Shown here piece after piece: positions 1 through 64,000 of a stretch of 64,000 nucleotides of DNA (the first letter of the stretch is position 1; each line of letters starts with the position of its first letter). Below the pieces are notes generated by a model. That model was not told the DNA's origin, did not search any database, and saw only the letters and a program-made list of their open reading frames with translations. This DNA comes from Candidatus Binatia bacterium (GTDB lineage: Bacteria; Desulfobacterota; Binatia; UBA9968; CAXXLF01). The position numbers and the translations under genes are program-made. The stretch lies in the NCBI GenBank assembly GCA_963664015.2, contig CAXXLF010000002.1, positions 1,440,001-1,504,000 on the forward strand. Reading direction: 5' to 3'.

Positions 1-729
1 GGCATTATTTTGACGGACCTCCTCCTTTCAGAAGGTCGCTCCAGTGTGGACCCCGCCGAACTGAACTTCGATGTCCCCATTGACCGCGGTGAAGTGATCG
101 GATTGAACGGTGATGTTCCCCCGGCTAACGGCGAATACAAACGTTTCGCGCTTACCAAAAGCGGCGTATCTCCCCGTGCTCTGCCAGGCGCCCCCGGCTA
201 CGTTCACGTGGTGGCCACCGACGAACACGACGAAGACGGCACCTTGCTCAGTGACGAATTCACCAACGCCCGTAGGCGACAGCTTAGCCATGAAAAACGG
301 ATGCGTAAAATGAAAGGGATCTTACCGTTGATCAAATCTCCCAGGCTCTTCGGCCCGACCAAGGCAAAGGTGACGCTTCTCGGTTGGGGTTCCACCGAAG
401 GGGTTATTCGCGAGGCGTTGGAAAAACTCGCTGAAGAGGAACAGATCATTGCCAACAACCTACAAATCAAATGGCTGGTCCCGCTCCACACCAAGGCGAT
501 CTTGGCCATCCTTTCCAAGAGCAAGAAAGTGATCATTGTAGAGAACAACTACAGCGGCCAATTTGGCCGATATCTCCGGTCCGAGTCCGGATTCGACGCC
601 GACGGCCATATTCGGAAATACGATGGTGAGCCGTTTATGCCCCATCACATTGTTCAGGGTGTCAAAAAGATTCTGTCTACTAAAAATCAAGTCAAGCAGT
701 ACGTACCGGTACACGAAATTACGGTTTGA
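1..729 (+). CDS. korA: 2-oxoacid:ferredoxin oxidoreductase alpha subunit (C-terminal part, truncated by window start)
   Basis: Open frame from base 1; GVSPRALPG, DEHDEDG, GWGST and VENNYSGQ motifs of OFOR alpha; directly followed by the beta subunit. Confidence 0.9.
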   Translation, partial: GIILTDLLLSEGRSSVDPAELNFDVPIDRGEVIGLNGDVPPANGEYKRFALTKSGVSPRALPGAPGYVHVVATDEHDEDGTLLSDEFTNARRRQLSHEKRMRKMKGILPLIKSPRLFGPTKAKVTLLGWGSTEGVIREALEKLAEEEQIIANNLQIKWLVPLHTKAILAILSKSKKVIIVENNYSGQFGRYLRSESGFDADGHIRKYDGEPFMPHHIVQGVKKILSTKNQVKQYVPVHEITV

Positions 730-739
730 GGAGACAAAC

Positions 740-1681
740 ATGAGCACGCCAATGGAAGAGATCACAACTCGAGGCCAAGGCCCAAAGGGTATCGGGCAAA
801 ACCCGCTACCGAAACTGACGGTCAAGGATTTCAAGAGCAAAGTAGACCCCGATTGGTGCCCAGGATGTGGGGATTTCGGTTTGCTCATCGCCCTCAAGCA
901 GGCCCTTGTGGAACTGGAGCTGCAGCCCCATCAGGTTATGACGGTCAGTGGAATCGGCTGCTCGTCCAACCTACCCGGTTACATCAATGCCAATGGGATG
1001 CACACCCTTCATGGCCGCGCCCTGGCCGTGGCCACGGGCGCACAGATGGCCAACCACTCGCTCAAGATCATCGCCGCCGGTGGAGACGGCGACGGGTTCG
1101 GGATCGGAGGGAACCACTTCGTCCACACCATGCGGCGGAATGTCGACCTGACCTACATTGTCATGGATAACCAGATATACGGCCTGACCACAGGACAGAT
1201 CTCCCCAACCAGCATCAAAGGGATGACCACGAAAAGTACGCCCTTCGGAAGCGTGGAAAACCCCATCAACCCGATCCCCCTTGCCATCGCTGCAGGGGCC
1301 ACCTACGTTGCACGGGGTTACACGGGTCAGGTAAAGCACCTGACTGCACTGATCAAGGGGGCTATCCAGCACAGGGGGTTTGCCCTGATCGATGCCTTCA
1401 GTCCCTGCGTCACCTACAATCTGGACAACACCCACGACTTCTTCAAGCAGCGCACCACGAAGCTCGAGGATATGGGCCACGACCCAACGAATTTCCAAGC
1501 TGCCATGGAGAAGGCCTATATGTGGGGCGAAACTATTCCTATCGGTCTGTTCTGGAAGCGGGAAGACCTCCCCTCGCTGGACCAGTCGGAACCGGTGCTG
1601 GAAGAAGGCGGCCCTATGGCCCATCGCCCATTGGGGGTCTCCTCCGAGACCGCCCAGGCCCTGATCCGAGAATTGATGTAA
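740..1681 (+). CDS. korB: 2-oxoacid:ferredoxin oxidoreductase beta subunit
   Basis: WCPGCG, SGIGCS, LHGRA and TPP-binding GGDGD...DNQIYGLTTGQ motifs; GAGGAG RBS before ATG 740. Confidence 0.93.
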   Translation: MSTPMEEITTRGQGPKGIGQNPLPKLTVKDFKSKVDPDWCPGCGDFGLLIALKQALVELELQPHQVMTVSGIGCSSNLPGYINANGMHTLHGRALAVATGAQMANHSLKIIAAGGDGDGFGIGGNHFVHTMRRNVDLTYIVMDNQIYGLTTGQISPTSIKGMTTKSTPFGSVENPINPIPLAIAAGATYVARGYTGQVKHLTALIKGAIQHRGFALIDAFSPCVTYNLDNTHDFFKQRTTKLEDMGHDPTNFQAAMEKAYMWGETIPIGLFWKREDLPSLDQSEPVLEEGGPMAHRPLGVSSETAQALIRELM

Positions 1682-1742
1682 CCGGTCATCCAGTCAATCA
1701 GCTATCATAGGCCTTCCCCAAGGTCGGCCTGAGACTCCCCCT

Positions 1743-2372
1743 GTGAACACCCTACTCGTACGAGATCTGGGCCAGATGGAATACCTGGCGGCCCTTTCTC
1801 GCCAACAGGAACTCGTCCAACAGAAGCAACAAAGCAAGGAGCCGGATATGTTACTTCTCGTAGAACATCCCCACGTCTTCACCCTCGGGCTGGGCGGCGC
1901 GGAAAAAAACCTATTGGCACCCGGCACCGTCCCATGTCACCGAATCGGCAGGGGAGGAGACATCACCTATCATGGCCCGGGCCAGATGGTGGCCTATCCT
2001 CTCATCGACCTCAAATCCAGACTCCGACGGGACGTTCATCGCTATCTCAAAAACCTCGAGGAGACATTGATTCAAACCCTTGAGGCCTTCGGGATCTCAG
2101 CCGAGCGGCGCCCCCGCTGCACCGGCGTGTGGATCGGGACCAGGAAGATCGCCGCCATCGGCATTGCCGTGCGCAGGGGAATTACCTGCCATGGAGCGGC
2201 CCTCAACATCAATGCGGATCTCACCTACTTCGACCGAATCGTTCCTTGTGGCCTTCCCTGGGCTCAGGTGACCTCCCTCGAACGTGAACTGGGATACGAA
2301 GTTGACCTGGACCGGGTGAAAGAGGTATTCGTCGATTGCTTCACGAAACGATTCGGCTACTCGCAGATTTAA
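1743..2372 (+). CDS. lipB: lipoyl(octanoyl) transferase
   Basis: EHPHVFTLG, RGGDITYHGPGQ, KIAAIG, HGAALN and IVPCG motifs. Confidence 0.93.
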   Translation: MNTLLVRDLGQMEYLAALSRQQELVQQKQQSKEPDMLLLVEHPHVFTLGLGGAEKNLLAPGTVPCHRIGRGGDITYHGPGQMVAYPLIDLKSRLRRDVHRYLKNLEETLIQTLEAFGISAERRPRCTGVWIGTRKIAAIGIAVRRGITCHGAALNINADLTYFDRIVPCGLPWAQVTSLERELGYEVDLDRVKEVFVDCFTKRFGYSQI

Positions 2373-2377
2373 CATCT

Positions 2378-3226
2378 ATGCCACGAAGACACCCCGACTG
2401 GATCAAAGTCAAAGCCCCTGGAGGTCCCAACTACCTTCGACTCAAGGGGATCCTGAGGCAGCACAACCTCCATACGGTTTGCGAAGAAGCCCGCTGCCCT
2501 AATGCGGGCGAGTGCTGGGAACACAATACCGCCACTTTTTTAATTTCGGGGGATACCTGCACCCGTGGCTGCCGATTCTGCGCCATTAGCAAGGGCCGGC
2601 CAAACTCTTTGGATCCCGATGAGCCTCGTAATGTAGGGCGAGCCGTTAAAAAACTGGGCCTCGATCACATTGTCGTTACCTCGGTAAACCGAGATGACCT
2701 ACCGGACGGCGGATCAGGCCATTTTGCCGCAACGGTTTTCTGGATCAAGCGTTTGAATCCCGACATTCGAGTGGAAGTCCTGATTCCCGATTTCAAAGGT
2801 GACTCTGTTGCCCTGGAAACCGTGGTCCGCTCGGGAGTCCACGTCCTGAATCACAATCTGGAGACGGTCCCCCGGCTCTACAGGAAAGTCAGGCCCGGGG
2901 CTCTTTACGAACGCTCGCTAGATATTATTAAGAACGCCAAGAAAATCCGTGGCGAGGTCCTCACAAAGTCAGGATTGATGCTGGGTGTCGGTGAGACCGC
3001 CGAAGAGGTGATGAAAACCCTGCACGACTTGAGGCAGGCCGAGTGCGACATCGTTACCCTAGGGCAATACCTACAGCCATCCAAGGATCAGCTACCCGTG
3101 GAAAGGTATCTCGCCCCCCATGAGTTTCAAAGTCTCAAGAGTGGGGCTGAAAATCTAGGATTTCGTCACGTGGAATCAGGACCGCTAGTGCGCAGTTCTT
3201 ATCACGCTTGGAGCCACGTCCACTAG
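2378..3226 (+). CDS. lipA: lipoyl synthase (radical SAM)
   Basis: CEEARCPNAGEC (CX4CX5C), CTRGCRFC and C-terminal RSSY motifs. Confidence 0.95.
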   Translation: MPRRHPDWIKVKAPGGPNYLRLKGILRQHNLHTVCEEARCPNAGECWEHNTATFLISGDTCTRGCRFCAISKGRPNSLDPDEPRNVGRAVKKLGLDHIVVTSVNRDDLPDGGSGHFAATVFWIKRLNPDIRVEVLIPDFKGDSVALETVVRSGVHVLNHNLETVPRLYRKVRPGALYERSLDIIKNAKKIRGEVLTKSGLMLGVGETAEEVMKTLHDLRQAECDIVTLGQYLQPSKDQLPVERYLAPHEFQSLKSGAENLGFRHVESGPLVRSSYHAWSHVH

Positions 3227-3299
3227 CAGGGAAACGGGACTCCAGGCCATGATTTTATTTTAACAGACAAAACGCCAAAGGCGGGGTGGTCGGAAATCT

Positions 3300-3572
3300 T
3301 TATCCCTTTTTCTTTTCATACCACTCGGCGTTGACCTGGAGAAAGTTTTTCCACTTCTCGGGAGTGGCCGCCTCCTCAAAGATCGCCTCCACAGGACAGA
3401 CCGGCTCACAGGCACCGCAATCAATGCATTCTTCCGGATCGATATAAAGCTGCTTTTCCTTATCGTACTCCTCCGGCTCATCCTTGGTTGGATGAATACA
3501 GTCGACCGGACAGACATCCACGCAAGCTGTATCCTTCACATCGATGCAAGGCTCCACAATGATATACGTCAT
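3300..3572 (-). CDS. dicluster ferredoxin (FdxA-like)
   Basis: CIDVKDTACVDVCPVDC and CIDCGACEPVCP cysteine motifs; GGAGG RBS. Confidence 0.92.
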   Translation of the reverse strand: MTYIIVEPCIDVKDTACVDVCPVDCIHPTKDEPEEYDKEKQLYIDPEECIDCGACEPVCPVEAIFEEAATPEKWKNFLQVNAEWYEKKKG

Positions 3573-3623
3573 CTACTTTTCCTCCTAATTTAAATCTAAA
3601 CCAAAAATGACAATGATGGTTCC

Positions 3624-3965
3624 TTATCCCTGATTCCGAGCAACGATACCCCGTTTCCCCATTTCCCGATCCATATTCAAACTCCAACTGACCTTCTTGA
3701 ACTGAGCCCGGCTCATGAGCCGTCCAGCTCCATGGCAAGGTCTGGCGAAAACGGCCTTCATCGCTGCTCGGGTCCCCACCAGGAAATAAGAATAGCGACC
3801 CATGTCTCCGGGTACAAGTGCTGGCTGACTAATCTGCCGGTTAACCTTTGGAACCAACCGGTGACCAGGGGGGGAGGCTCCCGTCGCGCCTTTACTGTGG
3901 ACGCAAAGGCAACGGAGCTCCTCGTTCACCTCATGCTTCTCTAATTTGGCTATATTATGACTAAG
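3624..3965 (-). pseudogene. rtcB: internal fragment of RtcB-family RNA ligase
   Basis: SHNIAK...VHSKGAT...PALVPGDMGRYSY...CHGAGRLMSR match the RtcB HN, HRKGA, PGxMG and HGAGR motifs; N- and C-terminal parts absent. Confidence 0.8.
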
Positions 3966-4311
3966 GGACCAATCTGATGCAACCCCATCTGATCTGCCAT
4001 TGCTCGGTCTTCGTTTGTCATTTAAAGATACCTCGGGTGCAGCAGCCAGGGCCCTCTCCTTCGAATTCCACGCCCGGATCCCTGTGTGTCCAATTTTCCG
4101 ACTCATCATACATGTCCTGGTGGCGTCTTTGCTATGGCTAAAAATCTTTTCAGCTCAATGTCCGCTAACATTAGCTTTTCGAGGACTTGAAGAAGGAAAA
4201 CGAACTAATTTTTTTCAAATGCTTACAACAACCTCAAGGTAGAATCAATGGGAGAGGATCGTTAATGGTTATAACCTGGATTGGCCCGTGCCCGATTGTT
4301 GACGGTACTGA

Positions 4312-4683
4312 CTACCGGATCGGAATCGGCCTTCCATCACTGTCGACGGCCACATAGACAACTTCCGCTTCGGTCACCTTGGCATGCTCTTCCGGCCGGT
4401 CCCACCGCTCCGCCTCTACTTCAACACGTACCGTAATGGAGGTATGACCCACTTTGACCGGCTCCGCATAGAAGCTGACCACATCTCCGACGTAGACCGG
4501 GGCAATGAACACGACTTCATGGATGGCCTTGGTCACAAACCGTCGGGGGAAGCTGTGGTGGGCTGCGATGACACCAGCCAAGTCTATGTGACTCAAAATG
4601 ACCCCTCCAAAAATGGTGCCTGCAGCGTTGGTGTCCCGGGGAAGTAGCGTCACCCTGAGGGTGGGATTACGGACGGATGCCAT
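4312..4683 (-). CDS. hotdog-fold acyl-CoA thioesterase (YciA-like)
   Basis: DTNAAGTIFGG..LS.ID motif; VGHTSITV; YVAVD..GRP. Confidence 0.88.
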   Translation of the reverse strand: MASVRNPTLRVTLLPRDTNAAGTIFGGVILSHIDLAGVIAAHHSFPRRFVTKAIHEVVFIAPVYVGDVVSFYAEPVKVGHTSITVRVEVEAERWDRPEEHAKVTEAEVVYVAVDSDGRPIPIR

Positions 4684-4752
4684 GGATCGATTTTCTTCAA
4701 ATTGCCGCTGCCTCCTGCTACAGAGCGGGGAAGGCTTTTGGGTTCCCAGGCG

Positions 4753-5670
4753 TCAGAGCTCGGTCAACCAACCAGAGTACTTTTTCTCCTTGCCCTGAGT
4801 TACGTTGAAAAAGAGTCTTTGCAGCTCCTGGGTCATGGGGCCCGCTCCCCCTCCGCCAATCTTCCGGTCGTCCACCTCACGCACCGGGGTAACCTCCGCC
4901 GCGGTTCCTGTGAGAAAGACCTCGTCGGCCACGTAAAGTTCATCGCGGGTGAAGCGGTCTTCGGTCACCTGACTTCCCTGGTCTCGAGCGATGGTAATCA
5001 CCGAGTCCCTCGTGATCCCCGGCAAGATCGAAGTATGAGGTGTCGTTTTAATCTTTCCTTGCCGAACAATAAAGATATTTTCACCGCTGCCTTCGGACAC
5101 ATAGCCCTCGGTATCCAGCATGACCGCTTCGTCGTATCCGGCCAGTTTGACCTCATTCTTAGCCATGACCGAATTGACGTAATTCCCCGAGATCTTGCTT
5201 TTCGTCATAGAGACGTTGACGTGGTGGCGCGTGTAGGACGAGACCTTCACTCGGATACCGTTCTTGATCCCCTCTTCACCCAGATAGGCGCCCCACGGCC
5301 ACACCGCGATAATGACGTGGATCGGGTTTTCCGGTGCATGGAGCCCCATCTCTCCCAACCCGACAAAGGCCAGGGGGCGAATATAGCATTCCTTGAGCTT
5401 GTTGGCCTTGATGACTTGTAAAATTGCCTGTTCGATTTCTTCCTTGCTATAGGGGAACGGAAATCCCAGAATTTGACCAGAATCGAAAAACCTCCGGACG
5501 TGGTCGGTTAAGCGGAAGACCGCCGAGCGGCCGCTTTGCAGAAGATAACAACGAATGCCTTCGAAGTACGAGGTTCCGTAATGAAGGGAATGGACGAGCA
5601 CATGGACTGTGGCTTTATCCCAATCGACCAGGTCCCCATCCATCCATATTTTTTTTCCTTTTGATGACAC
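4753..5670 (-). CDS. ilvE: branched-chain amino acid aminotransferase
   Basis: [34 protein letters not shown] and GTAAEVTP motifs. Confidence 0.95.
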
Positions 5671-5824
5671 GTGTCCCTCTCCACTGAAAGATCTGACACT
5701 GCCTCACCTGAGGCTAATGAGGATATTCTACTTCCCCCGACTCCCTCCATCAAGGGCTCCAGATGGAGAGGCCTAAAAATTCAACCCTATAGCCCCACTT
5801 TGGGGAGCTCCTTCTGGACTCGAG

Positions 5825-5863
5825 ATAAAGAAAGGCCACCATGAAGATCACCCCATGGTGGCC
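5825..5863 (-). terminator. intrinsic terminator downstream of HU gene
   Basis: GGCCACCATG (5834-43) / CATGGTGGCC (5854-63) perfect 10-bp stem, followed on the minus strand by TTTCTTT. Confidence 0.75.
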
Positions 5864-5884
5864 GGAGCAAACTAGGGTCGAGTG

Positions 5885-6154
5885 TTACAAACCCTTCTTC
5901 AAGGCCGGTGCCGGTTTGAATCCGACGGTGCGACTAGCCTTTATATTGATAACTGCGCCGGTTTGAGGGTTTCGTCCCTTTCTCGCTTTTCGCGCACGGA
6001 CTGAGAACGTACCAAATCCTGGGACCTGGAATCTCTTATCTTTCCTAATGGCACGGGCGATACTTTGGAAGGTTGCATCCACGGCAGTTCCACCGGCTCG
6101 CTTGCTGAGCTTGGCTGCCTTGGCCACTGCCTCAATCATTTCAGCCTTAGTCAT
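5885..6154 (-). CDS. hup: HU family DNA-binding protein
   Basis: MTKAEMI, GFGTF, R.GRNPQTG and FKP motifs. Confidence 0.95.
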   Translation of the reverse strand: MTKAEMIEAVAKAAKLSKRAGGTAVDATFQSIARAIRKDKRFQVPGFGTFSVRARKARKGRNPQTGAVINIKASRTVGFKPAPALKKGL

Positions 6155-6476
6155 CTAACCTTACCTCCTTCTGCGGGTTTCTTGTAAAGTTTTTTAATTT
6201 TGCAAAGTCCCAATACGGGAATCACCACCACAACCGAGATGAATTTCCTATTATCTCCCATCGAAAATGTCAATAAAAAAATCTAATTTGTCCGTTCCAG
6301 GGTATGGGAGCCCTCAAGCAAACACTCTCACCCAATTCGCTAGCTATCGGCCATCAGCTCCAAAAATAGATTCTTTCATATCGGCTAACGAGACGGTCTT
6401 TACTGGGCACGGTGCACCCTTGAGCCCCACAGACAGAGTTGTTACATTAGGCACAAGGTTGCTACGGTTTTTAATT

Positions 6477-6848
6477 ATGGATTCCAGATTGCAAGAAGGC
6501 ATTGGCCTGTTCAATACCGGTCGTTACTTTGAATGTCATGAGTCATTGGAGAAGCTTTATCAACAGTCGGAAGAGGAGCACAAACCCTTTCTTGAAGGAC
6601 TGGTACAGCTCGCTGCAGCCTGCAGACTCCATGCGGACTTTGGCGAGGTTCAAGGACCCGTCCGCATGATTCGCCAGGCGATTATCCGCCTGGAGAACTA
6701 CCAGCCACACTACCTAGGGATCCAAGTCCAAACGCTGATTGGTGCCCTGGAGAAATGGGCCGATGGGATCGAGTCCGACGGGGCTGGTGCCTCCCCGTCC
6801 CAATGGAAACCACCCCAAATCCGCTCGCGCTGGGCCTTCAACCTATGA
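6477..6848 (+). CDS. DUF309 domain protein
   Basis: LFNTGRYFECHESLE and GLVQLAAA motifs; stop overlaps mfd start. Confidence 0.85.
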   Translation: MDSRLQEGIGLFNTGRYFECHESLEKLYQQSEEEHKPFLEGLVQLAAACRLHADFGEVQGPVRMIRQAIIRLENYQPHYLGIQVQTLIGALEKWADGIESDGAGASPSQWKPPQIRSRWAFNL

Positions 6849-9800
6849 GCCCACTATGGGACAAAGTCGAGGAACTTTTTCAGGGAGACTGGAAGGGAGC
6901 TAAAAGACTTCAAGGTCTTTCCGGCGGAACCAAGGCTTACCTGATATCCCTTTTTGCCGCCTGCTCCCGACACCCCATCCTGGCATTGACCGCGACGCCG
7001 AAGCAAGCCGAAGTTCTCTTTCACGACCTTGGCTTTTTTCTCGGTTCAACCGTCGCGGGCTCTCCCGTAGACAAACGGCTCCACCTGTTCCCCTCGTGGG
7101 ACGTTCTCCCCTTGGACAGCCTTTCCCCCCACCCGGAGCTTGGCGCCGCTAGAATCGAGGGGCTGTACCACCTCATGGAGGGACAGGCACCGGTGCTGGT
7201 GTCCACACCGACCGCCTTGATGCAGAAGGTCATACCCAAAGATGCTTTGAAAAAGTCTTTCCTGTACCATGGCCTTGGAGAGGAATTGGACCGCGAAGCA
7301 TTGCTGGCCCATCTCATTGGCTGGGGATTTCAGAACGTTCCGTTGGTGGAAGAGCGAGGTGACTTCAGCGTGAGGGGCGCCATCCTGGATGTTTATCCCC
7401 CTGCCTATTCAAGACCCCTGCGAGTAGAATTTATTGGCGACCGATTGGAATCCATCCGGGAATTCGACCCGTCCAACCAGCGTTCCCGATCCCATCTTGA
7501 GGAACTTCTTATCCTACCCATGAAGGAGTTCTACTTCGACACCGAGCAGAATAAGTCAGCCCTCGGCAAGATCGAGGCTAGGGCTGAAGATCTAGACCTG
7601 AATCGCAAGGAAAAAAACTCTCTATTGGAAGCATTGAGAAGCGGACTACCGTTTTCCGGAATGGAATTTCTCTCACCCTTGTTTTATTCCAATCTGGACC
7701 CACTCTTTGCGTATCTGCCCGCGGATACGCTTTTCTGGTTTGACGAGTCCGACCCCATTGAAGAAGAAGTCAAGCGCTGGGATCATCTCATTGAGGAGAG
7801 GGCAACCAAGGCTGGCAAAGAAGGGCGCCTGATTCCACGACCGCCAGACCTCTATCTAAGCAGGGAGGAATGGCAGGCCGGCCTCGAGTCCTTCGCATCC
7901 ATTCAGAGTGATCCACTGACACTCTTCTCAAGCACCCAGGGAGACTCGAATTCGGTGCTCACTGTAAAATCCCAATCCAACACAGACCTGCATCGGGAAA
8001 TTTCCGCACACCAGACCCAAGAACCTTCTCTGGTGCCGTTCTTAAATCACCTGAAGGACTGGGACGGACAACGGGTCGTATTGGTTGCCCCCAACGAAGG
8101 AGAGGGCACTCGAATTCAAGGGCTCCTGGGCCATTACGAGGTCCAGCTTCCCCTAATGGAAATCCCCTTCCCTCAGCTTGTCTCTCAGGATGGACCGCCC
8201 CTGGCCCTACTTCTCGGGAATCTGTCCCAGGGATTTCGCTTGCCCGAAGATCGACTTGTCGTCGTTACCGTCGATGAGATCCTCGGGACCAAGCGGAGGT
8301 CCCAACCCGTCAAAAGTAAACTCCACGCCAGTCACTTCATCAGCAGCTTAAGCGAACTCAAGCAGGACGATTTCGTAGTTCACCTCGACCATGGAGTCGG
8401 TGTCTATCGTGGGCTCAAGTTTCTCAGGGTCGGGGGAACGGAAGGCGAATTCTTCCATCTGGAGTATCATGGGGGAGACCGACTTTACCTCCCCATCCAT
8501 CGGATCAATCTTGTCCAAAAATACATGGGAGGCGATAGCGCACAACCTACGCTGGATCGACTTGGCGGAGCCTCCTGGGAGAAGATCAAGGCAAAGACAC
8601 GCAAGTCTATCCTCGCCATGGCCAAGGAGCTTTTAGAGATCTACGCGGTCCGCGAGGTTCATGAAGGGCCAACGTTTTCCAGCCCGGACCAACTCTACCG
8701 AGAGTTTGAGGCGTCCTTTGAATTCGAGGAAACACCGGATCAACAGCGAGCCATCGATGAGACTCTAAGCGACATGCAGGGGACCAAACCCATGGATCGC
8801 TTGATCTGCGGCGACGTCGGTTACGGAAAGACCGAGGTGGCACTGAGAGGCGCCTTTATCGCTGCGATGGACGGGAAACAGGTAGCGGTCCTGGCCCCGA
8901 CGACGATCCTGGCAGAACAGCACCTACAAAACTTCCGCCAACGGTTCACCGGTTATCCGGTGAGAATTGAGATACTAAGCCGCTTCTCGAGCACCAAGGA
9001 TGTCCAGCTGGTCCTCAAGGACCTCGCCAAGGGGGCCGTTGATATCGTTATCGGGACCCATCGCCTGCTGCAAAAAGACGTCCAGTTCAAGGACCTGGGA
9101 CTAGTGGTGATCGACGAAGAGCACCGTTTTGGAGTGAGCCACAAGGAACGACTCAAAAAGATGCGCCAACTGGTTGACGTCATCAGCCTCACCGCCACTC
9201 CCATCCCACGCACCCTCCATATGTCGCTCCTGGGAATTCGCGACTTGAGCATTATCGAGAGTCCCCCGACCGGTCGCCAAGCGATCCTAACCTACATCAC
9301 GAGGTTCGAAGACGGAGTGATTCGGGAGGCCGTTTTACGGGAAATTAACCGTGGGGGGCAGGTCTTTTTTCTTCATAACCGCGTGGAAACAATCTACCGA
9401 ATCGCACAAAAACTCTCCAATATCCTCCCCGAGGTCGAAATCGGAATCGCCCACGGTCAAATGTCCCCTCGCGAACTGAAGAAAACCATGGCCGCGTTCC
9501 TTGAAAATCGTACTCAGCTTCTTGTCTGCTCGGCCATTATCGAATCGGGAATCGACTTTCCCAACGCCAACACCATCTTCATCAACCGGGCCGACCGGTT
9601 CGGGCTGGCCCAGCTCTATCAGCTGCGCGGTCGCGTCGGCCGATCCTACCGTAGGGCCTACGCATACCTGCTGATACCGGGGGAACGGACCATCACCCGT
9701 GACGCACAAAAGAGGCTGCACGCATTGCAGGAGATCGATGAGTTAGGGGGCGGCTTTAGGTTAGCCCTCCAAGATCTGGAGATTCGCGGAGCCGGGAACC

Positions 9801-10345
9801 TGCTGGGCGGGCAACAGTCCGGTCACATCGCCGCAGTGGGCCTGGAGTTATATACCCAGATGATGGAAGAGGCGGTGCAGCAGCTGAAGGGTGAAACTCT
9901 GGCACCGAGGATGGAACCGGAGATACGCTTGACCATCCCTGCCTATTTCCCAGACAGCTATATCCCCAACACCAACCAGAGGCTGCTATTTTACAAGCGC
10001 TTGGCCGGCCTGGGGAGCAGCGATGAATTTCAGGCGATCCAGGAGGAGTTGGCAGACCGCTATGGCCCGTGCCCGCCGGTGGTTCAAAACCTCTTTAAGG
10101 TAATGGACCTGCGTCGGGTTTTGAAGGAGAGCCTCATCGAGCAGATCAGTTTCCACCATGGCAAGGTTTCCTTGCTCTTTCACGCCCAGTCGCCCATTTC
10201 AGTGGAACGTCTCCTGGAGTTGATCGAGCAGGATGGAGAGCGCTACCGTCTGTCCCCGGATCGACACCTATCCTTTGTCCCTTCAGGGAAAGGCTGGGGC
10301 AACATCCTCCAAGAGGTCATGACCTTGTTGCAAGTGCTACGCTAG
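6845..10345 (+). CDS. mfd: transcription-repair coupling factor
   Basis: CarD-like VVHLDHGVG, GDVGYGKT, DEEHRFGV, TATPIPRT and QLRGRVGRS motifs; TRCF C-terminal domain. Confidence 0.96.
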   Translation: MSPLWDKVEELFQGDWKGAKRLQGLSGGTKAYLISLFAACSRHPILALTATPKQAEVLFHDLGFFLGSTVAGSPVDKRLHLFPSWDVLPLDSLSPHPELGAARIEGLYHLMEGQAPVLVSTPTALMQKVIPKDALKKSFLYHGLGEELDREALLAHLIGWGFQNVPLVEERGDFSVRGAILDVYPPAYSRPLRVEFIGDRLESIREFDPSNQRSRSHLEELLILPMKEFYFDTEQNKSALGKIEARAEDLDLNRKEKNSLLEALRSGLPFSGMEFLSPLFYSNLDPLFAYLPADTLFWFDESDPIEEEVKRWDHLIEERATKAGKEGRLIPRPPDLYLSREEWQAGLESFASIQSDPLTLFSSTQGDSNSVLTVKSQSNTDLHREISAHQTQEPSLVPFLNHLKDWDGQRVVLVAPNEGEGTRIQGLLGHYEVQLPLMEIPFPQLVSQDGPPLALLLGNLSQGFRLPEDRLVVVTVDEILGTKRRSQPVKSKLHASHFISSLSELKQDDFVVHLDHGVGVYRGLKFLRVGGTEGEFFHLEYHGGDRLYLPIHRINLVQKYMGGDSAQPTLDRLGGASWEKIKAKTRKSILAMAKELLEIYAVREVHEGPTFSSPDQLYREFEASFEFEETPDQQRAIDETLSDMQGTKPMDRLICGDVGYGKTEVALRGAFIAAMDGKQVAVLAPTTILAEQHLQNFRQRFTGYPVRIEILSRFSSTKDVQLVLKDLAKGAVDIVIGTHRLLQKDVQFKDLGLVVIDEEHRFGVSHKERLKKMRQLVDVISLTATPIPRTLHMSLLGIRDLSIIESPPTGRQAILTYITRFEDGVIREAVLREINRGGQVFFLHNRVETIYRIAQKLSNILPEVEIGIAHGQMSPRELKKTMAAFLENRTQLLVCSAIIESGIDFPNANTIFINRADRFGLAQLYQLRGRVGRSYRRAYAYLLIPGERTITRDAQKRLHALQEIDELGGGFRLALQDLEIRGAGNLLGGQQSGHIAAVGLELYTQMMEEAVQQLKGETLAPRMEPEIRLTIPAYFPDSYIPNTNQRLLFYKRLAGLGSSDEFQAIQEELADRYGPCPPVVQNLFKVMDLRRVLKESLIEQISFHHGKVSLLFHAQSPISVERLLELIEQDGERYRLSPDRHLSFVPSGKGWGNILQEVMTLLQVLR

Positions 10346-10388
10346 GTATGTTAGCAATTTGGGTGAGTTCAGAGAGGATTTGTTGTTA

Positions 10389-11666
10389 ATGAGACCGGCC
10401 ATATTCAAGCTTGCCACTATCCTAATTCTGGCGGCGGCGGCAGTGCACCTTGTCTCGTTTTCCGCGGCAGCCAAGGTCATAGAGCGGGTTATCGTCGCCA
10501 TCGACAGTGAGCCCTATACCCTTTCAGACGTTAAAACCTACGCCCGGACCAGCATGAAGCAGGAGCTGAGCAGCAAGGACCTTTCCAGCATAAACGAAGT
10601 AGACAAGATAATCCTGGAGCAGTTCATCACGAATCAGCTGATCACTGCTGAGGTTACCCGGCTAGGGATCAAGATCGGTGAACAAGACGTCGATCATTAC
10701 ATCAACATGGTGAAGGAAAAGAGCAGGATCAATGACGAACAGCTCGTCGAGGCATTGAGACGAGAGGGTATGGACCTGCAACGCTACCGGGCGTCCATTC
10801 GCAGCGAGATTCAGAAGCAGGAGCTGATCAAGCAACAGGTCGAAGGAAAAGTCGACATTACCGAGGAAGACGTGCAGCGCTACTACCGCGTCAACGAACG
10901 AAAGTTTACGACCCGGCCGAAGATTCACCTGCGTCATATCTTGCTGCAACTTTCTGAACGGGCACCCTCCGAGAAGGTCAAGGCCACGTTAGAAAACGCC
11001 AACACCATCCGCCAGCGGGCCCAGCAGGGGGAGCCCTTTACCGAATTGGCTAAAAAGCATTCGCAAGGAGACGGTGCCTCTGATGGAGGGGACCTGGGCT
11101 GGCTCATCCGAGATGACCTGATGAAAGAGATTGCCGACGCCGCCTTTGACGTCCCCGACGGGCAGGTAAGCGCTCCCGTCCGGACAAGCCTGGGATATCA
11201 TCTCATCAAGGTGGAAGCGCGCCTTCGAGGAGAGCCCATTCCCCTTGAAAAAGTGGAAAAACAGATTCGAAAAGAACTCTTAGCCAAAGCGATGGAAGAG
11301 CGCTTCCAACAATGGCTCAAGACGGATTTACGGCGTAGGCATCGGGTTGACATAAAGCTACCCGGTTTTGTATTTCGTGCCGAAGAGACCAAGGAAAGCA
11401 CCGTGGACTCCCTGATGGTCTCATCATCACCAGACGACTACGAAGAGGAAAAAACCCTTTTAAACCGGCTCAACCCCTTTAGTACGTCACCCGTAAAGAG
11501 CCCAACGGGGGAGGTCGTACCGGATCTTAGGCAGGTCAAGCTCTTTGGTTTCCCCCTATTCACCACCGAAAGGGGCGATGACGTGGATGGGGATCTCGCA
11601 GATCCGGAAGAGACGTCACAAGGTTCGGAGTCCCGGGGTTTTTGGGGCTCCATCAACCCCTTTTAA
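10389..11666 (+). CDS. SurA-like peptidyl-prolyl isomerase/chaperone
   Basis: Signal peptide, SurA N-domain, parvulin motifs RHIL, GGDLGW and GYHLIKV; lies between mfd and pdxA. Confidence 0.85.
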   Translation: MRPAIFKLATILILAAAAVHLVSFSAAAKVIERVIVAIDSEPYTLSDVKTYARTSMKQELSSKDLSSINEVDKIILEQFITNQLITAEVTRLGIKIGEQDVDHYINMVKEKSRINDEQLVEALRREGMDLQRYRASIRSEIQKQELIKQQVEGKVDITEEDVQRYYRVNERKFTTRPKIHLRHILLQLSERAPSEKVKATLENANTIRQRAQQGEPFTELAKKHSQGDGASDGGDLGWLIRDDLMKEIADAAFDVPDGQVSAPVRTSLGYHLIKVEARLRGEPIPLEKVEKQIRKELLAKAMEERFQQWLKTDLRRRHRVDIKLPGFVFRAEETKESTVDSLMVSSSPDDYEEEKTLLNRLNPFSTSPVKSPTGEVVPDLRQVKLFGFPLFTTERGDDVDGDLADPEETSQGSESRGFWGSINPF

Positions 11667-11741
11667 TGACACCATATCTCCCGATTCTTCATCGGGGAAC
11701 CAAGATAATGTGGATAATCACCTGAAAGAGAGAATTCCGAG

Positions 11742-12755
11742 ATGGCCAAACCCGTGGTGGCTGTCACCCTAGGAGATCCAGCCGGCGTGGGACCCGAGGT
11801 CATCCTCAAGGCCCTCAGTGAACCGGCGATATACAAAGCTTGCCGTCCGGTGGTTCTGGGCGACCTCGGTGTATTAGAACGCACCCGAGCCAAGGGACCG
11901 GCTTCGCGAATCAATCTAATCCCATGGGATGTGGCCGAGCCTCTTCCCCATAGCAGTCGCACTGTTCCCGTCCTAGCTCTCTCCCGTCTTTCCTCCAGAG
12001 ACTCCCGGCCGGGGCGTCCGTCCAAGGCGTGCGGTAATGCAGCTTATAACTACATCACGGCCGCCGTTAAGCTCATCCAAACTGGGGCTGCCGACGCCAT
12101 GGCGACCGCTCCCATTAACAAAAGGATCCTCCATCTGGCCGGCCATCGCTATCCCGGGCATACCGAATTGCTGGCCGAACTAACCGCCACGCGAGAATGT
12201 CGGATGATGATGTTGGGCCAACAACTCAAAGTGGTTCTGGTTACCGTGCATCTTCCCTTGGCCCAGGTCAGTGAAACGCTGAGTACCAGGCAGGTTCGAA
12301 TCACGCTGGAGCTGACCGAGCGGGCCCTGCGCAAATCCTTTGGCCTGTCACGGCCTCGGCTGGCGGTCACGGGCTTAAATCCCCACGCCGGCGAGGACGG
12401 CATTTTCGGATTGGAAGAAAAGAGGATAATCCTACCGGCAATCAAAGCGGCCAGGCAACGAGGGATTCGGGCCTATGGCCCCTTTGCAGCCGACGGTCTT
12501 TTTCACCAGGCCGTGGCCGGCGAATACGATGCGGTCGTCTGTATGTACCATGATCAGGGATTGATCCCGCTCAAGCTGCTTCACTTCTTCGATGGTGTGA
12601 GCCTAACCCTCGGTCTACCCATCATCAGGACCTCCGTAGACCATGGCACGGCGTATGATATTGCAGGCAAAGATAAGGCCGACAGTTCGAGCATGAAAGG
12701 GGCGATTTTAATGGCATCCCAATTGGTACGGCGGAAAAAGGGAGGCGGGCGATGA
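11742..12755 (+). CDS. pdxA: 4-hydroxythreonine-4-phosphate dehydrogenase
   Basis: GDPAGVGPE, GHTE, LNPHAGE, MYHDQG and RTSVDHGTA motifs. Confidence 0.95.
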   Translation: MAKPVVAVTLGDPAGVGPEVILKALSEPAIYKACRPVVLGDLGVLERTRAKGPASRINLIPWDVAEPLPHSSRTVPVLALSRLSSRDSRPGRPSKACGNAAYNYITAAVKLIQTGAADAMATAPINKRILHLAGHRYPGHTELLAELTATRECRMMMLGQQLKVVLVTVHLPLAQVSETLSTRQVRITLELTERALRKSFGLSRPRLAVTGLNPHAGEDGIFGLEEKRIILPAIKAARQRGIRAYGPFAADGLFHQAVAGEYDAVVCMYHDQGLIPLKLLHFFDGVSLTLGLPIIRTSVDHGTAYDIAGKDKADSSSMKGAILMASQLVRRKKGGGR

Positions 12756-14107
12756 ATCCTCAGATCTTTCGCGAGTACGACATCCGGGGCTTGGCGGACA
12801 AGGATTTTGACAAAGCCTTTGCGCGCCGATTGGGCAAAGTTCATGGGACCACCATCTTCCGGATGGGTGGTCGTCGGGTCGCTGTCGGCCGCGATGCGCG
12901 TCTCAGCTCGGACCGCTACGGGTCGGCGGTCATCGAAGGCCTTGTCTCGTGCGGATTGCATGTTTTTGATTTGGGGATCTGTCCGACACCACTCCTCTAC
13001 TTTTCCCTCTTTCATCTCGATCTGAGCGGGGGCATTCAAATCACCGCCAGCCACAATCCGTCCGAGTATAACGGGTTCAAGGTCTGCCTTCAGAAAGAAA
13101 CCCTTTACGGCGCTCAGATCCAGGAGCTGAGAAAACGGATGGAACACAGCGACTTCATCGAGAAGCCGGGAGGAAAAGTCGAGAGTTGCCCCGTGGACAC
13201 CGCTTATCAGGAGCATATTCACCGCGACGTTCCGGCACTGTCCCGGCCACTGGGAGTCGTCATCGATGCGGGCAATGGGGTTGCCGGCCCCTTGGCGCCT
13301 CAGGTGACCCGTCAGCTCGGATGCCGTGTATGGGAAATCTCCTGCGACCTCGATGGCACCTTTCCCCTCCACCACCCGGACCCGACGATGCCTGAAAATC
13401 TCCAGGATCTGATTCGCAAGGTCAAAGAAGAGGGGGCCGATCTGGGGATAGCCTACGATGGAGACGGGGACCGTATCGGAGTGATCGACGAACAGGGAAA
13501 CATCGTCTGGGGAGACGAGCTCATGATCCTGTTCTCCCGAGATGTCCTTACGCGCCACCCAGGGGCAGTGATCATTTCCGAGGTCAAGTGCTCCCAAAGG
13601 CTGTTTGACGAGATTGCGCGGCTGGGCGGTGTCCCCATCATGTGGAAGGCGGGGCACTCACTGATCAAGGCCAAGATGAAAGAAACCGGTGCGCTCCTGG
13701 CCGGGGAGATGAGCGGTCACATGTTTTTCGCCGACCGCTATTTCGGTTACGACGACGCCATCTACGCTTCCGTACGTTTACTCGAAATTCTGGCCCGAGA
13801 GAATCGCCCTCTCTCATCCCTTATGGCGGATCTTCCCACGCTCCCGTCAACGCCCGAACTGCGCGTCGATTGCCCCGACGAAATAAAATTTACCCTCGCG
13901 GAGCGTGCCAAGGAGTACTTCCGCCAGCACTACGAGATTGTCGACGTGGACGGCGTGCGCATTCGCTTTGAGCAGGGTTGGGGACTCATTCGCGCTTCCA
14001 ATACCCAACCGGCCCTGGTCCTACGGTTCGAGGCCGAGACCCAAGAGAAGCTCGAAGAGTATCGTAGTATCGTCGAAGAGAAGCTACATGAGCTGCAAAA
14101 AGGCTAG
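12752..14107 (+). CDS. phosphomannomutase/phosphoglucomutase
   Basis: FREYDIRG, TASHNP, DGDGDR, GEMSGH and RASNTQP motifs. Confidence 0.93.
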   Translation: MNPQIFREYDIRGLADKDFDKAFARRLGKVHGTTIFRMGGRRVAVGRDARLSSDRYGSAVIEGLVSCGLHVFDLGICPTPLLYFSLFHLDLSGGIQITASHNPSEYNGFKVCLQKETLYGAQIQELRKRMEHSDFIEKPGGKVESCPVDTAYQEHIHRDVPALSRPLGVVIDAGNGVAGPLAPQVTRQLGCRVWEISCDLDGTFPLHHPDPTMPENLQDLIRKVKEEGADLGIAYDGDGDRIGVIDEQGNIVWGDELMILFSRDVLTRHPGAVIISEVKCSQRLFDEIARLGGVPIMWKAGHSLIKAKMKETGALLAGEMSGHMFFADRYFGYDDAIYASVRLLEILARENRPLSSLMADLPTLPSTPELRVDCPDEIKFTLAERAKEYFRQHYEIVDVDGVRIRFEQGWGLIRASNTQPALVLRFEAETQEKLEEYRSIVEEKLHELQKG

Positions 14108-14625
14108 GCAAACCGCCAAGCCCAATGGGCAAAGCGTTCATAATAGGACCACGGACTACTGACTACGGGACTACGAACAGACAGATATAGGGACAGAGCA
14201 AGAAAAGAAAAAGACAGTGGGCAGAAAGCCAGAGGTTGGAGGTCAGAAGTCAGCAAGAAGAAGGCTTACAGAAGAGAGAATCTTGGATTTGAATGCTGAG
14301 AACTAATCAAAACAATGAAAACTTACATTCCGGACACCTTGCCCTATGCGCCTTGCGATTACCCGTCTGCGATTATCGGCGTAGATCTGCGGTTAGCATA
14401 TTTTCTCCGAACTTGGCGCCCTTCGCGTCTTTGCTGCTCGCCCCGTGGTATAACGCTTCGGGCGAATAACCTGCGCGGTGAAGTATATATTCTACAGGGC
14501 AAGCTATCTTTTTCCGTAACTCTACGGTTAAGTATTCTTACCGCTATGCCTTTTGCCTTTTTACTTTTCCCTGTTAACTTGCGCAGCGCTTTGCGCCGTG
14601 CACTTTGCGCTATGCTGTTCTCTAG
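14108..14625. repeat. intergenic mosaic repeat block R1
   Basis: GACTACT/GACTACG and CAGAGGT/CAGAAGT heptamers, then a pyrimidine-rich half; 14147-14220 is a reverse-complement relative of 46441-46522; 14409-14590 matches 52862-52979. Confidence 0.85.
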
Positions 14626-14632
14626 ATAGGAG

Positions 14633-17158
14633 ATGCCGGATCACATTGTAATCAAGGGGGCACGGGTCCACAACTTAAAGGACATCGACCTGGAGATCCC
14701 CCGGGACCGGCTCGTTGTGATCACGGGCGTTTCCGGATCCGGAAAGTCCTCCCTGGCCTTCGACACGGTGTACGCGGAAGGCCAGCGCCGCTACGTGGAA
14801 TCTCTCTCCGCCTATGCGAGGCAGTTTCTGGAACAGATGAGCCGGCCCGATGTCGACTCCATCGAAGGCCTCTCACCGGCTATTTCCATCGAACAGAAAA
14901 ACGCCAGTCAAAACCCTCGCTCGACGGTAGGAACCGCAACCGAGATTTACGATTACTTGCGACTGCTCTACGCACGCATCGGAAAACCGCTGTGCATCCG
15001 GTGCCGCCGGGAGATCTCCGCTCAAACCATTCAACAGGTCGTAGATCAGATCGTTTCTCTCCCACCGGGAACTCGGCTCCTTATCCTGGCCCCCATCGCC
15101 GTCAAGCGTAAGGGCGAGTATCGTCAGAATTTTCAGGACCTGGCACGGGCCGGATTCGCGCGTGTCAAGGTGGACGGGAAACTCCACGAGCTGGATCAAG
15201 AGATTGTCCTGAAGCGGGAGGTCCCCCACGACGTGGATCTGGTTGTGGATCGGCTTGTCGTCAGGGCCGGTATTGAGAAACGTCTGGCGGATTCCCTGGA
15301 GGTTGCCTCCCGATATGGCAAAGAAGTGATCAAGGTAGACGCCTCACCTGGCAATAGTGAGACGAAAATCCAGAGTATGCTCTATAGCCAGAAATTTGCC
15401 TGTGTTCATTGCGGACTCTCATATCCTGAGATCAGCCCACGATTGTTTTCCTTTAACAGCCCCGTGGGCGCATGTCCCAAGTGCAACGGCCTGGGAACCG
15501 AGATACCCAATGAAAGCCCCGAGCAAGGGCTCCCGCTGTTTATCCAGGCTCGTCCGTGCAAATCCTGCAATGGCACTCGCCTGAAGCGGGAAAGCCTTCA
15601 GGTAAAAATCTCTGGGAAGAGTATTGCAGAGGTTTGTTCTCTCCCCGTCCATGAGGCCCTTGAGTTTTTCACTGGCCTGGGACTGAGCCCTCACGAAGAA
15701 ACCATTGCCACCAGGGTGTTAAAGGAGATTAACGCCCGGTTGAACTTCGTGGTTCAAGTGGGTTTGGACTACCTGAGCCTCGACCGAGGCTCGGCTACTC
15801 TTTCGGGGGGAGAAGGACAACGGATCCGGCTGGCCACCCAGATTGGTTCAGGACTTGCCGGAGTGCTCTATATCCTCGATGAGCCGACCATTGGGCTTCA
15901 CCCAAGAGACAATGGGCGACTCCTGGCGATCCTTAAAAACCTACGCGACCTGGGGAACACGGTTCTGATCGTGGAGCATGACCGGGATACCATGGAGGAG
16001 GCAGATTATGTCATCGACATGGGTCCTGGGGCGGGGGTCCACGGCGGTGAGGTCGTTGCATGCGGGACAACCGAAGAGATTAAGGCCAATGAGAAATCCC
16101 TGACGGGACAATACCTTTCCGGGCGCAGATTGATTCCTACCCCACCCCACCGACGGCAGGGAACCGGTGCGAGCCTCACTATCAAAGGGGCCAGGCAAAA
16201 CAACCTGAAAGGGATCACCGTCGCCTTCCCTATCGGTGCCATGACCTGTGTCACGGGGGTTTCCGGATCGGGCAAGAGCAGCCTGGTAGTTGACACGCTA
16301 TACAAGACCCTGGCACCGCGAGTTCCGCGATTGAAGGACAGGACAAGGACATTCGATGAAATCCTGGGCTGGCAGCATTACGACAGGACGATCAACATCA
16401 CGCAGAATCCCATCGGTCGCACCCCAAGGTCGAATCCCGCCACCTTCACCGGGTTAATGGACCCTATCCGCGAGCTCTTTTCTCAACTCCCCGCTGCACG
16501 GGTGCGGGGTTACGGACCGGGCCGTTTTTCCTTCAACGTCAAAGGGGGACGGTGTGAGGCCTGTACCGGAGACGGAATTCTCCGGATTGAAATGCATTTT
16601 CTCCCCGATGTTTTCGTAACCTGCGAGGTTTGTGGCGGGCGGCGTTATAATCGAGAGACATTAGAGATCTTATATAAAGGTAGGGGCATAGCCGATGTAT
16701 TGGATCTGACGGTCAATCAGGCCCTCGAGTTTTTGGGGAACATCCCTCCAATAAGGCAAAAGCTCGAGACCCTCCGGGACGTAGGGCTCGGTTACATCCA
16801 TCTTGGACAGTCGGCTACCACTCTTTCGGGGGGAGAAGCGCAACGTATCAAGCTCTCCCGGGAGCTGAGCAAAAGATCTACGGGCAAAACCCTCTACATT
16901 CTGGATGAACCGACCACTGGCCTACACTTTGACGATGTCAGTAGGCTCCTGGACGTATTAAACAGGATTACCGATGCTGGCAATACGGTCATCATCATCG
17001 AACACAACCTGGACGTTATCAAATGCGCCGACTTTGTCCTCGATCTGGGACCCGAAGGAGGGGATTTGGGCGGCCAAATCCTTGCTCAGGGGACTCCCGA
17101 GGAGATATCTTCAATCCAATGGTCCTATACTGGGCACTTTTTGAAGCCTTTACTATGA
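14633..17158 (+). CDS. uvrA: excinuclease ABC subunit A (short form, 841 aa)
   Basis: Two GVSGSGKS Walker A motifs, two LSGGE signatures, zinc-finger cysteines; AGGAG RBS. Confidence 0.95.
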
Positions 17159-17219
17159 CCTATGTAATTACTATAACTATGTTATATAAGCCTCCGACCA
17201 AACCCCTTCCCAAAATGCC

Positions 17220-17262
17220 TTGACATCAATATTTGCTTCCTATATATAAGACCCATTAAGTC
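17220..17262 (+). promoter_or_regulatory. sigma70-like promoter with IscR/Rrf2-like box upstream of iscS
   Basis: TTGACA at 17220-25, TATATA at ~17243, GAC-N7-GTC at 17250-62. Confidence 0.5.
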
Positions 17263-17314
17263 TAGATTGTTATTGTTACGATTGGGCTTATTGTATTCGT
17301 AGTGTGAATAAACA

Positions 17315-18562
17315 GTGAAGATACCCATATACATGGATCATCACGCGACAACGCCTGTGGATCCGAAGGTATTACAGGAAATGCTGCCCTATTTTTGTGA
17401 AAAATTCGGTAATGCGGGTAGCCGCAACCACCAGTTTGGCTGGGAGGCTGAGGCAGGCGTGGATGACGCCCGAGAGCAGATCGCCCGCTTGATCGGTGCC
17501 ACCCTTCCCCAAGAGATCATCTTTACCAGTGGCGCCACAGAATCCGACAATCTGGCCATCAAGGGTGTCGCTGAGGCATATAAGGATGAGGGCAATCACA
17601 TCGTAACCTGCGCGACCGAGCACAAGGCAGTGCTGGATAGCTGCAAGTCACTGGAAAAGATAGGTTACCGTGTTACATTTCTCCCCGTGGACCGGTTTGG
17701 AGCACTGGATCTCGAGAGGTTAGGCGATGTCATTTCCAAGGAGACCATTCTCGTATCCGTTATGGCAGCCAACAACGAGATTGGGACGTTGCATCCTATC
17801 GGTGAGATCGGGCGTATCGTGAAACAAAAGGGAACACTCTTTCATTGTGATGCAACCCAAGGAGTGGGCAAGATCCCCATCCATGTACAAGATATGGGAA
17901 TCGATCTCCTCTCCCTATCAGGGCACAAGTTATACGGTCCCAAGGGAATCGGAGCCCTTTATGTACGCTCCAAGCAACCAAAGATTCGGCTCAAACCCAT
18001 CATCGAAGGGGGCGGTCAGGAAAAAGGGATCCGTTCGGGAACCCTCAATGTTCCCGGTATCATAGGACTCGGGAGAGCCTGCCAAATCGCTCAGGAGCAA
18101 ATGTCCGAGGAGGCAACACGGCTCACCCGTTTACGAGAAAGGCTGAAAGACGGGATCTTTTCGGGCCTCGACAGTGTTTACTTAAATGGGGACCCAGTAA
18201 ACCGCATTCCCGGTAACCTGAATGTGAGCTTTGCCCATGTGGATGGAGAATCCTTAATGATGGGACTCAAAGAGATAGCTGTTTCATCGGGTTCAACCTG
18301 CACTTCTGCGGTTTTCAAACCTTCTTATGTATTAAAGGCTTTGGGCGTAAAAGAGGACCTTGCCAATGCCTCCATCCGTTTCGGGCTAGGACGGACCAAT
18401 ACGGAAGAAGAGGTCGATTACACCGTTAAGCGGGTCGTCCAAGAGGTCAAGCGGCTGCAGGCGGGATCTCAGATCACAGCCGCATCTAAAACCGAATTTT
18501 CTAAGGAACGGGTAACCCAACCTCGTTTAAACCCGTCTAAGGTTGAAGGAAGGATCGTTTGA
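17315..18562 (+). CDS. iscS: cysteine desulfurase (IscS-type)
   Basis: [26 protein letters not shown] (PLP Lys) and SSGSTCTS (catalytic Cys) motifs. Confidence 0.93.
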
Positions 18563-18566
18563 ATTC

Positions 18567-18896
18567 ATGGCAACAGGTGTAACCATAAGTGATCGGGCCG
18601 CCGAAAGGATCAGACAGTTAATGGCGGAGGAGAACAAATCCAACCAAGGACTGCGCGTCAAGGTGGTGGGCGGGGGATGCTCGGGGTTGCATTACAAGCT
18701 GGACTTCGATGACCCGAAACCGGGAGACCGCATCTTCGAGAATGAGGGCGCCAAGATCATCGTCGATATGAAGAGCCTCCTCTACCTCACGGGGACCGAA
18801 CTGGAGTATCAGGAGAGCCTGATCCAATCGGGTTTCATCTTTCAGAATCCCAACGTCAAGCGCACCTGCGGTTGTGGTTCCTCGTTTGCAGTTTAG
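18567..18896 (+). CDS. iscA: A-type Fe-S carrier (IscA/HesB)
   Basis: GGGCSG and CGCGSSF motifs. Confidence 0.92.
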   Translation: MATGVTISDRAAERIRQLMAEENKSNQGLRVKVVGGGCSGLHYKLDFDDPKPGDRIFENEGAKIIVDMKSLLYLTGTELEYQESLIQSGFIFQNPNVKRTCGCGSSFAV

Positions 18897-18914
18897 GGGA
18901 GTGGCAAACACCCT

Positions 18915-20078
18915 ATGGGTTCCGAAATTTATTTTGATAATAATGCGACGACCCGTCTGGCGCCCGAGGCCTTCGAGGCCATGCAACCCTATTTGACCGA
19001 GTTGTATGGGAACCCGTCCAGCATCCATAGCTTTGGCAGTCAGGTCGCCAGAAAGATTCAGGAGGCACGGGAGCAGGTTGCCGAGTTGATCGGTGCGGCG
19101 GATCCCATCGAGGTCCTCTTTACCAGCTGCGGCACCGAGGGAGACAACGCTGCTATTCGAAGTATTCTCGAATCCCGTCCCGACAAGCGTCACATTGTGA
19201 CCACGCAGGTGGAGCACCCTGCGGTCCGGGGACTCTGCCAGAATCTGGAAAAGAAGGGCTACCGGGTGACTTGGATTCCCGTCAATCATGACGGGACGCT
19301 CGATTTGGATGAACTCGAAGGGGCCCTGAGCGACGACACCGCCCTGGTTTCCGTCATGGCGGCCAACAACGAAACCGGAGTCGTCTTTCCTATTGAAGCG
19401 ATCGGCAAGAGGGTACGGGGGAAACGTATACCCTTTCATGTGGACGCGGTTCAAGCGGTTGGCAAGACTCCCATCAACGTAAAGAACTGGCCCGTGGACC
19501 TGCTCACCTTATCGGGACACAAGCTCTACGGTCCCAAGGGCGTCGGCGCCCTGTATGTGCGCCGGGGAATAACCTTCCATCCCTTTATCCTGGGAGGGCA
19601 TCAAGAACGTGATCGAAGGGCCGGGACGGAGAACGTGGCCAGCATTATAGGCATGGGCAGAGCCGCTCAACTAGCCAAAAAGCATATGGTGAAAGAGTCT
19701 AAACGATTAAGCCAGCTCCGCGATCGACTGGAACAGTCCCTGTTATCAAATCTCGAGTGCAGAGTGAACGGCGACCGAGAGAACAGACTGCCCAATACCT
19801 TGAACGTGAGCTTTGAATTTCTAGAAGGGGAGGCGATACTGGTCCTCCTTGACGAGTACGGGATTTGCGCCTCAACAGGTTCTGCCTGTACGGCCGGATC
19901 GGTCGAACCCTCCCATGTGCTTCGGGCTATGGGCGTTGAGCCCAGTTGGATCCAGGGCACGTTGCGGTTCAGTCTCGGCCGCTACAACACAGAGCAAGAA
20001 GTAGACTTTGCCGCAGAGAAAATGCCTGGAATCGTGCAGAGGCTACAAGGTCTTTCAGCTATGGGAAAGGCGGGATGA
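18915..20078 (+). CDS. nifS: second cysteine desulfurase (NifS-type)
   Basis: YFDNNATT, FTSCGTE, SGHK and STGSACT motifs. Confidence 0.88.
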   Translation: MGSEIYFDNNATTRLAPEAFEAMQPYLTELYGNPSSIHSFGSQVARKIQEAREQVAELIGAADPIEVLFTSCGTEGDNAAIRSILESRPDKRHIVTTQVEHPAVRGLCQNLEKKGYRVTWIPVNHDGTLDLDELEGALSDDTALVSVMAANNETGVVFPIEAIGKRVRGKRIPFHVDAVQAVGKTPINVKNWPVDLLTLSGHKLYGPKGVGALYVRRGITFHPFILGGHQERDRRAGTENVASIIGMGRAAQLAKKHMVKESKRLSQLRDRLEQSLLSNLECRVNGDRENRLPNTLNVSFEFLEGEAILVLLDEYGICASTGSACTAGSVEPSHVLRAMGVEPSWIQGTLRFSLGRYNTEQEVDFAAEKMPGIVQRLQGLSAMGKAG

Positions 20079-20263
20079 CGGCACGGGGCCGGAAAATGGA
20101 CATCCGAAACAGAGGTACAAATTAAAGTTGTGAATAACACAAATAATTTCAATGACCGTATAGGCGGAGCCACCATATCACGGGAAGCCTTAGTCGGCTT
20201 CTCTTTCGAGTGCGGCTTGTTCCAATCGAGGACCAGGCCGCAGCCGAGAGGGAGGTGGTCACT

Positions 20264-20722
20264 ATGACATATGAATCGAGCCTGACCATGGAAGAGAGGG
20301 TCCAGTCCTTATTCCAGCCAGACACCGTTCTTCCTGCCCAGTACCTTGATACGGTACGCAGGAAGACACATCTAGAACCAGAAAAGAGGCTGATGTTGTC
20401 GGTCCTGGAAGACGCCGTGGCCTGCTTTCAGAAATACGCTACGGCCCGTGATGCGCGCAGCAAGAGTCGCTTAGGCGAAGCGGAAGAGTGGATCCGGGAA
20501 GAAGGAGGCGACTGGCTTTTTTCCTTCGATAACATCTGCGAGTCCCTGGGTCTGAATCCCAAGTATATCCGGGGAGGTTTGCGTCAATGGAAGGAAAAAA
20601 CGTTGACCAAGCCGCCCCAGGCCAAGGTCTATCAGCTGTCGGAAAATCCAAGGGGACAGAAGAAACGCCCGGTAATTTCCGATGGCTCAGAGCCCCGTTA
20701 TCCCAAAGCGGCGGAGCGGTAA
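20264..20722 (+). CDS. conserved hypothetical protein (SLFQPD.VLPAQY...PEKRLML.VLEDAV family)
   Basis: GGAGG RBS, intact ORF, own terminator; family recalled from Binatia-type genomes, not verified. Confidence 0.8.
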   Translation: MTYESSLTMEERVQSLFQPDTVLPAQYLDTVRRKTHLEPEKRLMLSVLEDAVACFQKYATARDARSKSRLGEAEEWIREEGGDWLFSFDNICESLGLNPKYIRGGLRQWKEKTLTKPPQAKVYQLSENPRGQKKRPVISDGSEPRYPKAAER

Positions 20723-20742
20723 TTCGTCTGTAATTGAGTCTC

Positions 20743-20776
20743 AAAGCGGTGGACCTTGCCAGTCCACCGCTTTTTT
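20743..20776 (+). terminator. intrinsic terminator
   Basis: AAAGCGGTGGAC / GTCCACCGCTTT stem with T-run. Confidence 0.85.
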
Positions 20777-20825
20777 AGTTTATATCAATAACAGGGCACC
20801 TCTAACAGTGATTCAACGCTAAACC

Positions 20826-21320
20826 ATGGAGCCTCCTCCAAAGATAAGAATAGGGAACGGAACCCAACGCTCCCTGCAGTGGATCCGCTACCGGACCGGG
20901 GAGATTTTTATACGGGCATTCGTCGCTGTACTGGCGTGGCTACCCGAGAAATTTTTATCCGCCCTCACACGGGCGGGGTTTCGACTCGCCTACCATCGGC
21001 TTTGGAAATACCGGCGACGGATGGAAACGAATCTAGCATCGGTGATGACTGAAGAGTTTCCAAGCCAGAAGGAGCGCGAGACACTCGATTCGCCCAATTG
21101 ATGGACCAGTACCGGCTCCAGGTAGGGATCAAAACCATTTCGGCACGGCCCCGCCGCGTGGCTGCCCAGCGCATTATCAAGGCGCTACGGGGCAATAGCA
21201 TTGTTCTCATCCTCGCTGACGAACTCAAGTCCACCGGAGCAGAGGTGGAATTCTTCGGTCAGGTTTACCCGTTCCCTCGCGGCCCTGTGACATTGGCCAT
21301 GCGGGTGGGGGCACTCCTTC
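20826..21320 (+). pseudogene. lipid A late acyltransferase (LpxL-like) remnant
   Basis: N-terminal hydrophobic segment plus RRMETNL, then IIKALRGNSIVLILAD..VEFFG..PRGPVTLAMRVGA in another frame; middle and C-terminus missing. Confidence 0.65.
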
Positions 21321-21648
21321 AATGCATCGTCGAAAAATTGGGCGTATTTTTTGAAGTTGAAGGTCGGTCGCGCCGCCGAAAAGGCATCGGTAAATTATGC
21401 TGCTGCTTAGTGAGTTCCCCCGAATCCTTTGCTTCACTGGAGCGTGCCAACAGGGCCGCCGAGTAGAGCAGCGTCAACACCTGCCCAAAGGCGCGGGTCT
21501 TCATGTCCCTTACGGCCTCGATGGCCTCACCCACCTCGGTTACCGTAATATATTCGGTTTTCCAGGGAAGGCGGGTTTCATCCAGTATTCTGAAGCGGTC
21601 TCCTTCCCAGATCACCGGTGCGAACAGCGGACTGGCGGCTTCGACCAT
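21310..21648 (-). pseudogene. mtnA: N-terminal remnant of methylthioribose-1-phosphate isomerase-like gene
   Basis: RILDETRLPW..EY...AIEAVRDMKTRA; shifted frame gives AARPTFN (the ARPT motif); truncated. Confidence 0.7.
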
Positions 21649-21652
21649 GGCA

Positions 21653-22390
21653 TTAACCCATATATTGGAGCGCCTTAAGCGCAATTTTAATCATCTTGTT
21701 TTCGGTGGCGACAAATCGGGGGTGGCGAAATCCAAATTTCCCGGTGAGACATTCATCGGAAACGACCAGGATCGCCCCGGCTTTCCTATTGCACACCTGA
21801 GCCACGGTGAGAAAGGCGGAAGTGACCATGTCGATGCCCGAGATCCCCTGCTGGTTGAGCTCTTCGAGGAGTTCCGGGGTCTCGCGAAACAGGGCGTCGG
21901 TCGTGTATACCCAGCCCAAGTGTACCCGGGCCTTGAGACTCTTGGCTGCTTTTGCCAGGGCACCGACGATTTCCGTGTCGGCTACAGTGGAAAAACTTTT
22001 AGGAACGTAATAGGGGGTCGTCCCCTCACCCCGTACCGCTCCCGTGACGACCACGAGATCACCGATCTTGACCTTCTGACTCAAGGAACCGCAGCTGCCG
22101 ATACGGATGAGGGATTCCACCCCGCCGGCACAGATCAGCTCCGTAGTGATGGCCGTGTCGGCGGCATAACGCCCGCCGTTGCCCACGGTCACTCGCTTTC
22201 CATTGCTGGTGCCCGTATACATCTCATAGTCGAGGAAGGCAAAACTCTTCTCCGGGTTCTCGAGGGCGTCGATCAGAAGTTTGGAACGCTCCTTGGGACC
22301 GGAGATCAGGGCAATGGATCCCAGGGAACCGGCTTTGACCCCCATTAACGATAGTAGTTTATTAGGTGTGAAGTGAGGTTCTTTACGCAT
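21653..22390 (-). CDS. nucleoside phosphorylase (PNP/UDP family)
   Basis: GP.ER, RIGSCG, RGEGTT, TTDALFRE and DMVT motifs. Confidence 0.85.
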   Translation of the reverse strand: MRKEPHFTPNKLLSLMGVKAGSLGSIALISGPKERSKLLIDALENPEKSFAFLDYEMYTGTSNGKRVTVGNGGRYAADTAITTELICAGGVESLIRIGSCGSLSQKVKIGDLVVVTGAVRGEGTTPYYVPKSFSTVADTEIVGALAKAAKSLKARVHLGWVYTTDALFRETPELLEELNQQGISGIDMVTSAFLTVAQVCNRKAGAILVVSDECLTGKFGFRHPRFVATENKMIKIALKALQYMG

Positions 22391-22528
22391 TGTTGGCGGT
22401 ATCCTGTCTAGATTGACTTCTGGTCGAGCACAACCCTGGGCGGAGTAGACCCGCGTTTGACGCCCCCTATCATTAAAGGGGGCTAGTTATCGGATTTCCC
22501 TGAGATAATGGGCCAATGGATAACACAT

Positions 22529-22557
22529 AAAATATTTGACCTTTAATCAATTGTCAA
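22529..22557 (-). promoter_or_regulatory. sigma70-like promoter of nucleoside phosphorylase operon with overlapping palindrome
   Basis: Minus strand TTGACA-N17-TATTTT; TTGAC-N12-GTCAA dyad at 22536-22557. Confidence 0.55.
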
Positions 22558-22604
22558 GATTGGGAAGAGCCGGTCTCCCTTCGCCTAATCGGCAACGGGG
22601 AGCA

Positions 22605-22912
22605 CCGAGCGCCAAATAGTAAGACAGTAGGCAGTACGCAGGGGGCAGTAAGACGCAAAGCGCATGGCGCCAAAAGCCAGAGATCGAAAGTCAGAGATCA
22701 GCAAAGCCAGGAAGACGGCAGGCTACTAGGATAAGATTTTAGATTTTTTCTACGTGCTGAGAACTACTATCTGGTTGTTGTCCTGTGGTCAGTAGTCCGT
22801 GAGTTGCTGCCGACTAACTTTCTACGCTTTGCCCTATGCCATTTGCTTTCTTCTTAGCTTGCCGCTGACTTCCGACTTCTGACCTCCGACCTCTCGCATC
22901 TGGCCACCTACT
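22605..22912. repeat. intergenic mosaic repeat block R2
   Basis: CAGTAGG-type and CAGAGAT-type heptamers in the 5' half, CTGACTT/CCGACCT complement in the 3' half; start matches 33837-33873 and 36750-36795. Confidence 0.85.
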
Positions 22913-22962
22913 GAAACGATTGGTTGCCTTTTACTCCGCCATTTGTTTAAACTCGCCCCTTG

Positions 22963-23397
22963 ATGACAAAGGCGTTTTTGAACCGGTATAGCAACAGCCT
23001 CTGGATCCGTTTCTTGCGCTTCAGCATATTTTCCAAAAAGAAGCTTCAGCAGGACCTAGAAAAGATCGGCCTCACTCCGCCCCAGTACTACCTTCTGGCG
23101 ACCATTGGCTATTCGGGCCGGCTCTCCTTCAGCGAGATCGGCGCCAAGATGATGGTGACTGTCAGTAATCTCACGGGTATCGCGGATCGCCTCGAGGAAA
23201 AGGGCTTCGCGGAGAGGGAGCGGGACAAGCGCGACCGCCGCGTGGTTTACGTCCAACTCACCAGCAAGGGGAGCAAACTCTACAAGGTGGCGATTTCTGC
23301 CTTCGAGAAGAGCGTCGCCGGTGTCTTTTCTCTATTGGAACCTGCTGAACAGAGACAACTCTATGCCCTCTTGCGTAAGCTGCTCCGCGCCCCCTGA
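22963..23397 (+). CDS. MarR family transcriptional regulator
   Basis: GLTPPQY, SNLTGIADRLEEKG and DRRVVYVQLT.KG motifs. Confidence 0.92.
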   Translation: MTKAFLNRYSNSLWIRFLRFSIFSKKKLQQDLEKIGLTPPQYYLLATIGYSGRLSFSEIGAKMMVTVSNLTGIADRLEEKGFAERERDKRDRRVVYVQLTSKGSKLYKVAISAFEKSVAGVFSLLEPAEQRQLYALLRKLLRAP

Positions 23398-23720
23398 ATC
23401 AGCTAGCGCTACGGACGGTTCGACTACGGACGACAGGACTACGACCAGACAGAAACAGAAATAGGGAAGAGATCAGATTTCAGAGGTTAGAAAGACAGCT
23501 AGCAGCATGCAGACAGCAGCTGTAAACTAAGACCTAATACTGATAACTGATTACTGACACCTTACGACTGAAAATCCGTACGCTTTCCGCTTTGCAGCCA
23601 ACGATGGAATCTGAGCGCTACTCCCTGCCTGCTTATTGCTGGCTTCGCTGATCTCTGACTTTCGATCTCTGGCTTTTGGCGCCATGCGCCTTGCTCTATG
23701 CAGCGCCATCCACCCATGCC
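23398..23720. repeat. intergenic mosaic repeat block R3
   Basis: GACTACG and CTGATAA heptamers; 23639-23694 is the reverse complement of 22655-22710 (54/56). Confidence 0.85.
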
Positions 23721-23734
23721 CGCGGGATCCGTGG

Positions 23735-24007
23735 CTAGTCTCCCCTGGCAAAACAATGGGTACAACAGTTATAGATCCAGCCGAACAGGGCGCCTCCCAC
23801 AGCACCATCCAGCGCGCCATACAGGGCCCCTACGATAGCACTACCCAGAGTCTCCGTGAGCTTATAACCCGGATAGATGGAACTCATGACCTCGAGAAAA
23901 CTCCGGCCGTAATCTGGCCAAATGAGGTTGGCCAAGGCAACGAGCAAGCACGATCCTCCCCACAGGATCGCCGCCGTCATAGTCAAGGACTTAACCGAAA
24001 GTTTCAT
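23735..24007 (-). CDS. small hypothetical membrane protein
   Basis: Two hydrophobic helices and SIYPGY motif; start overlaps addA stop. Confidence 0.75.
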   Translation of the reverse strand: MKLSVKSLTMTAAILWGGSCLLVALANLIWPDYGRSFLEVMSSIYPGYKLTETLGSAIVGALYGALDGAVGGALFGWIYNCCTHCFARGD

Positions 24008-27000
24008 AATCCCTCCTTTCCTTTTTGTCCTACCCCAATGGAAGACGCCGGGTCAATGTCTATTGGCACTGCTTGACCCAAACGCAATAAAACTATCTTA
24101 AACGCGGCTACTTCCCGTTTCAGGGAAAGCCGTACCGCGTCAGAATAGATTCGGGCCTGGTGATGGTACCCCTCGACCAACTGGGAGAGGTCCCGACCCT
24201 GGACGCGGTCGGTTTTGTAATCTGCCACGTAGAGTTTGCCGTCTTTTTCGTAAAGCACATCCATGACCCCCTCCATGATCTGCTCCCCCCAGGGGATCAA
24301 TAGTGGAATCTCCCGCCCAAGGATGTGTGAGCTCTTGAGCTCTTCGTACGCCGGGGAATTGAAGAAGATCTGGAATATATCTTCTAGCTCTCGTTCCAGG
24401 GCGAGTTGAGCGTCCTTATCACGCCCATTCAGGTTACGGCCAAGAAAGGCCATGAGGCCCTCACGAAACGTAAGAGGGTCCCCGGCAAAGTCCCAATGCT
24501 CCAAGAACCTGTGCGCCAGATCACCGATGAAAAGGGCATCTGGGTTCAGACGGCTTCCACCGTGGCCATGAGCAACTGGACCTATTCGTTTCGTCTCTTT
24601 TTCCTTGAGCAACGTGGGATGGATAAAGAGCGGAGTCACCAGGGTCTCTTCGTACCTTTCCTTCCGCCGCTGAACTATCTTCCCATAGACCTGCGTATCG
24701 ATTTCCACGATGGGCATCTGGGACCCGCTGGCCGTAGAGCTAGGCGGCTCGAGCTCTTCTTGCAGGACCTGCAATTGGATCGTCCCCTCCCCGGCGGCTA
24801 CAGGTTGGGATTCCGTTAACGACCTCAAGTCTCCCGTGGCCTCTTGGAGCAGAGACATGAAACTCCCGTTCGCCTGTCTCTTGGCCGCGGCACAAGAGAG
24901 GGTCAGGTGCTCGCGAGCGCGGGTCGCAGCTACGTAGAATACCCGTTTCTCCTCTTCTTCTTCGCGAGCCTTCTTCTTCTCATCGAGGAAGATCCCTGAC
25001 AGATTCCAGAGATCATCCACATGCAGTCCCACCAGGTGAGTGGACCAGTCATGATAAACCTCCACGGCATCCGTTCCCTGGCGGTTCACCCCGGCCTGGC
25101 AACCGGCCAAGACCACGAGGGGGAATTCCAATCCCTTGGCCTTGTGGACACTGAGGATCTTGACTGCGTTCAATCCCTCCTCCGCAAGACTGCTCTCTCC
25201 CTCTTCCTGCATTTCGGTGACTCGCTCTTCCAAGGTCGCGATGACGCCTTTCAACGTCCCCGCTCCCTCCCGTCCCATCTCTTCGGCAAGGAAACGAACC
25301 TTTTCCAGATTCGCAACCTGCTGCTCTCCATGATAGGAGCTTGCGGCCAAGGCCATCACAGGTAGCGAATCAAAGATCGCACCCACCGCCTCTCCCACCG
25401 GGAGCTTAGGGGTTTCTATGTGAAGGCGACCGAGTAGGGAATAGAGTTCCCGCACCCGAGACCCCGGACCTTTCTTGGGGACCCCTTTGACCCAAGCCAC
25501 CGCACGATAATCGAGGAACCCCTGTCGATGGAGATCGTAGAGCTCCCGGTCGTCCAGTCCCCCCAGGGGAGATCGAAGCACTCCCGCCAGGGCTAGCCGG
25601 TCATAGGGATTTTCGATAGCACGGAGCAGGTTCACCATGTCGATGACTTCCTGTGTGGCATAAAAGTGTTTTCCTCCCTCCACCACATAGGGGATACCGC
25701 GCCTGCGCAGCGGTTCCAGAACCTGATCCACGTGAACCAGGGAGCGCATCAGGATAGCCACATCGCCTGGGCACACCGGCACCATGGAACCACTCTTATC
25801 GAGGATGGCAGCCTTCTGCAGGACCTCCTCGGCAAGCCAGCGGGCAAGTGACTCGCCTTCCAGCCGCCGCGCTTCGTCGGCATTGAGATCCTCGTCGCCT
25901 TCGACTCGACGAATCTCCACCTGATGCAACAACTGTGAAGGTAGGGCGTCTTCTCCCGCCCTCTCCTCCAGGGGATGTATAGGCGCATATGGCGGTTGGA
26001 GCCCATGGCGCTCTTGAATGAGCTGGGAAAAGAGTCCGTTGACAACGTTAAGTATCCCCCCATGGCTTCGAAAACTGGTTTTGAGGGTAAACTCCAGGCC
26101 GTTTTGTTTTTCTATGACGTCATGAACCACACGCAGATGGGCCTCTATATCAGCACGCCGAAAGGCATAGATCGACTGCTTTGGGTCGCCCACGACAAAG
26201 AGCTTTCCCGGTTGCAGTTTGATCTTGCGCCAGTCCTCGGCCTGCCGCCCCTTCTCTTCGGCAAGGTAGAGCAGGACCTCATACTGGATGGGATCCGTAT
26301 CCTGGAACTCGTCCACCAGGATCGCTTTAAAGCGCCTCTTGAGCTCTTCCCTTATCTCGGGATGCTGCCGTAAGAGCTGCCTGGCCCGCACCAGCAAGCC
26401 ATCGAAGGAGATGAAACCGGCCCTCACAAAATTCTCACGGCAGCCTTCGGCGAAAGGGATAAGGAGATCGCATAGGTGCCCGGTAAATTCCCGGTCTACG
26501 GCAAGGATACGACGCGCCACCCGGACCAGCCTCCTGGCCTCATCTACTTCATTTCCATTCCAACCCTTGGGCCCGGTGAAGGATTTACCAGAAACCAGTA
26601 GAGACTTTTCCGCCTCCAGCACACCGGACCCGATGGATCCCCGTTGGAGAAATTCTCGGAACAGCTGCCCCGAGGCCTTCACATGCTGTTCGATCGCTCG
26701 GTTTTCCGGATGTTGATCGAGGAGTTGAGCGGCCTTTTCTTCCAGAGCTTTTAACCCGGATTGATGCAATTCGATCTCCTCATCACCTCGCACCAGTTGG
26801 GCGAGTCGTGAAAGGTCTATGGACTCGGGGCTCAGTGCGTAGGCCAGCTCCCGGATGCGTTCGAGGGGGAGCCGGCGCAGCACCTCTTTCCACGATTCCT
26901 TGCGCACCCCATCGCTAGACAGCTCACGGTCCAGCCAGAGATCCCAGCTCTCGTCGAAGTGCCTCTCGAATTGCCTTCCATCATCTTCACGGAACTGGGG

Positions 27001-27456
27001 ATCCAACCCGGCCTCCATGGGATAGAGACGAAGCAGACTGGCGGCAAAGCTGTGGATGGTTCCGATCTCGCTCCGCTCTATATGGCGGAGCGCATCTATG
27101 GCGCGGAGATCGATCTCTTCCTTTCCCAGATGGTAGCGTTGGATGAAGTCTTTGACATCTTGCTGCACTTCCGCCTCGCTGGCATCGGCAGGAGCCCGGT
27201 CCAGTCTTGCGTCCCCATAGGCCTGGAGGCGCTGGCGCAGGCGGATCTTCATCTCATCGGCTGCCTTGTTGGTAAAAGTCAGGGCCACCAGTTCGGTCAC
27301 CTTTACCGGGTCGGGCTCGCGCATCAATAAATTGACCAGGCGGTTCACCAGCAGGGTCGTCTTGCCCGTACCCGCACCGGCGGTAACGACCACGTTTTGA
27401 TCGAATGTGGTCGCTGCCCGCAGGCGCTCCAGACCATCAGCCAAACCCGTGGTCAT
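24004..27456 (-). CDS. addA: AddA-like UvrD helicase / PD-(D/E)XK nuclease
   Basis: AGAGTGKT, TFTNKAA, VDEFQD, VGDPKQSIY, HKAKGLEF and YVAATRA motifs; C-terminal G.MD...DYKT. Confidence 0.88.
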   Translation of the reverse strand: MTTGLADGLERLRAATTFDQNVVVTAGAGTGKTTLLVNRLVNLLMREPDPVKVTELVALTFTNKAADEMKIRLRQRLQAYGDARLDRAPADASEAEVQQDVKDFIQRYHLGKEEIDLRAIDALRHIERSEIGTIHSFAASLLRLYPMEAGLDPQFREDDGRQFERHFDESWDLWLDRELSSDGVRKESWKEVLRRLPLERIRELAYALSPESIDLSRLAQLVRGDEEIELHQSGLKALEEKAAQLLDQHPENRAIEQHVKASGQLFREFLQRGSIGSGVLEAEKSLLVSGKSFTGPKGWNGNEVDEARRLVRVARRILAVDREFTGHLCDLLIPFAEGCRENFVRAGFISFDGLLVRARQLLRQHPEIREELKRRFKAILVDEFQDTDPIQYEVLLYLAEEKGRQAEDWRKIKLQPGKLFVVGDPKQSIYAFRRADIEAHLRVVHDVIEKQNGLEFTLKTSFRSHGGILNVVNGLFSQLIQERHGLQPPYAPIHPLEERAGEDALPSQLLHQVEIRRVEGDEDLNADEARRLEGESLARWLAEEVLQKAAILDKSGSMVPVCPGDVAILMRSLVHVDQVLEPLRRRGIPYVVEGGKHFYATQEVIDMVNLLRAIENPYDRLALAGVLRSPLGGLDDRELYDLHRQGFLDYRAVAWVKGVPKKGPGSRVRELYSLLGRLHIETPKLPVGEAVGAIFDSLPVMALAASSYHGEQQVANLEKVRFLAEEMGREGAGTLKGVIATLEERVTEMQEEGESSLAEEGLNAVKILSVHKAKGLEFPLVVLAGCQAGVNRQGTDAVEVYHDWSTHLVGLHVDDLWNLSGIFLDEKKKAREEEEEKRVFYVAATRAREHLTLSCAAAKRQANGSFMSLLQEATGDLRSLTESQPVAAGEGTIQLQVLQEELEPPSSTASGSQMPIVEIDTQVYGKIVQRRKERYEETLVTPLFIHPTLLKEKETKRIGPVAHGHGGSRLNPDALFIGDLAHRFLEHWDFAGDPLTFREGLMAFLGRNLNGRDKDAQLALERELEDIFQIFFNSPAYEELKSSHILGREIPLLIPWGEQIMEGVMDVLYEKDGKLYVADYKTDRVQGRDLSQLVEGYHHQARIYSDAVRLSLKREVAAFKIVLLRLGQAVPIDIDPASSIGVGQKGKEGL

Positions 27457-30400
27457 GTCTTCGGCCTCCCCTGTATAGTCGTGGCCTTCTGTTCGTTTAG
27501 CTCGCGGTGGGACTTCACTGCCGAATCGTTTTCGGCGCGCCAACGGGACGGCCGGTGATTCTTGCGGCAAACCGCCGCCACGTCGCAATTGCTGCAGTGG
27601 TCATCGGGCAAGATAAAGAATCGTCCCCCATGGATCCCCCGCAAGAGAAAACTCAGGGTCTCCTGAAGCCTACCCTTGTGCGGCTCCTCCCATGCCTCTT
27701 CGGAAAATCTTTCGACCACCAGCGGGCCGTCCACCCAACGGGGTGCAAGCAGGTAAAACGCACCATGGATCCTGGGTATCGCGCCATCCATCATGGCACC
27801 AGGCGCATTTTGCTCGGCCAGAAGGACGTAGAGGGGAAGCTGCAGTCGTTTGCCCCTGAGGGCCGACTGAAGGAGGTTGCGGTCTTCCGGTTTTTCATTC
27901 TTCCCCATTCTGTGCTTGTAATCGATGACCCGGTAATGGGACTGGGCCGGCTCGTAGTCGATTCGGTCGGGTGTTCCGAGAACGAGGAGATTGCCCAACG
28001 GATCGGGCCAGCTCTCTTCCAAGCGCCCCTGCCACTGGGGCTCCAAGATCACGGGACGAAAACCCGAGGCGGCCATCTCGGCGATGTCACGTTCCACGAC
28101 CTGCCGCAGCACGCGAATCAGCTCTTCCCCGAGGGTTTCCCAAGCTACTGCATAGCCCACAGGATTCTCTGTCGAATAGTTCGCGTACGCCTCGTGGGCT
28201 AGCCGGTCCAATCGAACTGACCAATTGGACTCGGTCACCTTGGATACGTCTTCCCCAAAGGCACCTTCATCCATAAGTTCGCTGTAGAGGGAGTTGAGTA
28301 TGGTATGACAGAGTTGCCCGACAGCCGAGGGCCCGACCGATGAGACTTCTTCCGGCCTTTGCAGTTCGTGGAGTTCCAGGAGGTTCATGGCAAAATACTG
28401 ATAAGGGCAGCGGGCGTAGCGTTCCAAGGCGGTTGGTGCGATACCCCGCTCAAGCAAGTGCTGCCAGTAATCAGGTACTGGCCCCACCATTCCGTCGAGT
28501 CGATCCAGTGACCGGCGCGGATCCTCCAGAAGATTCATGGACTTCAACCCACGACGATAGATCTCGGTTGACTGGGAGGCCATCTCGAGGATCGGGGCAG
28601 GGTCGCGTCCATGCATAGCCAATCGGATCGCAAGCTCGCGCTCCGTGAGCCACTGGACCTCATCGAAGGGAGACACCTTTTCCTTTTCCGCGATTCCGCG
28701 GGGGATTATCTTCTCCTCGGCTGGATCTTTCTGACCATCGAAAGAGCCAAGGCGACCTCGAGCCCCCCACACGGCGCGCCGGATCTCGCCCAGATACCAG
28801 GAAGGCGCCAGCGGCCTCCCCCCTTCATCGGAGCGCCGGTAAAAACAATAGAGGTGTTCTCTCGCCGCGCCGACCAGGAGGGCCAGGATCAGTTTTTCTT
28901 CGTCATAGGCCGCCAGCTTCTCGCTAATTTTATAACCCAACACCGTCTCCAGTCCCCTACGGGTTGAATCTCTAAGGAAGGCGTCTTCCCGGATCGTCCG
29001 CGGAAAGATCCCTTCGTTGAGACCCAGGATAAACACGGCGCGAAAGGGTATGCCGCGGGCAGACATAGCATCCAACACGGCAACTCCGGGGAGGTTCCAA
29101 TCGGTCGAGGGAATAGTGGCGCGTTCCAGCCAGCGCTGAAAGGTGCGAAGGAAATGCACTTGGCTCACATGGGAACCGAGGCTGTCCAGGGCCGAGAGAT
29201 TGTCCAATGTGTCCAGGACCACGTCGCCTATCTGATCCTCCTGGGACGAGGCGAGGGACGTGCCTTCACGCCTCTCGATGCCGAGGTATTTGTGTAACAG
29301 TGCCTGCCAACGTGTGGCGTAATCGGTCCAGGGGGCCTCCTCCGGCAGACCGTCCAAGTCCTTGTGCACCTCGGTGACAATCGACCAGAGGATTTTTATC
29401 TGTTCTGCGGTGACCGAGGTCTCGTGGGGCTTCTCATCTTCGTCCCCGTGTCCCTGCAATTTCACCCCTTGTTCCAGATAGCGCTCGAGGCGCCGCCACT
29501 CCTCGAAACCCTTAGTGATCCCTAAGCGTCGTGTCATGGCATCCCACAGGTCCGATCGTGGCCCAACCTTTTCCGGACAATAGGGCTCGAGATTAAAATA
29601 GGGAGAGGAAACCAGATCCACCATGTGAGAGCGAAGATAGTCTCTTGATACCAATCCGCTGAGGAGAACAACCGCCTTGACCAGAGGGAACGCCATGAGC
29701 GAGCCCATCGCGTAAGACGACATGGGGATACCGTGGCTGGGAAAGATCTCCTTGAACCAGGGCAGGTAAGAATCCATTGAGCGCACCACCACACCGATTT
29801 CATCAAAGCCAATCCGGTCACGGGACACGAGCCTCAGGATCTCCTTGGCTACGGTGAGGACTTCGTCCTTTTGACCGGAACAATTGACGATGGTGCACGA
29901 CCTGTTTAACTCCTCAGGAGCGCTCAATGGCTCGCTCAATTCATCCCTAAAGAGCCGTGGATGGATGCCGGCAAAGGGGTAACCAGGGTTTTCAGTGGTC
30001 GAGCGAAGCTCCGGGGTGCCCGTTACCAGCCCCTGTACATGGCGGTCGTAAAAACGCTGGGCAAAAGCCCAGGCCGGATGGCCCGGCATCAGAGGAAACA
30101 GCAACGTGGTAGGAGCGTAACGCGCCACCGTCTGGAAAAGGTCCAGCTGTATCTGGGTGAGATCGTAGAAGCCGTAATAGTTAACTCCGGCGAACTGCTG
30201 GAGGAACTTGGAAGAGGGGACCTGCTCCGTCGCCAGGGCATCCAGGTCCGTATAATCCCGAATACCCCACTGACGTACGCGGGAGGAAAACGCTCCATGG
30301 AGTCGGAACAGGTCCTGAAGCTTTTTCTCCCCTACCGCATTTAGATAGCCTTCCGTCAGGGCGTCCATGCTCGTTTGAGGATCGACCTTTGCGTCTTTGA

Positions 30401-30782
30401 GGTCACGCAGCGTCTGCCACAGGGCGCCGCACCCCCCTTCCTTCGCCTCGATGCCGGAAAAGACTGATTCCCATTGAAAGTTTGTCTGAATCATGTGCCT
30501 GAGGGCTTCCTCGGCGAAGGCATCGTCGCGCAGTTCTAACTGGGAAGCGTCCTCACTTTCCTCCAACAGTCGTCTGGAAAGCTGATGAAAGGTCAGGATA
30601 TGGAGGTTCAGGAGATTCAACTGGCGCTCGCGGCCTAGGAGGATCTTGAGGCGATGAAGGAGGGAGTCCGATGGGACCACGACCAGGAGCCGAGTGAGTA
30701 GGCTTACTTGCCTCTGTTCAAGGATCTCCTCTACCAGGGCGTTTTCTAAATCTGGATGGAAGGGACCTAAAACAACTCGCAT
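27453..30782 (-). CDS. addB: AddB-like nuclease subunit with Fe-S staple
   Basis: Inactive helicase-like body, YARCPYQYF, GTPDRID, DYK, QLPLY and CSNCDVAAVC; overlaps addA start. Confidence 0.85.
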   Translation of the reverse strand: MRVVLGPFHPDLENALVEEILEQRQVSLLTRLLVVVPSDSLLHRLKILLGRERQLNLLNLHILTFHQLSRRLLEESEDASQLELRDDAFAEEALRHMIQTNFQWESVFSGIEAKEGGCGALWQTLRDLKDAKVDPQTSMDALTEGYLNAVGEKKLQDLFRLHGAFSSRVRQWGIRDYTDLDALATEQVPSSKFLQQFAGVNYYGFYDLTQIQLDLFQTVARYAPTTLLFPLMPGHPAWAFAQRFYDRHVQGLVTGTPELRSTTENPGYPFAGIHPRLFRDELSEPLSAPEELNRSCTIVNCSGQKDEVLTVAKEILRLVSRDRIGFDEIGVVVRSMDSYLPWFKEIFPSHGIPMSSYAMGSLMAFPLVKAVVLLSGLVSRDYLRSHMVDLVSSPYFNLEPYCPEKVGPRSDLWDAMTRRLGITKGFEEWRRLERYLEQGVKLQGHGDEDEKPHETSVTAEQIKILWSIVTEVHKDLDGLPEEAPWTDYATRWQALLHKYLGIERREGTSLASSQEDQIGDVVLDTLDNLSALDSLGSHVSQVHFLRTFQRWLERATIPSTDWNLPGVAVLDAMSARGIPFRAVFILGLNEGIFPRTIREDAFLRDSTRRGLETVLGYKISEKLAAYDEEKLILALLVGAAREHLYCFYRRSDEGGRPLAPSWYLGEIRRAVWGARGRLGSFDGQKDPAEEKIIPRGIAEKEKVSPFDEVQWLTERELAIRLAMHGRDPAPILEMASQSTEIYRRGLKSMNLLEDPRRSLDRLDGMVGPVPDYWQHLLERGIAPTALERYARCPYQYFAMNLLELHELQRPEEVSSVGPSAVGQLCHTILNSLYSELMDEGAFGEDVSKVTESNWSVRLDRLAHEAYANYSTENPVGYAVAWETLGEELIRVLRQVVERDIAEMAASGFRPVILEPQWQGRLEESWPDPLGNLLVLGTPDRIDYEPAQSHYRVIDYKHRMGKNEKPEDRNLLQSALRGKRLQLPLYVLLAEQNAPGAMMDGAIPRIHGAFYLLAPRWVDGPLVVERFSEEAWEEPHKGRLQETLSFLLRGIHGGRFFILPDDHCSNCDVAAVCRKNHRPSRWRAENDSAVKSHRELNEQKATTIQGRPKT

Positions 30783-30817
30783 GGGGACCTGACCCTATAT
30801 TCCAATTAGACTGGGAC

Positions 30818-33409
30818 TCATTGACTTTTAGATCCGGTCTGCTTCCCTAACCACTTGCCGATGGACTCGCGGTCCCGTTGGAGCCACAGCGTATTGGAGC
30901 GAATGCGTTCCAGGGACTGGCGAATGGTCCTTGCAGCGGCCGGAACCGGATTGGAACGGAAAAATTCTTCCACGTCTTTGGCCTTCTCCTCAGAATGGAA
31001 GTTGACCGTGGTAGACGAGATCACGCGGCCCAGGAGGAAGCCTCCCTTGCCGTAGCGACGATTAAACTCCGCCCACTGACCTTTGAGAAAACTCCATGCT
31101 AGCTCCCGACCCAGGCCGTTAGCGGCAACGCTTCCCACGAGTAACGGGGTGTCCTGCGCGCGCACCTCCGATGAAAAGGAGAGTTCCAGTGTGCGTTGGA
31201 GTAATTCCTGACTCCGGCTGTAACCCAAGGCCCGTAGACACCGGAGCCGCTCTTCGTGCAGATCGGCATTGCGAAAGAGATCGAGCATCGCTTCATAGGA
31301 GCCCTTGTCCCCGTTCTCGACAACCAACCGGTAGACCGGGAAGCGAAGATCGGGAGAGAGACTCTTTGGATCCTTCTGGAAGGCGGTGAAACGTCCCTTG
31401 GCCTGATCGATGGTCTTGGCATCCCCGTAGCCACCCAGCGCTCCAATCATCAGACCGCGAAGAAGCGTCGTAAGATGGGACTCACCGGCTTGTTTTTCCC
31501 AACCGACTCGACCGGCCGCCGGGCGGTAGAGATCGCGCGCAAATGTCCCGAAGTTCTCGTAGCAAGGGTCCCCCCATAACAGGACCTCCAGCTCATCCAG
31601 TCCCGATGCGAGATCCGCCCACACGGTGTAATCGGATTCGTTCTTGTAATACGCCGCCAGGTTAAGGACATGCTGGGTGGAGAGTTGCCCCGCTCGCGCC
31701 AGGGCAAAGGCATCGTTTTCCAGACCAAGGCGGTCTTCCGCCGGTAGCTCCATGGCCTCGACCGCTCGACTGAGCTCCGTCATCATGGTTGGTGGATACT
31801 TCACCCGGTAGAACCCCGTCTGTCCCTTGTTGACTTTGAGCCAGCCCTTTTTTTGACCTGCCAGGTCGATCTCTCCGGACCGATCCCCCAGAAGGGAAGC
31901 GGTCGCCTGGGGCAGGTCGGCACCGGCCACCCCGACAGGAACAGACCACTGGGCCGTATCCTTTTCTTTCCGAGGTATGCCACTTTGAAAAAATCGCGTT
32001 TGACTAAGTTTTAACGAACCGTCTCCTCCCTCCACCGTGAGGACCGGATAGCCGCCCTGCTTGGTCCACGTATCCATGATTGCCTTGACCGGTTTGCCCG
32101 AGGCCTCGCCCAGGGCTTGCCACAGGTCCTCGGTTGTGGCGTTGCTGTACTGATGCCGCTTCAGGTAATCGTGGAGCCCGCGGCGGAAGTCGTCTTCTCC
32201 CAGAAAGGCTGCCAGCATGCGAATAATCGATGATCCCTTGCTGTAGCTAATGGCATCGAAGATCTCGCTGATCTCATTGGGATCCTTGACCTCCACCTCG
32301 ATGGGATGGGTGCTCTCTAGACCGTCCAGATCCAGCGCTCGGCTGAGATCGCTATAGACAAACTGAGTCCATATCTGCCACTCGGGGAAGAGGTGATCCA
32401 CGGCCAGATACTCGATCCACGAGGCAAAGCCCTCGTTGAGCCAGAGGTGCGTCCACCACTCCATGGTAACGAGATTACCGAACCACTGATGGGCCAGCTC
32501 GTGGGCTATGACCACGGCAACGCGCTGGCGCGTGGCTTCTGAAGACTGCTCGGGGTCCACGAGTATGGCCGTCTCACGGTAGGTCACCGCGCCCCAGTTC
32601 TCCATGGCACCGGCAGCGAAATCTCCAATGGCGATCAGGTCCATCTTTGGCAGCGGATAGGGGAGGCCGAAGTAGTCATCAAAGAAGGACAGGGTCCGAC
32701 TGGCGACCTCTAATGCGAATCGCCCCTGCTCCTTTTTCCCCAGCGGCGTATAGACTCGTACCAACACACCTTCACGGCTCTTCTCCTCGACATAGTCCAA
32801 CTCCCCGACGATGAAAGCGAGAAGGTACGTCGACATGATAGGCGATTCACCGAAACGGACGACCTTCCGCCCGCCGTCCTCTGTATAGCTCTCCACAATG
32901 GGCATATTGGAGATCGCCACGCGATCCGGTGGGACCTTCAGTGTAACCTCGAAGGTCGCCTTGCGGGCGGGCTCATCCCAGCAGGGGAAGGCGCGCCGGG
33001 CGTCGGTGGCCTCGAACTGGGTTACCGCCATATTACGCTTGTCACCGCCTACGAGGTATTCGCTGCGATAAAAACCTCGCATCTGATCGTTGAGGGTACC
33101 TTTAGAAAACACCTTGAGGGTCGCCGGCCCCGTGTCAAGCGGCCGGTCGAACTCGAATGAAGCCGTCTCTTCCTTTTCGTCCAGTTGAATCCCCTTGGGT
33201 GTGTGTGACTCTCCTTTTTGCCGAAGCTCCACCGACTCAAATTCGAGCTCGGCGGCGTGGAGCACGATAAGGGACGTAGCCTTTTCAATCTGGATTTCGA
33301 TCTCGGTGCAGCCTTCAAAAGAGCAATGAGAAAGGTCGGGTGCTAGGGTAACCCGATACTTTTCAGGACGAACACCATCCGGCAACAGCACACGTTGCAA
33401 TCTTTCCAC
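30818..33409 (-). CDS. M1 family aminopeptidase with ERAP1-like C-terminal domain
   Basis: GAMENWG, HELAHQWFGN...WLNEG and YSKG motifs. Confidence 0.93.
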   Translation of the reverse strand: MERLQRVLLPDGVRPEKYRVTLAPDLSHCSFEGCTEIEIQIEKATSLIVLHAAELEFESVELRQKGESHTPKGIQLDEKEETASFEFDRPLDTGPATLKVFSKGTLNDQMRGFYRSEYLVGGDKRNMAVTQFEATDARRAFPCWDEPARKATFEVTLKVPPDRVAISNMPIVESYTEDGGRKVVRFGESPIMSTYLLAFIVGELDYVEEKSREGVLVRVYTPLGKKEQGRFALEVASRTLSFFDDYFGLPYPLPKMDLIAIGDFAAGAMENWGAVTYRETAILVDPEQSSEATRQRVAVVIAHELAHQWFGNLVTMEWWTHLWLNEGFASWIEYLAVDHLFPEWQIWTQFVYSDLSRALDLDGLESTHPIEVEVKDPNEISEIFDAISYSKGSSIIRMLAAFLGEDDFRRGLHDYLKRHQYSNATTEDLWQALGEASGKPVKAIMDTWTKQGGYPVLTVEGGDGSLKLSQTRFFQSGIPRKEKDTAQWSVPVGVAGADLPQATASLLGDRSGEIDLAGQKKGWLKVNKGQTGFYRVKYPPTMMTELSRAVEAMELPAEDRLGLENDAFALARAGQLSTQHVLNLAAYYKNESDYTVWADLASGLDELEVLLWGDPCYENFGTFARDLYRPAAGRVGWEKQAGESHLTTLLRGLMIGALGGYGDAKTIDQAKGRFTAFQKDPKSLSPDLRFPVYRLVVENGDKGSYEAMLDLFRNADLHEERLRCLRALGYSRSQELLQRTLELSFSSEVRAQDTPLLVGSVAANGLGRELAWSFLKGQWAEFNRRYGKGGFLLGRVISSTTVNFHSEEKAKDVEEFFRSNPVPAAARTIRQSLERIRSNTLWLQRDRESIGKWLGKQTGSKSQ

Positions 33410-33553
33410 AACAGCCTCCCTAAACCTCTGACACGAATTGTAATGACTCTGGTGGGACTGACCGGATCTATGGCCACCCCACCCTGACCCTAATAATTAG
33501 CATCCCAAGCTCACTACTTGCCAGAGGTAAGTCAATTATGTAACTTTTAATTG

Positions 33554-33826
33554 ATGCCTGATTCCATTGAGGTTACCCGGAAGGATTCTAAAACCTTTAC
33601 GGTCACCGTGAATGCAGCTACTCCAACCACACACACGGTTACCCTCGAACCTGAATACTATGAAAAGCTCGCCGGCGGCAAGGTCACGCCGGAAACGCTC
33701 ATTGAGAAATCCTTTGAATTCCTGCTTGAACACGAGAGCAACACGTCGATTCTATCCAGCTTCGACCTCCCCGTGATCGGCCGTTATTTCCCCGAATACG
33801 AACGGTCCGTCGTTCAGCGACTGTAG
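33554..33826 (+). CDS. conserved hypothetical protein
   Basis: Intact ORF with SFEFLLEHE.N.SIL..FDL..I.RYFPEYE motif. Confidence 0.8.
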   Translation: MPDSIEVTRKDSKTFTVTVNAATPTTHTVTLEPEYYEKLAGGKVTPETLIEKSFEFLLEHESNTSILSSFDLPVIGRYFPEYERSVVQRL

Positions 33827-34135
33827 GCGCAAACCAGTAAGACAGTAGGCAGGGGGCAGCAAGACGCAAAGCGACAGAAGTCAGAGATCAGCGAGGCCAG
33901 AAATACAGCAAGGCAGCGCTAAGATTTCAGCTTTGACCGCAAAGCGCATGGAGCATAGCGCAAAGCGTTCCGGTCTTAGCTATCAGCACTCAGCTTTTAG
34001 TTCCGGACTAGCCCGCAATTAGTGTTCGGTTGATAGGATTCGAATTCGAATTTCTTGCTGTGTTCTGCATACTGCCTTTCTGCTCACTGTCTTTCCGACC
34101 TCTGACTCCTGATCTCTGGCCTCTGATCTCCGGCG
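33827..34135. repeat. intergenic mosaic repeat block R4
   Basis: Begins at the stop codon; AGTAAGACAGTAGGCAG, CAGAAGT/CAGAGAT, GCAAAGC/GCATAGC modules and a pyrimidine-rich counter-half. Confidence 0.85.
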
Positions 34136-34342
34136 GCCCCCCCCCGGGGAACCTTTGGCGTCGGACAATTGTTATATCTACCGATATATAAGGATATAAG
34201 TATGGCTAGTAAGGAAAAAGGCTATCGACCCACCTGAGCTGGCAAGGCATGGGGCGCGCTCCTGTTAGGGGCGGTCATGGTTGGGGTTTGGCTCATAAAG
34301 TGTCTGATGGGTTGAGGAAATCTACAATTTTCTGAATCCGGG

Positions 34343-34875
34343 CTAGTGCTTGGCCCCGGGGACGGAATTATTAACGGCCCCCTCGATCGACTTGGCCCGC
34401 CTCCGCTCGTTGGCTGGCCGGCTCTTACCATCCCACCCGATCTGGTCCATGGCTGCGTAGATCTCGATATTGAAACCGTTAAAATCCTGAAACTCCACCC
34501 CCACATTGCATCCCGGTCCCCGGCGACCTTCGAACTGGATCACCAAACCCTTGGCTCGCAAGAAATCACGAATTGTATATAGCTCCGAGACGCTGCTCAC
34601 CTCCAGGGCACAGTGGCTGAACCTGACCCCATCGGCATTAGGAACCTTGCCCGAATCCACAGCCGGGGCCAAGCCCATGGTATGGTGATCCGAGGTATTG
34701 CGTAAAAAGACCATACCCCGGTCGTTTCGGTCCGTGATGTGAAAGCCCATGATCTCGGTCCAGAAACGGGTGGTCCGCTCTACGTCGGAGACATTGAAAA
34801 CCACATGTCCTACTTTCTGACCCGCACCGGCGAGTTCTGCCCTTCAGCCTGCGTGTTGGATCCTTCGTTGGCCAT
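34343..34875 (-). pseudogene. VOC/glyoxalase family protein with a 1-nt frameshift near the 5' end
   Basis: GGAGG+ATG at 34875 reads MANEG...PVRVRK*, while the KVGHVVFNV...HH..FSHCALE..IEIY body is in another frame (shift at ~34815). Confidence 0.7.
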
Positions 34876-34928
34876 GCGACACCTCCCCTGATTTACACCG
34901 GAATTAAAAGTTTAAACTCGATAGTGGG

Positions 34929-35930
34929 TCAAATTTTTAGCAACCGCCGGGCATTTCCCTCGAGGATCTCCCGCTTCTCCGCTTCGGGACAATCAAGGCC
35001 CAGGACCGTTTCCACGTTCATAAAATCTCCCAGGGTATACGGATAATCGGTCCCCACCATGAGCCGGTCCGAACCGGCAATACGTTTCAGGTATTCGAGA
35101 GTATCTACGCGATAGACGAGCGTATCGAAGTAGAGGTTCTTTTTGAGGTAAACGCTGGACGCCGAGACTGAATCTGCACCCCGTGCCCCCATACGAACCT
35201 TATGGCCCCGGTCAAAGCGCCCCAGATGGTAGGGAAAGAAACCACCGCCATGGAGGGAACAGAGCTTCAAGTTGGGGAAGCGATCGAAGACGCCGCTAAA
35301 GCTCATCAGGCCGAGAGAAAGGGCGCTGTCCGCCGGATTGCCGCAGATTTGGAGCATTCCATAAGGGTCCATACGCTCCGCTCCGGCCACGTCTTCGGGG
35401 TGCATAACGATCAGAGCATCCAGCTCCTCGGCCTTCTTCCAGAAGGGGTCGAACTCCTGGCTGTTGTAATAGTTCCCGTTCACGTTGGTGCCGATATAAC
35501 CACCGCGGCACTTGAGCTCTACCATGGCATGCTTGAGAACCTTGGCGGCCCGCACCGGGTCCTGGAGCGGCACGGCGGCCATGGTAACGAAACGGTCCGG
35601 ATACTGCCGCTCGAGTTCGGCCAACCCTTCATTATAGAGGCGGCACCAGGTCTCCCCCCCCGGACCGTCCAGTTGGTAGCTGAGACAGGCCGTATGGGGC
35701 TCGAGGGCGGCAATGGCGATCATCCCCTTGTCCATGGCCTCCAAGCGGGGTTCCACCCCCACGAGGCTGGGGATAACGACAAAGGATTTGCGTCCGGCAA
35801 AAGTGAATGTGGGCTGCCCTGCTTTACCCTCCCCGACTTCTACGCCGATGGACTTGCCGCTTTTTCTCATCTCCTCGATCAACCCCGGCGGGACGTAGTG
35901 ATGGTGAATATCTATAGCGCATCGATCCAT
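34929..35930 (-). CDS. amidohydrolase_2 (ACMSD-like decarboxylase/hydratase)
   Basis: IDIHHH, MHP, HGGG and GTDYP motifs. Confidence 0.9.
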   Translation of the reverse strand: MDRCAIDIHHHYVPPGLIEEMRKSGKSIGVEVGEGKAGQPTFTFAGRKSFVVIPSLVGVEPRLEAMDKGMIAIAALEPHTACLSYQLDGPGGETWCRLYNEGLAELERQYPDRFVTMAAVPLQDPVRAAKVLKHAMVELKCRGGYIGTNVNGNYYNSQEFDPFWKKAEELDALIVMHPEDVAGAERMDPYGMLQICGNPADSALSLGLMSFSGVFDRFPNLKLCSLHGGGFFPYHLGRFDRGHKVRMGARGADSVSASSVYLKKNLYFDTLVYRVDTLEYLKRIAGSDRLMVGTDYPYTLGDFMNVETVLGLDCPEAEKREILEGNARRLLKI

Positions 35931-36123
35931 AATGGGTCTCCTGTCTACGGCCCGGTTAGCATACTGCCGCGATTAACGTCAATCCCACTGCGTGATTCGT
36001 GGGACGACCTGTTCTTACACGATTTATAATAAACTATATCAACCACGGGGTTTAAATCCTCGTGTTCTATATAACTTTAAAAGGAAAGAGCTACCGCTTC
36101 TCCCCTTTGGAAGCCCCATCAGT

Positions 36124-36200
36124 CCTTCGACTCTGCTCAGGATGGTGAGCGTGCCCTTTGAGAGCCTCAGGGCCATGAGCTTGTCGAATCGGTCGAACCA
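36124..36200. repeat. nested REP-like element
   Basis: CCTTCGAC..GCTCAGG..GTGAGC..GTCGAACC with a second copy inserted at 36154-36190; relatives at 58012-58050 and 62343-62389. Confidence 0.7.
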
Positions 36201-36237
36201 TTATGTGCCCGCGGCAAGCCGCGGGGCTCCCTAATAA

Positions 36238-36651
36238 TCAAGACGATCCATCCAGAATGGGTAGATGGGACTCGTCAATTGCCGCCCAGTTCACCCGGCT
36301 GGCCCACTGCTTGTGAGCTGTAGGCCGGGTCGCCGGTTCGTCGTCCAGCGTCCCGGCGGGGATGATCACCTGCTCGCCGTTGCGCGTCGCATGGGGCACA
36401 GGGGAACCGCAGTGTCTGCAGGTGCAAGTGGCAAAGCTCTGGGCCTCCGGCAGGTCGTAGCGAAATATAAGCTCCTCCCCCACGGTCCAACGGAACTGAT
36501 CCATCGGCACTGCTATATTCGTCGCCCGCACCCCACCCGTCGCCTTCCTGCAGCGCCGGCAGTAGCAGTGGCTGAACCTGAGGAATGGGGTATCCACCTC
36601 ATACCGAACCGACTTGCAAAGACAACTTCCGTGAAACACTGTTTCCGCCAT
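36238..36651 (-). CDS. GFA/CENP-V family zinc protein
   Basis: GSCLCKSV, CYCRRC and C.HCGS motifs. Confidence 0.9.
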   Translation of the reverse strand: MAETVFHGSCLCKSVRYEVDTPFLRFSHCYCRRCRKATGGVRATNIAVPMDQFRWTVGEELIFRYDLPEAQSFATCTCRHCGSPVPHATRNGEQVIIPAGTLDDEPATRPTAHKQWASRVNWAAIDESHLPILDGSS

Positions 36652-36729
36652 TCGACCTCTCCTTTTTCCCGGCCCGCCAGACTTAAAGATAACCTATGCA
36701 ACCTTCCAAACCTTAGCAAGTACTCACGA

Positions 36730-37065
36730 CATAGAGCAAAGCACTAGACAGTAAGACCGTAGGCAGTATGCAGAGGGCTGCAAGATGCAAAGCACATAGG
36801 GCAGGGCGCAGCAGAAGTTAAAAGGGAAAGGTAAAAAGGGAAAAAACAAAGAAGGCTGTCAGCTATCAGCTTTCAGCTCCGGACTCACGAGTGTCAAGAT
36901 TTGGACCATGAATTCTCTTCGTTGATCACTTAATACTATTCCGGCCCCCCCCGGTCTTCTGTCTTTCTGACTTCTGACCTTCGACCTCTGATCTATGATC
37001 TCCGTCTTACTGCTTACTGTCTTTCTTTTCCCCCATACTTTACGCTATGCTCTTGGCTCTTTGCT
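36730..37065. repeat. intergenic mosaic repeat block R6
   Basis: Shared modules; 36805-36863 is the reverse complement of 39691-39749 (56/59). Confidence 0.85.
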
Positions 37066-37133
37066 GTAAGGGTTTCATGCTCGCATCCAGACCAAGGAAT
37101 TTAAAATAGTCCTGAGAACAAAGGAAATGCCCT

Positions 37134-38375
37134 GTGAGCAACGCTAAGCCTAAAAGTGGGATTTACTCGCGCTACAATTTTTTATCCATTTACATCCCGG
37201 CAATGACGCTGGCCGTAGGGACAGGGATCATCATCCCGGTCCTCCCCATCTTCGCAAAATCCTTCCAGGTTACCTTTGAAGTTGCCTCCCTCGTCATTAT
37301 CATGCAGCAGCTGGGGGTAACCCTGGCGAGTCTCCCGACCGGTCTTCTTCTGGACCGCATCGGACGCCGGAAGGTGGTGCTGGCTGGCCCGATACTGCTC
37401 TCTCTCTCATCGTTCCTCACCGTTATAGCGCGCTCATTTCCAGAGTTGCTCTTCTATCGCTTCATCGGCGGGGTAGGACAGCAGATGTGGCAGCTCGGCC
37501 GACTGACAATGATCGCCGATACGGGGGCTGACCGGGAACGGGGACGCCAAATCACGACCATGAGCGCCATGGAGAACGCCGGACGGCTCTTCGCGCCAGC
37601 CCTCGGAGGGTTTGTCGCCGTTATTTGGGACATCCGCGCCCCGTTTATTGTCCATGGGTTGCTCTCGCTCGCAGCCATTATCCCAAGTTTCAAGTTGGTG
37701 CGAGAGACGGCTCCCCACCTGACGAATGATAGTAAGGGTGAGCAAGCCGATTCAGGGCCGGACGCGGGATTCAGGGCGCTGCTCACGTATCAGGTGATTA
37801 TATTCTTTGTCGCCCAATTCTTGGCTTCACTGACAAGGGGCCCGATATTTTCCGGACAGATCAACTTTTACGGTGCCTACGCCTATGACCTGGGACCGCA
37901 AACCATCGGCATCCTCGCAACTGCGGTGACGGCCATTGCCATCCCTATCACGCTGGGCGCGGGTTACATTATGGACCGCTACGGGCGCAAGGCCACTCTA
38001 GTACCCGGTTTCTCCTTGCTGACTGTAGCACTGATTTTTATCGGTATTACGGATTACACAAGCTCGTCCTTCAAGATCTTTGTGATCGCGTACCTCTGTG
38101 TCTTCACCAGCAACGCCATTACCGGCAGCAACATGCAGGCACTGGGGTCAGACATCGCCCCCAAGAAGGCCCGGGGAAAATTCTTCGGAGTTTGGACTAC
38201 GGTGGGGACCTTCGGCGCTCCTACCAGCACATCCATTTTCGCTTTGCTCTCTGCTGCAAGGGGATACTGGGCAGCCTTTGGCTTCCTCAGCGTGATGGCG
38301 CTCAGCACGGCCGTTATTCTCGGTACCCAGGTGCGTGATCGCTTACGAGAAAAGCCGAACCCCAAGACGGAGTGA
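37134..38375 (+). CDS. MFS transporter
   Basis: About 12 hydrophobic segments; GLLLDRIGRR and MDRYGRK loop motifs. Confidence 0.92.
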   Translation: MSNAKPKSGIYSRYNFLSIYIPAMTLAVGTGIIIPVLPIFAKSFQVTFEVASLVIIMQQLGVTLASLPTGLLLDRIGRRKVVLAGPILLSLSSFLTVIARSFPELLFYRFIGGVGQQMWQLGRLTMIADTGADRERGRQITTMSAMENAGRLFAPALGGFVAVIWDIRAPFIVHGLLSLAAIIPSFKLVRETAPHLTNDSKGEQADSGPDAGFRALLTYQVIIFFVAQFLASLTRGPIFSGQINFYGAYAYDLGPQTIGILATAVTAIAIPITLGAGYIMDRYGRKATLVPGFSLLTVALIFIGITDYTSSSFKIFVIAYLCVFTSNAITGSNMQALGSDIAPKKARGKFFGVWTTVGTFGAPTSTSIFALLSAARGYWAAFGFLSVMALSTAVILGTQVRDRLREKPNPKTE

Positions 38376-38497
38376 AGGGGGTGGGAGGAACGGTCTCGGG
38401 GTTCTGATCTAGCGGGTCAAAGATAAGAAAGATAAGCACGCCCACGAACGTCGAACACGGCCATGAGTGCAATCAAGGAGGCAGGGAGGAAAGATCT

Positions 38498-38911
38498 ATG
38501 ACCATTGCGGAAGCCAAGGAGTTTTTGAAAGACAAACACCACGGCGTCCTGGTAGCGCGGAAGAAGGATGGCTCGCTTCAAATGACACTGGTTTCTCCCG
38601 TACTCGGTTTCTCGGGGAACGTAATCATCACTAGCCGGGGGGGGACCTACAAGGTCAAAAACATCAAACGCAATCCGCAGATTTCACTGCTAATCTTTGG
38701 CGATGAGTTTCACGGTTCCAACTACATCCAGATCGACGGCCAGGCAGAGGTCGTCCCCCAACCCCAGGCCATGGATCTCGTTCTCGACTGGCACCGCCAG
38801 ATCCGGGGAGAGCCGACCGACTGGGGTGCGATCCGAGAAAAGACCCTGGCTGAAGACCGCATCGCCATGCGGATCACCATTGAAAGAGTCGGCCCCCAGA
38901 AGAACAATTGA
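38498..38911 (+). CDS. PPOX-class (pyridoxamine 5'-phosphate oxidase-like, possibly F420-binding) protein
   Basis: KDGSLQ, KVKNIKRNPQISL and YIQIDG.AE motifs. Confidence 0.82.
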   Translation: MTIAEAKEFLKDKHHGVLVARKKDGSLQMTLVSPVLGFSGNVIITSRGGTYKVKNIKRNPQISLLIFGDEFHGSNYIQIDGQAEVVPQPQAMDLVLDWHRQIRGEPTDWGAIREKTLAEDRIAMRITIERVGPQKNN

Positions 38912-38943
38912 CGGTTTCACGAGCACGAGACACGTCGAAACAC

Positions 38944-39426
38944 TTAATGCAGATAGCCGCTACCGCCGGAGCCCTGCGACAGGGCGAAGGAGAGATTGGA
39001 GCGAACGGCCCCCATATGGGGATTGATCTCGAGGGCCTTACGAAAGCAGATCGCCGCCTCGTCAAACTGATCGAGGGACATATGGCATAACCCCTGACCC
39101 GAGTAAGCGGCAAAGTGATTGGGATTGCGCACTACGGTCTCTCGGCAATCGTCGATAGAATCCGCATACCTCTTTGCCATGAAACGTACCGTGGCGCGCT
39201 TGTTCCAGCCTTCGGCAAAGTCGGGGGCAAGACCCATCACACGAGTGAACAGCTCTTCGGCCTCGTCCAGTTCGCGGCGCTGTAGGGCCTCGACGCCGGA
39301 TCGAAAGACCTTGTCCGCTTCCGGGCTGTTCGACCGACACCAGCAACTCCAGAGAAAGGCTTCCGCCGTCGCCGCCAGCGTACGGTCCTTGCCCTTCAAA
39401 GCTGTCAAAGCCTCCGCCTCAGTCAT
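38944..39426 (-). CDS. TPR repeat protein
   Basis: PDFAEGWNKRATV and PNHFAAYSGQG TPR motifs; paralog at 52980. Confidence 0.85.
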   Translation of the reverse strand: MTEAEALTALKGKDRTLAATAEAFLWSCWCRSNSPEADKVFRSGVEALQRRELDEAEELFTRVMGLAPDFAEGWNKRATVRFMAKRYADSIDDCRETVVRNPNHFAAYSGQGLCHMSLDQFDEAAICFRKALEINPHMGAVRSNLSFALSQGSGGSGYLH

Positions 39427-39434
39427 TCTCACCC

Positions 39435-39805
39435 GCAAAGCGCATTGCGCATAATGTTTGTCTTTGGCGTTTAGTGTTCAGTTACCGTCCTTAGTCGTTA
39501 GTCGCTGATGAGATCTCAAATTTCAAATAATGCCAAAATCCGGAACTCTAAACAATATCAAAATTCAAATTACCAAAGCCCTAAACTATCCAATGCTGTA
39601 GTTTCGAAATTAGGCATTCTGTTATTTGACTTTATTTCGGATTTAGGATTTCGTTATTCGATTTTCGAAACTGTCTTTTTTCTTGGCATGGCTGACAGCC
39701 TTCTTTGTTTTTTGCCTTTTTACTTTTCCCTTTTAACTTGTGCTGCGCCATGCTCTTTGCCCTTTGCTATATTCTTGCATGACCTCTGTCTCTTTCCGCC
39801 TTGCC
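39435..39805. repeat. intergenic mosaic repeat block R7
   Basis: TCGTTAG heptamers, AT-rich imperfect inverted pair 39511-39586/39601-39666, TTTTTACTTTTCCCTTTTAACTTG module. Confidence 0.85.
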
Positions 39806-39806
39806 T

Positions 39807-40892
39807 CTACGGAAAATTAATCACCGCCTTGACCACCCGGTAGCTCGCCATGGCCTCCAGCGCCTCATTAACCTGTTCCAAAGAATAGCTGGCAGTAATC
39901 ATCTCCTCGAAGGGGAAGGTCTCCTTACGCGATGCCAGGAAGTCGATTGCTTGCAGCCAGTGACGGGGTTCCCCGGACCGAATGGTGTGGAATGTGATCT
40001 CTTCGGGAATCCGGTTCACGGCGATCTCGGCTTTTCCGCCGGCGCCGATGCACACGTACCTACCGCCAGCGCGCAGAAGGGTGAGTCCCTCGGGCACCGC
40101 CATGTTGTTCGCCACCTGAATCACGACATCGGCCCCACGCCCGGCGGTGTGGTCGTGTACCCACATTTGCCGATCGGCTGCGTCGGTCACCTCTTCCAGG
40201 TTCAGAACCTCGTCCGCACCCATACGCTTTGTCACCTCCAGGCGCGCCGCCGGTGCCCCGATCACCAGCACCTGTTTAGCCCCGTGGTCTCGCGCCACCG
40301 CAGTCGCGAAGTTGCCCAGGGGACCGCTCCCCTGGATGACCACCGTCTCGTGGCTCTTGATCGCTCCCAGCCGGTCGTAACCATGCATTACCGTACGGTA
40401 CGCGCAGGCGGCGGCCGCCGCCGATGCGGAAGAGACCTCCTCGGGTACCCGCACGATCTGGCACTCGGGCGGGACGTACATGTACTCGGCGCAGCTCCCC
40501 AGGAGGTACGGGTGGCGATCGCTCCGGTTATGCCCCCACGAGGCACGACCACGGCAGATGCAGGGTTGCACCGCAACGGTACAGTAGTAGCAGTGTCCGC
40601 AGCTAACGTAACTCCACACGACCCGGTCGCCCGGTTTTACCGGGTTGCCCAAGATGTCCGTTCGCTCCCCGTTGATCTCTTCGATGATCCCGCACGGCTC
40701 ATGCCCCGTGATGATGGGCAGTGAATCTTTAGCCGTCAGGGGACCATGCCAGCGGTGGACGTCGGTTCCACAAAGCGTCGAGGCCACGATTCGCACCAGT
40801 AGGGAACCCGGGTCCAGCTTTGGGATCGGGACCCGTTGGATCTCCAGCGGTTGGTTATGTGCCGTGATGACGGCGGCGCGACAGTCGTTCAT
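39807..40892 (-). CDS. zinc-binding alcohol dehydrogenase (MDR)
   Basis: CGTDVH, GHE, CGHCYYC..C and GSGPLG motifs. Confidence 0.92.
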   Translation of the reverse strand: MNDCRAAVITAHNQPLEIQRVPIPKLDPGSLLVRIVASTLCGTDVHRWHGPLTAKDSLPIITGHEPCGIIEEINGERTDILGNPVKPGDRVVWSYVSCGHCYYCTVAVQPCICRGRASWGHNRSDRHPYLLGSCAEYMYVPPECQIVRVPEEVSSASAAAAACAYRTVMHGYDRLGAIKSHETVVIQGSGPLGNFATAVARDHGAKQVLVIGAPAARLEVTKRMGADEVLNLEEVTDAADRQMWVHDHTAGRGADVVIQVANNMAVPEGLTLLRAGGRYVCIGAGGKAEIAVNRIPEEITFHTIRSGEPRHWLQAIDFLASRKETFPFEEMITASYSLEQVNEALEAMASYRVVKAVINFP

Positions 40893-40905
40893 GGGTATTT
40901 CTCCT

Positions 40906-41991
40906 TTACAGCGTCAGCTTATAGAACCGTTCAGCATTGCGATAGAGGACGGCTTCCTTGTCTTCCTGCGTCAGGTCGTTACTTTCCAGTAACTCCCAGA
41001 TATCATGCTTACAACTCTCGTTGGTCACCTCATGGGGAAAATCAGAAGAGTAGAAAAAAGGTTCGTTGCCCACTACCTTGATAGCAAATGGCATGGTCAG
41101 CTCCTCCGTCTCACAGCCGATATATAAACGGCCCTCTTTAATCTTATCGATGATGTACTGGCTCGGACGCTCTCCCTCCCTTATACCGAACTCGCCCTCG
41201 GGAATATGTTGAAAATGGGTTTCATGAGACGCATGAAATCGCTCCAGACACAGTAACAACCAGGCTACCCCACCCTCGAGAAACGCGATGCGCACGCGCG
41301 GGAAGCGGTCGAAGATTCCGTTAAAGACGATGCTCGCGCAGCTGATGGTTAGACCCCAGGGGTGGCCCAAGGCGTGCACCGGAACGTACATGTTCATGTG
41401 ATCCATGCCAAAGCGATCATGAGCCCCCCCGTGGACCGCCAGACAGCATCCTAGCCGATCGGCCTCGGCGTATACAGGCCAATACATTTTGGAGCCCAGG
41501 GGTGACGGCAGGCCGTTGGAGGGCATCATCCCGCCCAGCATTCCCAGCTCGGTCACAGCGCGGCGCAGCTCCTTCACGGCTTCCTCGGGATCCTGCATTG
41601 GGATGATTGCCATGCCCTTGAAGCGAGGGTCAAACTCCACGTAGGTGTGAAAAAGCCAATCGTTGTAAGCACGAGCTGCCACCACCGCGTAGTCGAGACT
41701 TACGATTTTACCGTAGGCAAGGGCTTTAGTTGGGTAGAGGACGGTCCAATCGATACCCACGTCATCGAGAAATTCGAGCCAGCCCTTAGGACCGACTCCG
41801 GGCCGGCCATCCCGCACGGGGGGTGTCTCTACCGCGCGTCCGGCGTGGAGGTGATCCAGGGGTGGAAAGACCATGTTTCTGCGTTCTGCTATTTTCCGGT
41901 AAGGGGAAGACATATGGGCAATGATTCCCTTGTTGTCCTCCTGAATGTGGCCGTCGCCATCGATGATTCTGGTCGCAAATTGCTTTGGCAT
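40906..41991 (-). CDS. amidohydrolase_2 family protein
   Basis: IIDGDGH, VHGG, FLEGG and SSDFPH motifs; GGAGG RBS. Confidence 0.9.
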   Translation of the reverse strand: MPKQFATRIIDGDGHIQEDNKGIIAHMSSPYRKIAERRNMVFPPLDHLHAGRAVETPPVRDGRPGVGPKGWLEFLDDVGIDWTVLYPTKALAYGKIVSLDYAVVAARAYNDWLFHTYVEFDPRFKGMAIIPMQDPEEAVKELRRAVTELGMLGGMMPSNGLPSPLGSKMYWPVYAEADRLGCCLAVHGGAHDRFGMDHMNMYVPVHALGHPWGLTISCASIVFNGIFDRFPRVRIAFLEGGVAWLLLCLERFHASHETHFQHIPEGEFGIREGERPSQYIIDKIKEGRLYIGCETEELTMPFAIKVVGNEPFFYSSDFPHEVTNESCKHDIWELLESNDLTQEDKEAVLYRNAERFYKLTL

Positions 41992-42528
41992 CCCTAGTCC
42001 CTCCTGATGAAATAAAGTTAGGATAGTTGTGTTGTCGTCATGGCATTGGATGGTGATCTTATAACCCAGGATGAGTTCGAGGATCAAGCTAAAGTCGGGG
42101 TTATTACCGATGCCAAATTTGCCGGGGTAGTCAATTTTCCCGTGGTTGGGGGTTTGGCAGCGTTATACGGCAGCAATAGACTCAGCCCTCACCGCTGCTG
42201 CTACTGGATTTGGATTAGACAAATCCACCAAGATTTTACAAAAAATTAAAAAGAAGGGGGCCAGACAATGAACCAAATACGCGGATATGCCGCACGGATT
42301 GATTATGACTTATCGATGGATGTGACCAAGGTGAAGGATATGGATGCTGGGACTACATCCGTAAATGCAATGGTGAATGAGGGCCTGCGTTTGATGCGTG
42401 GCCAGAAGATGGAACAGGTTGCCCAACAGAGGAAACGCAGAAATTCGCTATCTAGCTGGTGTTGGTCAAAACGGGGCAGTTGTCTCACCGTCTATCTCGC
42501 ATACGCACAGACGTGCTTTAGAATGAAT

Positions 42529-44742
42529 TCACCTCTTGAGCCCGGTAAAGATCTTCTCAGCATTGAGGGGCAGCGAGAGAACCCTCAAACCCACTGCGTC
42601 CTCTATGGCGTTGGCGATGGCCGCCGCCGTGGGCACATTGGCCACTTCCCCTATAGGCATGCTGTTGTACGGCCCCGGCGCAGCACTTACCGATTCAAGG
42701 ACCGAAGTCTTGAGCGGCGGGACATCGCGTATGCAGGGGATTTTATAATCTCCAAAGTTGGTGGTTATCACCTTCCCGTCTTCGAACATCAGGTGCTCCG
42801 TCAAGGCATACCCCAGCCCGAAGACGATCCCTCCCTCGATCTGGCCCTGGTGAGCAAGCGGGTTAATAACCTTTCCCGTCGTATGGGAGGAAACCAGCTG
42901 CCGCAGCTTGACCTGGCCCGTCTCGGGATCCACTTCGACCTCGGCTACCTGTGCTGCCACGGTCGAAACGTGCGGCTTTTGAGAACTCTTGTAGTATCCC
43001 CGCGCGTCGATAGGCGACCCTTTGGTCCGCACTACCTCGGCAAAGCTCATACGCCTTTTGCTCGGACGATGGACTACAAATTCGTCGGCCAGGGTTAGCT
43101 CCTCTTTTTTGACATTCAAATGCCCGGCGGCGACCGCAAGGATCTCCTCCCTGGCTTTTACGGCCGCCTCGAAGGCCGCGTTGCCGTACACCCGGGTCGC
43201 CCTGCTGCCACCCACACCGCCGTCGCTCTCGACGGTCGTCGTGTCCAGATGTTCAAACTTCATGGCCTGAGTGGAGGTTTTCAGCTCTTGGGCGATAACC
43301 CCGCAGATGACCGTGTAAGTACCGGCCCCTTGATCCACCACGGGAGAGGCTGCCGTGATAGTCCCCTTTTCATCGATCTTGACGAAGACGTTCCCTTCAC
43401 CGCCACCGGGTCCCCACTCGGCAAAGGCCAGTCCCCGGCCCACGTTCTTTGCTTTCGGCTTATGGTACCCGGACAGGACAATGGCCTTATCCAGGGCCTC
43501 CACCGCCTTGATATGCTCCATGGTCTCACCCATAGGTGAAACGTCACCGTCTCGCAGCAAGTTTTTCCGCTTGAACGCGATGGGGTCCATACCCAGCTTG
43601 CGTGCCACGATATCCATCTGACTCTCATTGGCGAAAAACCCTTGTGGATCACCGGGTGAACGCATATGGCCGCACGGGACCTTATTTGTATAAACCATCT
43701 TTTCTTCAATTCGGGTATTGGCGATCCGGTAGGGCCCTGCGCAACTCATGGCGCCGCGAAGGTAGCCGGCGGGTTTCATCGAGCCGAAGGCACCGCTGTC
43801 GAAGATAAACTCCATGTGGTGGGCGACAATGGTTCCATCCTTCCTGACTCCGGTCTCCACCTTGATGATCGAGGCGTGTCGCGGGTTGGCAGCGCTCAAC
43901 TCCTCCTCGTAGTTCATGACCACTTTGACCGGGGCGCCGCTCTTGAGTGAGAGAAAATAGGCGACGGGGATATTCATGAATCCACCCTTACCGCCAAAGT
44001 CGCCACCGATGTGGACCGGGTGGCAGACGATCTTCTCCGGAGGGATCCCCACCGCAGTGGAGAGCTGCTTGCGCACGCCAAACGGGGCCTTGGAGCAGGA
44101 CCAGATTTCTGCACCTCCGGAAGGGTCAGCCTTGACCACGCAAGCATGGGGTTCGATGTAGGACTGGTGCACGACCTGAGTCTCGAAGGTGTTTTCGACC
44201 ACCAACTCGGCTTGTTGAAAACCAGCGTCGATGTCGCCGCTCCCCCAGCAGAAGTAGGCGAACAGATTGCTTGCGGTCTCGAGCTTGGACGGGAGACCTT
44301 TATAGGAAAGTACGTCGGGGTGAATCAGCGGGGCCGTCGGGCTCATCGCCGCGACGGGATCCAGGACCGGTTCCAGTTCTTCGTATTCGACCTCGATCAG
44401 ACCGAGCGCCTGTTCCGCAGCCTCTTCCGTAACCGCGGCAACCGCCGCCACTTTGTCGCCAACAAATCGGACTACATCGTCGGCCAGGATTGGCGTGTCG
44501 TAGATCTGCCTGCCGATCCGCATCCCGGCCACGTCCTGACCGGTAACAACGCACCTGACACCGGGGACCTGGAGGGCCGCACCGATCTCTATCCGCTTGA
44601 TGCGACCGTAAGCAATCGGGCTGCGAAGGATCTTACCCCAGAGGGTCCCTGGCAATGCCACGTCCGCACTATAGACAGCGCTACCGGTAACCTTTTCTAA
44701 TCCCTCGATCTTCGGTGTGGATCGTCCAACAACCTGAGCCAT
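42529..44742 (-). CDS. xanthine oxidase-family molybdopterin-binding large subunit
   Basis: KVTG, RSP, HQSYIEPH, GGDFGGK, GQIEGG and E..N.P.AAAIANA motifs. Confidence 0.92.
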   Translation of the reverse strand: MAQVVGRSTPKIEGLEKVTGSAVYSADVALPGTLWGKILRSPIAYGRIKRIEIGAALQVPGVRCVVTGQDVAGMRIGRQIYDTPILADDVVRFVGDKVAAVAAVTEEAAEQALGLIEVEYEELEPVLDPVAAMSPTAPLIHPDVLSYKGLPSKLETASNLFAYFCWGSGDIDAGFQQAELVVENTFETQVVHQSYIEPHACVVKADPSGGAEIWSCSKAPFGVRKQLSTAVGIPPEKIVCHPVHIGGDFGGKGGFMNIPVAYFLSLKSGAPVKVVMNYEEELSAANPRHASIIKVETGVRKDGTIVAHHMEFIFDSGAFGSMKPAGYLRGAMSCAGPYRIANTRIEEKMVYTNKVPCGHMRSPGDPQGFFANESQMDIVARKLGMDPIAFKRKNLLRDGDVSPMGETMEHIKAVEALDKAIVLSGYHKPKAKNVGRGLAFAEWGPGGGEGNVFVKIDEKGTITAASPVVDQGAGTYTVICGVIAQELKTSTQAMKFEHLDTTTVESDGGVGGSRATRVYGNAAFEAAVKAREEILAVAAGHLNVKKEELTLADEFVVHRPSKRRMSFAEVVRTKGSPIDARGYYKSSQKPHVSTVAAQVAEVEVDPETGQVKLRQLVSSHTTGKVINPLAHQGQIEGGIVFGLGYALTEHLMFEDGKVITTNFGDYKIPCIRDVPPLKTSVLESVSAAPGPYNSMPIGEVANVPTAAAIANAIEDAVGLRVLSLPLNAEKIFTGLKR

Positions 44743-44759
44743 TTGTTTTCCTCCTGGAA

Positions 44760-44960
44760 TAGTAATCAGTCTTCAGTTCTGAGTGATCGGTGTTTAGTGT
44801 TACGCTTCAACCGGTAGATTTCCCGTTATTATCACTCCGGCTTTACCCCGCCGGCTCTTTGATTGTCAAGATCCGTTTCACGCCTTGCGCTCTGCGCTTT
44901 TCCTTTTTCTTACCTGATCGCTGAAAGCTGACGGCTGACAGCTAAATTCCTCAGCACTAT
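44760..44960. repeat. intergenic repeat block R8
   Basis: GCTGAAA/GCTGACG/GCTGACA heptamers; 44913-44942 is the reverse complement of 59009-59038 (3 mismatches). Confidence 0.75.
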
Positions 44961-44975
44961 GACCTGTCCTGGTAT

Positions 44976-45004
44976 TTGACAGTCCATCGGTGGGGTAATA
45001 GACT
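44976..45004 (+). promoter_or_regulatory. sigma70 promoter
   Basis: TTGACA-N17-TAGACT. Confidence 0.7.
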
Positions 45005-45050
45005 GCGGCCCAATTCAGCAAACCGATTCATCGTACGATGGGAGGACGCT

Positions 45051-46148
45051 ATGGCAAAGGACATGAAGACCGAAGGAAAGCCCGATGTGAAGCTCCAGGT
45101 GGCGCGCGCAAGCTGGGGACCACGCTACAATGCTGCCGGCATTCCCAGCGCGGACTTCGAAGAGGTCTCCCAATCCATTGACCGCTGGGACGATTGGTGC
45201 AAGGCCTGGTCCGAGCGCGGCGCCGTCCATGAAAAGATCGGGCGCGAAGCCCTCGCCAAAGGGTACAAGTTAAGCGCAGGTCGCCACCTGACCACAGCGG
45301 CGCTCTGCTATCACTTCGCAAAGTGTATGTTCGTGGACGATATGAACCAGCTACGCGCGGCCCACAAAAAGGCCGTAGAGTGCCGCACCCTGGCGATGCC
45401 CTACCTCGATCCCCCGGGTGAGCGCATAGAGATTCCGTACGAGGGCAAGTTCCTTGCAGGTAACCTGCGCAGGCCCGCCGGCCAGCCACAGCCGCCCGTG
45501 GTCGTAATTATCTCCGGTATGGACTCGTGCAAGGAAGAACACCACAACGTAGAGCAGGTCTTTCTCGAGCGCGGCATGGCGACCTTCGCCTTTGACGGAC
45601 CTGGCCAGGGCGAGGCCGAATACGACTTTCCGGTACGCCACGACTTCGAGGTGCCCGCCGGCGTGGTCTTCGACTGGATCGAAACCAGAAAAGACCTCGA
45701 TGCCGGCCGTATCGGTGTCCTGGGAGGCAGCATGGGCGGGTACTACGCAGCGCGGGTGGCGGCTTGTGAAAAGCGGGTCAAGGCCTGCATCGCTGCTAGC
45801 GGCGCCTTCAGCGTCCTGGAGAACTTCGATCCACGACCCCCGACCCTGAAGGACGTTTACAAGCTGCGCACGCACTCCAAGACCGTGGAAGAAGCACGCG
45901 AAAAGATCAAGGCCTTTAGCCTCGAGGCAGTGGCCAAGAATATCACCTGCCCGATCCTGGTTATCGCCGCCAAGGAAGACAAGATCACGCGCTGGCAGGA
46001 CGGTGAGAGGCTATCACGCGAGGTGTCGGGTCCGGCCAAGTTCCTACTTATCGAGGGGGCCAACCACGTGGCCATGAACCGCACCTATCGCCACTGGACG
46101 CAATCCGCAGACTGGATGGCAGACCAGATGGACCTTCCGAAGCGGTAA
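45051..46148 (+). CDS. alpha/beta hydrolase, 2,6-dihydroxypseudooxynicotine hydrolase/FrsA-like
   Basis: GMDSCKEE, FDGPGQGE, GGSMGG nucleophile elbow and GANH motifs; GGAGG RBS. Confidence 0.85.
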   Translation: MAKDMKTEGKPDVKLQVARASWGPRYNAAGIPSADFEEVSQSIDRWDDWCKAWSERGAVHEKIGREALAKGYKLSAGRHLTTAALCYHFAKCMFVDDMNQLRAAHKKAVECRTLAMPYLDPPGERIEIPYEGKFLAGNLRRPAGQPQPPVVVIISGMDSCKEEHHNVEQVFLERGMATFAFDGPGQGEAEYDFPVRHDFEVPAGVVFDWIETRKDLDAGRIGVLGGSMGGYYAARVAACEKRVKACIAASGAFSVLENFDPRPPTLKDVYKLRTHSKTVEEAREKIKAFSLEAVAKNITCPILVIAAKEDKITRWQDGERLSREVSGPAKFLLIEGANHVAMNRTYRHWTQSADWMADQMDLPKR

Positions 46149-46149
46149 A

Positions 46150-46640
46150 ATACAATCGGCTCTTAGCTGTCAGCCTGACCGAGCCAGAGGTCGGCGATCA
46201 GAAGTCAGAGAGCAGAGGGCGGATGTCGGAAACACTGCAAAGGGCAACACGCAAAGCACGCCAAATAGAGAATTCGGGACTCGAAAACTGGGAACTGCGC
46301 CCTGATAACTGATAACTAGACTCCCTCAGTACTCAGCACTCGTTACTCAGTACTGACCTGCTGATCACTGATACCTGAACTCTTACCCATGATCTCTGAC
46401 TTCCGACCCCTGATATCTGATCTCTGACTTGCTGCATACCACCTGCTGTCTTTCTATGTTCTGGCTCTGTCCCTATCTCTATCTCTGTCCGTTCGTAGTC
46501 CCGTAGTGGGTAGTCCGTGGTCTCTTCCTGCTTTGCATCGCTGACGGCTGACAGCTAATTGCTCTTTGCCCTTAGCTCTATGCGCTTTGCTTCTTTCTTT
46601 GCTGACCTCCGACCTCTGGCCCTTGCCCTCTGCTCCTAGC
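46150..46640. repeat. intergenic mosaic repeat block R9
   Basis: CAGAAGT, CTGATAA, CTCAGTA-CTCAGCA-CTCGTTA-CTCAGTA (46325-52), CTGACTT, GTAGTCC and GCTGACG modules. Confidence 0.85.
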
Positions 46641-46646
46641 CCCCCG

Positions 46647-46674
46647 TTGACACATAGCATCGCCGTGTTAGACT
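46647..46674 (+). promoter_or_regulatory. sigma70 promoter (extended -10), near-leaderless
   Basis: TTGACA-N16-TAGACT with TG upstream of -10; ATG 9 nt after the -10 box. Confidence 0.55.
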
Positions 46675-46683
46675 ACCTCCGTT

Positions 46684-47781
46684 ATGTCCATCGACACGGG
46701 TTTATACGAACGGACCTTTCGCGGTACTACGGTTGGAGCCACGGAGAATGTCCTCTTCTCCTCCGACTCCCATGTCATAGAGCCCCAGGAGGCCGTACAG
46801 AGCCGCGTAGCCAAAGCCTTCCAGGACCGTGCTCCTCGCTTTCCCGAGCTGAAGACTGGAGAGGGGTTTCAGACCCACCCCGGCGGGTCGGACCCTCGGC
46901 TACGCATCAAGGAGATGGCGACCGACGGTGTCAGCGCCGAGGTCCTCTACCCCACCCATGCACTGAGTATCTTTGCCATGGATGACGCCCCCCTCCAGGA
47001 GGAGTGCTGCCGGGCGTACAACGATTGGCTGATCGAGTACTGCCAGGTCGACACGAGCCGACTGGTCGGCATCCCGATGATCTCGACTTACAACATGGAC
47101 AATGCGGTCAAAGAGCTCGAACGGTGCGCCAAGACGGGTCTCCGCGGCGCCCTGGTCTGGCAGGTCCCGCCCAAAGAGATCGCCTTTACCACCGAGCACT
47201 ACGAGCGGTTCTGGGCTGCGGCCCAGGAACTTCAGATGCCGGTGAACCTCCACATCCTGTCCGGGTTCGGCTACGCGAGGAACCGTGAGGGCCGCGAGAA
47301 GGGCGTCGAACGCTACCGGGCCAGTGTGAACCTCAAACTGGCAGAGGCCACCAACGCATTGATGGACGTGATCTTTTCCGGGGTACTGGAGCGCTACCCG
47401 CGACTCAAAGTCGTCCTGGTAGAAAACGAGATCGGCTGGTTGCCCTATGTCCTTGAGCAGTGGGACTACTACTTTGGCCGCCACAGTCCAAGTGCGCCTT
47501 TGACCATCGACAAGCGTCCCAGCGAGTACTTCAACCGACAGGTCTTCGCGACCTTCTTCAACGACTCGGTCGGCGCCCATCTCTTCTCCTGGTGGGGCGT
47601 GGACAACTGCATGTGGTCCAACGACTACCCCCACGCTAATTCGACCTGGCCCCACTCGCGGGAGGTGATCGCACGGGACCTGGGACACCTTCCTCCCGAG
47701 GCCCGCGCCAAGCTCGTCCGCGAGAATGTCGCCCGCCTGTACAATATGTCCATCCCCGAGCCTCTGGCGACCACCAGCTAG
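46684..47781 (+). CDS. amidohydrolase_2 family protein
   Basis: SSDSHVIEP, EVLYPT, NLH, ENEIGW and WSNDYPH motifs. Confidence 0.9.
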   Translation: MSIDTGLYERTFRGTTVGATENVLFSSDSHVIEPQEAVQSRVAKAFQDRAPRFPELKTGEGFQTHPGGSDPRLRIKEMATDGVSAEVLYPTHALSIFAMDDAPLQEECCRAYNDWLIEYCQVDTSRLVGIPMISTYNMDNAVKELERCAKTGLRGALVWQVPPKEIAFTTEHYERFWAAAQELQMPVNLHILSGFGYARNREGREKGVERYRASVNLKLAEATNALMDVIFSGVLERYPRLKVVLVENEIGWLPYVLEQWDYYFGRHSPSAPLTIDKRPSEYFNRQVFATFFNDSVGAHLFSWWGVDNCMWSNDYPHANSTWPHSREVIARDLGHLPPEARAKLVRENVARLYNMSIPEPLATTS

Positions 47782-47912
47782 TGTTTAGTTCTCAGTAATC
47801 AGTTTTCAGTATTAAAGTTCGAATTGCTTCCTGATGCTACAATCCTATACCTGCTCCAAGGTTGGTGCAGATTGGTGGGGAATGAAAATTAAAACGTTTA
47901 AGGATTAAAGGA

Positions 47913-48122
47913 ATGCCCGGGAAATGCACACAATGTGGATCGAGGACCTACCTGGGTCGAACCACGATACAAACCGACCTACTTGAGATCCGCAACGTCC
48001 CCTGCACCGCTTGCCAAGAATGCGGGAATGAGGAGATAGGACATCAGGTTCAGAGTAGAATCGACAAGCTAGTGGAACGATCAGGCAAAGGAAAACTAAA
48101 GGATCGAGTAGTGACAATGTAA
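47913..48122 (+). CDS. YgiT-type zinc finger protein
   Basis: CTQCG and NVPC.ACQECG motifs. Confidence 0.75.
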   Translation: MPGKCTQCGSRTYLGRTTIQTDLLEIRNVPCTACQECGNEEIGHQVQSRIDKLVERSGKGKLKDRVVTM

Positions 48123-48149
48123 GGGGTTACGGCGAGATCCCTTTAATCT

Positions 48150-48215
48150 TAGATGACGGCTAACAGCCTTCTTGGGTTTTTTTCCTTTTTACTTTTTACT
48201 TTCGCCTTGCCAACT
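48150..48215. repeat. partial repeat block R11
   Basis: GACGGCTAACAGCCTTCTT..TTTTTACTTTT variant of 39691-39740; abuts the amidase stop. Confidence 0.65.
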
Positions 48216-48216
48216 A

Positions 48217-49728
48217 CTACACCCCCATCGTACTCACCGGGGGTCTTCGGTGCTGGGTTGCCTGCTCGTAAGAGTAAGCCAACTTGATCATAGTTCCATC
48301 ATCGTAGGGCCTTCCGAGAAAGCATAAACCGGCAGGAAGGTGGTCCCGCGTGAATCCCGCTGGGACAACGATGGAGGGAACGAATACCACGAAGGTGTTT
48401 AGCTGGGCCACCCCCTTGGTATCCACGTAAGGCGGATTGATCCCCTCGCTAATCAGTGTGGGCTGATGCTCCACGGCCTTGTGTACGATGGCGTCCAGCC
48501 GATTATCCGCCATAACCTTTAATAAATCGGTCATCAATTCCTCTCGTACCTTCAGGTACTCGTAGTGCCTGGTCTCATTTGACGATGATGCCCACCTATC
48601 CCGTGAGCGTTTGTTCACCTGTTCGAACTTCGGGGACTGCATGACCTCATCCTGGGACTTGAATGGAGGATTCTTGCTCCTACCGAAGTACACCTCGAAG
48701 GACTCCCTCCCCCCACCAGGGCCTCCCGCCCGTTTTGTAAGCGCCTCTTTTATACTTGGAATGACGATGGGGTCAACGAGCTCGGCACCGGCGGCCTTCA
48801 GTTCGTCTAGCGCGTGATCGAAAACCTCCGTGATCTTTTTGAAGTCTTCCGAATCCGGCTCGGACCCGATCCCTATGGGTTCGCGCAAAACTCCGATACG
48901 GGCTCCCGACAAGCCGCTGTTATCGAGATATTCTGTGTAGCTCTCGGGGATATGCCCCACACCCCTTGCGGTTAACGGGTCTTCCGGATCGTAGCCCACC
49001 ATGACGTCCAATAGAGAGGCCAGGTCTCTGACCGTACGGGCCATGGGGCCGAGCGAACCGTTGATATCCGGCCAGCCCGCGTAGACACCGCCGCGGCTCA
49101 CCAAGCCGGCCGTAGGTCTCATCCCCACGATGGAGTTCCAGGTCGAGGGCCTGCGGATGGATGCCATACCCTCCTGTCCAACGGCTACCGTTGAAAAGTT
49201 CGCTGCAACACTCGCCGCGGAACCGCCGGAGGAACCTCCGACCGTTCGATCCAGTGCATAAGGGTTCCGGGTGGATCCGAAGAGGGACCCATGAGTGTCC
49301 CCACCACCCAATTCTCCCAGCGTGGCTTTTCCCAATAGTATCGCCCCGGCCCCTTTCAGCTTCTCCGCTACAAAAGAATCTCGATCCGGGTAGTAGTCCT
49401 CGAACAGGACCGAGCCCAGGGTCGTTGGCATGCCCTTGGCGTCGAACTGATCCTTGAGGATGACGGGTATCCCATGCAGCGAACCCACCAGACCCTTCGT
49501 CTTGAATGCGGCATCGAGCCGATCGGCCTCCTCAAGGGCCTTGGAGTTCAACGTGATAATCGCGTTAAGGGCGGGGCCCTTCTTGTTGTACTCCTCTATA
49601 CGATCCAGATACATCTGGACCAGTTGGCGCGCTGTGAGCCGCTCCGATTTATAGGCGCTATGGATATCCGCTATGGTCGCCTCAAGGATGCGAAAGGGTA
49701 CTATTGCTTTCCCAGCATTTACAGCCAT
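48217..49728 (-). CDS. amidase signature family enzyme
   Basis: LHGIPVILKD, GGSSGGSAA and SIRRP motifs. Confidence 0.9.
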   Translation of the reverse strand: MAVNAGKAIVPFRILEATIADIHSAYKSERLTARQLVQMYLDRIEEYNKKGPALNAIITLNSKALEEADRLDAAFKTKGLVGSLHGIPVILKDQFDAKGMPTTLGSVLFEDYYPDRDSFVAEKLKGAGAILLGKATLGELGGGDTHGSLFGSTRNPYALDRTVGGSSGGSAASVAANFSTVAVGQEGMASIRRPSTWNSIVGMRPTAGLVSRGGVYAGWPDINGSLGPMARTVRDLASLLDVMVGYDPEDPLTARGVGHIPESYTEYLDNSGLSGARIGVLREPIGIGSEPDSEDFKKITEVFDHALDELKAAGAELVDPIVIPSIKEALTKRAGGPGGGRESFEVYFGRSKNPPFKSQDEVMQSPKFEQVNKRSRDRWASSSNETRHYEYLKVREELMTDLLKVMADNRLDAIVHKAVEHQPTLISEGINPPYVDTKGVAQLNTFVVFVPSIVVPAGFTRDHLPAGLCFLGRPYDDGTMIKLAYSYEQATQHRRPPVSTMGV

Positions 49729-50199
49729 TGAACCCTCCTCATTTTTGTTGGCCAATTTCACGCCATCCATAGTTCAATCACCAACAAAAGTCCACCTCCC
49801 TTACCACCTTGGCATATTTCCTGCCTCTCATGTTCCAGATAGCGGAAGTAACGCCATTCATAGGGAGATTTGTTTATGGGACGTCAGAAAAATCTATCAG
49901 ACCAGGATCCGGCACGTACAAAAATGCCCGAGCAGACAAGGCTCGGCTAGAAGTGGGATTCGACAAAAGACCGCCTGGCAGCCGCCATTAGTGATTTAGA
50001 GGAAAAAGATACTTCAGAAATTCCCGAGGATTTACTAGCCCTCGAAAAACTTCTCTACGGCAACCGTAATAAGGAGGAGTAACCACGGGCATGGGGTGGT
50101 CTCAGATTGCGCCCAGCGTCTCGAGACATCACACTCCCGATCGTTAAAAAGTGGCCCGCCCTATTTTTTTGATTATCTGTAATCCTGAAGTGTATAGAC

Positions 50200-50356
50200 C
50201 CTTAGCTCTTAACTGAGAACCGACAACGGATAGCTATCTTCCTGCCCACTGCGTTCTTCGATGCAAAATTAATTATCTCCGATAATCGGCGTGAATCTGC
50301 GGCTGGGAACTCTTAACGCTTTGCCTTTTTACTTTTTCCTTTTAACTTGCGCAGCT
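50200..50356. repeat. intergenic repeat block R12
   Basis: ATAATCGGCGTGAATCTGCGG module plus TTTGCCTTTTTACTTTTTCCTTTTAACTTG; abuts stop at 50357. Confidence 0.8.
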
Positions 50357-51403
50357 CTATCCCCTTTGCTGCGCTTCCACCCCCACAACCGTCTCCGCCT
50401 CGGCCAGCCCCGGATAAAACCGCCGGGCATTTTCTCCAAGGAGGTTGCGCTTGTTCTGGTCGGTAAGATCGTCTCGCTCCACCATGGTCTTCGTAGCATT
50501 GGGGAACTCGCCGTCCCAGTGGGGGTAATCCGATGAAAACATCAGAGTCTCGTCGGTCCCCATATACCTGATCACGACAGGCAACATCCACTCCCCCGAC
50601 TCGATCCCGAAGAACATGCGCCCTTCGCGAAAATACTCGGTCGGTTTCTTCGTGAGCAGTGGCGCCTCATGGGGTCTCCTCTTGTACTCCTCATCCATCC
50701 GTTCCGCCATGGAGGGTACCCAACCTGCCAGGCCCTCGAGAAACCCCACCTTCAAGCGCGGGAATTTATCCAGCACCCCGCAGTAGACAACCATCAGGGT
50801 CGAGCATATCTGCTCATGGGTATGACCTATGTGTGCTCCGCTAGATAAGGTGTCGAATCGATCGAGTTCCGATCCCGAGGCATGAAATGCGATGGGCACG
50901 TTGTACTGCTGAGCACAGGCATAGAGCTCGTCGTAACAGGTTTCGCCCACGTGGTGATTGTAAACCGTCGTGTGCGCCATGCCCCCGATAAACCCCAGTT
51001 GGGTCACCGCCCGCTCCAGTTCCCGTGCAGCCTTATCCGGCTCTATCATCGCCAAAGCCGCTACCCCTTTCAATCGTTTGGGATCGTGACGGCAAAAATC
51101 CGCCAGCCAATCGTTGTAGGCACGATGAAGCTCGACGCACAGCTCGCGTTCCTTGATCCTCCACATTCCGAGCGTTCCCGTCCCGTAAAGCGTCATGATA
51201 TCGATCCCCTCGACGTCCATATCCTCAATCTGTATGGCAGGATCTTTGTGGTGCTTGCCGTATTTTCCCCCCTGGCTCCTGTCCACGTTACTGCGGGGCA
51301 AGAGAGGCCGGTTGCGAAGCTGCGGAGCCATATAGGGTTTCAACGCTGCCTCGTCGTCACAGACATGACCGTCCGCATCGATAATAAAATATCCGTTTTT
51401 CAT
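50357..51403 (-). CDS. amidohydrolase_2 family protein
   Basis: IIDADGH, FH, FLEG and SSDYPHWD motifs. Confidence 0.88.
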   Translation of the reverse strand: MKNGYFIIDADGHVCDDEAALKPYMAPQLRNRPLLPRSNVDRSQGGKYGKHHKDPAIQIEDMDVEGIDIMTLYGTGTLGMWRIKERELCVELHRAYNDWLADFCRHDPKRLKGVAALAMIEPDKAARELERAVTQLGFIGGMAHTTVYNHHVGETCYDELYACAQQYNVPIAFHASGSELDRFDTLSSGAHIGHTHEQICSTLMVVYCGVLDKFPRLKVGFLEGLAGWVPSMAERMDEEYKRRPHEAPLLTKKPTEYFREGRMFFGIESGEWMLPVVIRYMGTDETLMFSSDYPHWDGEFPNATKTMVERDDLTDQNKRNLLGENARRFYPGLAEAETVVGVEAQQRG

Positions 51404-51584
51404 AGGAAAACTTTCCTTTCCGAATTCAGAACGCCGGATCTCCCTCGGCTCGAAAGTTTTAGACTCACCGCACCCCCCCCCCCGATCAACCACCCCTATT
51501 ATCTTTAAGCCCCTCCCCTTGTCAATGCCCCCATCCGCCGACTCCCCCCACCCTCTGCCCGCTGCGCTCCGCCGTAAACAAATG

Positions 51585-51715
51585 ATTATCTGCGTTAGCC
51601 GGCGTAAATCTGCGGTTAAAAACTCTTAACCCTCTGATTCTCTTACCTCCGACAACGATTTTTACCTTTTTACTTTTCCCTTTTAACTTGCTTAACTTGC
51701 CATTCGCCCTGCGCC
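51585..51715. repeat. intergenic repeat block R13
   Basis: 51585-51690 is the reverse complement of 62497-62602 (98/106). Confidence 0.88.
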
Positions 51716-51744
51716 TTGACAGCGTAGGGGCACGGTTATAGCCT
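51716..51744 (+). promoter_or_regulatory. sigma70 promoter
   Basis: TTGACA-N17-TAGCCT directly after the repeat block. Confidence 0.6.
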
Positions 51745-51776
51745 CGGCGTTGGGCCCCAAGGATCGGAGGGAATAA

Positions 51777-52841
51777 ATGGGAGAAATGTTAGGAATTGGC
51801 ACCAGCCACTATCCAGGTCCAATAGTTCCCGATAGCTACATGGCTGCATTTTTGCGCCGCACCCTGGAAAGCCCCCGTGTTCCTGATCACCTGAAGAAAG
51901 TGGAGAGCTGGCCGCGTTCCATGCAGTTGGAGTGGGGCAACGACGGGGGGACCCAAGCGGCGGGTCAGCATCGAGAGCGAATCGTCGGTGCGTTTCGAAA
52001 GATTCGCACGGAAATCGAAGCGTTCAAGCCCGATTTCATCCTCATCTGGGGTGATGACCAGTATGAGAATTTTCGTGAAGATATCATACCGCCATTTTGT
52101 GCCTATATATTCGAACAGGCCCAGTACACGCCCCTGGCCGGAATAGATAAGTGGGCCCGTACGACCCAGAATGTATGGGATGAGTCCCCCGACAAGATCT
52201 TTAACGTAAGAGGCCATGTCCCCGGCGGACGATACCTGGTAAGCCGGCTGCTCGAAGAGGATTTTGATCTTCCCTACGCCTACACTCTGCGTTATGCTCG
52301 CGGACTCGCCCATTCCTTCAGCCAAACGCTTCTCTATTTGGACTATGACAGGCAGGGCTTCGACTATTGTTTGGTCCCGTTTCACGTGAACTGCTACGGA
52401 AGCTCGGTCATACGCAGTCGAGGTGGAGGTGCGCCCCTGACATCGGAAGGGAAAGACGGGCCGGATCCCCCGGCCCCATCTCCCAGGAGGTGCTTTGATA
52501 TAGGGAGAGCGGTTGGCCGTGCGCTTAAAGAGAGTCCCTGGCGGGTAGTCCTTATGGCCTCATCCAGTTGGTCTCATGCCTTCCTCACTGAGAAGAACCA
52601 CTGGTTGTATCCGGACATGGAAGCAGATCGGAAGCGGTTTGAGGAGCTGAGAGACGGAGGCCACAGCTCGTGGCGGGGACTCAGTCTTTCACAGATCGAA
52701 GCGTCGGGTCAAAACGAGATATTGAATTGGGTATGCCTGGCAGGGGCAATGACCGAGTTGAACCACCGGATCGAAGTCATCGACTATGTGGAGAGTCACG
52801 TCTTCAACTCCAATAAGTGTTTCACCGTGTCCCGGCCCTAG
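51777..52841 (+). CDS. class III (LigB-type) extradiol ring-cleavage dioxygenase-like protein
   Basis: G.SHYP, PDFILIWGDDQYENF, GLAHSF, ASSSWSH and SGQNEILNW motifs. Confidence 0.8.
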   Translation: MGEMLGIGTSHYPGPIVPDSYMAAFLRRTLESPRVPDHLKKVESWPRSMQLEWGNDGGTQAAGQHRERIVGAFRKIRTEIEAFKPDFILIWGDDQYENFREDIIPPFCAYIFEQAQYTPLAGIDKWARTTQNVWDESPDKIFNVRGHVPGGRYLVSRLLEEDFDLPYAYTLRYARGLAHSFSQTLLYLDYDRQGFDYCLVPFHVNCYGSSVIRSRGGGAPLTSEGKDGPDPPAPSPRRCFDIGRAVGRALKESPWRVVLMASSSWSHAFLTEKNHWLYPDMEADRKRFEELRDGGHSSWRGLSLSQIEASGQNEILNWVCLAGAMTELNHRIEVIDYVESHVFNSNKCFTVSRP

Positions 52842-52859
52842 GCGGTTAGTAGATCTTCT

Positions 52860-52979
52860 CTGAACTTGGCGCCCTTCGCGTCTTTGCGCGAGCTATCTTT
52901 TTCCGTAATTCTACGATTAAGAATTCTAATCGCTTTGCCTTTTGCCTTTTTACTTTTCCCTTTTAACTTGCGCAGCGCT
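52860..52979. repeat. intergenic repeat block R14
   Basis: Near-copy of 14409-14590 lacking the 64-nt insert. Confidence 0.88.
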
Positions 52980-53537
52980 ATACGCTACGCTGCTATCATC
53001 GCCATAAGCCTGCTTGCATTATTATGGGTCGCACCCCCTGCTGGGGCGAGCCAGACTGACGAGCGACTGGATACCATTTTCGATCGCATTAAGACCACCG
53101 ACAACAACGCTGAAGGCGCAGCCCTCGCCGAGTTGATCTGGGAGATTTGGCTCCAGTCCGACAATGACATCGTCAACGATCTCATGTCCAAGGGCATCGA
53201 GGAGATGTCAGTCCGGAATTACAAGGCAGCCTTGACTGCCTTCAACAAAATGGGGGAGATTGACCCTGAATTCGCCGAAGGCTGGAACAAGCGGGCGACA
53301 GTGTATTATTTGATGGAAAATTACAGAGCCTCAATGCGCGATATCGAACGGACTCTAACCCTTGAGCCACGCCATTTTGGGGCGCTCTCGGGTCTGGGTT
53401 TGATCTTTTTGGCCATCGGTAACGATGGGGCTGCACTTAAGGCCTTCGAAGCGGCCCTTGAGGTCAACCCACACATGCCTGGCCCGCGAGCGTACGTAGA
53501 GGAACTGCGCCAACGCTTTCGCAAAAAATCGTTCTGA
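52968..53537 (+). CDS. secreted TPR protein, start codon uncertain
   Basis: Signal-peptide-like IRYAAIIAISLLALLW..AGA; PEFAEGWNKRATV and PRHFGALSGLG motifs; no ATG/RBS before the signal peptide. Confidence 0.7.
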   Translation: MRSAIRYAAIIAISLLALLWVAPPAGASQTDERLDTIFDRIKTTDNNAEGAALAELIWEIWLQSDNDIVNDLMSKGIEEMSVRNYKAALTAFNKMGEIDPEFAEGWNKRATVYYLMENYRASMRDIERTLTLEPRHFGALSGLGLIFLAIGNDGAALKAFEAALEVNPHMPGPRAYVEELRQRFRKKSF

Positions 53538-53613
53538 GAAGAATATAATTTGTTTTGCAGGAAAGGAGTGAACAAGGACGCGGGAGCAAAAAGAGCTGCG
53601 TCCCCTTTTATTC

Positions 53614-54840
53614 ATGCTAACGAAATCCGAAAACTACCTCCTGACCCAAACCGGTCCCGGCACGCCCATGGGAAAGGTGATGCGGCGTTCCTGGCAGCCC
53701 ATTGCTAAGACCGACGAGCTCGCGGCAGGCGCAGCGCCCAAGACCTTCAAGGTTTTGGGGGAGGACCTCGTCCTCTTCCGCGACGACCGCGGACGTCCGG
53801 GTCTTCTGGGCCTCCACTGCTCTCATCGCCGGACGGACTTGAGCTACGGGAGAGTCGAAGACGGGGGGCTTCGCTGCATCTATCATGGCTGGCTCTACGA
53901 CGTTCACGGCCGCTGCTTGGACCAGCCCGGGGAGACAGAGGGAGGGACGAACCGTGAGTCCTTCCGCCATCCCGCCTACCCATGCGTGGAAGCCGCCGGT
54001 CTTATCTTCGGCTACCTCGGACCGGGCGATCCGCCCCTCCTCCCCGCCTATGAGTCGCTTTCTGCTTCCCGGAACCATATCGGGATCAGGAAATACTATC
54101 AGGAGTGTAACTACCTCCAGGGGAACGAAGGCAACATCGACCCGGTTCACCCCTCGTTCCTCCACCGCCAGTTTGATGGGAACGAGGGATCCGACCAGAG
54201 GCAGGGCTCGGGCGTCCGCGGCTCGGACGCAACCCCCGACGTTCTTTACGCTCGGGACACGGCACCGACCCTCGAGACCGAGCTCGCCGATTTCGGCGTC
54301 CGAATCTATACCATCCGGAAAGCCGGTCCGGATCAGATTTACCTTCGCGTCACCAATTTCATCCTGCCCAACCTTTGCGCCGTCCCCGGGGAGACCGGAG
54401 GAGACGGGTACAACATGAATTGGCATGTGCCCATCGACGACACTCACCATTGGAAATATATACTGACCTACCGACGGAGCGGGCCCGTGGACCAGGATGT
54501 TTTTACCAAGCTAAGTGCCGCGCAGATCACGGGCGATTTCCGCCTTAAAAAAAATCTCGCCAACCGTTACCTTCAGGATCGGGAGGAAATGAAGACAAAG
54601 ACCTTTAGCGGCATGGGACCCGTCTTTCCCGTACACGACGCCTACGCGACGGAAAGCCAGGGCCCAATCCAGGATCGCACGGAGGAGCACCTCGTCTCCT
54701 CGGATCAGGCCATCATCGCCTCGCGAAAGCTCTTACTCAAAGCGGCCGCCGATCTTGGGGAGGGAAGGGAGCCGGAGCATGTCCTCCGGGAATTGGATAT
54801 TGTTCTCCTTAAACGAATGAGGGGTGGTCCGTTTGCCTGA
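53614..54840 (+). CDS. Rieske non-heme iron oxygenase alpha subunit (phthalate 4,5-dioxygenase/LigXa-like)
   Basis: CSH...CIYH Rieske ligands, EGNIDPVH...LH iron site, D..ATESQGPI. Confidence 0.9.
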   Translation: MLTKSENYLLTQTGPGTPMGKVMRRSWQPIAKTDELAAGAAPKTFKVLGEDLVLFRDDRGRPGLLGLHCSHRRTDLSYGRVEDGGLRCIYHGWLYDVHGRCLDQPGETEGGTNRESFRHPAYPCVEAAGLIFGYLGPGDPPLLPAYESLSASRNHIGIRKYYQECNYLQGNEGNIDPVHPSFLHRQFDGNEGSDQRQGSGVRGSDATPDVLYARDTAPTLETELADFGVRIYTIRKAGPDQIYLRVTNFILPNLCAVPGETGGDGYNMNWHVPIDDTHHWKYILTYRRSGPVDQDVFTKLSAAQITGDFRLKKNLANRYLQDREEMKTKTFSGMGPVFPVHDAYATESQGPIQDRTEEHLVSSDQAIIASRKLLLKAAADLGEGREPEHVLRELDIVLLKRMRGGPFA

Positions 54841-54916
54841 CGGCAACCGCCTGGCCACCCCTCAAAAGCAACGTCCTGAAAATTTAAACGCTATTTCTTT
54901 TTACCAGCCGCTTTAG

Positions 54917-56025
54917 CTACGTCGGCTCTCCCTTTAGTGACGAGCTTCTTAAGCCCGCGCCCATCCCTGTATTGGGGTAGGCTGGCAACCAAATACCCCC
55001 CCCGGGGTTGGCGACAGGGCACTGATCGCTGATCATATCCTTGGGAATATCCATGCGCATGGAGTTGTGTTCCGAATTATTCTGCCATGCCAGTTGACCG
55101 TCTTTGGATATCATCCAGTTTGCGAAGACCTTCGCCGCGTTGGGATGGGGGCGCCGGTTCATCACCGCGACGTACTCCCCTCCCCCCCGGAGAGATGCCC
55201 CTCGGTCTTGGGTGCACGATAGACGTCAACGGGCAAACGCTGTTTTTTGGCAGTCTGAACCTCCGCGTTCCTGGCTCCAATGTATAGCTCATAGCTACCC
55301 TTGGCGATCCAGTCGATCATCAGCCTGATGTCTCTCCCAACAGTAACGTCCATCTCCCTGAACAATCGCTGGATGAATTCCGGGCCAAGGCTCTTGTTGT
55401 AGTAGATGCCCTTCCACGTCCCCAACTGGCCTCGGCTCATGGGATCAAAGACCACCATCTTACCGCGCCGCTTGGGATTGAGAAGGTCTTTGATGGTCTT
55501 AAGCTCACCGGGCTTGTGCCTCTTGGTGTTATAGAGTGCGATCGTGGAGGTAACGGTCCATTCCATATTAAACAGGGGGGGGGTTGGATCCGCGTACAGG
55601 TGTTTTTTACCGAACCAGACCGACTGGTCCCTGTTCTCCGGTAAGATCAACACCGGTGGAAACGGATCAAAGAAACCCTTCCCGGCCAGGATGCCACCCG
55701 TTCCGGAACCGTTAATAAAAATATCCGCGATGAATTTTCCCGCGCGGGGTTCGGCACCGAGCCGGTTGGCGTGTTGGCCCCCGGTACCCACGACAGAGAC
55801 CATCTTGATCTTGGGATACACGCGTTTAAATGATTCGATGGCGTTGATGTACTCGGTCCCCGGCGGTCCATAGACCTTGACGTTTTCCTCTTACCGTGCC
55901 GCGGCCAGGGTTTTTTCCCAGTCGGCCTTCCAGTCCGCTTGTACCGGCCTATTAAACGACAGCAACAAGGGACTTAAAAGAGTGCAGAATATGAGTTAAC
56001 ATTTCAGACGATTAAGCATTTTCAT
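54917..56025 (-). pseudogene. extracellular solute-binding protein pseudogene
   Basis: GGAGG+ATG, two in-frame TAA codons near the 5' end, frameshift near 55170; PHPNAAKVFANW motif; paralog of 63630. Confidence 0.8.
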
Positions 56026-56445
56026 TACCTCCTCAGATTACAGGATCATTATTGAGGACCGGCGTAGCCTATTGAGAATGAGGGACACTGTCAAATCCCA
56101 AAATACCGACCAGATTGGGGGTCAGGTCATGCAATACGACAATATAGAGATATCTCCCACCGCAACGGGGCCAGGCTGAGCTGACCCAATTGACGATTAT
56201 GCGAACTAGGTACTGATCTAGTACATCGGGTTGACATAACATCCCGTTATCGAATACTCTGCCCCCCATAAATAGAGGTCTGAAGCTGGTCGCCCTTTCT
56301 GGCTCTTAAAAGCAATGTTGGCAGGCGATGGTAGGGGGGAGTTCTTGAGTTCTCAGTAGGCGGCCCTTTAAAGCGAGTTTCTATCATTTCAAATCCGGAT
56401 GCATGAGTCCGCGAGGATGCACTGCAGACGCTGAGAGGGGGAATC

Positions 56446-57507
56446 ATGCTAAACATGATTGAACAGGTGAGTTCCGACACGCAGATGAAAGATTTCGAGG
56501 CTCACGTGACGGCGCTCGAGGCGGACTTGGAGTACTGGAGGGCGAAACGCTGCGAGCCGCATGTGCTGCACTTCGTGCGGCGCAACTTCTTACCGCTGCA
56601 CGCGCTGTTCGCGACGGCCGCGAGAATGGGGACCGATGGAGCGGGTAAGCCCATCTTCATCCGATCTGACGGGAAAACCGGCGAAGAGGAGCACAACCAT
56701 GAACACGACCACAAGCACGAGGAGCTCGAGGAGCGCATCCGAAGCCTAGAGGATCGGCTGGACGACTACGTGCGGGCTATCGCGCTCTCAGCCACGGACC
56801 CAGGCAAAGTGGACTTCGTGATCGACGACTCGCGCAAAGAGAGCGGGGCCTACGACCCCTTCTTCAAGCTCACCAAGCGCGCGCACGGGGGCTCCTTGGA
56901 GGAGCGGATTGCACAGCTCGACCGAGAGCTCAAGCAGAACATGCAGGTGCTGGAGACGTTCACCCGCTGCCTGATGGAGAACGGGCTGCTCACCGAGGAG
57001 ACGATAGCGAAGCGGCGCGCCCAGCAGGAGAACAACGGGGCCAAGAACGGCGCGAGGGTCGTGGCGCGGGCGTGGGTTGATCCGGATTTCAAAGAGAGGC
57101 TGATAGCTAACGGTCGGGAGGCGATGCGGGAGCTGGACATCCCGCCGGGCCTGCTGGCGAAGCTGGGGGTAGCGGAGAACACCGACTCGGTGCACAACGT
57201 GGTGGTGTGCACGCTCTGCTCCTGCTACCCGCGCGCCCTGGCCGGTGACCCGCCTTGGTGGTACCGGCACGACAGCTACAAGCAGCAGATCGTGCAGGAC
57301 CCGAGAGGATTGCTGGGGAAGATGTTCGGGCTAAAGGTTCCGGAGGAGGTGACGATCCAGGTGCACGACAGCACGGCGGATCTGCGTTGGATAGTTCTGC
57401 CGCAGCGTCCGGCCGGGACAGAGGGGTGGAGTGAGGAGGAACTGGCGGAGCTGGTAACCATTGAGAGTATGGTCGGGGTGAGTAAGCCGGTCATAAGACG
57501 TGAGTAA
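56446..57507 (+). CDS. Co-type nitrile hydratase alpha / thiocyanate hydrolase gamma-like subunit with long N-terminal extension
   Basis: GARVVARAWVDP.FK, HNVVVCTLCSCYP (57208-25), DST..R.IVLP.RP.GTEGWSEE motifs. Confidence 0.88.
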   Translation: MLNMIEQVSSDTQMKDFEAHVTALEADLEYWRAKRCEPHVLHFVRRNFLPLHALFATAARMGTDGAGKPIFIRSDGKTGEEEHNHEHDHKHEELEERIRSLEDRLDDYVRAIALSATDPGKVDFVIDDSRKESGAYDPFFKLTKRAHGGSLEERIAQLDRELKQNMQVLETFTRCLMENGLLTEETIAKRRAQQENNGAKNGARVVARAWVDPDFKERLIANGREAMRELDIPPGLLAKLGVAENTDSVHNVVVCTLCSCYPRALAGDPPWWYRHDSYKQQIVQDPRGLLGKMFGLKVPEEVTIQVHDSTADLRWIVLPQRPAGTEGWSEEELAELVTIESMVGVSKPVIRRE

Positions 57508-57829
57508 GCGAATGAGTAGCGAGCCCAAGAACACACCCTGGTCGGGGCCGGGCGCGAGGAAGGAGGGTCTGGAACACCGGTTCAAGGCGGGCGAGCGAGT
57601 GCGAGTGCGGATGAGCAGCACGGGGGCCAACCCGCGCACGCCCACATATTTACTTGGCAAGACGGGCATGATAGCGGAGCTCCACGGGGCGACGTACGCT
57701 CCGCACGATCACCGAGGGGTCTACCCCTACCTGTACACAGTGGCGTTCGACGTGAGCGAGATCAGCGGCAAGGCGTCGAAGGACAAGATCCTGGTGGACC
57801 TGACCGAGGAGTGGCTGGAGCCGGTGTAA
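57500..57829 (+). CDS. stand-alone NHase beta C-terminal SH3-like domain (thiocyanate hydrolase alpha-like)
   Basis: RFKAGERVRV, RTPTYLLGKTG.I, YLYTVAF and VDL.EEWLEP motifs. Confidence 0.85.
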   Translation: MSKRMSSEPKNTPWSGPGARKEGLEHRFKAGERVRVRMSSTGANPRTPTYLLGKTGMIAELHGATYAPHDHRGVYPYLYTVAFDVSEISGKASKDKILVDLTEEWLEPV

Positions 57830-57904
57830 GCCGCACTGCCTACCGCTTGTGAAGTGAAGGGGTCTGAAGGGGTCAAGTCTTTTGTTGACAAATAGGCTCA
57901 CGGA

Positions 57905-58160
57905 ATGAGCTGTCAGCTATCAGCTAAAAAGAAAGCAAAGAGCAGAGGGTTAAGAATACTTAACCGCAGATTTTCGCAGATTAACGCAGAAAAAGATTCA
58001 CCGCAGAGCCGTCCCTCGAGGCTGCTCGGGACCCTGAGCCTGTCGAAGGGCAGAGAGCGCAGAGAACTCATATTTTGTTTGTCGAGAGACGGCGACAAAC
58101 AAAAGCATCTCCATTGCGGACAATAGCCTGACTTAATACCCGAGAACTCTCAACTGAGCG
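57905..58160. repeat. intergenic mosaic repeat block R15
   Basis: ACCGCAGATTTTCGCAGATTAACGCAGA, embedded REP-like unit 58012-58050, perfect 12-bp hairpin 58073-58104; modules shared with 62550-62680. Confidence 0.85.
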
Positions 58161-58182
58161 TATCGATCACCCAGACCTGGCT

Positions 58183-58800
58183 CTAAAAGGGGCCCCATGC
58201 CCGCTGGACGGCGGGGCGCGCGGCGATGGCATCGTGCCAGCGCCTCAGGTTCGGCCAGTCGTCGAGACCGACGCCGTATGAATCGTGCAGGTGCACGTCG
58301 GGGTAGCAGGAGATATCAGCGACGGAATATTCGCCTGCTAGATACGCATTGCCGGCTAACCGCTTGTCGAGAATGCCGCACATGTCGCGATACTGATCTG
58401 CGTAATGTTTCTTGGCCGGTGGTACGTCTTCGCCGAAGCGGTTCATAAACAGGCCTAGTTGCTGAGCGTGGGAGGTGAAGGTCGCGGACCCGTAGAACAG
58501 CCATTGATCGACGATGACCCGCCGCACCAGATCTTTGGGGTAAAGTTCACTGCCCGATTTTTCCGCCAGGTATTTGAGGATGGCGCCGGATTCACAAAGC
58601 GTCACCCGCATTCCACCCGGACCGTTGTCGTCCACCAGCGCAGGAATTTTGTGGCCCGGACTGATTTTCATAAACTCCAGCGAAAACTGCTCGCGCTTGC
58701 GGATTTCCACTGGTTTGAGCCTGTGCTCGAGTCCGATTTCCTCGATCGCCTGGCGCGCCTTGTAACCGTTGTCAGTTTTCCATAAATAGAGATCAATCAT
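58183..58800 (-). CDS. glutathione S-transferase (YfcG/Nu-class-like)
   Basis: T.NGYK, KISP..KIPALVD, ESGAIL.YLA and YS.ADI motifs. Confidence 0.9.
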   Translation of the reverse strand: MIDLYLWKTDNGYKARQAIEEIGLEHRLKPVEIRKREQFSLEFMKISPGHKIPALVDDNGPGGMRVTLCESGAILKYLAEKSGSELYPKDLVRRVIVDQWLFYGSATFTSHAQQLGLFMNRFGEDVPPAKKHYADQYRDMCGILDKRLAGNAYLAGEYSVADISCYPDVHLHDSYGVGLDDWPNLRRWHDAIAARPAVQRAWGPF

Positions 58801-58899
58801 CACTGCCTCCCGGTTATGGTTCCGTTTAAATAATGGAATTCGCGTTTGAATGTTAGCAGCGGACAATATCCGATGACGGGGTAGGATGTCAATTGAAGG

Positions 58900-59165
58900 G
58901 GGCAAGGGGAAAGTAAAAAGGGTGGCAAGGCAGAGAGAGCGACAGGGACAGAGAGCAGAGGTCGGAGATCAGAGGTCAGAAACCAGGGGAGAAGGCAAAA
59001 CGAGATTGGCTATCAGCCGTCAGCATTCAGCTATCAGGAGAATACCAGGGACAACGGACTACTGACCACAAGACGACGGACAGACGGAGAGAGACAGACA
59101 AAAGCAAAGCGGTAAGCGTGCTGAGTAATGAGTGCTTGGAAAAGTGTCAAGCGTTAAGCGAATTC
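58900..59165. repeat. intergenic repeat block R16 (purine-rich half)
   Basis: CAGAGGT-CGGAGAT-CAGAGGT (58956-76), GCTATCA and GACTACT modules. Confidence 0.82.
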
Positions 59166-59209
59166 GGAAGGTTCTAAAAAGCGAGGAGTAACAATGAGGG
59201 GACGTGAAA

Positions 59210-59239
59210 TTGACAAGGCAGTCCTAACCCGCATAAGAT
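59210..59239 (+). promoter_or_regulatory. sigma70 promoter
   Basis: TTGACA-N18-TAAGAT. Confidence 0.5.
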
Positions 59240-59346
59240 AACTCCGGTTTCAGGGGCAGACGTAGTACGTTTGCGAATCAGCTGGTATCTAGCACCGTGA
59301 CAAGGTAACAGGACGCCGGTGGGTTTTGTTTTTTATGGAGGGAAAC

Positions 59347-60456
59347 GTGGCAACCGTTCAGTCCGAAACACCATCAAGAGGCCGGCAACTTCCTTATGAT
59401 GCCTGGGTACACACCCTTGGAATCCCTATCTACGGGGGGCACTCCGTAGAGGCTTCCCTTACCTTGGAGCTTGGATGGTGGGAGTCACGTGGGTGAAATG
59501 CGGCCATCATCAGCCTCGCGGGACAGAAGGGGGTGAGCGAGGCACGGATCACTGAGGTTCCGCCAGCCGGGACGCTGCCCGCACAGAGGTACGCCTTTGC
59601 GGAGGTGGTGTACGTGCTGAACGGACACGGGATGACGACCGTGTGGGACGACCACGGCGGTCGGAGGACTTTCGAGTGGCAGCCACGGAGCCTCTTCTGC
59701 CTTCCCCGCCACTGTCACCACCAAATAGCGAATGCGAGAGGCGACCGCTCCGCACGACTTCTGAATTACAACTACTTGCCGATGGCCATGTCGGCTATTC
59801 CGGAGCCTGAATTCTTCTTCGACAACCCTTTTGCAGTGGCGAGCCCCTTAGTCGACCTGGAAGAATCCTTCTCCGAGGCGAAAGTGCTTGTGGACCCGGA
59901 CGAGGAAGGGGGCCGCTGGCGTGGCGACAGGGCGGTCTGGATCGGCAATTTCTTTCCGGACATGCAGACCTGGAACAAGCTCATCCCCTTCCACGGGCGC
60001 GGCGCTGGAGGCCGAGTGGTTTGTATTCAGTTTCCACGTGCGGGAATGGGAGCCCACATGTCCGTGTTCAATTCCCAAAAGTACAAGAATGGTCACAAGC
60101 ACGGTCCTGGCCGGGTCATCGTCATTCCTAAAGGGGAGGGGTCCTCCGTCCTGTGGCCAGAAGGCGGCGAGAAGATCGTCTGTCCTTGGAATGAGGCCAC
60201 GATTTTTGTCCCTCCAGAAAACTGGCACCACCAGCACTTCAACGTGGGCAGCGGGGAAGCGCGCTACCTGGCTCTTAGCCTGGCGCCCCAATTCCGAGGA
60301 ACCAACTATCGACATTAGTTCGAGTATCCAGACGAGGATCCCTGGATCCGCGCGAAGTTTTCGTCCGAACTGGTCAAACACGGGCTCAAGAGTCTCATGC
60401 CCGACAAATGTTATGAAGACAGGGATTTCGAGTGGGATTACGGTGACGATGACTAA
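59347..60456 (+). pseudogene. bicupin protein with two in-frame stops
   Basis: GGAGG+GTG; one frame with TGA at 59494 and TAG at 60316; cupin motifs EVVYVL.G.G, HKHGPG and WHHQHFN. Confidence 0.8.
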
Positions 60457-60670
60457 GGATTTGGAGTCAAGTCTGCTCTTGGCTCTTTAGCTAGCAAGTT
60501 CGGTCGGTTTGTCATGGAGGTCAGGTCTTGTCATGGAGGATAGAAAGCAAAGGCAAGAATTTATGATTCCAAGACTCGACCCTCTTCCCTTAGTATTATC
60601 TTGCCGATGAAAAATAGCGGAGAGGGCAGGACGCCTCTTACGGGAGCCCCCCATCTGAGGAGAAAGTGGT

Positions 60671-61394
60671 ATGGGAGAGAAAAGCACAATGCCATTGATT
60701 ATTGGTATTATCATTGCGGTTCTAGCTGCAGGGGGTGGTGCCGTCACATGGATTGAGTATTTCACCGCAAAACCTGAGAACGCAGACGTGCTAACGTGGG
60801 AATCTCTTCAGTCTGATTATCTTGAATCTTTCGACGTTGCATACACAGATCCAAGAATGAAGTCCACATCGCCAACCTTTAGGGATGCTCAATGGACAGG
60901 CTGGACCAGTGACGGGAATTATTGCTACTCCAGCAATAGTGATAAAAACAGCGCTCAGTATCATTACGCTGGGGTAGGCGAAAGGGACATTTACAACACA
61001 CCTGCCTCAGTCGAAGTAAAAACTAAGAATCTCTCGAATAGCACACCAATATCTGCTGGTGGATTATTGTACCGCTTCGATAAGTCAAGGTCATATTACT
61101 ACGCATTTACCATTACCAATCAAGGAGGTGGTCTACTTTTATAAGAAAAATAAGGATGGTTGCAACGTCGTTTATACTGGAAGGTCAAAGTTATTTGTAG
61201 CGAACAACTCTAACAAGCTTGCGATAATCGGCGAAGGTAGTTCTCTTCATTCGTACATAAACGATTCTCTTGAAAAAATTGTTGAGGGCGAGGAGTTAAA
61301 GCTCGGCGATTCGGGCATTATCGGTATTGGGATTGGACAAAACTGTTTTGACAACTTTACGTTTCCCAAAGACATAGACAAGCTGCCCAGTTAG
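60671..61394 (+). pseudogene. AT-rich membrane-anchored beta-rich protein, frameshifted at ~61125
   Basis: N-terminal TM helix; GGLLYRF..YYAFTI continues as VVYFYK..NKLAI...YIND..G.IGI..FDNF in another frame. Confidence 0.6.
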
Positions 61395-61574
61395 CTCGAT
61401 AGAAAAGAGCGTAAAAGGGTCGAATCTGCTCTCGTTTCGCTCCGCTCCCGCTAACAGCTAATTTCGACAGTCGCCCCTCCAGCCTCCTTTAGTTGCGGCT
61501 CTTAGATGGTTTGCACTTACCACACGCTGGTACTAGATTCGCAATGGTTCAATCAAACTCACGAGGAGACGTGA

Positions 61575-62219
61575 ATGGAAATCACTCTTTACTACGCCCC
61601 CAACACCTGCGCACTCGCTCCCTATATCACGCTGACCGAAGCGGGTGCCGATTTCGAGGCGCATGCGCTCAACTTCCGCAAGCGGCAGCATTTCTCGGCC
61701 GAGTATCTGAAGATAAATCCCAAGCACAAGGTGCCAGCGCTCGTGGTCGACGGTAAGATACTGACCGAGAACGTCGCGATGCATCAATGGGTCCATCGCA
61801 CCTTCCCCGACGCAAAGCTCCTGCCCGCCGATCCGTGGGACGAGTTGCAGGCGATCTCGCTGCACGCCTGGTATGCCACCGGCATTCACCCCTACCTGGC
61901 CCGGATCAACAATCCGCCCAAGGTCTGCGACGCAGCGGGCGCGTCCGACAGCATCGTCAAGTTCGCCACTGAAACCCTGTTCGAGAGCTTCCGAATCGCC
62001 GACGAGAAGCTCGCCGGGCATGAGTACTTCTTCGACCATTTCACCGCCCCGGATGCGCATTTTTTTTGGTGTTGTCGCCGCGCCACCCAGTTGGGGGTGG
62101 ACTTGTCAGGCTTCCACAACGTCGGCGAGCATTTCAAGCGCATGCTGGAGCGCCCGAGCGTTAAAAAGCTGCTCGCCTACGACAAAGAAGTGGAGGAACG
62201 GTTCGCCAACATCGGGTAG
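61575..62219 (+). CDS. glutathione S-transferase (beta-class-like)
   Basis: YYAPNTCALAP, INP..KVPAL, LTEN.A and FT.PD motifs. Confidence 0.9.
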   Translation: MEITLYYAPNTCALAPYITLTEAGADFEAHALNFRKRQHFSAEYLKINPKHKVPALVVDGKILTENVAMHQWVHRTFPDAKLLPADPWDELQAISLHAWYATGIHPYLARINNPPKVCDAAGASDSIVKFATETLFESFRIADEKLAGHEYFFDHFTAPDAHFFWCCRRATQLGVDLSGFHNVGEHFKRMLERPSVKKLLAYDKEVEERFANIG

Positions 62220-62750
62220 ACAGAGATAGAGAGCAGCAAGGAAAAAGGCAAAACGAATTTAGCTACCAACTGTCAACCACACAAGCCAGAGAACAGATGT
62301 CAGAAGTCTGAGGTCAGACGACAGAGACACGATACTCGCGCACCCTTCGACCCATCGACAGGCTCAGGGTCCCGAGCATAGTCGAGGGAAAGACTCCGCC
62401 AAAGGACGGATCAGCCTTGGGCTAAGCAAAGGGCGCCAAGCTTTAAGAAACCAAAGAAACCTTTAAGAATTCACCGCAGAGATGCAGGGCGGAGCGCAAG
62501 TTAAAAGGGAAAAGTAAAAAGGTAAAAATCGTTGTCGAAGGTAAGAGAATCTGAGGGTTAAGAGTTTTTAACCGCAGATTTTCGCCGATTATTGCAGACA
62601 ATAGTTGTGTTTGTTTGCCGGAAGACGGCGACAAACAAAAGCTTAGCTGTTGCGGACAATAACCTGAGCTAACTTCCTCACAATTGATATTACCGCAGAT
62701 TTCGCAGACCAGCAAAGCGTTAAGATTGGACAACGGACTACGGAGCATAG
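62220..62750. repeat. intergenic mosaic repeat block R17
   Basis: CAGAAGT module, REP-like 62343-62389, AAGTTAAAAGGGAAAAGTAAAAAGG, ACCGCAGATTTTCG and GACAAACAAAA modules. Confidence 0.85.
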
Positions 62751-62764
62751 CTGCCTCTCCGCCA

Positions 62765-63016
62765 TTAGCACTTCCGACAGATGAGGTCTCCTTTTAAAAA
62801 TGAAACAAGCGTGCAGTCTATCCGAGGGTCGTCTTCCGCCCGCTTGATGATCTCGGTTTGGTGCCGTGGGGAAGTTATGTTGTCGATGACGAGCCAACCG
62901 CCCGGCACGAGGCGCGGTACCACCAAATCGTAGATCTTGCCGTTGTGTTCCCGGGGGTGGAAATCTGAAAAGCAAAAGGCGAGGTTGTCGAACCGGGTCG
63001 CGAAGTCGAAGGCGTC
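62765..63016 (-). pseudogene. C-terminal half of a class I O-methyltransferase (not in the ORF track)
   Basis: Manual translation: DAFDFATRFDNLAFCFSD...IYDLVVPRLVPGGWLVIDNI...DPRID...KGDLICRKC*. Confidence 0.65.
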
Positions 63017-63307
63017 GTCATGTGGCAGAAGATGCTCGCCGAGCAGATCCAGATCCTTGAGAATGGGGGCGATCCCATTGCGGTGATCCGGGACCCGGAC
63101 AAGGCGCGCAACATTGAAGTCCCGGTCGAGTGGGAAGGGGGGACGAGCGGTGGCCGAACGGATCCCAGCAGCATTACCCCCCTACGGAGCAGCGCTTCTG
63201 CCCAAAATGGATCCCGTGGCCCGACCGCCCGCGAGGCCGACAAGACCATCGACATGTGGCGAGAGTACCTCACTACTCAAGAAGAGGCCGCCCACGCCAC
63301 CGCGTAG
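63008..63307 (+). pseudogene. C-terminal fragment of a Rieske oxygenase-like gene
   Basis: EGVVMWQKMLAEQIQ.LENGGDPIAVIRDP resembles the C-terminal helix region of the 53614 family; no RBS. Confidence 0.55.
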
Positions 63308-63558
63308 GTTACGATCGCTCAGATACACCAGAAGGCTCCGCAGGGCAACGGAGACTTCCTGGCTCCACTAGTGAAGGGGGCAAGGAAAAAGGCGAAAGAG
63401 CTGTCAGATCTCGTCAATTAAATAACTGGTAAGAATAAGCTGGGGGGCAATCTCCCGTACTTTTGAAACATGGGGTCAGCCGGCTCCTTACCACCTGATA
63501 CACATCACAACATCAGAAGCCTGCCTCTGCTAAATTATACCCCACTCAATTCGGGTGT

Positions 63559-63587
63559 TTGACAGGGGTGGTCATTCTCCATAAACT
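63559..63587 (+). promoter_or_regulatory. sigma70 promoter
   Basis: TTGACA-N17-TAAACT. Confidence 0.65.
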
Positions 63588-63629
63588 GCTCAGGTTCTCG
63601 ATCATCATGCAGTCTAAGGAGGTATCCAT

Positions 63630-64000
63630 ATGGTTAATCGGGTGAAATTATTGCCTGTTTTGAGCACCCTTATCACTATTATGGCACTGTTTCTTCATGT
63701 GCCGGCGCAAGCGGACTGGAAGGCCGACTGGAAAAAAGCCCAGGCCGCGGCACGAAAAGAGGGGGGTATCCGGGTCTATGGCCCCCCGGGGATCGGGTAC
63801 ATTAATGCGATTGAGACATTTAAAAGCGTCTATCCCAAGATCAAAATGATCTATGTCCCCGGTACGGGGAGCCAGCACTCCAACCGGCTCGGCGCCGAGC
63901 GCCGGGCGGGAAAATTCCTCGCGGATATCTACATTGGAGGCTCCGGAACAGGCGGGATATTGGCTGAGAAGGGTTTCTTTGAACCGCTGCCGCCCCGGTT
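63630..64000 (+). CDS. extracellular solute-binding protein (N-terminal part, runs off window)
   Basis: AGGAGG RBS; signal peptide then ADWKADWKKAQAAARKEG.I.VYGPPG...YPKIK; open to the window end. Confidence 0.85.
   Translation, partial: MVNRVKLLPVLSTLITIMALFLHVPAQADWKADWKKAQAAARKEGGIRVYGPPGIGYINAIETFKSVYPKIKMIYVPGTGSQHSNRLGAERRAGKFLADIYIGGSGTGGILAEKGFFEPLPPR

Follow-up and report, generated by a model that had tools for sequence, protein, structure and literature searches.

The window analysed here, a single 64 kb stretch of DNA from which all counts of elements are taken, carries dispersed repeats in many of the spacers between its genes. Its nearest relative is locus L001 of a Candidatus Binatia MAG (PepN 80% identical). 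Intergenic DNA accounts for about 18% of the window, and the repeated elements for 7.2% of the window and 40.9% of its intergenic DNA; the non-coding share is 18.9%, compared with 6.6-13.3% in loci L001-L009. An ORF scan found no transposase, RAYT-like, reverse-transcriptase or integrase genes in the window. Every module of the elements exists in a left and a right form, and these make up the following full blocks and single arms (listed without strand, together with the MarR gene):

14107..14632: full mosaic block in the gap separating the PGM stop and the UvrA-like start, with GCAAAGC-, GGACTAC-, CAGTAGG- and CAGAGGT-type left forms and, as right forms, a CGCAGATT run, a GGTTAAG hairpin, and AAAAGGG- and GCAAAGC-type modules
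22605..22910: full block between the promoter regions of a nucleoside-phosphorylase-like gene and MarR, with the left copy of a 59-nt inverted repeat (22655-22713)
22960..23397, plus strand: MarR gene, between the blocks at 22605 and 23398
23398..23705: full block between the stops of MarR and a small holin_4/DUF5676-like gene, carrying a TAACTGA-type array and, at 23636-23694, the right-hand copy of the 59-nt inverted repeat
33827..34140: full block from the stop of a 91-aa ORF, with the modules of both sides in the same order, not mirrored
36729..37070: full block between a GFA gene and an MFS gene; the 80 nt of its left arm (36787-36866) show 89% complementarity with 39688-39767
39439..39806: spacer with a right-form arm only (39680-39806), adjoining the ADH stop
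44758..44960: right-form arm 5' of a hydrolase gene, with a reverse TAACTGA-type array at the left edge
46149..46645: largest full block; across 57 nt, its right arm and the left arm of the 14107 block show 84% complementarity
47782..47830: reverse TAACTGA-type array right behind a stop codon
48140..48216: right-form arm adjoining the amidase stop, downstream of a small YgiT-type zinc-finger ORF (47913-48122)
50195..50356: right-form arm (CGCAGATT run, hairpin, AAAAGGG-type) adjoining the amidohydrolase stop
51520..51725: right-form arm; the 107 nt of 51585-51691 show 93% complementarity with 62496-62602
52842..53010: right-form arm that matches 14389-14596 at about 90% identity once a 64-nt block found only there is set aside; the TTG start of the TPR gene at 52866 is mis-called
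57895..58182: left-form arm with a 10-nt CGCAGA run, a GGTTAAG hairpin, a 12-bp hairpin (58073-58104) and a 39-nt block with an inverted copy at 62351-62389
58906..59125: left-form arm adjoining the GST gene start
62220..62760: long left-form composite from a stop codon
63370..63415: short left-form remnant (AAAAGG-type and GCTGTCA-type), the weakest member, with only a 27-nt, 81% match and short arrays

The most general property of these spacers is a 7-nt periodicity. Pooling all spacers that reach 100 nt (30 spacers, 11,349 nt) gave a lag-7 identity of 0.3234, whereas 30 dinucleotide shuffles averaged 0.2540 +/- 0.0039 (z=18.0), and the signal recurred at lags 14 (z=11.9), 21 (z=6.5) and 28 (z=4.2), while the coding DNA of the window displayed period 3 only. 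TRF reported many arrays of period 7 and 14 with 2-10 copies, that is, head-to-tail tandem 7-nt units. Segments of period 7, defined by at least 17 of 28 lag-7 matches, were intergenic in 32 of 35 cases, and one more lay inside a mis-called ORF start. The ORFs within the elements, such as the spurious 39508-39843 and 62443-62748, had no Pfam match, and the period is 7 and not 3; the elements are non-coding, as the initial annotation had argued from the periodicity.

Comparison of the spacers among each other (blastn-short) yielded 86 HSPs between different spacers, touching 15 of 31, with none in five local-composition shuffles and six in coding chunks. This bears out the proposal that spacers are assembled from the same modules in different orders. 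The named heptamers, the CGCAGA run (57960-57990) and the short hairpins were all present, and 16 of the 17 start points proposed initially fell within the 15 sharing spacers, the exception being the remnant at 63370; 47782 and 48150 are counted as one spacer, divided by the small zinc-finger ORF. The accompanying idea of a partition into single-gene units suits the region 44-53 kb purely as a description, and 16 of the 31 spacers are without significant shared matches. These counts apply to 64 kb, a smaller scope than the 'genome-scale' kit of the initial annotation. Genes of the TIGR02436, GxxExxY and GIY-YIG families, named initially as neighbours of similar arms, were absent among 54 ORFs compared with Pfam and 17 compared with NCBIfam.

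The modules are short (about 20-60 nt) and most have an internal 7-nt beat, with non-heptamer modules mixed in. Since the order of variant heptamers recurs between module copies at 80-97% identity, the sequences indicate that the modules are copies of common sources and not locally grown arrays. The AAAAGGG/AAAAGTA/AAAAGG(C/T) block, for example, occurs in eight copies (nhmmer E-values 2e-14 to 5e-8), all with identical unit order. Its predecessor is a hairpin with a CGCAGATT run in some copies and a GCTGACA array in others, so that modules evidently combine with alternative neighbours. Blocks of 28 nt and 64 nt and one 7-nt unit are present in some of its copies and absent from others. Longer blocks are likewise common to spacers (107 nt at 93%, 80 nt at 89% and 98 nt at 90%). 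Chance, low-complexity composition or an assembly artefact could hardly account for this pattern. Loose heptamer matches (up to three mismatches in 14 nt) are indeed frequent in shuffles too (mean 149, 223 observed), but the periodicity, the shuffle-free HSPs and the 89-97% identity of multi-module blocks contradict such an origin. In addition, the flanking genes are intact, with their order conserved in an independent genome, and mis-joins are not expected from repeats that a single sequencing read exceeds by far.

The modules follow a strict orientation rule. Left forms preceded right forms in all 15 spacers with model matches (44 copies, no violation), all 28 matches in the outer thirds lay on the expected side, and 39 of 44 non-redundant inter-spacer HSPs, which are not independent of one another, were direct on the same half and inverted on opposite halves. 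The purine-to-pyrimidine polarity of the initial annotation holds in that all six spacers with both kinds of period-7 segment, the full blocks, run from purine-rich to pyrimidine-rich. It is not really about purines, because the GCTGTCA-type and TAACTGA-type modules lack purine bias and obey the same rule, which is better put as a side rule relative to the spacer centre. The direction of the genes does not matter either, given that 28 module instances lie on gene 3' sides and 25 on gene 5' sides. Among GCTGTCA-type arrays of Chloroflexota loci the rule was clear in 10 of 12, with one ambiguous and one contrary case.

One alternative would have the arms function as cis elements of transcripts, the upstream pyrimidine-rich form serving on the sense strand as a leader for tuning translation or loading Rho, and the downstream purine-rich form as a 3' end element. 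The form is purine-rich 3' or pyrimidine-rich 5' of the nearest gene in 43 of 53 module instances, arms adjoin stop codons (14107, 33826, 39807, 48217, 50357 and 62219, all as first annotated), and one arm ends 14 nt short of the UvrA-like start codon. Translational roles have been proposed for TAACTGA repeats of Beggiatoaceae (excerpts of PMC4679880), heptamer repeats are reported to affect recF/recO expression in Nostoc (excerpts of bioRxiv 10.1101/2022.06.06.494920), and GCTGTCA-type inverted pairs are kept between orthologous convergent genes in three Chloroflexota species/loci. We nevertheless regard a role in transcripts as improbable. The 43 of 53 restates the left/right rule, which holds for any gene orientation; the same genes lack elements in the relative, and 16 of 31 spacers have no significant shared matches. 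Promoter-like and terminator-like sites were not enriched in 22300-24100 or 33400-37200, and Rfam yielded no match at the gathering score, with two unrelated sub-threshold matches outside the blocks. RNA folding was close to that of composition-matched shuffles (MFE z-scores against 40-nt block shuffles of -1.2, -0.4, -2.4, -2.6, +0.1 and -2.5).

The arms of one spacer are also barely complementary to each other, scoring 20-32 where the background averages 14 and peaks at 22. For all 11 left arms and all 12 right arms the best partner lay outside their own spacer, whereas partners in other spacers scored up to 177. Local inverted repeats did not exceed 30 nt, those of 29-30 nt being 72-77% complementary, and a search of the blocks for terminal inverted repeats found none. 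Short strong hairpins do recur (a 12-bp stem, z=-5.9; GGTTAAG..CTTAACC, z=-7.5) as minor modules with two and about six copies, and most of the repeated DNA is non-palindromic. The initial interpretation, partly supported overall, is thus weak where it envisaged folded ssDNA or RNA elements.

The single close relative compared, L001 (22.5 kb), keeps the gene order of the window except for MarR, which is inverted. In the window, MarR is bracketed by two mosaics that share the 59-nt inverted repeat at 95% identity; the L001 spacers on either side (187 and 203 nt) are both repeat-free. These orthologous sites are empty, a comparison confounded by the MarR inversion. Period-7 segments numbered 5.47 per 10 kb in the window and 0.44 in syntenic L001, and eight module models found 48 matches in the window and zero across L001-L009, its nine closest loci. 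The presence/absence differences and the association with rearrangement anticipated in the initial annotation are therefore both seen here.

Empty orthologous spacers also suit miniature mobile elements (MITE, REP/REPIN or PATE-like) that would be moved in trans by an enzyme whose gene lies outside the window, perhaps while the DNA is single-stranded at the replication fork, with mosaics arising from repeated adjacent or nested insertions. So do the recurring hairpins, the discrete blocks present or absent between copies (28 nt, found in two copies, and 64 nt at 14435-14498, which 52842..53010 lacks), and the occurrence of GCTGTCA-type arrays in another phylum. The ten single-arm spacers are moreover distributed non-randomly in two co-oriented runs, six right-arm-only at 39-53 kb and four left-arm-only at 57-63 kb. 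The differing run lies inside a segment bounded by inverted paralogous sequence (365 nt, 75%), in which the GC skew of genes on both strands flips sign; if this segment is an inversion, all single arms would share one chromosomal orientation, as strand-coupled insertion expects. Against such mobility stand the lack of transposase, RAYT-like or reverse-transcriptase genes in the window, the lack of terminal inverted repeats, and the lack of a clear target duplication at the 64-nt indel, the sole block-level indel inspected. Simple nesting would give a constant or mirrored module order, and the order across spacers is neither. Furthermore, 62220-62760 had no plasmid match, and no DnaA-box cluster marks a replication landmark near 56 kb. 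We consider mobilization in trans possible but rather unlikely.

We tentatively favor the view that the elements are non-coding, non-autonomous dispersed repeats that fill the dispensable part of many spacers and are spread and reshuffled by homology-driven copying and slippage; as part of this explanation, they are plausibly confined to this Binatia-like lineage. It is improbable that they themselves have a required function as RNA or in protein binding. The copying mechanism, which we infer from the pattern, would move copies between spacers by gene conversion or by template switching of a growing 3' end, driven by homology or microhomology. Heptamer arrays would provide slippery, out-of-register pairing points, and replication slippage would alter unit number. 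Polarity may have been set once by founder inverted-repeat elements and, as copying preserves orientation relative to the flanks, would persist in every descendant even as the order of the modules became scrambled. Rearrangement between copies would be a by-product, of which the MarR inversion may be an instance. That same-spacer arms are not mutually complementary favors homology-driven copying over hairpin transposition. Since such copying cannot by itself seed an element-free spacer, a separate colonizing step is needed, which might be transposition or break repair using microhomology. The two co-oriented runs of single arms are not predicted by homology-driven copying, and the Chloroflexota arrays could reflect conserved function or shared mobilizing machinery instead of neutral spread.

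Several known systems resemble these elements in part. BIME/REP and REPIN sequences are enterobacterial intergenic non-autonomous mosaics with a 20-40-nt palindromic core in alternating orientation and an associated RAYT (Y1 transposase). As in the window, they combine few motifs, contain small hairpins and lie beside gene ends in both orientations, so that the analogy drawn initially is reasonable as a likeness. It does not extend to membership, which we reject: the core here is heptamer-periodic and non-palindromic, hairpins are only minor modules, the window has no RAYT-type gene, and orientation is sorted into two arms instead of alternating. MITEs and foldback elements have terminal inverted repeats, target-site duplication with a clean empty site, and no coding capacity. 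They share with the window a fixed polarity for any insertion orientation, the lack of coding and presence/absence between relatives, but the window blocks lack such termini, as the arm scores illustrate, vary in internal order and, at the one indel inspected, show no clear target duplication. An integron attC cassette array, in which cassettes are mostly co-oriented, each with one attC at its 3' end, and an integrase lies nearby, was rejected owing to mixed gene orientation, arms at both gene ends and the missing integrase, and an Rfam RNA family owing to the empty search.

The closest likeness is with heptamer repeats. STRR are cyanobacterial heptanucleotide tandem repeats with named unit sequences. 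With tandem 7-nt units and a strong non-coding bias, the window arrays likewise qualify as heptanucleotide simple-sequence repeats. STRR proper were rejected, as none of the period-7 units of the window is an STRR unit and the nearest genome is Candidatus Binatia, of another phylum; here too, the initial analogy stands as a likeness. Related 'long simple sequence repeats' with 7-nt units have been described (Mrazek 2007, as cited in excerpts of PMC4679880 and PMC4692102). Both kinds resemble the window in their short, mainly non-coding arrays, several unit types per genome and copy number varying in 7-nt steps. In contrast, the window arrays sit within longer dispersed blocks that keep variant order and include non-heptamer modules, and their strict left/right rule is not described in the excerpts of these two papers.

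TAACTGA direct repeats and mixed heptamer assemblages occur in Beggiatoaceae, Cyanobacteria and Bacteroidetes (MacGregor 2015, excerpts of PMC4679880). According to the same excerpts, they are missing from orthologous spacers of close relatives, spread patchily across phyla and may have a role in rearrangement, which parallels the element-free spacers and the MarR rearrangement described above. The window holds TAACTGA-type arrays of at least two direct copies, forward (CTGATAA x2.3, perfect, 46302-46317; ACTGATA x2.7, 91%, 23539-23557; mixed with other heptamers) and reverse (44761-44788 and 47785-47813). In the Beggiatoaceae genome, the majority of repeats precede start codons by a few nt, all pointing the same way (excerpts of PMC4679880), whereas the TAACTGA-type arrays of the window are a minor module, placed centrally in blocks or at their left edges. 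The four arrays lie near block centres, directly behind a stop codon or next to the start of an upstream gene, none of the four at a ribosome-binding site; window modules in general lie at stops as often as at starts. This kind of repeat is widespread in bacteria, and the window most likely extends it with a variant, bearing new features, of the known heptamer-repeat assemblages (STRR, TAACTGA).

The spacers of the window carry a pronounced 7-nt beat. When the 30 spacers no shorter than 100 nt were pooled, bases at lag 7 were identical at a frequency of 0.3234, and dinucleotide shuffles gave 0.2540 ± 0.0039 (z = 18); harmonics appeared at lags 14, 21 and 28, whereas coding DNA showed period 3 only. 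Although intergenic DNA makes up only ~18% of the window, it holds 32 of the 35 local period-7 segments, and a further one lies in the start of a mis-called ORF. All heptamers named in the initial annotation were recovered with Tandem Repeats Finder and an array scan (CAGAGGT, GGACTAC(G), CAGTAGG, GCTATCA/GCTGTCA, CTGATAA, CTCAGTA, GCAAAGC and AAAAGGG/AAAAGTA), as was the 10-nt CGCAGA run, and the short hairpins were found too. The spacers are built of common modules, as had been proposed: blastn-short returned 86 matches (HSPs) between different spacers, touching 15 of the 31, compared with none in shuffles and six in coding controls. Matching of heptamers with up to 3 mismatches in 14 nt was too permissive (223 matches against 149 in shuffles), so that only longer matches and profile matches were used. 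The blocks total ~4.6 kb and occupy 7.2% of the window, or 40.9% of the intergenic DNA in it.

Judged by their sequence, the modules are dispersed copies rather than locally grown arrays. Eight copies of the AAAAGGG/AAAAGTA/AAAAGG(C/T) block are present with a constant order of variant units, the block of CAGTAAG/CAGTAGG/CAGGGGG and GCAAAGC in three copies (82–91%), and composite blocks of 80–107 nt recur with 89–93% identity. In a ten-copy alignment, one block has alternative left neighbours, either a hairpin and a CGCAGATT run or a GCTGACA array, and the copies also differ by 28-nt and 64-nt blocks and one 7-nt unit, so that the earlier wording, modular and combinatorial, is a fair description. 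One master element with deletions was ruled out, as module order differs between arms. A 39-nt block is found in inverted orientation at 58012–58050 and 62351–62389 (90%), with one frame reading ...LSLSKG..., and has a weak relative in a locus of another phylum (L020, 4270–4305). Strings similar to it are found in many phyla as spurious ORFs.

The orientation of the modules follows the side of the spacer on which they lie. A purine-rich to pyrimidine-rich order had been noted initially, and it holds in all six spacers with both kinds of segment, but the rule is not specific to purine content: left and right forms exist for every module, and units that lack such a bias (GCTGTCA-type, TAACTGA-type) follow it as well. 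According to profile matches, left forms precede right forms without exception (44 copies of six module families in 15 spacers). In the outer thirds of the spacers, 28 of 28 copies lie on the predicted side, and a strict midpoint test was missed by seven copies, at relative positions 0.40–0.55. Direct matches within the same half and inverted matches between opposite halves account for 39 of 44 non-redundant HSPs, which are not independent and are dominated by one family. Module instances lie 3' of the nearest gene about as often as 5' of it (28 and 25), so that gene direction is irrelevant to module orientation. The right-hand form was considered as a translational insulator, with stops in all frames; inspection by hand found the relation to be reversed in CAGTAGG- and AAAAGTA-type units, although it holds for GCTGTCA-, TAACTGA- and CAGAGGT-type ones, and the idea was dropped. 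Palindromic hexamers were counted at the six block centres; with 13 in 441 positions and a background rate of 0.0148 per position, the excess is only 2-fold, and GAATTC was not clearly enriched.

The two arms of a spacer are not complementary to one another. Their complementarity within the same spacer reached local alignment scores of 20–32 (background mean 14, maximum 22) compared with up to 177 for arms elsewhere, and none of the 11 left or 12 right arms had its best partner in its own spacer. A hairpin or foldback model was rejected on this ground, and the folded single-stranded DNA or RNA elements postulated in the initial annotation are weakly supported. Local inverted repeats do not exceed 30 nt, those of 29–30 nt being 72–77% complementary, and in blocks 22605 and 33827 (named by start coordinate) module order is identical on both sides rather than mirrored, so that pairings would cross. 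RNA fold energies differed little from local-composition shuffles (z = -1.2, -0.4, -2.4, -2.6, +0.1 and -2.5; control spacers +0.2, -0.9, +2.0 and +0.3), and Rfam gave nothing relevant at gathering score and E<=1. Two small hairpins stand out individually, a 12-bp stem at 58073–58104 (z = -5.9) and GGTTAAG..CTTAACC (z = -7.5). That spacer side and not gene direction sets module orientation, with arms that are not mutual complements, is a hard constraint on any mechanism.

By Pfam, the window (G+C ~55%) encodes housekeeping functions (PFOR-beta, LipB/LipA, Mfd, SurA, PdxA, phosphoglucomutase, a UvrA-like protein, two NifS, MarR, AddA/AddB, PepN) and, from ~34 kb onward, catabolic ones (four Amidohydro_2, an amidase, LigB, a LigXa-type Rieske oxygenase, nitrile hydratase alpha and beta, two GSTs). 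The dense catabolic set at 34900–62300, which also includes a molybdopterin oxidoreductase, is suggestive of a capacity to degrade aromatic compounds or nitriles, and this region is the richest in repeat blocks. A scan of the window for tRNA and tmRNA found none. A 69-aa YgiT-type zinc-finger ORF (47913–48122; TIGR03831, E = 6e-6) stands alone with a repeat arm on each side. The 161-aa ORF at 3624–4109 matches only positions 273–381 of the 426-position RtcB profile and is probably a gene fragment. The UvrA-like protein (14633–17158) has 841 aa and an N-terminus that looks intact; canonical UvrA is longer. Practical caution is needed in annotation, as three ORFs of 100–111 aa and one gene start lie inside repeat DNA and are likely annotation traps:

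14315–14629, ORF entirely of repeat DNA, no family match
39508–39843, ORF entirely of repeat DNA, no family match
62443–62748, ORF entirely of repeat DNA, no family match
52866, TTG start of a TPR gene, inside a repeat

In order to find relatives, species-representative genomes were scanned with PepN. The best locus, L001, belongs to an uncultured Candidatus Binatia MAG (80% identity, G+C 0.54); eight further loci reached 61–63% (six labelled Binatia, one Deltaproteobacteria, one Thermodesulfobacteriota), and the remaining ones, mostly Dehalococcoidia/Chloroflexota, 48–55%. The window thus comes from a Binatia-like organism and not from a cyanobacterium. L001 shares the gene order of the window (amidohydrolase, glyoxalase, PepN, AddB, AddA, small membrane protein, MarR, nucleoside-phosphorylase-like), with ~5.3 kb of different genes between glyoxalase and PepN compared with <1 kb in the window. 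The small membrane protein (23735–24007; L001 19378–19632), a two-helix DUF5676 protein matching a holin_4 subfamily at E = 9e-17 (below cut-off), shares 4 nt with the beginning of AddA and is kept in L001. The eight module profiles gave 48 matches in the window and none in the nine closest loci, L001–L009 (~197 kb), where non-coding DNA amounts to 6.6–13.3% compared with 18.9%; period-7 segments number 5.47 per 10 kb in the window and 0.44 in L001. Element presence differs between orthologous spacers, the two flanking MarR in L001 (187 and 203 nt) being without heptamer mosaic. MarR itself is inverted between the two genomes (regions compared: 22391–24007 of the window and 19378–21195 of L001), while promoter-proximal sequence is conserved both at MarR (its own upstream 40 nt) and at the phosphorylase-like gene. 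In the window, MarR is bracketed by two mosaics sharing a 59-nt, 95% inverted repeat (I4), which fits an inversion by recombination between repeat copies and would tie the repeats to a concrete gene inversion. A cis-regulatory role of the elements is less likely, given that the L001 relative does without them and that they favour neither end of genes. In two stretches rich in elements, consensus scans showed no enrichment of promoter-like or terminator-like sites.

The most economical reading is that non-coding dispersed repeats have multiplied specifically in this lineage. We posit that modules may be copied from spacer to spacer by homology- or microhomology-driven processes plus slippage, and that the elements may also give rise to rearrangements. 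As copying of this kind retains orientation relative to the flanks, descendants would still show the polarity of a founder after their modules had been reordered. Such copying is silent on the first colonisation of naive spacers, and mobilisation in trans by an enzyme encoded outside the window is for this reason still a serious rival.

GCTGTCA-type arrays are also present in four Chloroflexota loci, right after or before stop codons, where the left/right rule was clear in 10 of 12 cases, ambiguous in one and contrary in one. A GCTNTCA-type inverted pair lies between the same convergent genes in three Chloroflexota species (L016 7186–7240, L019 6775–6839, L064 7442–7484); the pair, whose unit variants differ, could represent a conserved hairpin at 3' ends. 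Orthologous Chloroflexota spacers differ by a centre-plus-right-arm (L016 and L019) or by one arm (L016 and L061). A locus labelled Saccharibacteria (L020, 4582–4686) has an AT-rich heptamer-like array of the same polarity, purine-rich then pyrimidine-rich. A plasmid blastn search with 62220–62760 gave no match.

It follows from the left/right rule that, on the strand leading 5' to 3' into the spacer from the gene on either side, each module always appears in the same form. It is conceivable, but improbable, that the mosaics are products or scars of a specific process in which 3' ends are extended into a gap and joined head to head at the centre, similar to a telomere-telomere fusion. Arms acquired separately, rather than as copies of each other, would have the geometry of extended gap-facing 3' ends. 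Such extension could come from template switching between heptamer arrays, by break ends or nascent strands, or from a polymerase or reverse transcriptase dedicated to extending ends. Were this true, the process would be common to phyla, as the Chloroflexota GCTGTCA-type arrays follow the same rule, and would represent a previously undescribed way to make and move intergenic DNA.

Six right-arm-only spacers (39–53 kb) are followed by four left-arm-only ones (57–63 kb), the latter inside a segment that has inverted paralogous sequence at its two ends (I1, 55655–56019 and 63630–63994; 365 nt, 75%). The paralogous copies, with no family assigned, span 55162–56019 and 63630–63998, and two in-frame stops in the N-terminal part of the left one point to a truncated copy or pseudogene. 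Between the copies, GC skew is positive in genes of both strands, unlike in genes to the left. An old inversion of 7.6 kb could have produced this segment, in which case one chromosomal orientation would be common to all ten single arms; this would hint at a strand-coupled process. A replication origin near 56 kb was rejected as the cause of the single-arm runs, no DnaA-box cluster being found there.

Our literature search found nothing on such repeats in Binatia, nor any mention of TIGR02436. Heptanucleotides have been described as the commonest long repeats (Mrazek, 2007, as cited in PMC4679880), and heptameric repeats as being without detailed literature in the relevant passage of Rehm (2015; PMC4692102). 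A Nostoc preprint states that heptamer repeats affect recF/recO expression (10.1101/2022.06.06.494920). TAACTGA repeats are reported from Beggiatoaceae, Cyanobacteria and Bacteroidetes, with mixed heptamer assemblages and orthologous spacers of relatives without repeats; the passages on rearrangement suggest a possible role and give no mechanism there (MacGregor, 2015; PMC4679880). Bacterial heptamer repeats are thus among the commonest long simple repeats, with origin and role unexplained, and the window adds a new case from an uncultured phylum, in which heptamer-repeat mosaics make up ~7% of the DNA.

Follow-up and report, generated by a model that had tools for sequence, protein, structure and literature searches.

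A two-gene nitrile hydratase subfamily with an N-terminally extended alpha subunit and a partner consisting of the beta C-terminal domain

Two neighbouring genes of an uncultured soil bacterium encode an N-terminally extended nitrile hydratase (NHase) alpha subunit and a short partner corresponding to the C-terminal domain of the beta subunit (beta-C). With a probability of about 0.5, they are read here as a self-contained cobalt-type enzyme of the NHase family that belongs to a distinct subfamily, in which the extension fills the structural role of the beta N-terminal domain (beta-N). NHases rank among the major catalysts of industry, and the maturation of these enzymes involves an activator, subunit swapping, and cysteine oxidation. 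A natural family that retains an invariant metal claw while lacking both beta-N and the activator would reveal which of the classical parts are truly required, and could yield a less complex catalyst that needs only two genes and has a different pocket. It would also raise the question of which nitriles are metabolised by soil Binatia, Alphaproteobacteria, and Chloroflexota.

The cassette was analysed within a window of 64 kb, which is the whole stretch of DNA under study (Table 1). The first-pass annotation had described a 353-aa protein with an intact cobalt-type CTLCSC site preceded by about 140 extra residues. The open reading frame (ORF) bears this out, with the site located in VVCTLCSCYPR (residues 253–263). 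About 145–155 residues are extra, as the best natural solved relative, the Co-NHase alpha subunit of Pseudonocardia thermophila (3vyh_A, E 5.4e-55), is aligned only from residue 157 onwards (query 157–346 to chain 12–199). The His-rich stretch HNHEHDHKH and an amidase, placed by the same annotation about 7 kb away, were likewise recovered. RNA families including riboswitches gave no match at E ≤ 1 in positions 55700–58300, and promoter- or terminator-like sites occur near the cassette at no more than chance level.

Table 1. Positions of the cassette genes, their parts, and the amidase in the window
Feature	Position	Strand	Remarks
Extended alpha subunit gene	56446..57507	+	ORF, 353 aa; N-terminal extension and Co-type NHase alpha core
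Extension block 1, residues 14–63	56485..56634	+	Helices 17–45 and 51–63
Variable linker, residues 64–89	56635..56712	+	Holds most of HNHEHDHKH (residues 83–91, nt 56692–56718)
Extension block 2, residues 90–155	56713..56910	+	Helix 90–114 and conserved loop
NHase alpha core, residues 156–353	56911..57504	+	Metal claw C255-T-L-C258-S-C260; CTLCSC encoded at nt 57208–57225
Short partner gene, beta C-terminal (SH3-like) domain only	57500..57829	+	Pfam NHase_beta_C only
Amidase	48217..49770	-	6.7 kb upstream of the cassette

The alpha core is readily assigned. Pfam NHase_alpha (PF02979) matches residues 170–345 (E 4.1e-67) at 225.6 bits (cut-off 27.2), and no other Pfam family scores above its curated cut-off in the rest of the protein. 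The metal claw motif C-(T/S)-L-C-S-C is formed by C255, T256, L257, C258, S259, and C260, and is invariant across 111 sequences; the threonine together with Tyr261 is what we take to be the cobalt-type signature. The AlphaFold2 model of the 353-aa protein reaches a mean pLDDT of 84.2 and a pTM of 0.83. In Foldseek, 39 matches reach E ≤ 0.001, and every one of them is an NHase alpha or SCNase gamma chain (target-normalised TM 0.67–0.78); a search of the ESM Atlas with the whole protein returned only "NHase alpha" clusters of 310–346 aa. Residues 276–334 furthermore match TIGR03793, the leader family of NHLP-type RiPPs, with 62 against a cut-off of 50.9. This match is expected, because such leaders derive from the NHase alpha fold. 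A short, clawless RiPP precursor of this type is ruled out by the length of 353 aa, the complete and invariant claw, and the beta-C partner.

The partner had been described as the beta C-terminal domain only, and Pfam agrees: NHase_beta_C (PF02211) covers its residues 20–108 (E 7.3e-14), with no other domain. The annotated 109 aa correspond to a start at GTG 57500; a start at ATG 57512, giving 105 aa, is favoured because the close homologues are 105 aa long. On the NCBIfam beta family TIGR03888, the partner covers profile positions 124–226 of 226 and scores 48.1 against a cut-off of 152.2. Residues 23–109 align with residues 137–227 of 7qom_B, and the SCNase alpha subunit is matched at E 0.42 only. 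Among the relatives, N44-P-R46-T-P48 and D70-H71 are invariant, and R72 is nearly so. R46 aligns with the arginine of the canonical GHTR or split-beta GHYR motif in 9/9 in-frame rows. Canonical betas have one invariant arginine per half, R52 and R160 (4 sequences), and Fe-type betaArg56 variants are reported to lose activity (review PMC7193024). Longer relatives of the partner were not found, which is weak evidence.

The extension is encoded in 100 genome stretches. The 80 loci kept are all from MAGs, belonging to Binatia, Alphaproteobacteria, Chloroflexota, and others, and the 120 full-length homologues listed cover 93–100% of the extended alpha. None of the carriers found has been cultured, perhaps the reason why no paper on extended NHases was found. 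An intact extended alpha is directly followed by an ORF encoding beta-C only in 68 of the 80 loci; in seven of the others the contig ends at the alpha gene or inside it, and five are broken. A homologous beta-C ORF lies 3' of the alpha gene in 71/80 loci. Two loci in which the extension appears naturally split from alpha (L043 and L048) are interrupted within the alpha N-terminal helix by an in-frame stop and a frameshift, respectively, and are errors or pseudogenes, and two more (L020 and L024) are deletion remnants. In the tree, a branch supported at 100/99 separates all 73 extended alpha cores from six canonical or split-beta alphas. The split-beta alphas group with the canonical ones, apart from the extended alphas. 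Extended alphas with a beta-C-only partner are thus supported as one coherent NHase subfamily that is monophyletic, distinct, and fixed in its architecture. The suggestion that the subfamily is possibly undescribed has to be toned down. No paper describing an extended alpha combined with a partner restricted to beta-C was found among CC-licensed PMC papers and bioRxiv; however, the precomputed Pfam label PF27793.1 is attached to 118 of the 120 relatives listed, and NCBI or JGI name some of them "nitrile hydratase subunit alpha". The Pfam 38.1 labels of the ESM Atlas do not include PF27793.

The first-pass annotation had also stated that no beta-N or activator gene is present, and the frames of the window agree. 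An HMM of beta-N and activator sequences was run against the window and the 80 loci (L001–L080; 1,205,895 bases, 17,110 frames). All ten positive controls were recovered (10/10, E ≤ 4e-29), and neither the window nor the 10 kb around each of the 80 loci contains a beta-N/activator-like ORF. The best other match (E 0.0037) is the N-terminal helix of the extended alpha itself. Activators are themselves beta-N-like, with PF21006 detected on 3/3 tested. No gene for an activator or a cobalt transporter was seen in the window or beside the ten related loci inspected, unlike at canonical plasmid loci. Loss of beta-N is found only in the clade that also gained the extension.

It is unlikely that a beta-N subunit, an activator, or both are encoded elsewhere in the genome and join in trans, with the extension as an add-on. 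Such an arrangement would fit the existence of split-beta NHases (Burkholderia sp. PAMC 26561, Microvirga terrae, and the toyocamycin system), and the search reached at most 10 kb to either side of each locus in addition to the 64-kb window. However, the known split forms consist of three adjacent genes, and no cognate beta-N gene lies within that distance at any of the 80 loci. In addition, the cassette moves as a unit of two genes, with differing flanks and transposases beside it, and the modelled extension already covers the alpha N-terminal helices.

Among known systems, the Co-type alpha2beta2 NHase of P. thermophila (PDB 1IRE/3VYH) shares the fold and the CTLCSC claw, its alpha core being about 45–47% identical in the structural alignment, and the partner in the window keeps the beta C-terminal domain with its conserved arginine. 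In contrast to this enzyme, the window alpha carries about 150 extra N-terminal residues, the partner has no beta-N, and no activator gene is nearby. Canonical NHases have a full-length beta comprising PF21006 and PF02211, whereas the partner has PF02211 only. Split-beta members (thiocyanate hydrolase 2DD4, the toyocamycin system, and two plasmid loci) resemble the cassette in that beta-C is a separate small protein adjoining alpha. They nevertheless keep a separate PF21006 protein beside alpha, while the family of the window has none within reach and bears a non-homologous extension on alpha. The plasmids of Burkholderia sp. PAMC 26561 and Microvirga terrae, for instance, encode beta-C, nthA, and beta-N as three adjacent genes, and the comparison loci L083 and L084 have a PF21006 protein beside alpha. 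For the toyocamycin system, bioRxiv 10.64898/2026.04.15.718813 gives the subunits as alpha, gamma (PF02211), and beta (PF21006).

The eukaryotic fused beta-alpha NHase of the Monosiga brevicollis type also has extra N-terminal sequence and a His-rich linker before alpha, and according to the review PMC7193024 it has no known activator. Its N-terminal part is a complete beta, whereas the extension in the window is unrelated to beta by Pfam, hhalign, PDB profile, and Foldseek, and its alpha still requires beta-C as a second protein. Co-NHase activators, named "nitrile hydratase accessory protein", may be comparable in that the extension could help alpha to acquire cobalt. These are small beta-N-like proteins, whereas the extension is dissimilar, fused, and, in the model, strongly packed on alpha. 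THI201, called a "solo-subunit NHase" in the review PMC7193024, was rejected as a relative: PMC8061750 shows its kinship with copper thiocyanate desulfurase and not with the present family.

The extension is under constraint like that of the catalytic core. The weighted top-residue frequency is 0.77 for residues 14–55, 0.73 for residues 95–155, and 0.79 for the core, whereas the linker reaches 0.59 and the alpha N-helices 0.53. With effectively only 17.7 sequences, the alignment is too shallow for covariation analysis. Positions conserved to at least 95% include D16, H20, D27, E29, Y30, R32, K34, R35, E37, P38, and R45 in block 1, and R97, R99, E102, L105, Y108, V125, D128, R130, E132, G134, Y136, F140, G149, and R154 in block 2. 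Among the 30 extension positions at this level are seven Arg, five Glu, three Asp, and three Tyr. The helices 17–45, 51–63, and 90–114 are modelled at pLDDT 82–95 (83–95 for the two helices of block 1, 87–94 for 90–114). The conserved loop 128–139 with R130, E132, and Y136 has a pLDDT below 50 and lies outside the confident interface described below.

A match of the extension to the NHase beta-N, the beta-N-like subunit of thiocyanate hydrolase, or the activators was obtained neither by Pfam, hhalign, and PDB profile searches nor among the Foldseek matches listed, in which beta chains are absent. Specifically, residues 1–155 gave no match to beta Pfam domains at E ≤ 1, and hhalign gave probabilities of 0.42% and 0.28%. 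The best hit of the PDB profile search with the extension had an E-value of 0.072, leaving it without a solved relative. Searching the ESM Atlas with the extension alone returned no usable match, and tblastn against plasmids from cultured bacteria found none. A likeness of EYYR..RRG..T.YDLL to the beta motif YYE.W...G.IT.EEL corresponds to the sole hhalign alignment, at a probability of 0.28%, and was dismissed as noise. The three similar coiled-coil segments that had been noted did not withstand comparison by local alignment against 500 shuffles. Segments 2 and 3 gave a z of 2.5 (9/500 shuffles scored as high), segments 1 and 2 a z of 1.3 (50/500), and segments 1 and 3 a z of 0.1 (209/500). 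These scores do not support an internal triplication of a coiled-coil unit. Moreover, the third segment, LEERIAQLDREL (residues 151–162), is the ordinary alpha N-terminal helix and lies outside the extra residues.

For docking, the extension was supplied as a chain separate from the alpha core and beta-C. It scored 0.65 against 0.16 for the best of three controls, with a calibration that is only rough for such a run (own alignments, three chains); of 157 solved complexes, 116 reach the mark used, as do 2 of 215 mismatched pairs. Agreement between runs is at least 74% of contacts, and the partner has a pLDDT of at least 58. As the extension has no solved relative, the pass reflects no memory of a known complex for this chain. 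The confident interface on alpha comprises residues 151–194, 224–239, 264 (four residues after C260), and 310–312. On the extension side, block 1 takes part with residues 14–32, 36, 40, 43, 48–49, 53–54, 57–58, and 61, and residues 94, 97–98, and 101–118 contact the alpha helix 151–179 at the lowest expected error. In the modelled interface, the extension mostly bundles its helices with those at the alpha N terminus, approaching the claw only at 264 and 310–312, and just two partner residues (78 and 102) touch the extension. Contact of an arginine with the claw is not predicted in the docking model of extension, alpha core, and beta-C. The extension is therefore predicted to pack on the alpha core, mainly along its N-terminal helices, and to touch segments adjacent to the metal site. 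Since extension and core form one polypeptide, the docking pass points to a packed domain and not to a function.

The alpha N-terminal helices are part of the canonical alpha–beta interface, and beta-N normally covers the alpha arm and closes the active-site face. In the preferred reading, the extension, which is helical and has no detectable beta-N homology, would fold back along the alpha N-terminal helices and the claw-adjacent segments and take over this structural role, covering the arm and closing the face. It would probably supply second-shell residues, for which Arg 32, 35, 45, 97, 99, and 130 and Tyr 30, 108, and 136 are candidates. Because no similarity to beta-N was found, the replacement is argued from position and absence and not from homology.

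A less likely alternative is that the extension acts as an assembly or regulatory module that stabilises or oligomerises alpha, the active enzyme consisting of alpha and beta-C with the function of beta-N dispensed with. Three long amphipathic helices, lowest-error contacts that all run along helix 151–179, and the missing Arg-to-claw contact are in line with this. According to PMC11672702 (Chem Rev), the alpha subunit of at least one NHase can be active and fully modified on its own, so that a replacement for beta-N need not exist. The pattern of conservation argues against a mere module: the invariant positions are mostly Arg, Glu, Asp, and Tyr, where a simple coiled coil would be expected to show a hydrophobic seam, and the extension matches the catalytic core in conservation. 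The inclusion of claw-adjacent residues 264 and 310–312 in the interface and the confinement of beta-N loss to the clade that gained the extension also favour a role in place of beta-N.

The His-rich stretch belongs to a variable linker that is modelled as disordered (pLDDT below 50 for residues 77–88), with His patches recurring at shifting positions. Between reference residues 56 and 94, the linker is 15–46 residues long across 111 relatives, and only 22 of them have at least four His in it, so the stretch itself is not conserved. At least two His are found in the N-terminal tail of 88/111 relatives, and just two of the 111 have at most one His in both tail and linker. H20 is conserved in 110/111 and H147 in 100/111. 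More speculatively, the variable tail and linker might serve as a metal antenna of low specificity that aids cobalt loading without a separate activator.

Taken further, the extension would chiefly be a built-in maturation device, an analogue of the activator or self-subunit-swapping chaperone whose His patch delivers the metal, with no lasting role at the active site. We consider this very unlikely. The lack of a nearby activator gene and the nearly universal, though shifting, His patches with H20 and H147 speak for such a device. On the other hand, the extension lacks the beta-N likeness of activators, and its His stretches are unconserved in sequence. By analogy, the eukaryotic fused NHase reportedly does not depend on its (His)17 linker for metal insertion (PMC7193024), which would also weigh against it. 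Finally, a permanent structural part is suggested by how strongly the helical blocks are conserved and how stably they pack.

As judged from sequence, the reaction is most likely the hydration of nitriles to amides. The nearest solved relatives are Co-type NHases (190 bits), ahead of thiocyanate hydrolase (132 bits). On NCBIfam equivalogs, the alpha subunit scores 211.1 on TIGR01323 (NHase alpha; cut-off 249.85) and 170.6 on TIGR03887 (thiocyanate hydrolase gamma; cut-off 291.45). The latter score and the absence of a beta-N-like gene nearby set it apart from thiocyanate hydrolase. Both scores lie below the cut-offs, the usual beta-N half of the substrate pocket is missing, and neither an aldoxime dehydratase nor an adjacent amidase is seen at the locus; a pair acting on another small substrate such as thiocyanate, cyanamide, or an isonitrile, or a non-catalytic relative, would account for this. 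Such a function is hardly probable given the invariance of claw and core across the family and the closer relationship to Co-type NHases. It also fits poorly with the asparaginase-type amide hydrolase encoded directly upstream of the cassette in 36/80 loci, which suits a route from nitrile via amide to acid.

A fuller version of the preferred reading holds that the helical domain convergently replaced beta-N and supplies the second catalytic arginine and the wall of the substrate pocket from within the alpha chain, and that the movable His antenna makes the enzyme activator-independent, acting on amino-acid-type nitriles in uncultured soil bacteria. We regard this version as doubtful. In the clade of the window, no conserved neighbours were found; relatives at 87–90% identity share only the cassette, with different flanks and transposases beside it. 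In a large sister clade, where a thiol-dioxygenase-like neighbour also occurs, the operon includes an asparaginase-like hydrolase, a neighbour that the copy in the window does not have, and this hydrolase makes an amino-acid-like nitrile, for example 3-cyanoalanine, a possible substrate there.

The cassette comprises two genes read in the same direction, an extended nitrile hydratase (NHase) alpha gene and a short partner gene, for which close homologues favour the putative ATG start at 57512, giving 105 aa. In the 353-aa protein, Pfam assigns residues 170-345 to NHase_alpha (E 4.1e-67), with no second family above the curated cut-off, and the CTLCSC claw occupies residues 255-260. The partner matches NHase_beta_C and nothing else. 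The closest solved relatives of the larger protein are Co-type NHase alpha chains (3vyh_A, E 5.4e-55, query 157-346 aligned with chain 12-199), with thiocyanate hydrolase gamma being a farther one (E 2.2e-37). The partner aligns with residues 137-227 of the 229-aa beta chain 7qom_B (E 1.8e-11). NCBIfam scores fall below the equivalog cut-offs for both nitrile hydratase alpha (211.1 versus 249.85) and thiocyanate hydrolase gamma (170.6 versus 291.45), and the partner scores 48.1 against the cut-off of 152.2 of the nitrile hydratase beta model, covering profile positions 124-226 only. These matches and the position of the claw thus confirm the anatomy read by the first-pass annotation, namely an extended alpha subunit with an intact metal site and a partner reduced to the C-terminal SH3-like beta domain (beta-C).

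Coordinates of the cassette, its surroundings and features of related (L001-L080) and comparison loci
Feature	Location	Strand	Details
Extended alpha ORF	window 56446..57507	+	353 aa
Beta-C partner ORF	window 57500..57829	+	109 aa (GTG start) or 105 aa (ATG start at 57512)
Catabolic island	window 34000-62300		five Amidohydro_2 genes, LigB-like dioxygenase, Rieske LigXa-like oxygenase, cupin, two glutathione S-transferases, amidase, alpha/beta hydrolase, xanthine-dehydrogenase-family molybdoenzyme
Solute-binding-protein-like ORF pair	window 54917-55821	-	219 aa + 82 aa
RtcB-like ORF	window 3627-4109	-	161 aa
DDE transposase	L001:8665-9660	+	flanks cassette
DDE transposase	L003:6721-8184	-	flanks cassette
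Decayed alpha copy	L020:3237-3725		internal deletion
Decayed alpha copy	L024:9980-10576		internal deletion
Decayed alpha copy	L043:812-1885		in-frame stop
Decayed alpha copy	L048:1118-2190		frameshift
Split-beta NHase	L083:2466-3922		Burkholderia sp. PAMC 26561 plasmid, cultured bacterium
Split-beta NHase	L084:2551-3902		Microvirga terrae plasmid, cultured bacterium
Asparaginase-like gene (example)	L050:8228-9943	+	
Thiol-dioxygenase-like gene (example)	L044:426-1016	+	

The two-gene arrangement is fixed across the family. In 68 of 80 related loci the extended alpha gene is intact and a beta-C-only ORF comes after it, with the conserved NPRTP motif a median of 78 nt past the alpha stop. The contig ends at or inside alpha in seven loci, and five are broken (L002, L020, L024, L043, L048), two of which retain the partner gene. 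In L024 the C-terminal half of the partner remains, joined in frame to the extension. The four decayed alpha copies represent either lineage-specific gene loss or assembly errors. The beta N-domain (beta-N) and activator proteins were sought with an HMM built from ten sequences, which recovered 10/10 positive controls from canonical plasmid loci (E<=4e-29). Nothing was found in the window or the 80 loci (1,205,895 bases, 17,110 stop-to-stop frames), where the sole signals were weak (E>=0.0037) and lay on alpha's own N-terminal helix. Within the reach of these data, the subfamily and its absence of beta-N and activator, as claimed from the sequence at first reading, are well established.

In canonical loci of Rhodococcus, Azospirillum, Pantoea and Rhizobium, in contrast, nthB and nthA are accompanied by an accessory-protein gene and frequently by cobalt transporters, a comparison that shows what the cassette loci lack. 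The plasmids of Burkholderia sp. PAMC 26561 and Microvirga terrae differ again, encoding beta-C, nthA and beta-N as three genes together with a HoxN transporter. Both beta halves are annotated there as 'SH3-like domain-containing protein', and one is actually the beta N-domain (PF21006). Six NHase gene organisations are given in the part of a 2020 review (PMC7193024) drawn on here, and an extended alpha with a beta-C-only partner is not among them. The THI201 'solo-subunit' NHase of the same review is really a copper thiocyanate desulfurase relative, according to an excerpt of PMC8061750. In openly licensed PMC papers and bioRxiv, neither a description of the architecture nor a functional or structural study of the family was found.

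The extension, about 150 residues ahead of the alpha core, is conserved over residues 14-55 and again over residues 95-155, and the linker between these two blocks varies from 15 to 46 residues in length. The weighted conservation of the blocks (0.77 and 0.73) is on par with that of the catalytic core (0.79) and far above that of the linker (0.59) and the alpha N-terminal helices (0.53). Thirty positions are at least 95% conserved, including 7 Arg, 5 Glu, 3 Asp and 3 Tyr. The three similar coiled-coil segments noticed initially do not form a robust repeat, as 9, 50 and 209 of 500 shuffles match the three pair scores; by the 3vyh_A alignment, the third is part of the ordinary alpha N-terminal helix. 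A match of the extension to a known beta-N domain was likewise not obtained: Pfam gives none at E<=1, hhalign assigns 0.42% probability against canonical beta and 0.28% against beta-N plus activators, and the best PDB profile hit is a designed protein (E 0.072). With nothing usable from the ESM Atlas, these searches revealed no relative outside the family.

AlphaFold2, run on a 111-sequence alignment, returned a mean pLDDT of 84.2 and a pTM of 0.83, with predicted extension helices at 17-45, 51-63 and 90-114 and block pLDDT of 82-95. The pLDDT drops below 50 in three places: residues 1-10, the His-rich stretch (77-88) and residues 128-139. All 39 Foldseek matches to the PDB at E<=0.001 are NHase alpha or thiocyanate hydrolase gamma chains, and their alignments span about 175-214 columns, corresponding to the core alone. 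Among the up to 50 ranks listed no beta chain appears, with E>=0.75 from rank 40 on. The extension is a conserved, non-beta domain that is predicted to be packed.

For docking, the extension (1-147) was modelled as a chain of its own, together with the alpha core (148-353) and the partner. Each of the three runs scored 0.65, compared with 0.16 for the best of three controls; this mark is reached by 116/157 solved complexes and 2/215 mismatched pairs, counts that are only approximate here because the alignments and the three-chain job differ from the calibration set-up. The runs share at least 74% of contacts, with partner pLDDT of at least 58. The model supports binding of the extension to alpha core and partner and, as the extension has no solved relative, the pass cannot stem from a known complex containing that chain. 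Since extension and core form one polypeptide, the result speaks for a packed domain rather than for a function. The confident interface involves extension residues 14-32, 36-61, 69-72 and 94-118, and alpha residues 151-194 (N-terminal helices), 224-239, 264 (four residues past Cys260) and 310-312. Partner contact with the extension is confined to residues 78 and 102, and the conserved loop with R130, E132 and Y136 is placed with low confidence.

Canonical betas (n=4) have a single invariant Arg per half, R52 and R160 in the numbering of the comparison locus L081, and activity is lost in Fe-type betaArg56 variants according to an excerpt of PMC7193024. The partner's invariant Arg46, within NPRTP, aligns with the beta C-domain Arg in 9/9 in-frame rows. 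The main inference is that the extension may provide a counterpart of the beta N-domain Arg, which would otherwise have none. Regarding histidines, H20 and H147 are nearly invariant among 111 relatives. The His-rich stretch is not conserved, as only 22/111 have at least four His in the linker; the N-terminal tail has at least two in 88/111, and just 2/111 have at most one in both tail and linker. This pattern would fit a putative movable metal antenna, but, according to the consulted part of PMC7193024, metal insertion into the eukaryotic fused enzyme does not depend on its (His)17 linker. Of the proposal that the extension replaces beta-N or acts as a metallochaperone, a conserved packed domain in proteins lacking beta-N was borne out; a catalytic or metal-loading role, like the substrate, is inferred.

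In an ML tree of 79 alpha cores, a branch with support of 100/99 separates all 73 extended cores from the four canonical and two split-beta alphas. This separation is consistent with a single origin of the extended alphas, which is not proven because just six outside sequences are in the tree. The window, L001 and L003 sit on a long branch within an Alphaproteobacteria-/Chloroflexota-labelled clade, apart from most Binatia rows. The two nearest loci, L001 and L003, come from Candidatus Binatia genomes and show 90% and 83% identity across the extension. The cassette lies in a catabolic region, the remainder of the window being housekeeping (Mfd, UvrA, IscS/NifS, AddAB and PepN in the left half). 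The catabolic surroundings are not conserved in relatives, and those at 87-90% identity have the two cassette genes in common and nothing else. Together with the tree placement, the transposases beside the closest relatives suggest horizontal acquisition of the cassette. Just upstream of it, two adjacent ORFs in different frames resemble a single solute-binding protein, sharing 39% identity with an SBP_bac_1 protein of L003 and giving a weak SBP_bac_8 match, and are probably a frameshifted or decayed transporter gene. Elsewhere in the window, an ORF whose similarity to the RNA ligase RtcB is confined to a C-terminal part (Pfam positions 273-381 of 426) is a gene fragment or remnant.

The family is large and not a one-off. 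Of 8,000 candidates scored in a word-indexed protein search, 7,999 matched; the top 120 measure 312-387 aa with query coverage of 93-100%. The Pfam label PF27793.1 accompanies PF02979 in 118 of these 120, and NCBI or JGI already name a few of them 'nitrile hydratase subunit alpha'. The family is therefore catalogued rather than unseen. PF27793 occurs neither in the Pfam set used here nor among the ESM Atlas labels (Pfam 38.1). Scanning one genome per species with two extension peptide patterns yielded 210 stretches; tblastn confirmed 100 of them, and 80 loci were retained, all from MAGs: 22 Binatota, 19 Pseudomonadota, 8 Thermodesulfobacteriota, 7 Myxococcota, 5 Chloroflexota, 3 Verrucomicrobiota, one each in three more phyla, and 13 unlabelled. 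An exhaustive search of 1.84 billion representative proteins with the extension profile gave just 109 matches at E<=0.001, of which 7 have the claw; claw-less matches among the first 45 rows inspected appear to be fragments or broken ORFs. No beta-N or activator protein was recognised among those inspected rows. The 48 stretches matching a single 4,853-aa protein were read as coiled-coil noise.

In 36/80 loci (L014, L038-L078), the gene immediately upstream, in the same orientation, encodes an asparaginase-like protein of 571 aa. These loci include a 33-row sister clade and, separate from it, the pair L014/L077. Apart from two broken genes, the spacing varies between a 120-bp overlap and a 181-bp gap. 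The asparaginase-like protein matches PF00710, TIGR00520 (4e-13) and PDB L-asparaginases (1e-10, residues 238-393). In the sister clade, this neighbour suggests that a nitrile is converted via its amide to the acid, with an asparagine-like product; conversion of 3-cyanoalanine to asparagine and aspartate is known for NIT4 nitrilases, as stated in an excerpt of PMC8567248. The sister-clade loci also share housekeeping synteny (RapZ, HPr, MetK, AhcY), so much of the neighbour conservation may reflect lineage inheritance. A thiol-dioxygenase-like 196-aa gene (8vni_A, E 1.4e-10) precedes the asparaginase-like gene in 32 loci. A thiol dioxygenase next to an enzyme that requires an active-site cysteine-sulfinate is curious; a small-molecule substrate is equally possible. 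The window's cassette has neither neighbour. A short MetE-like gene is found downstream of the cassette in 20 loci, including L003. The MAG isolate B24D1T2 holds two distinct family copies (L002 and L077), one near the window's type and the other from the group with the asparaginase-like neighbour, which hints at two functions or mixed binning.
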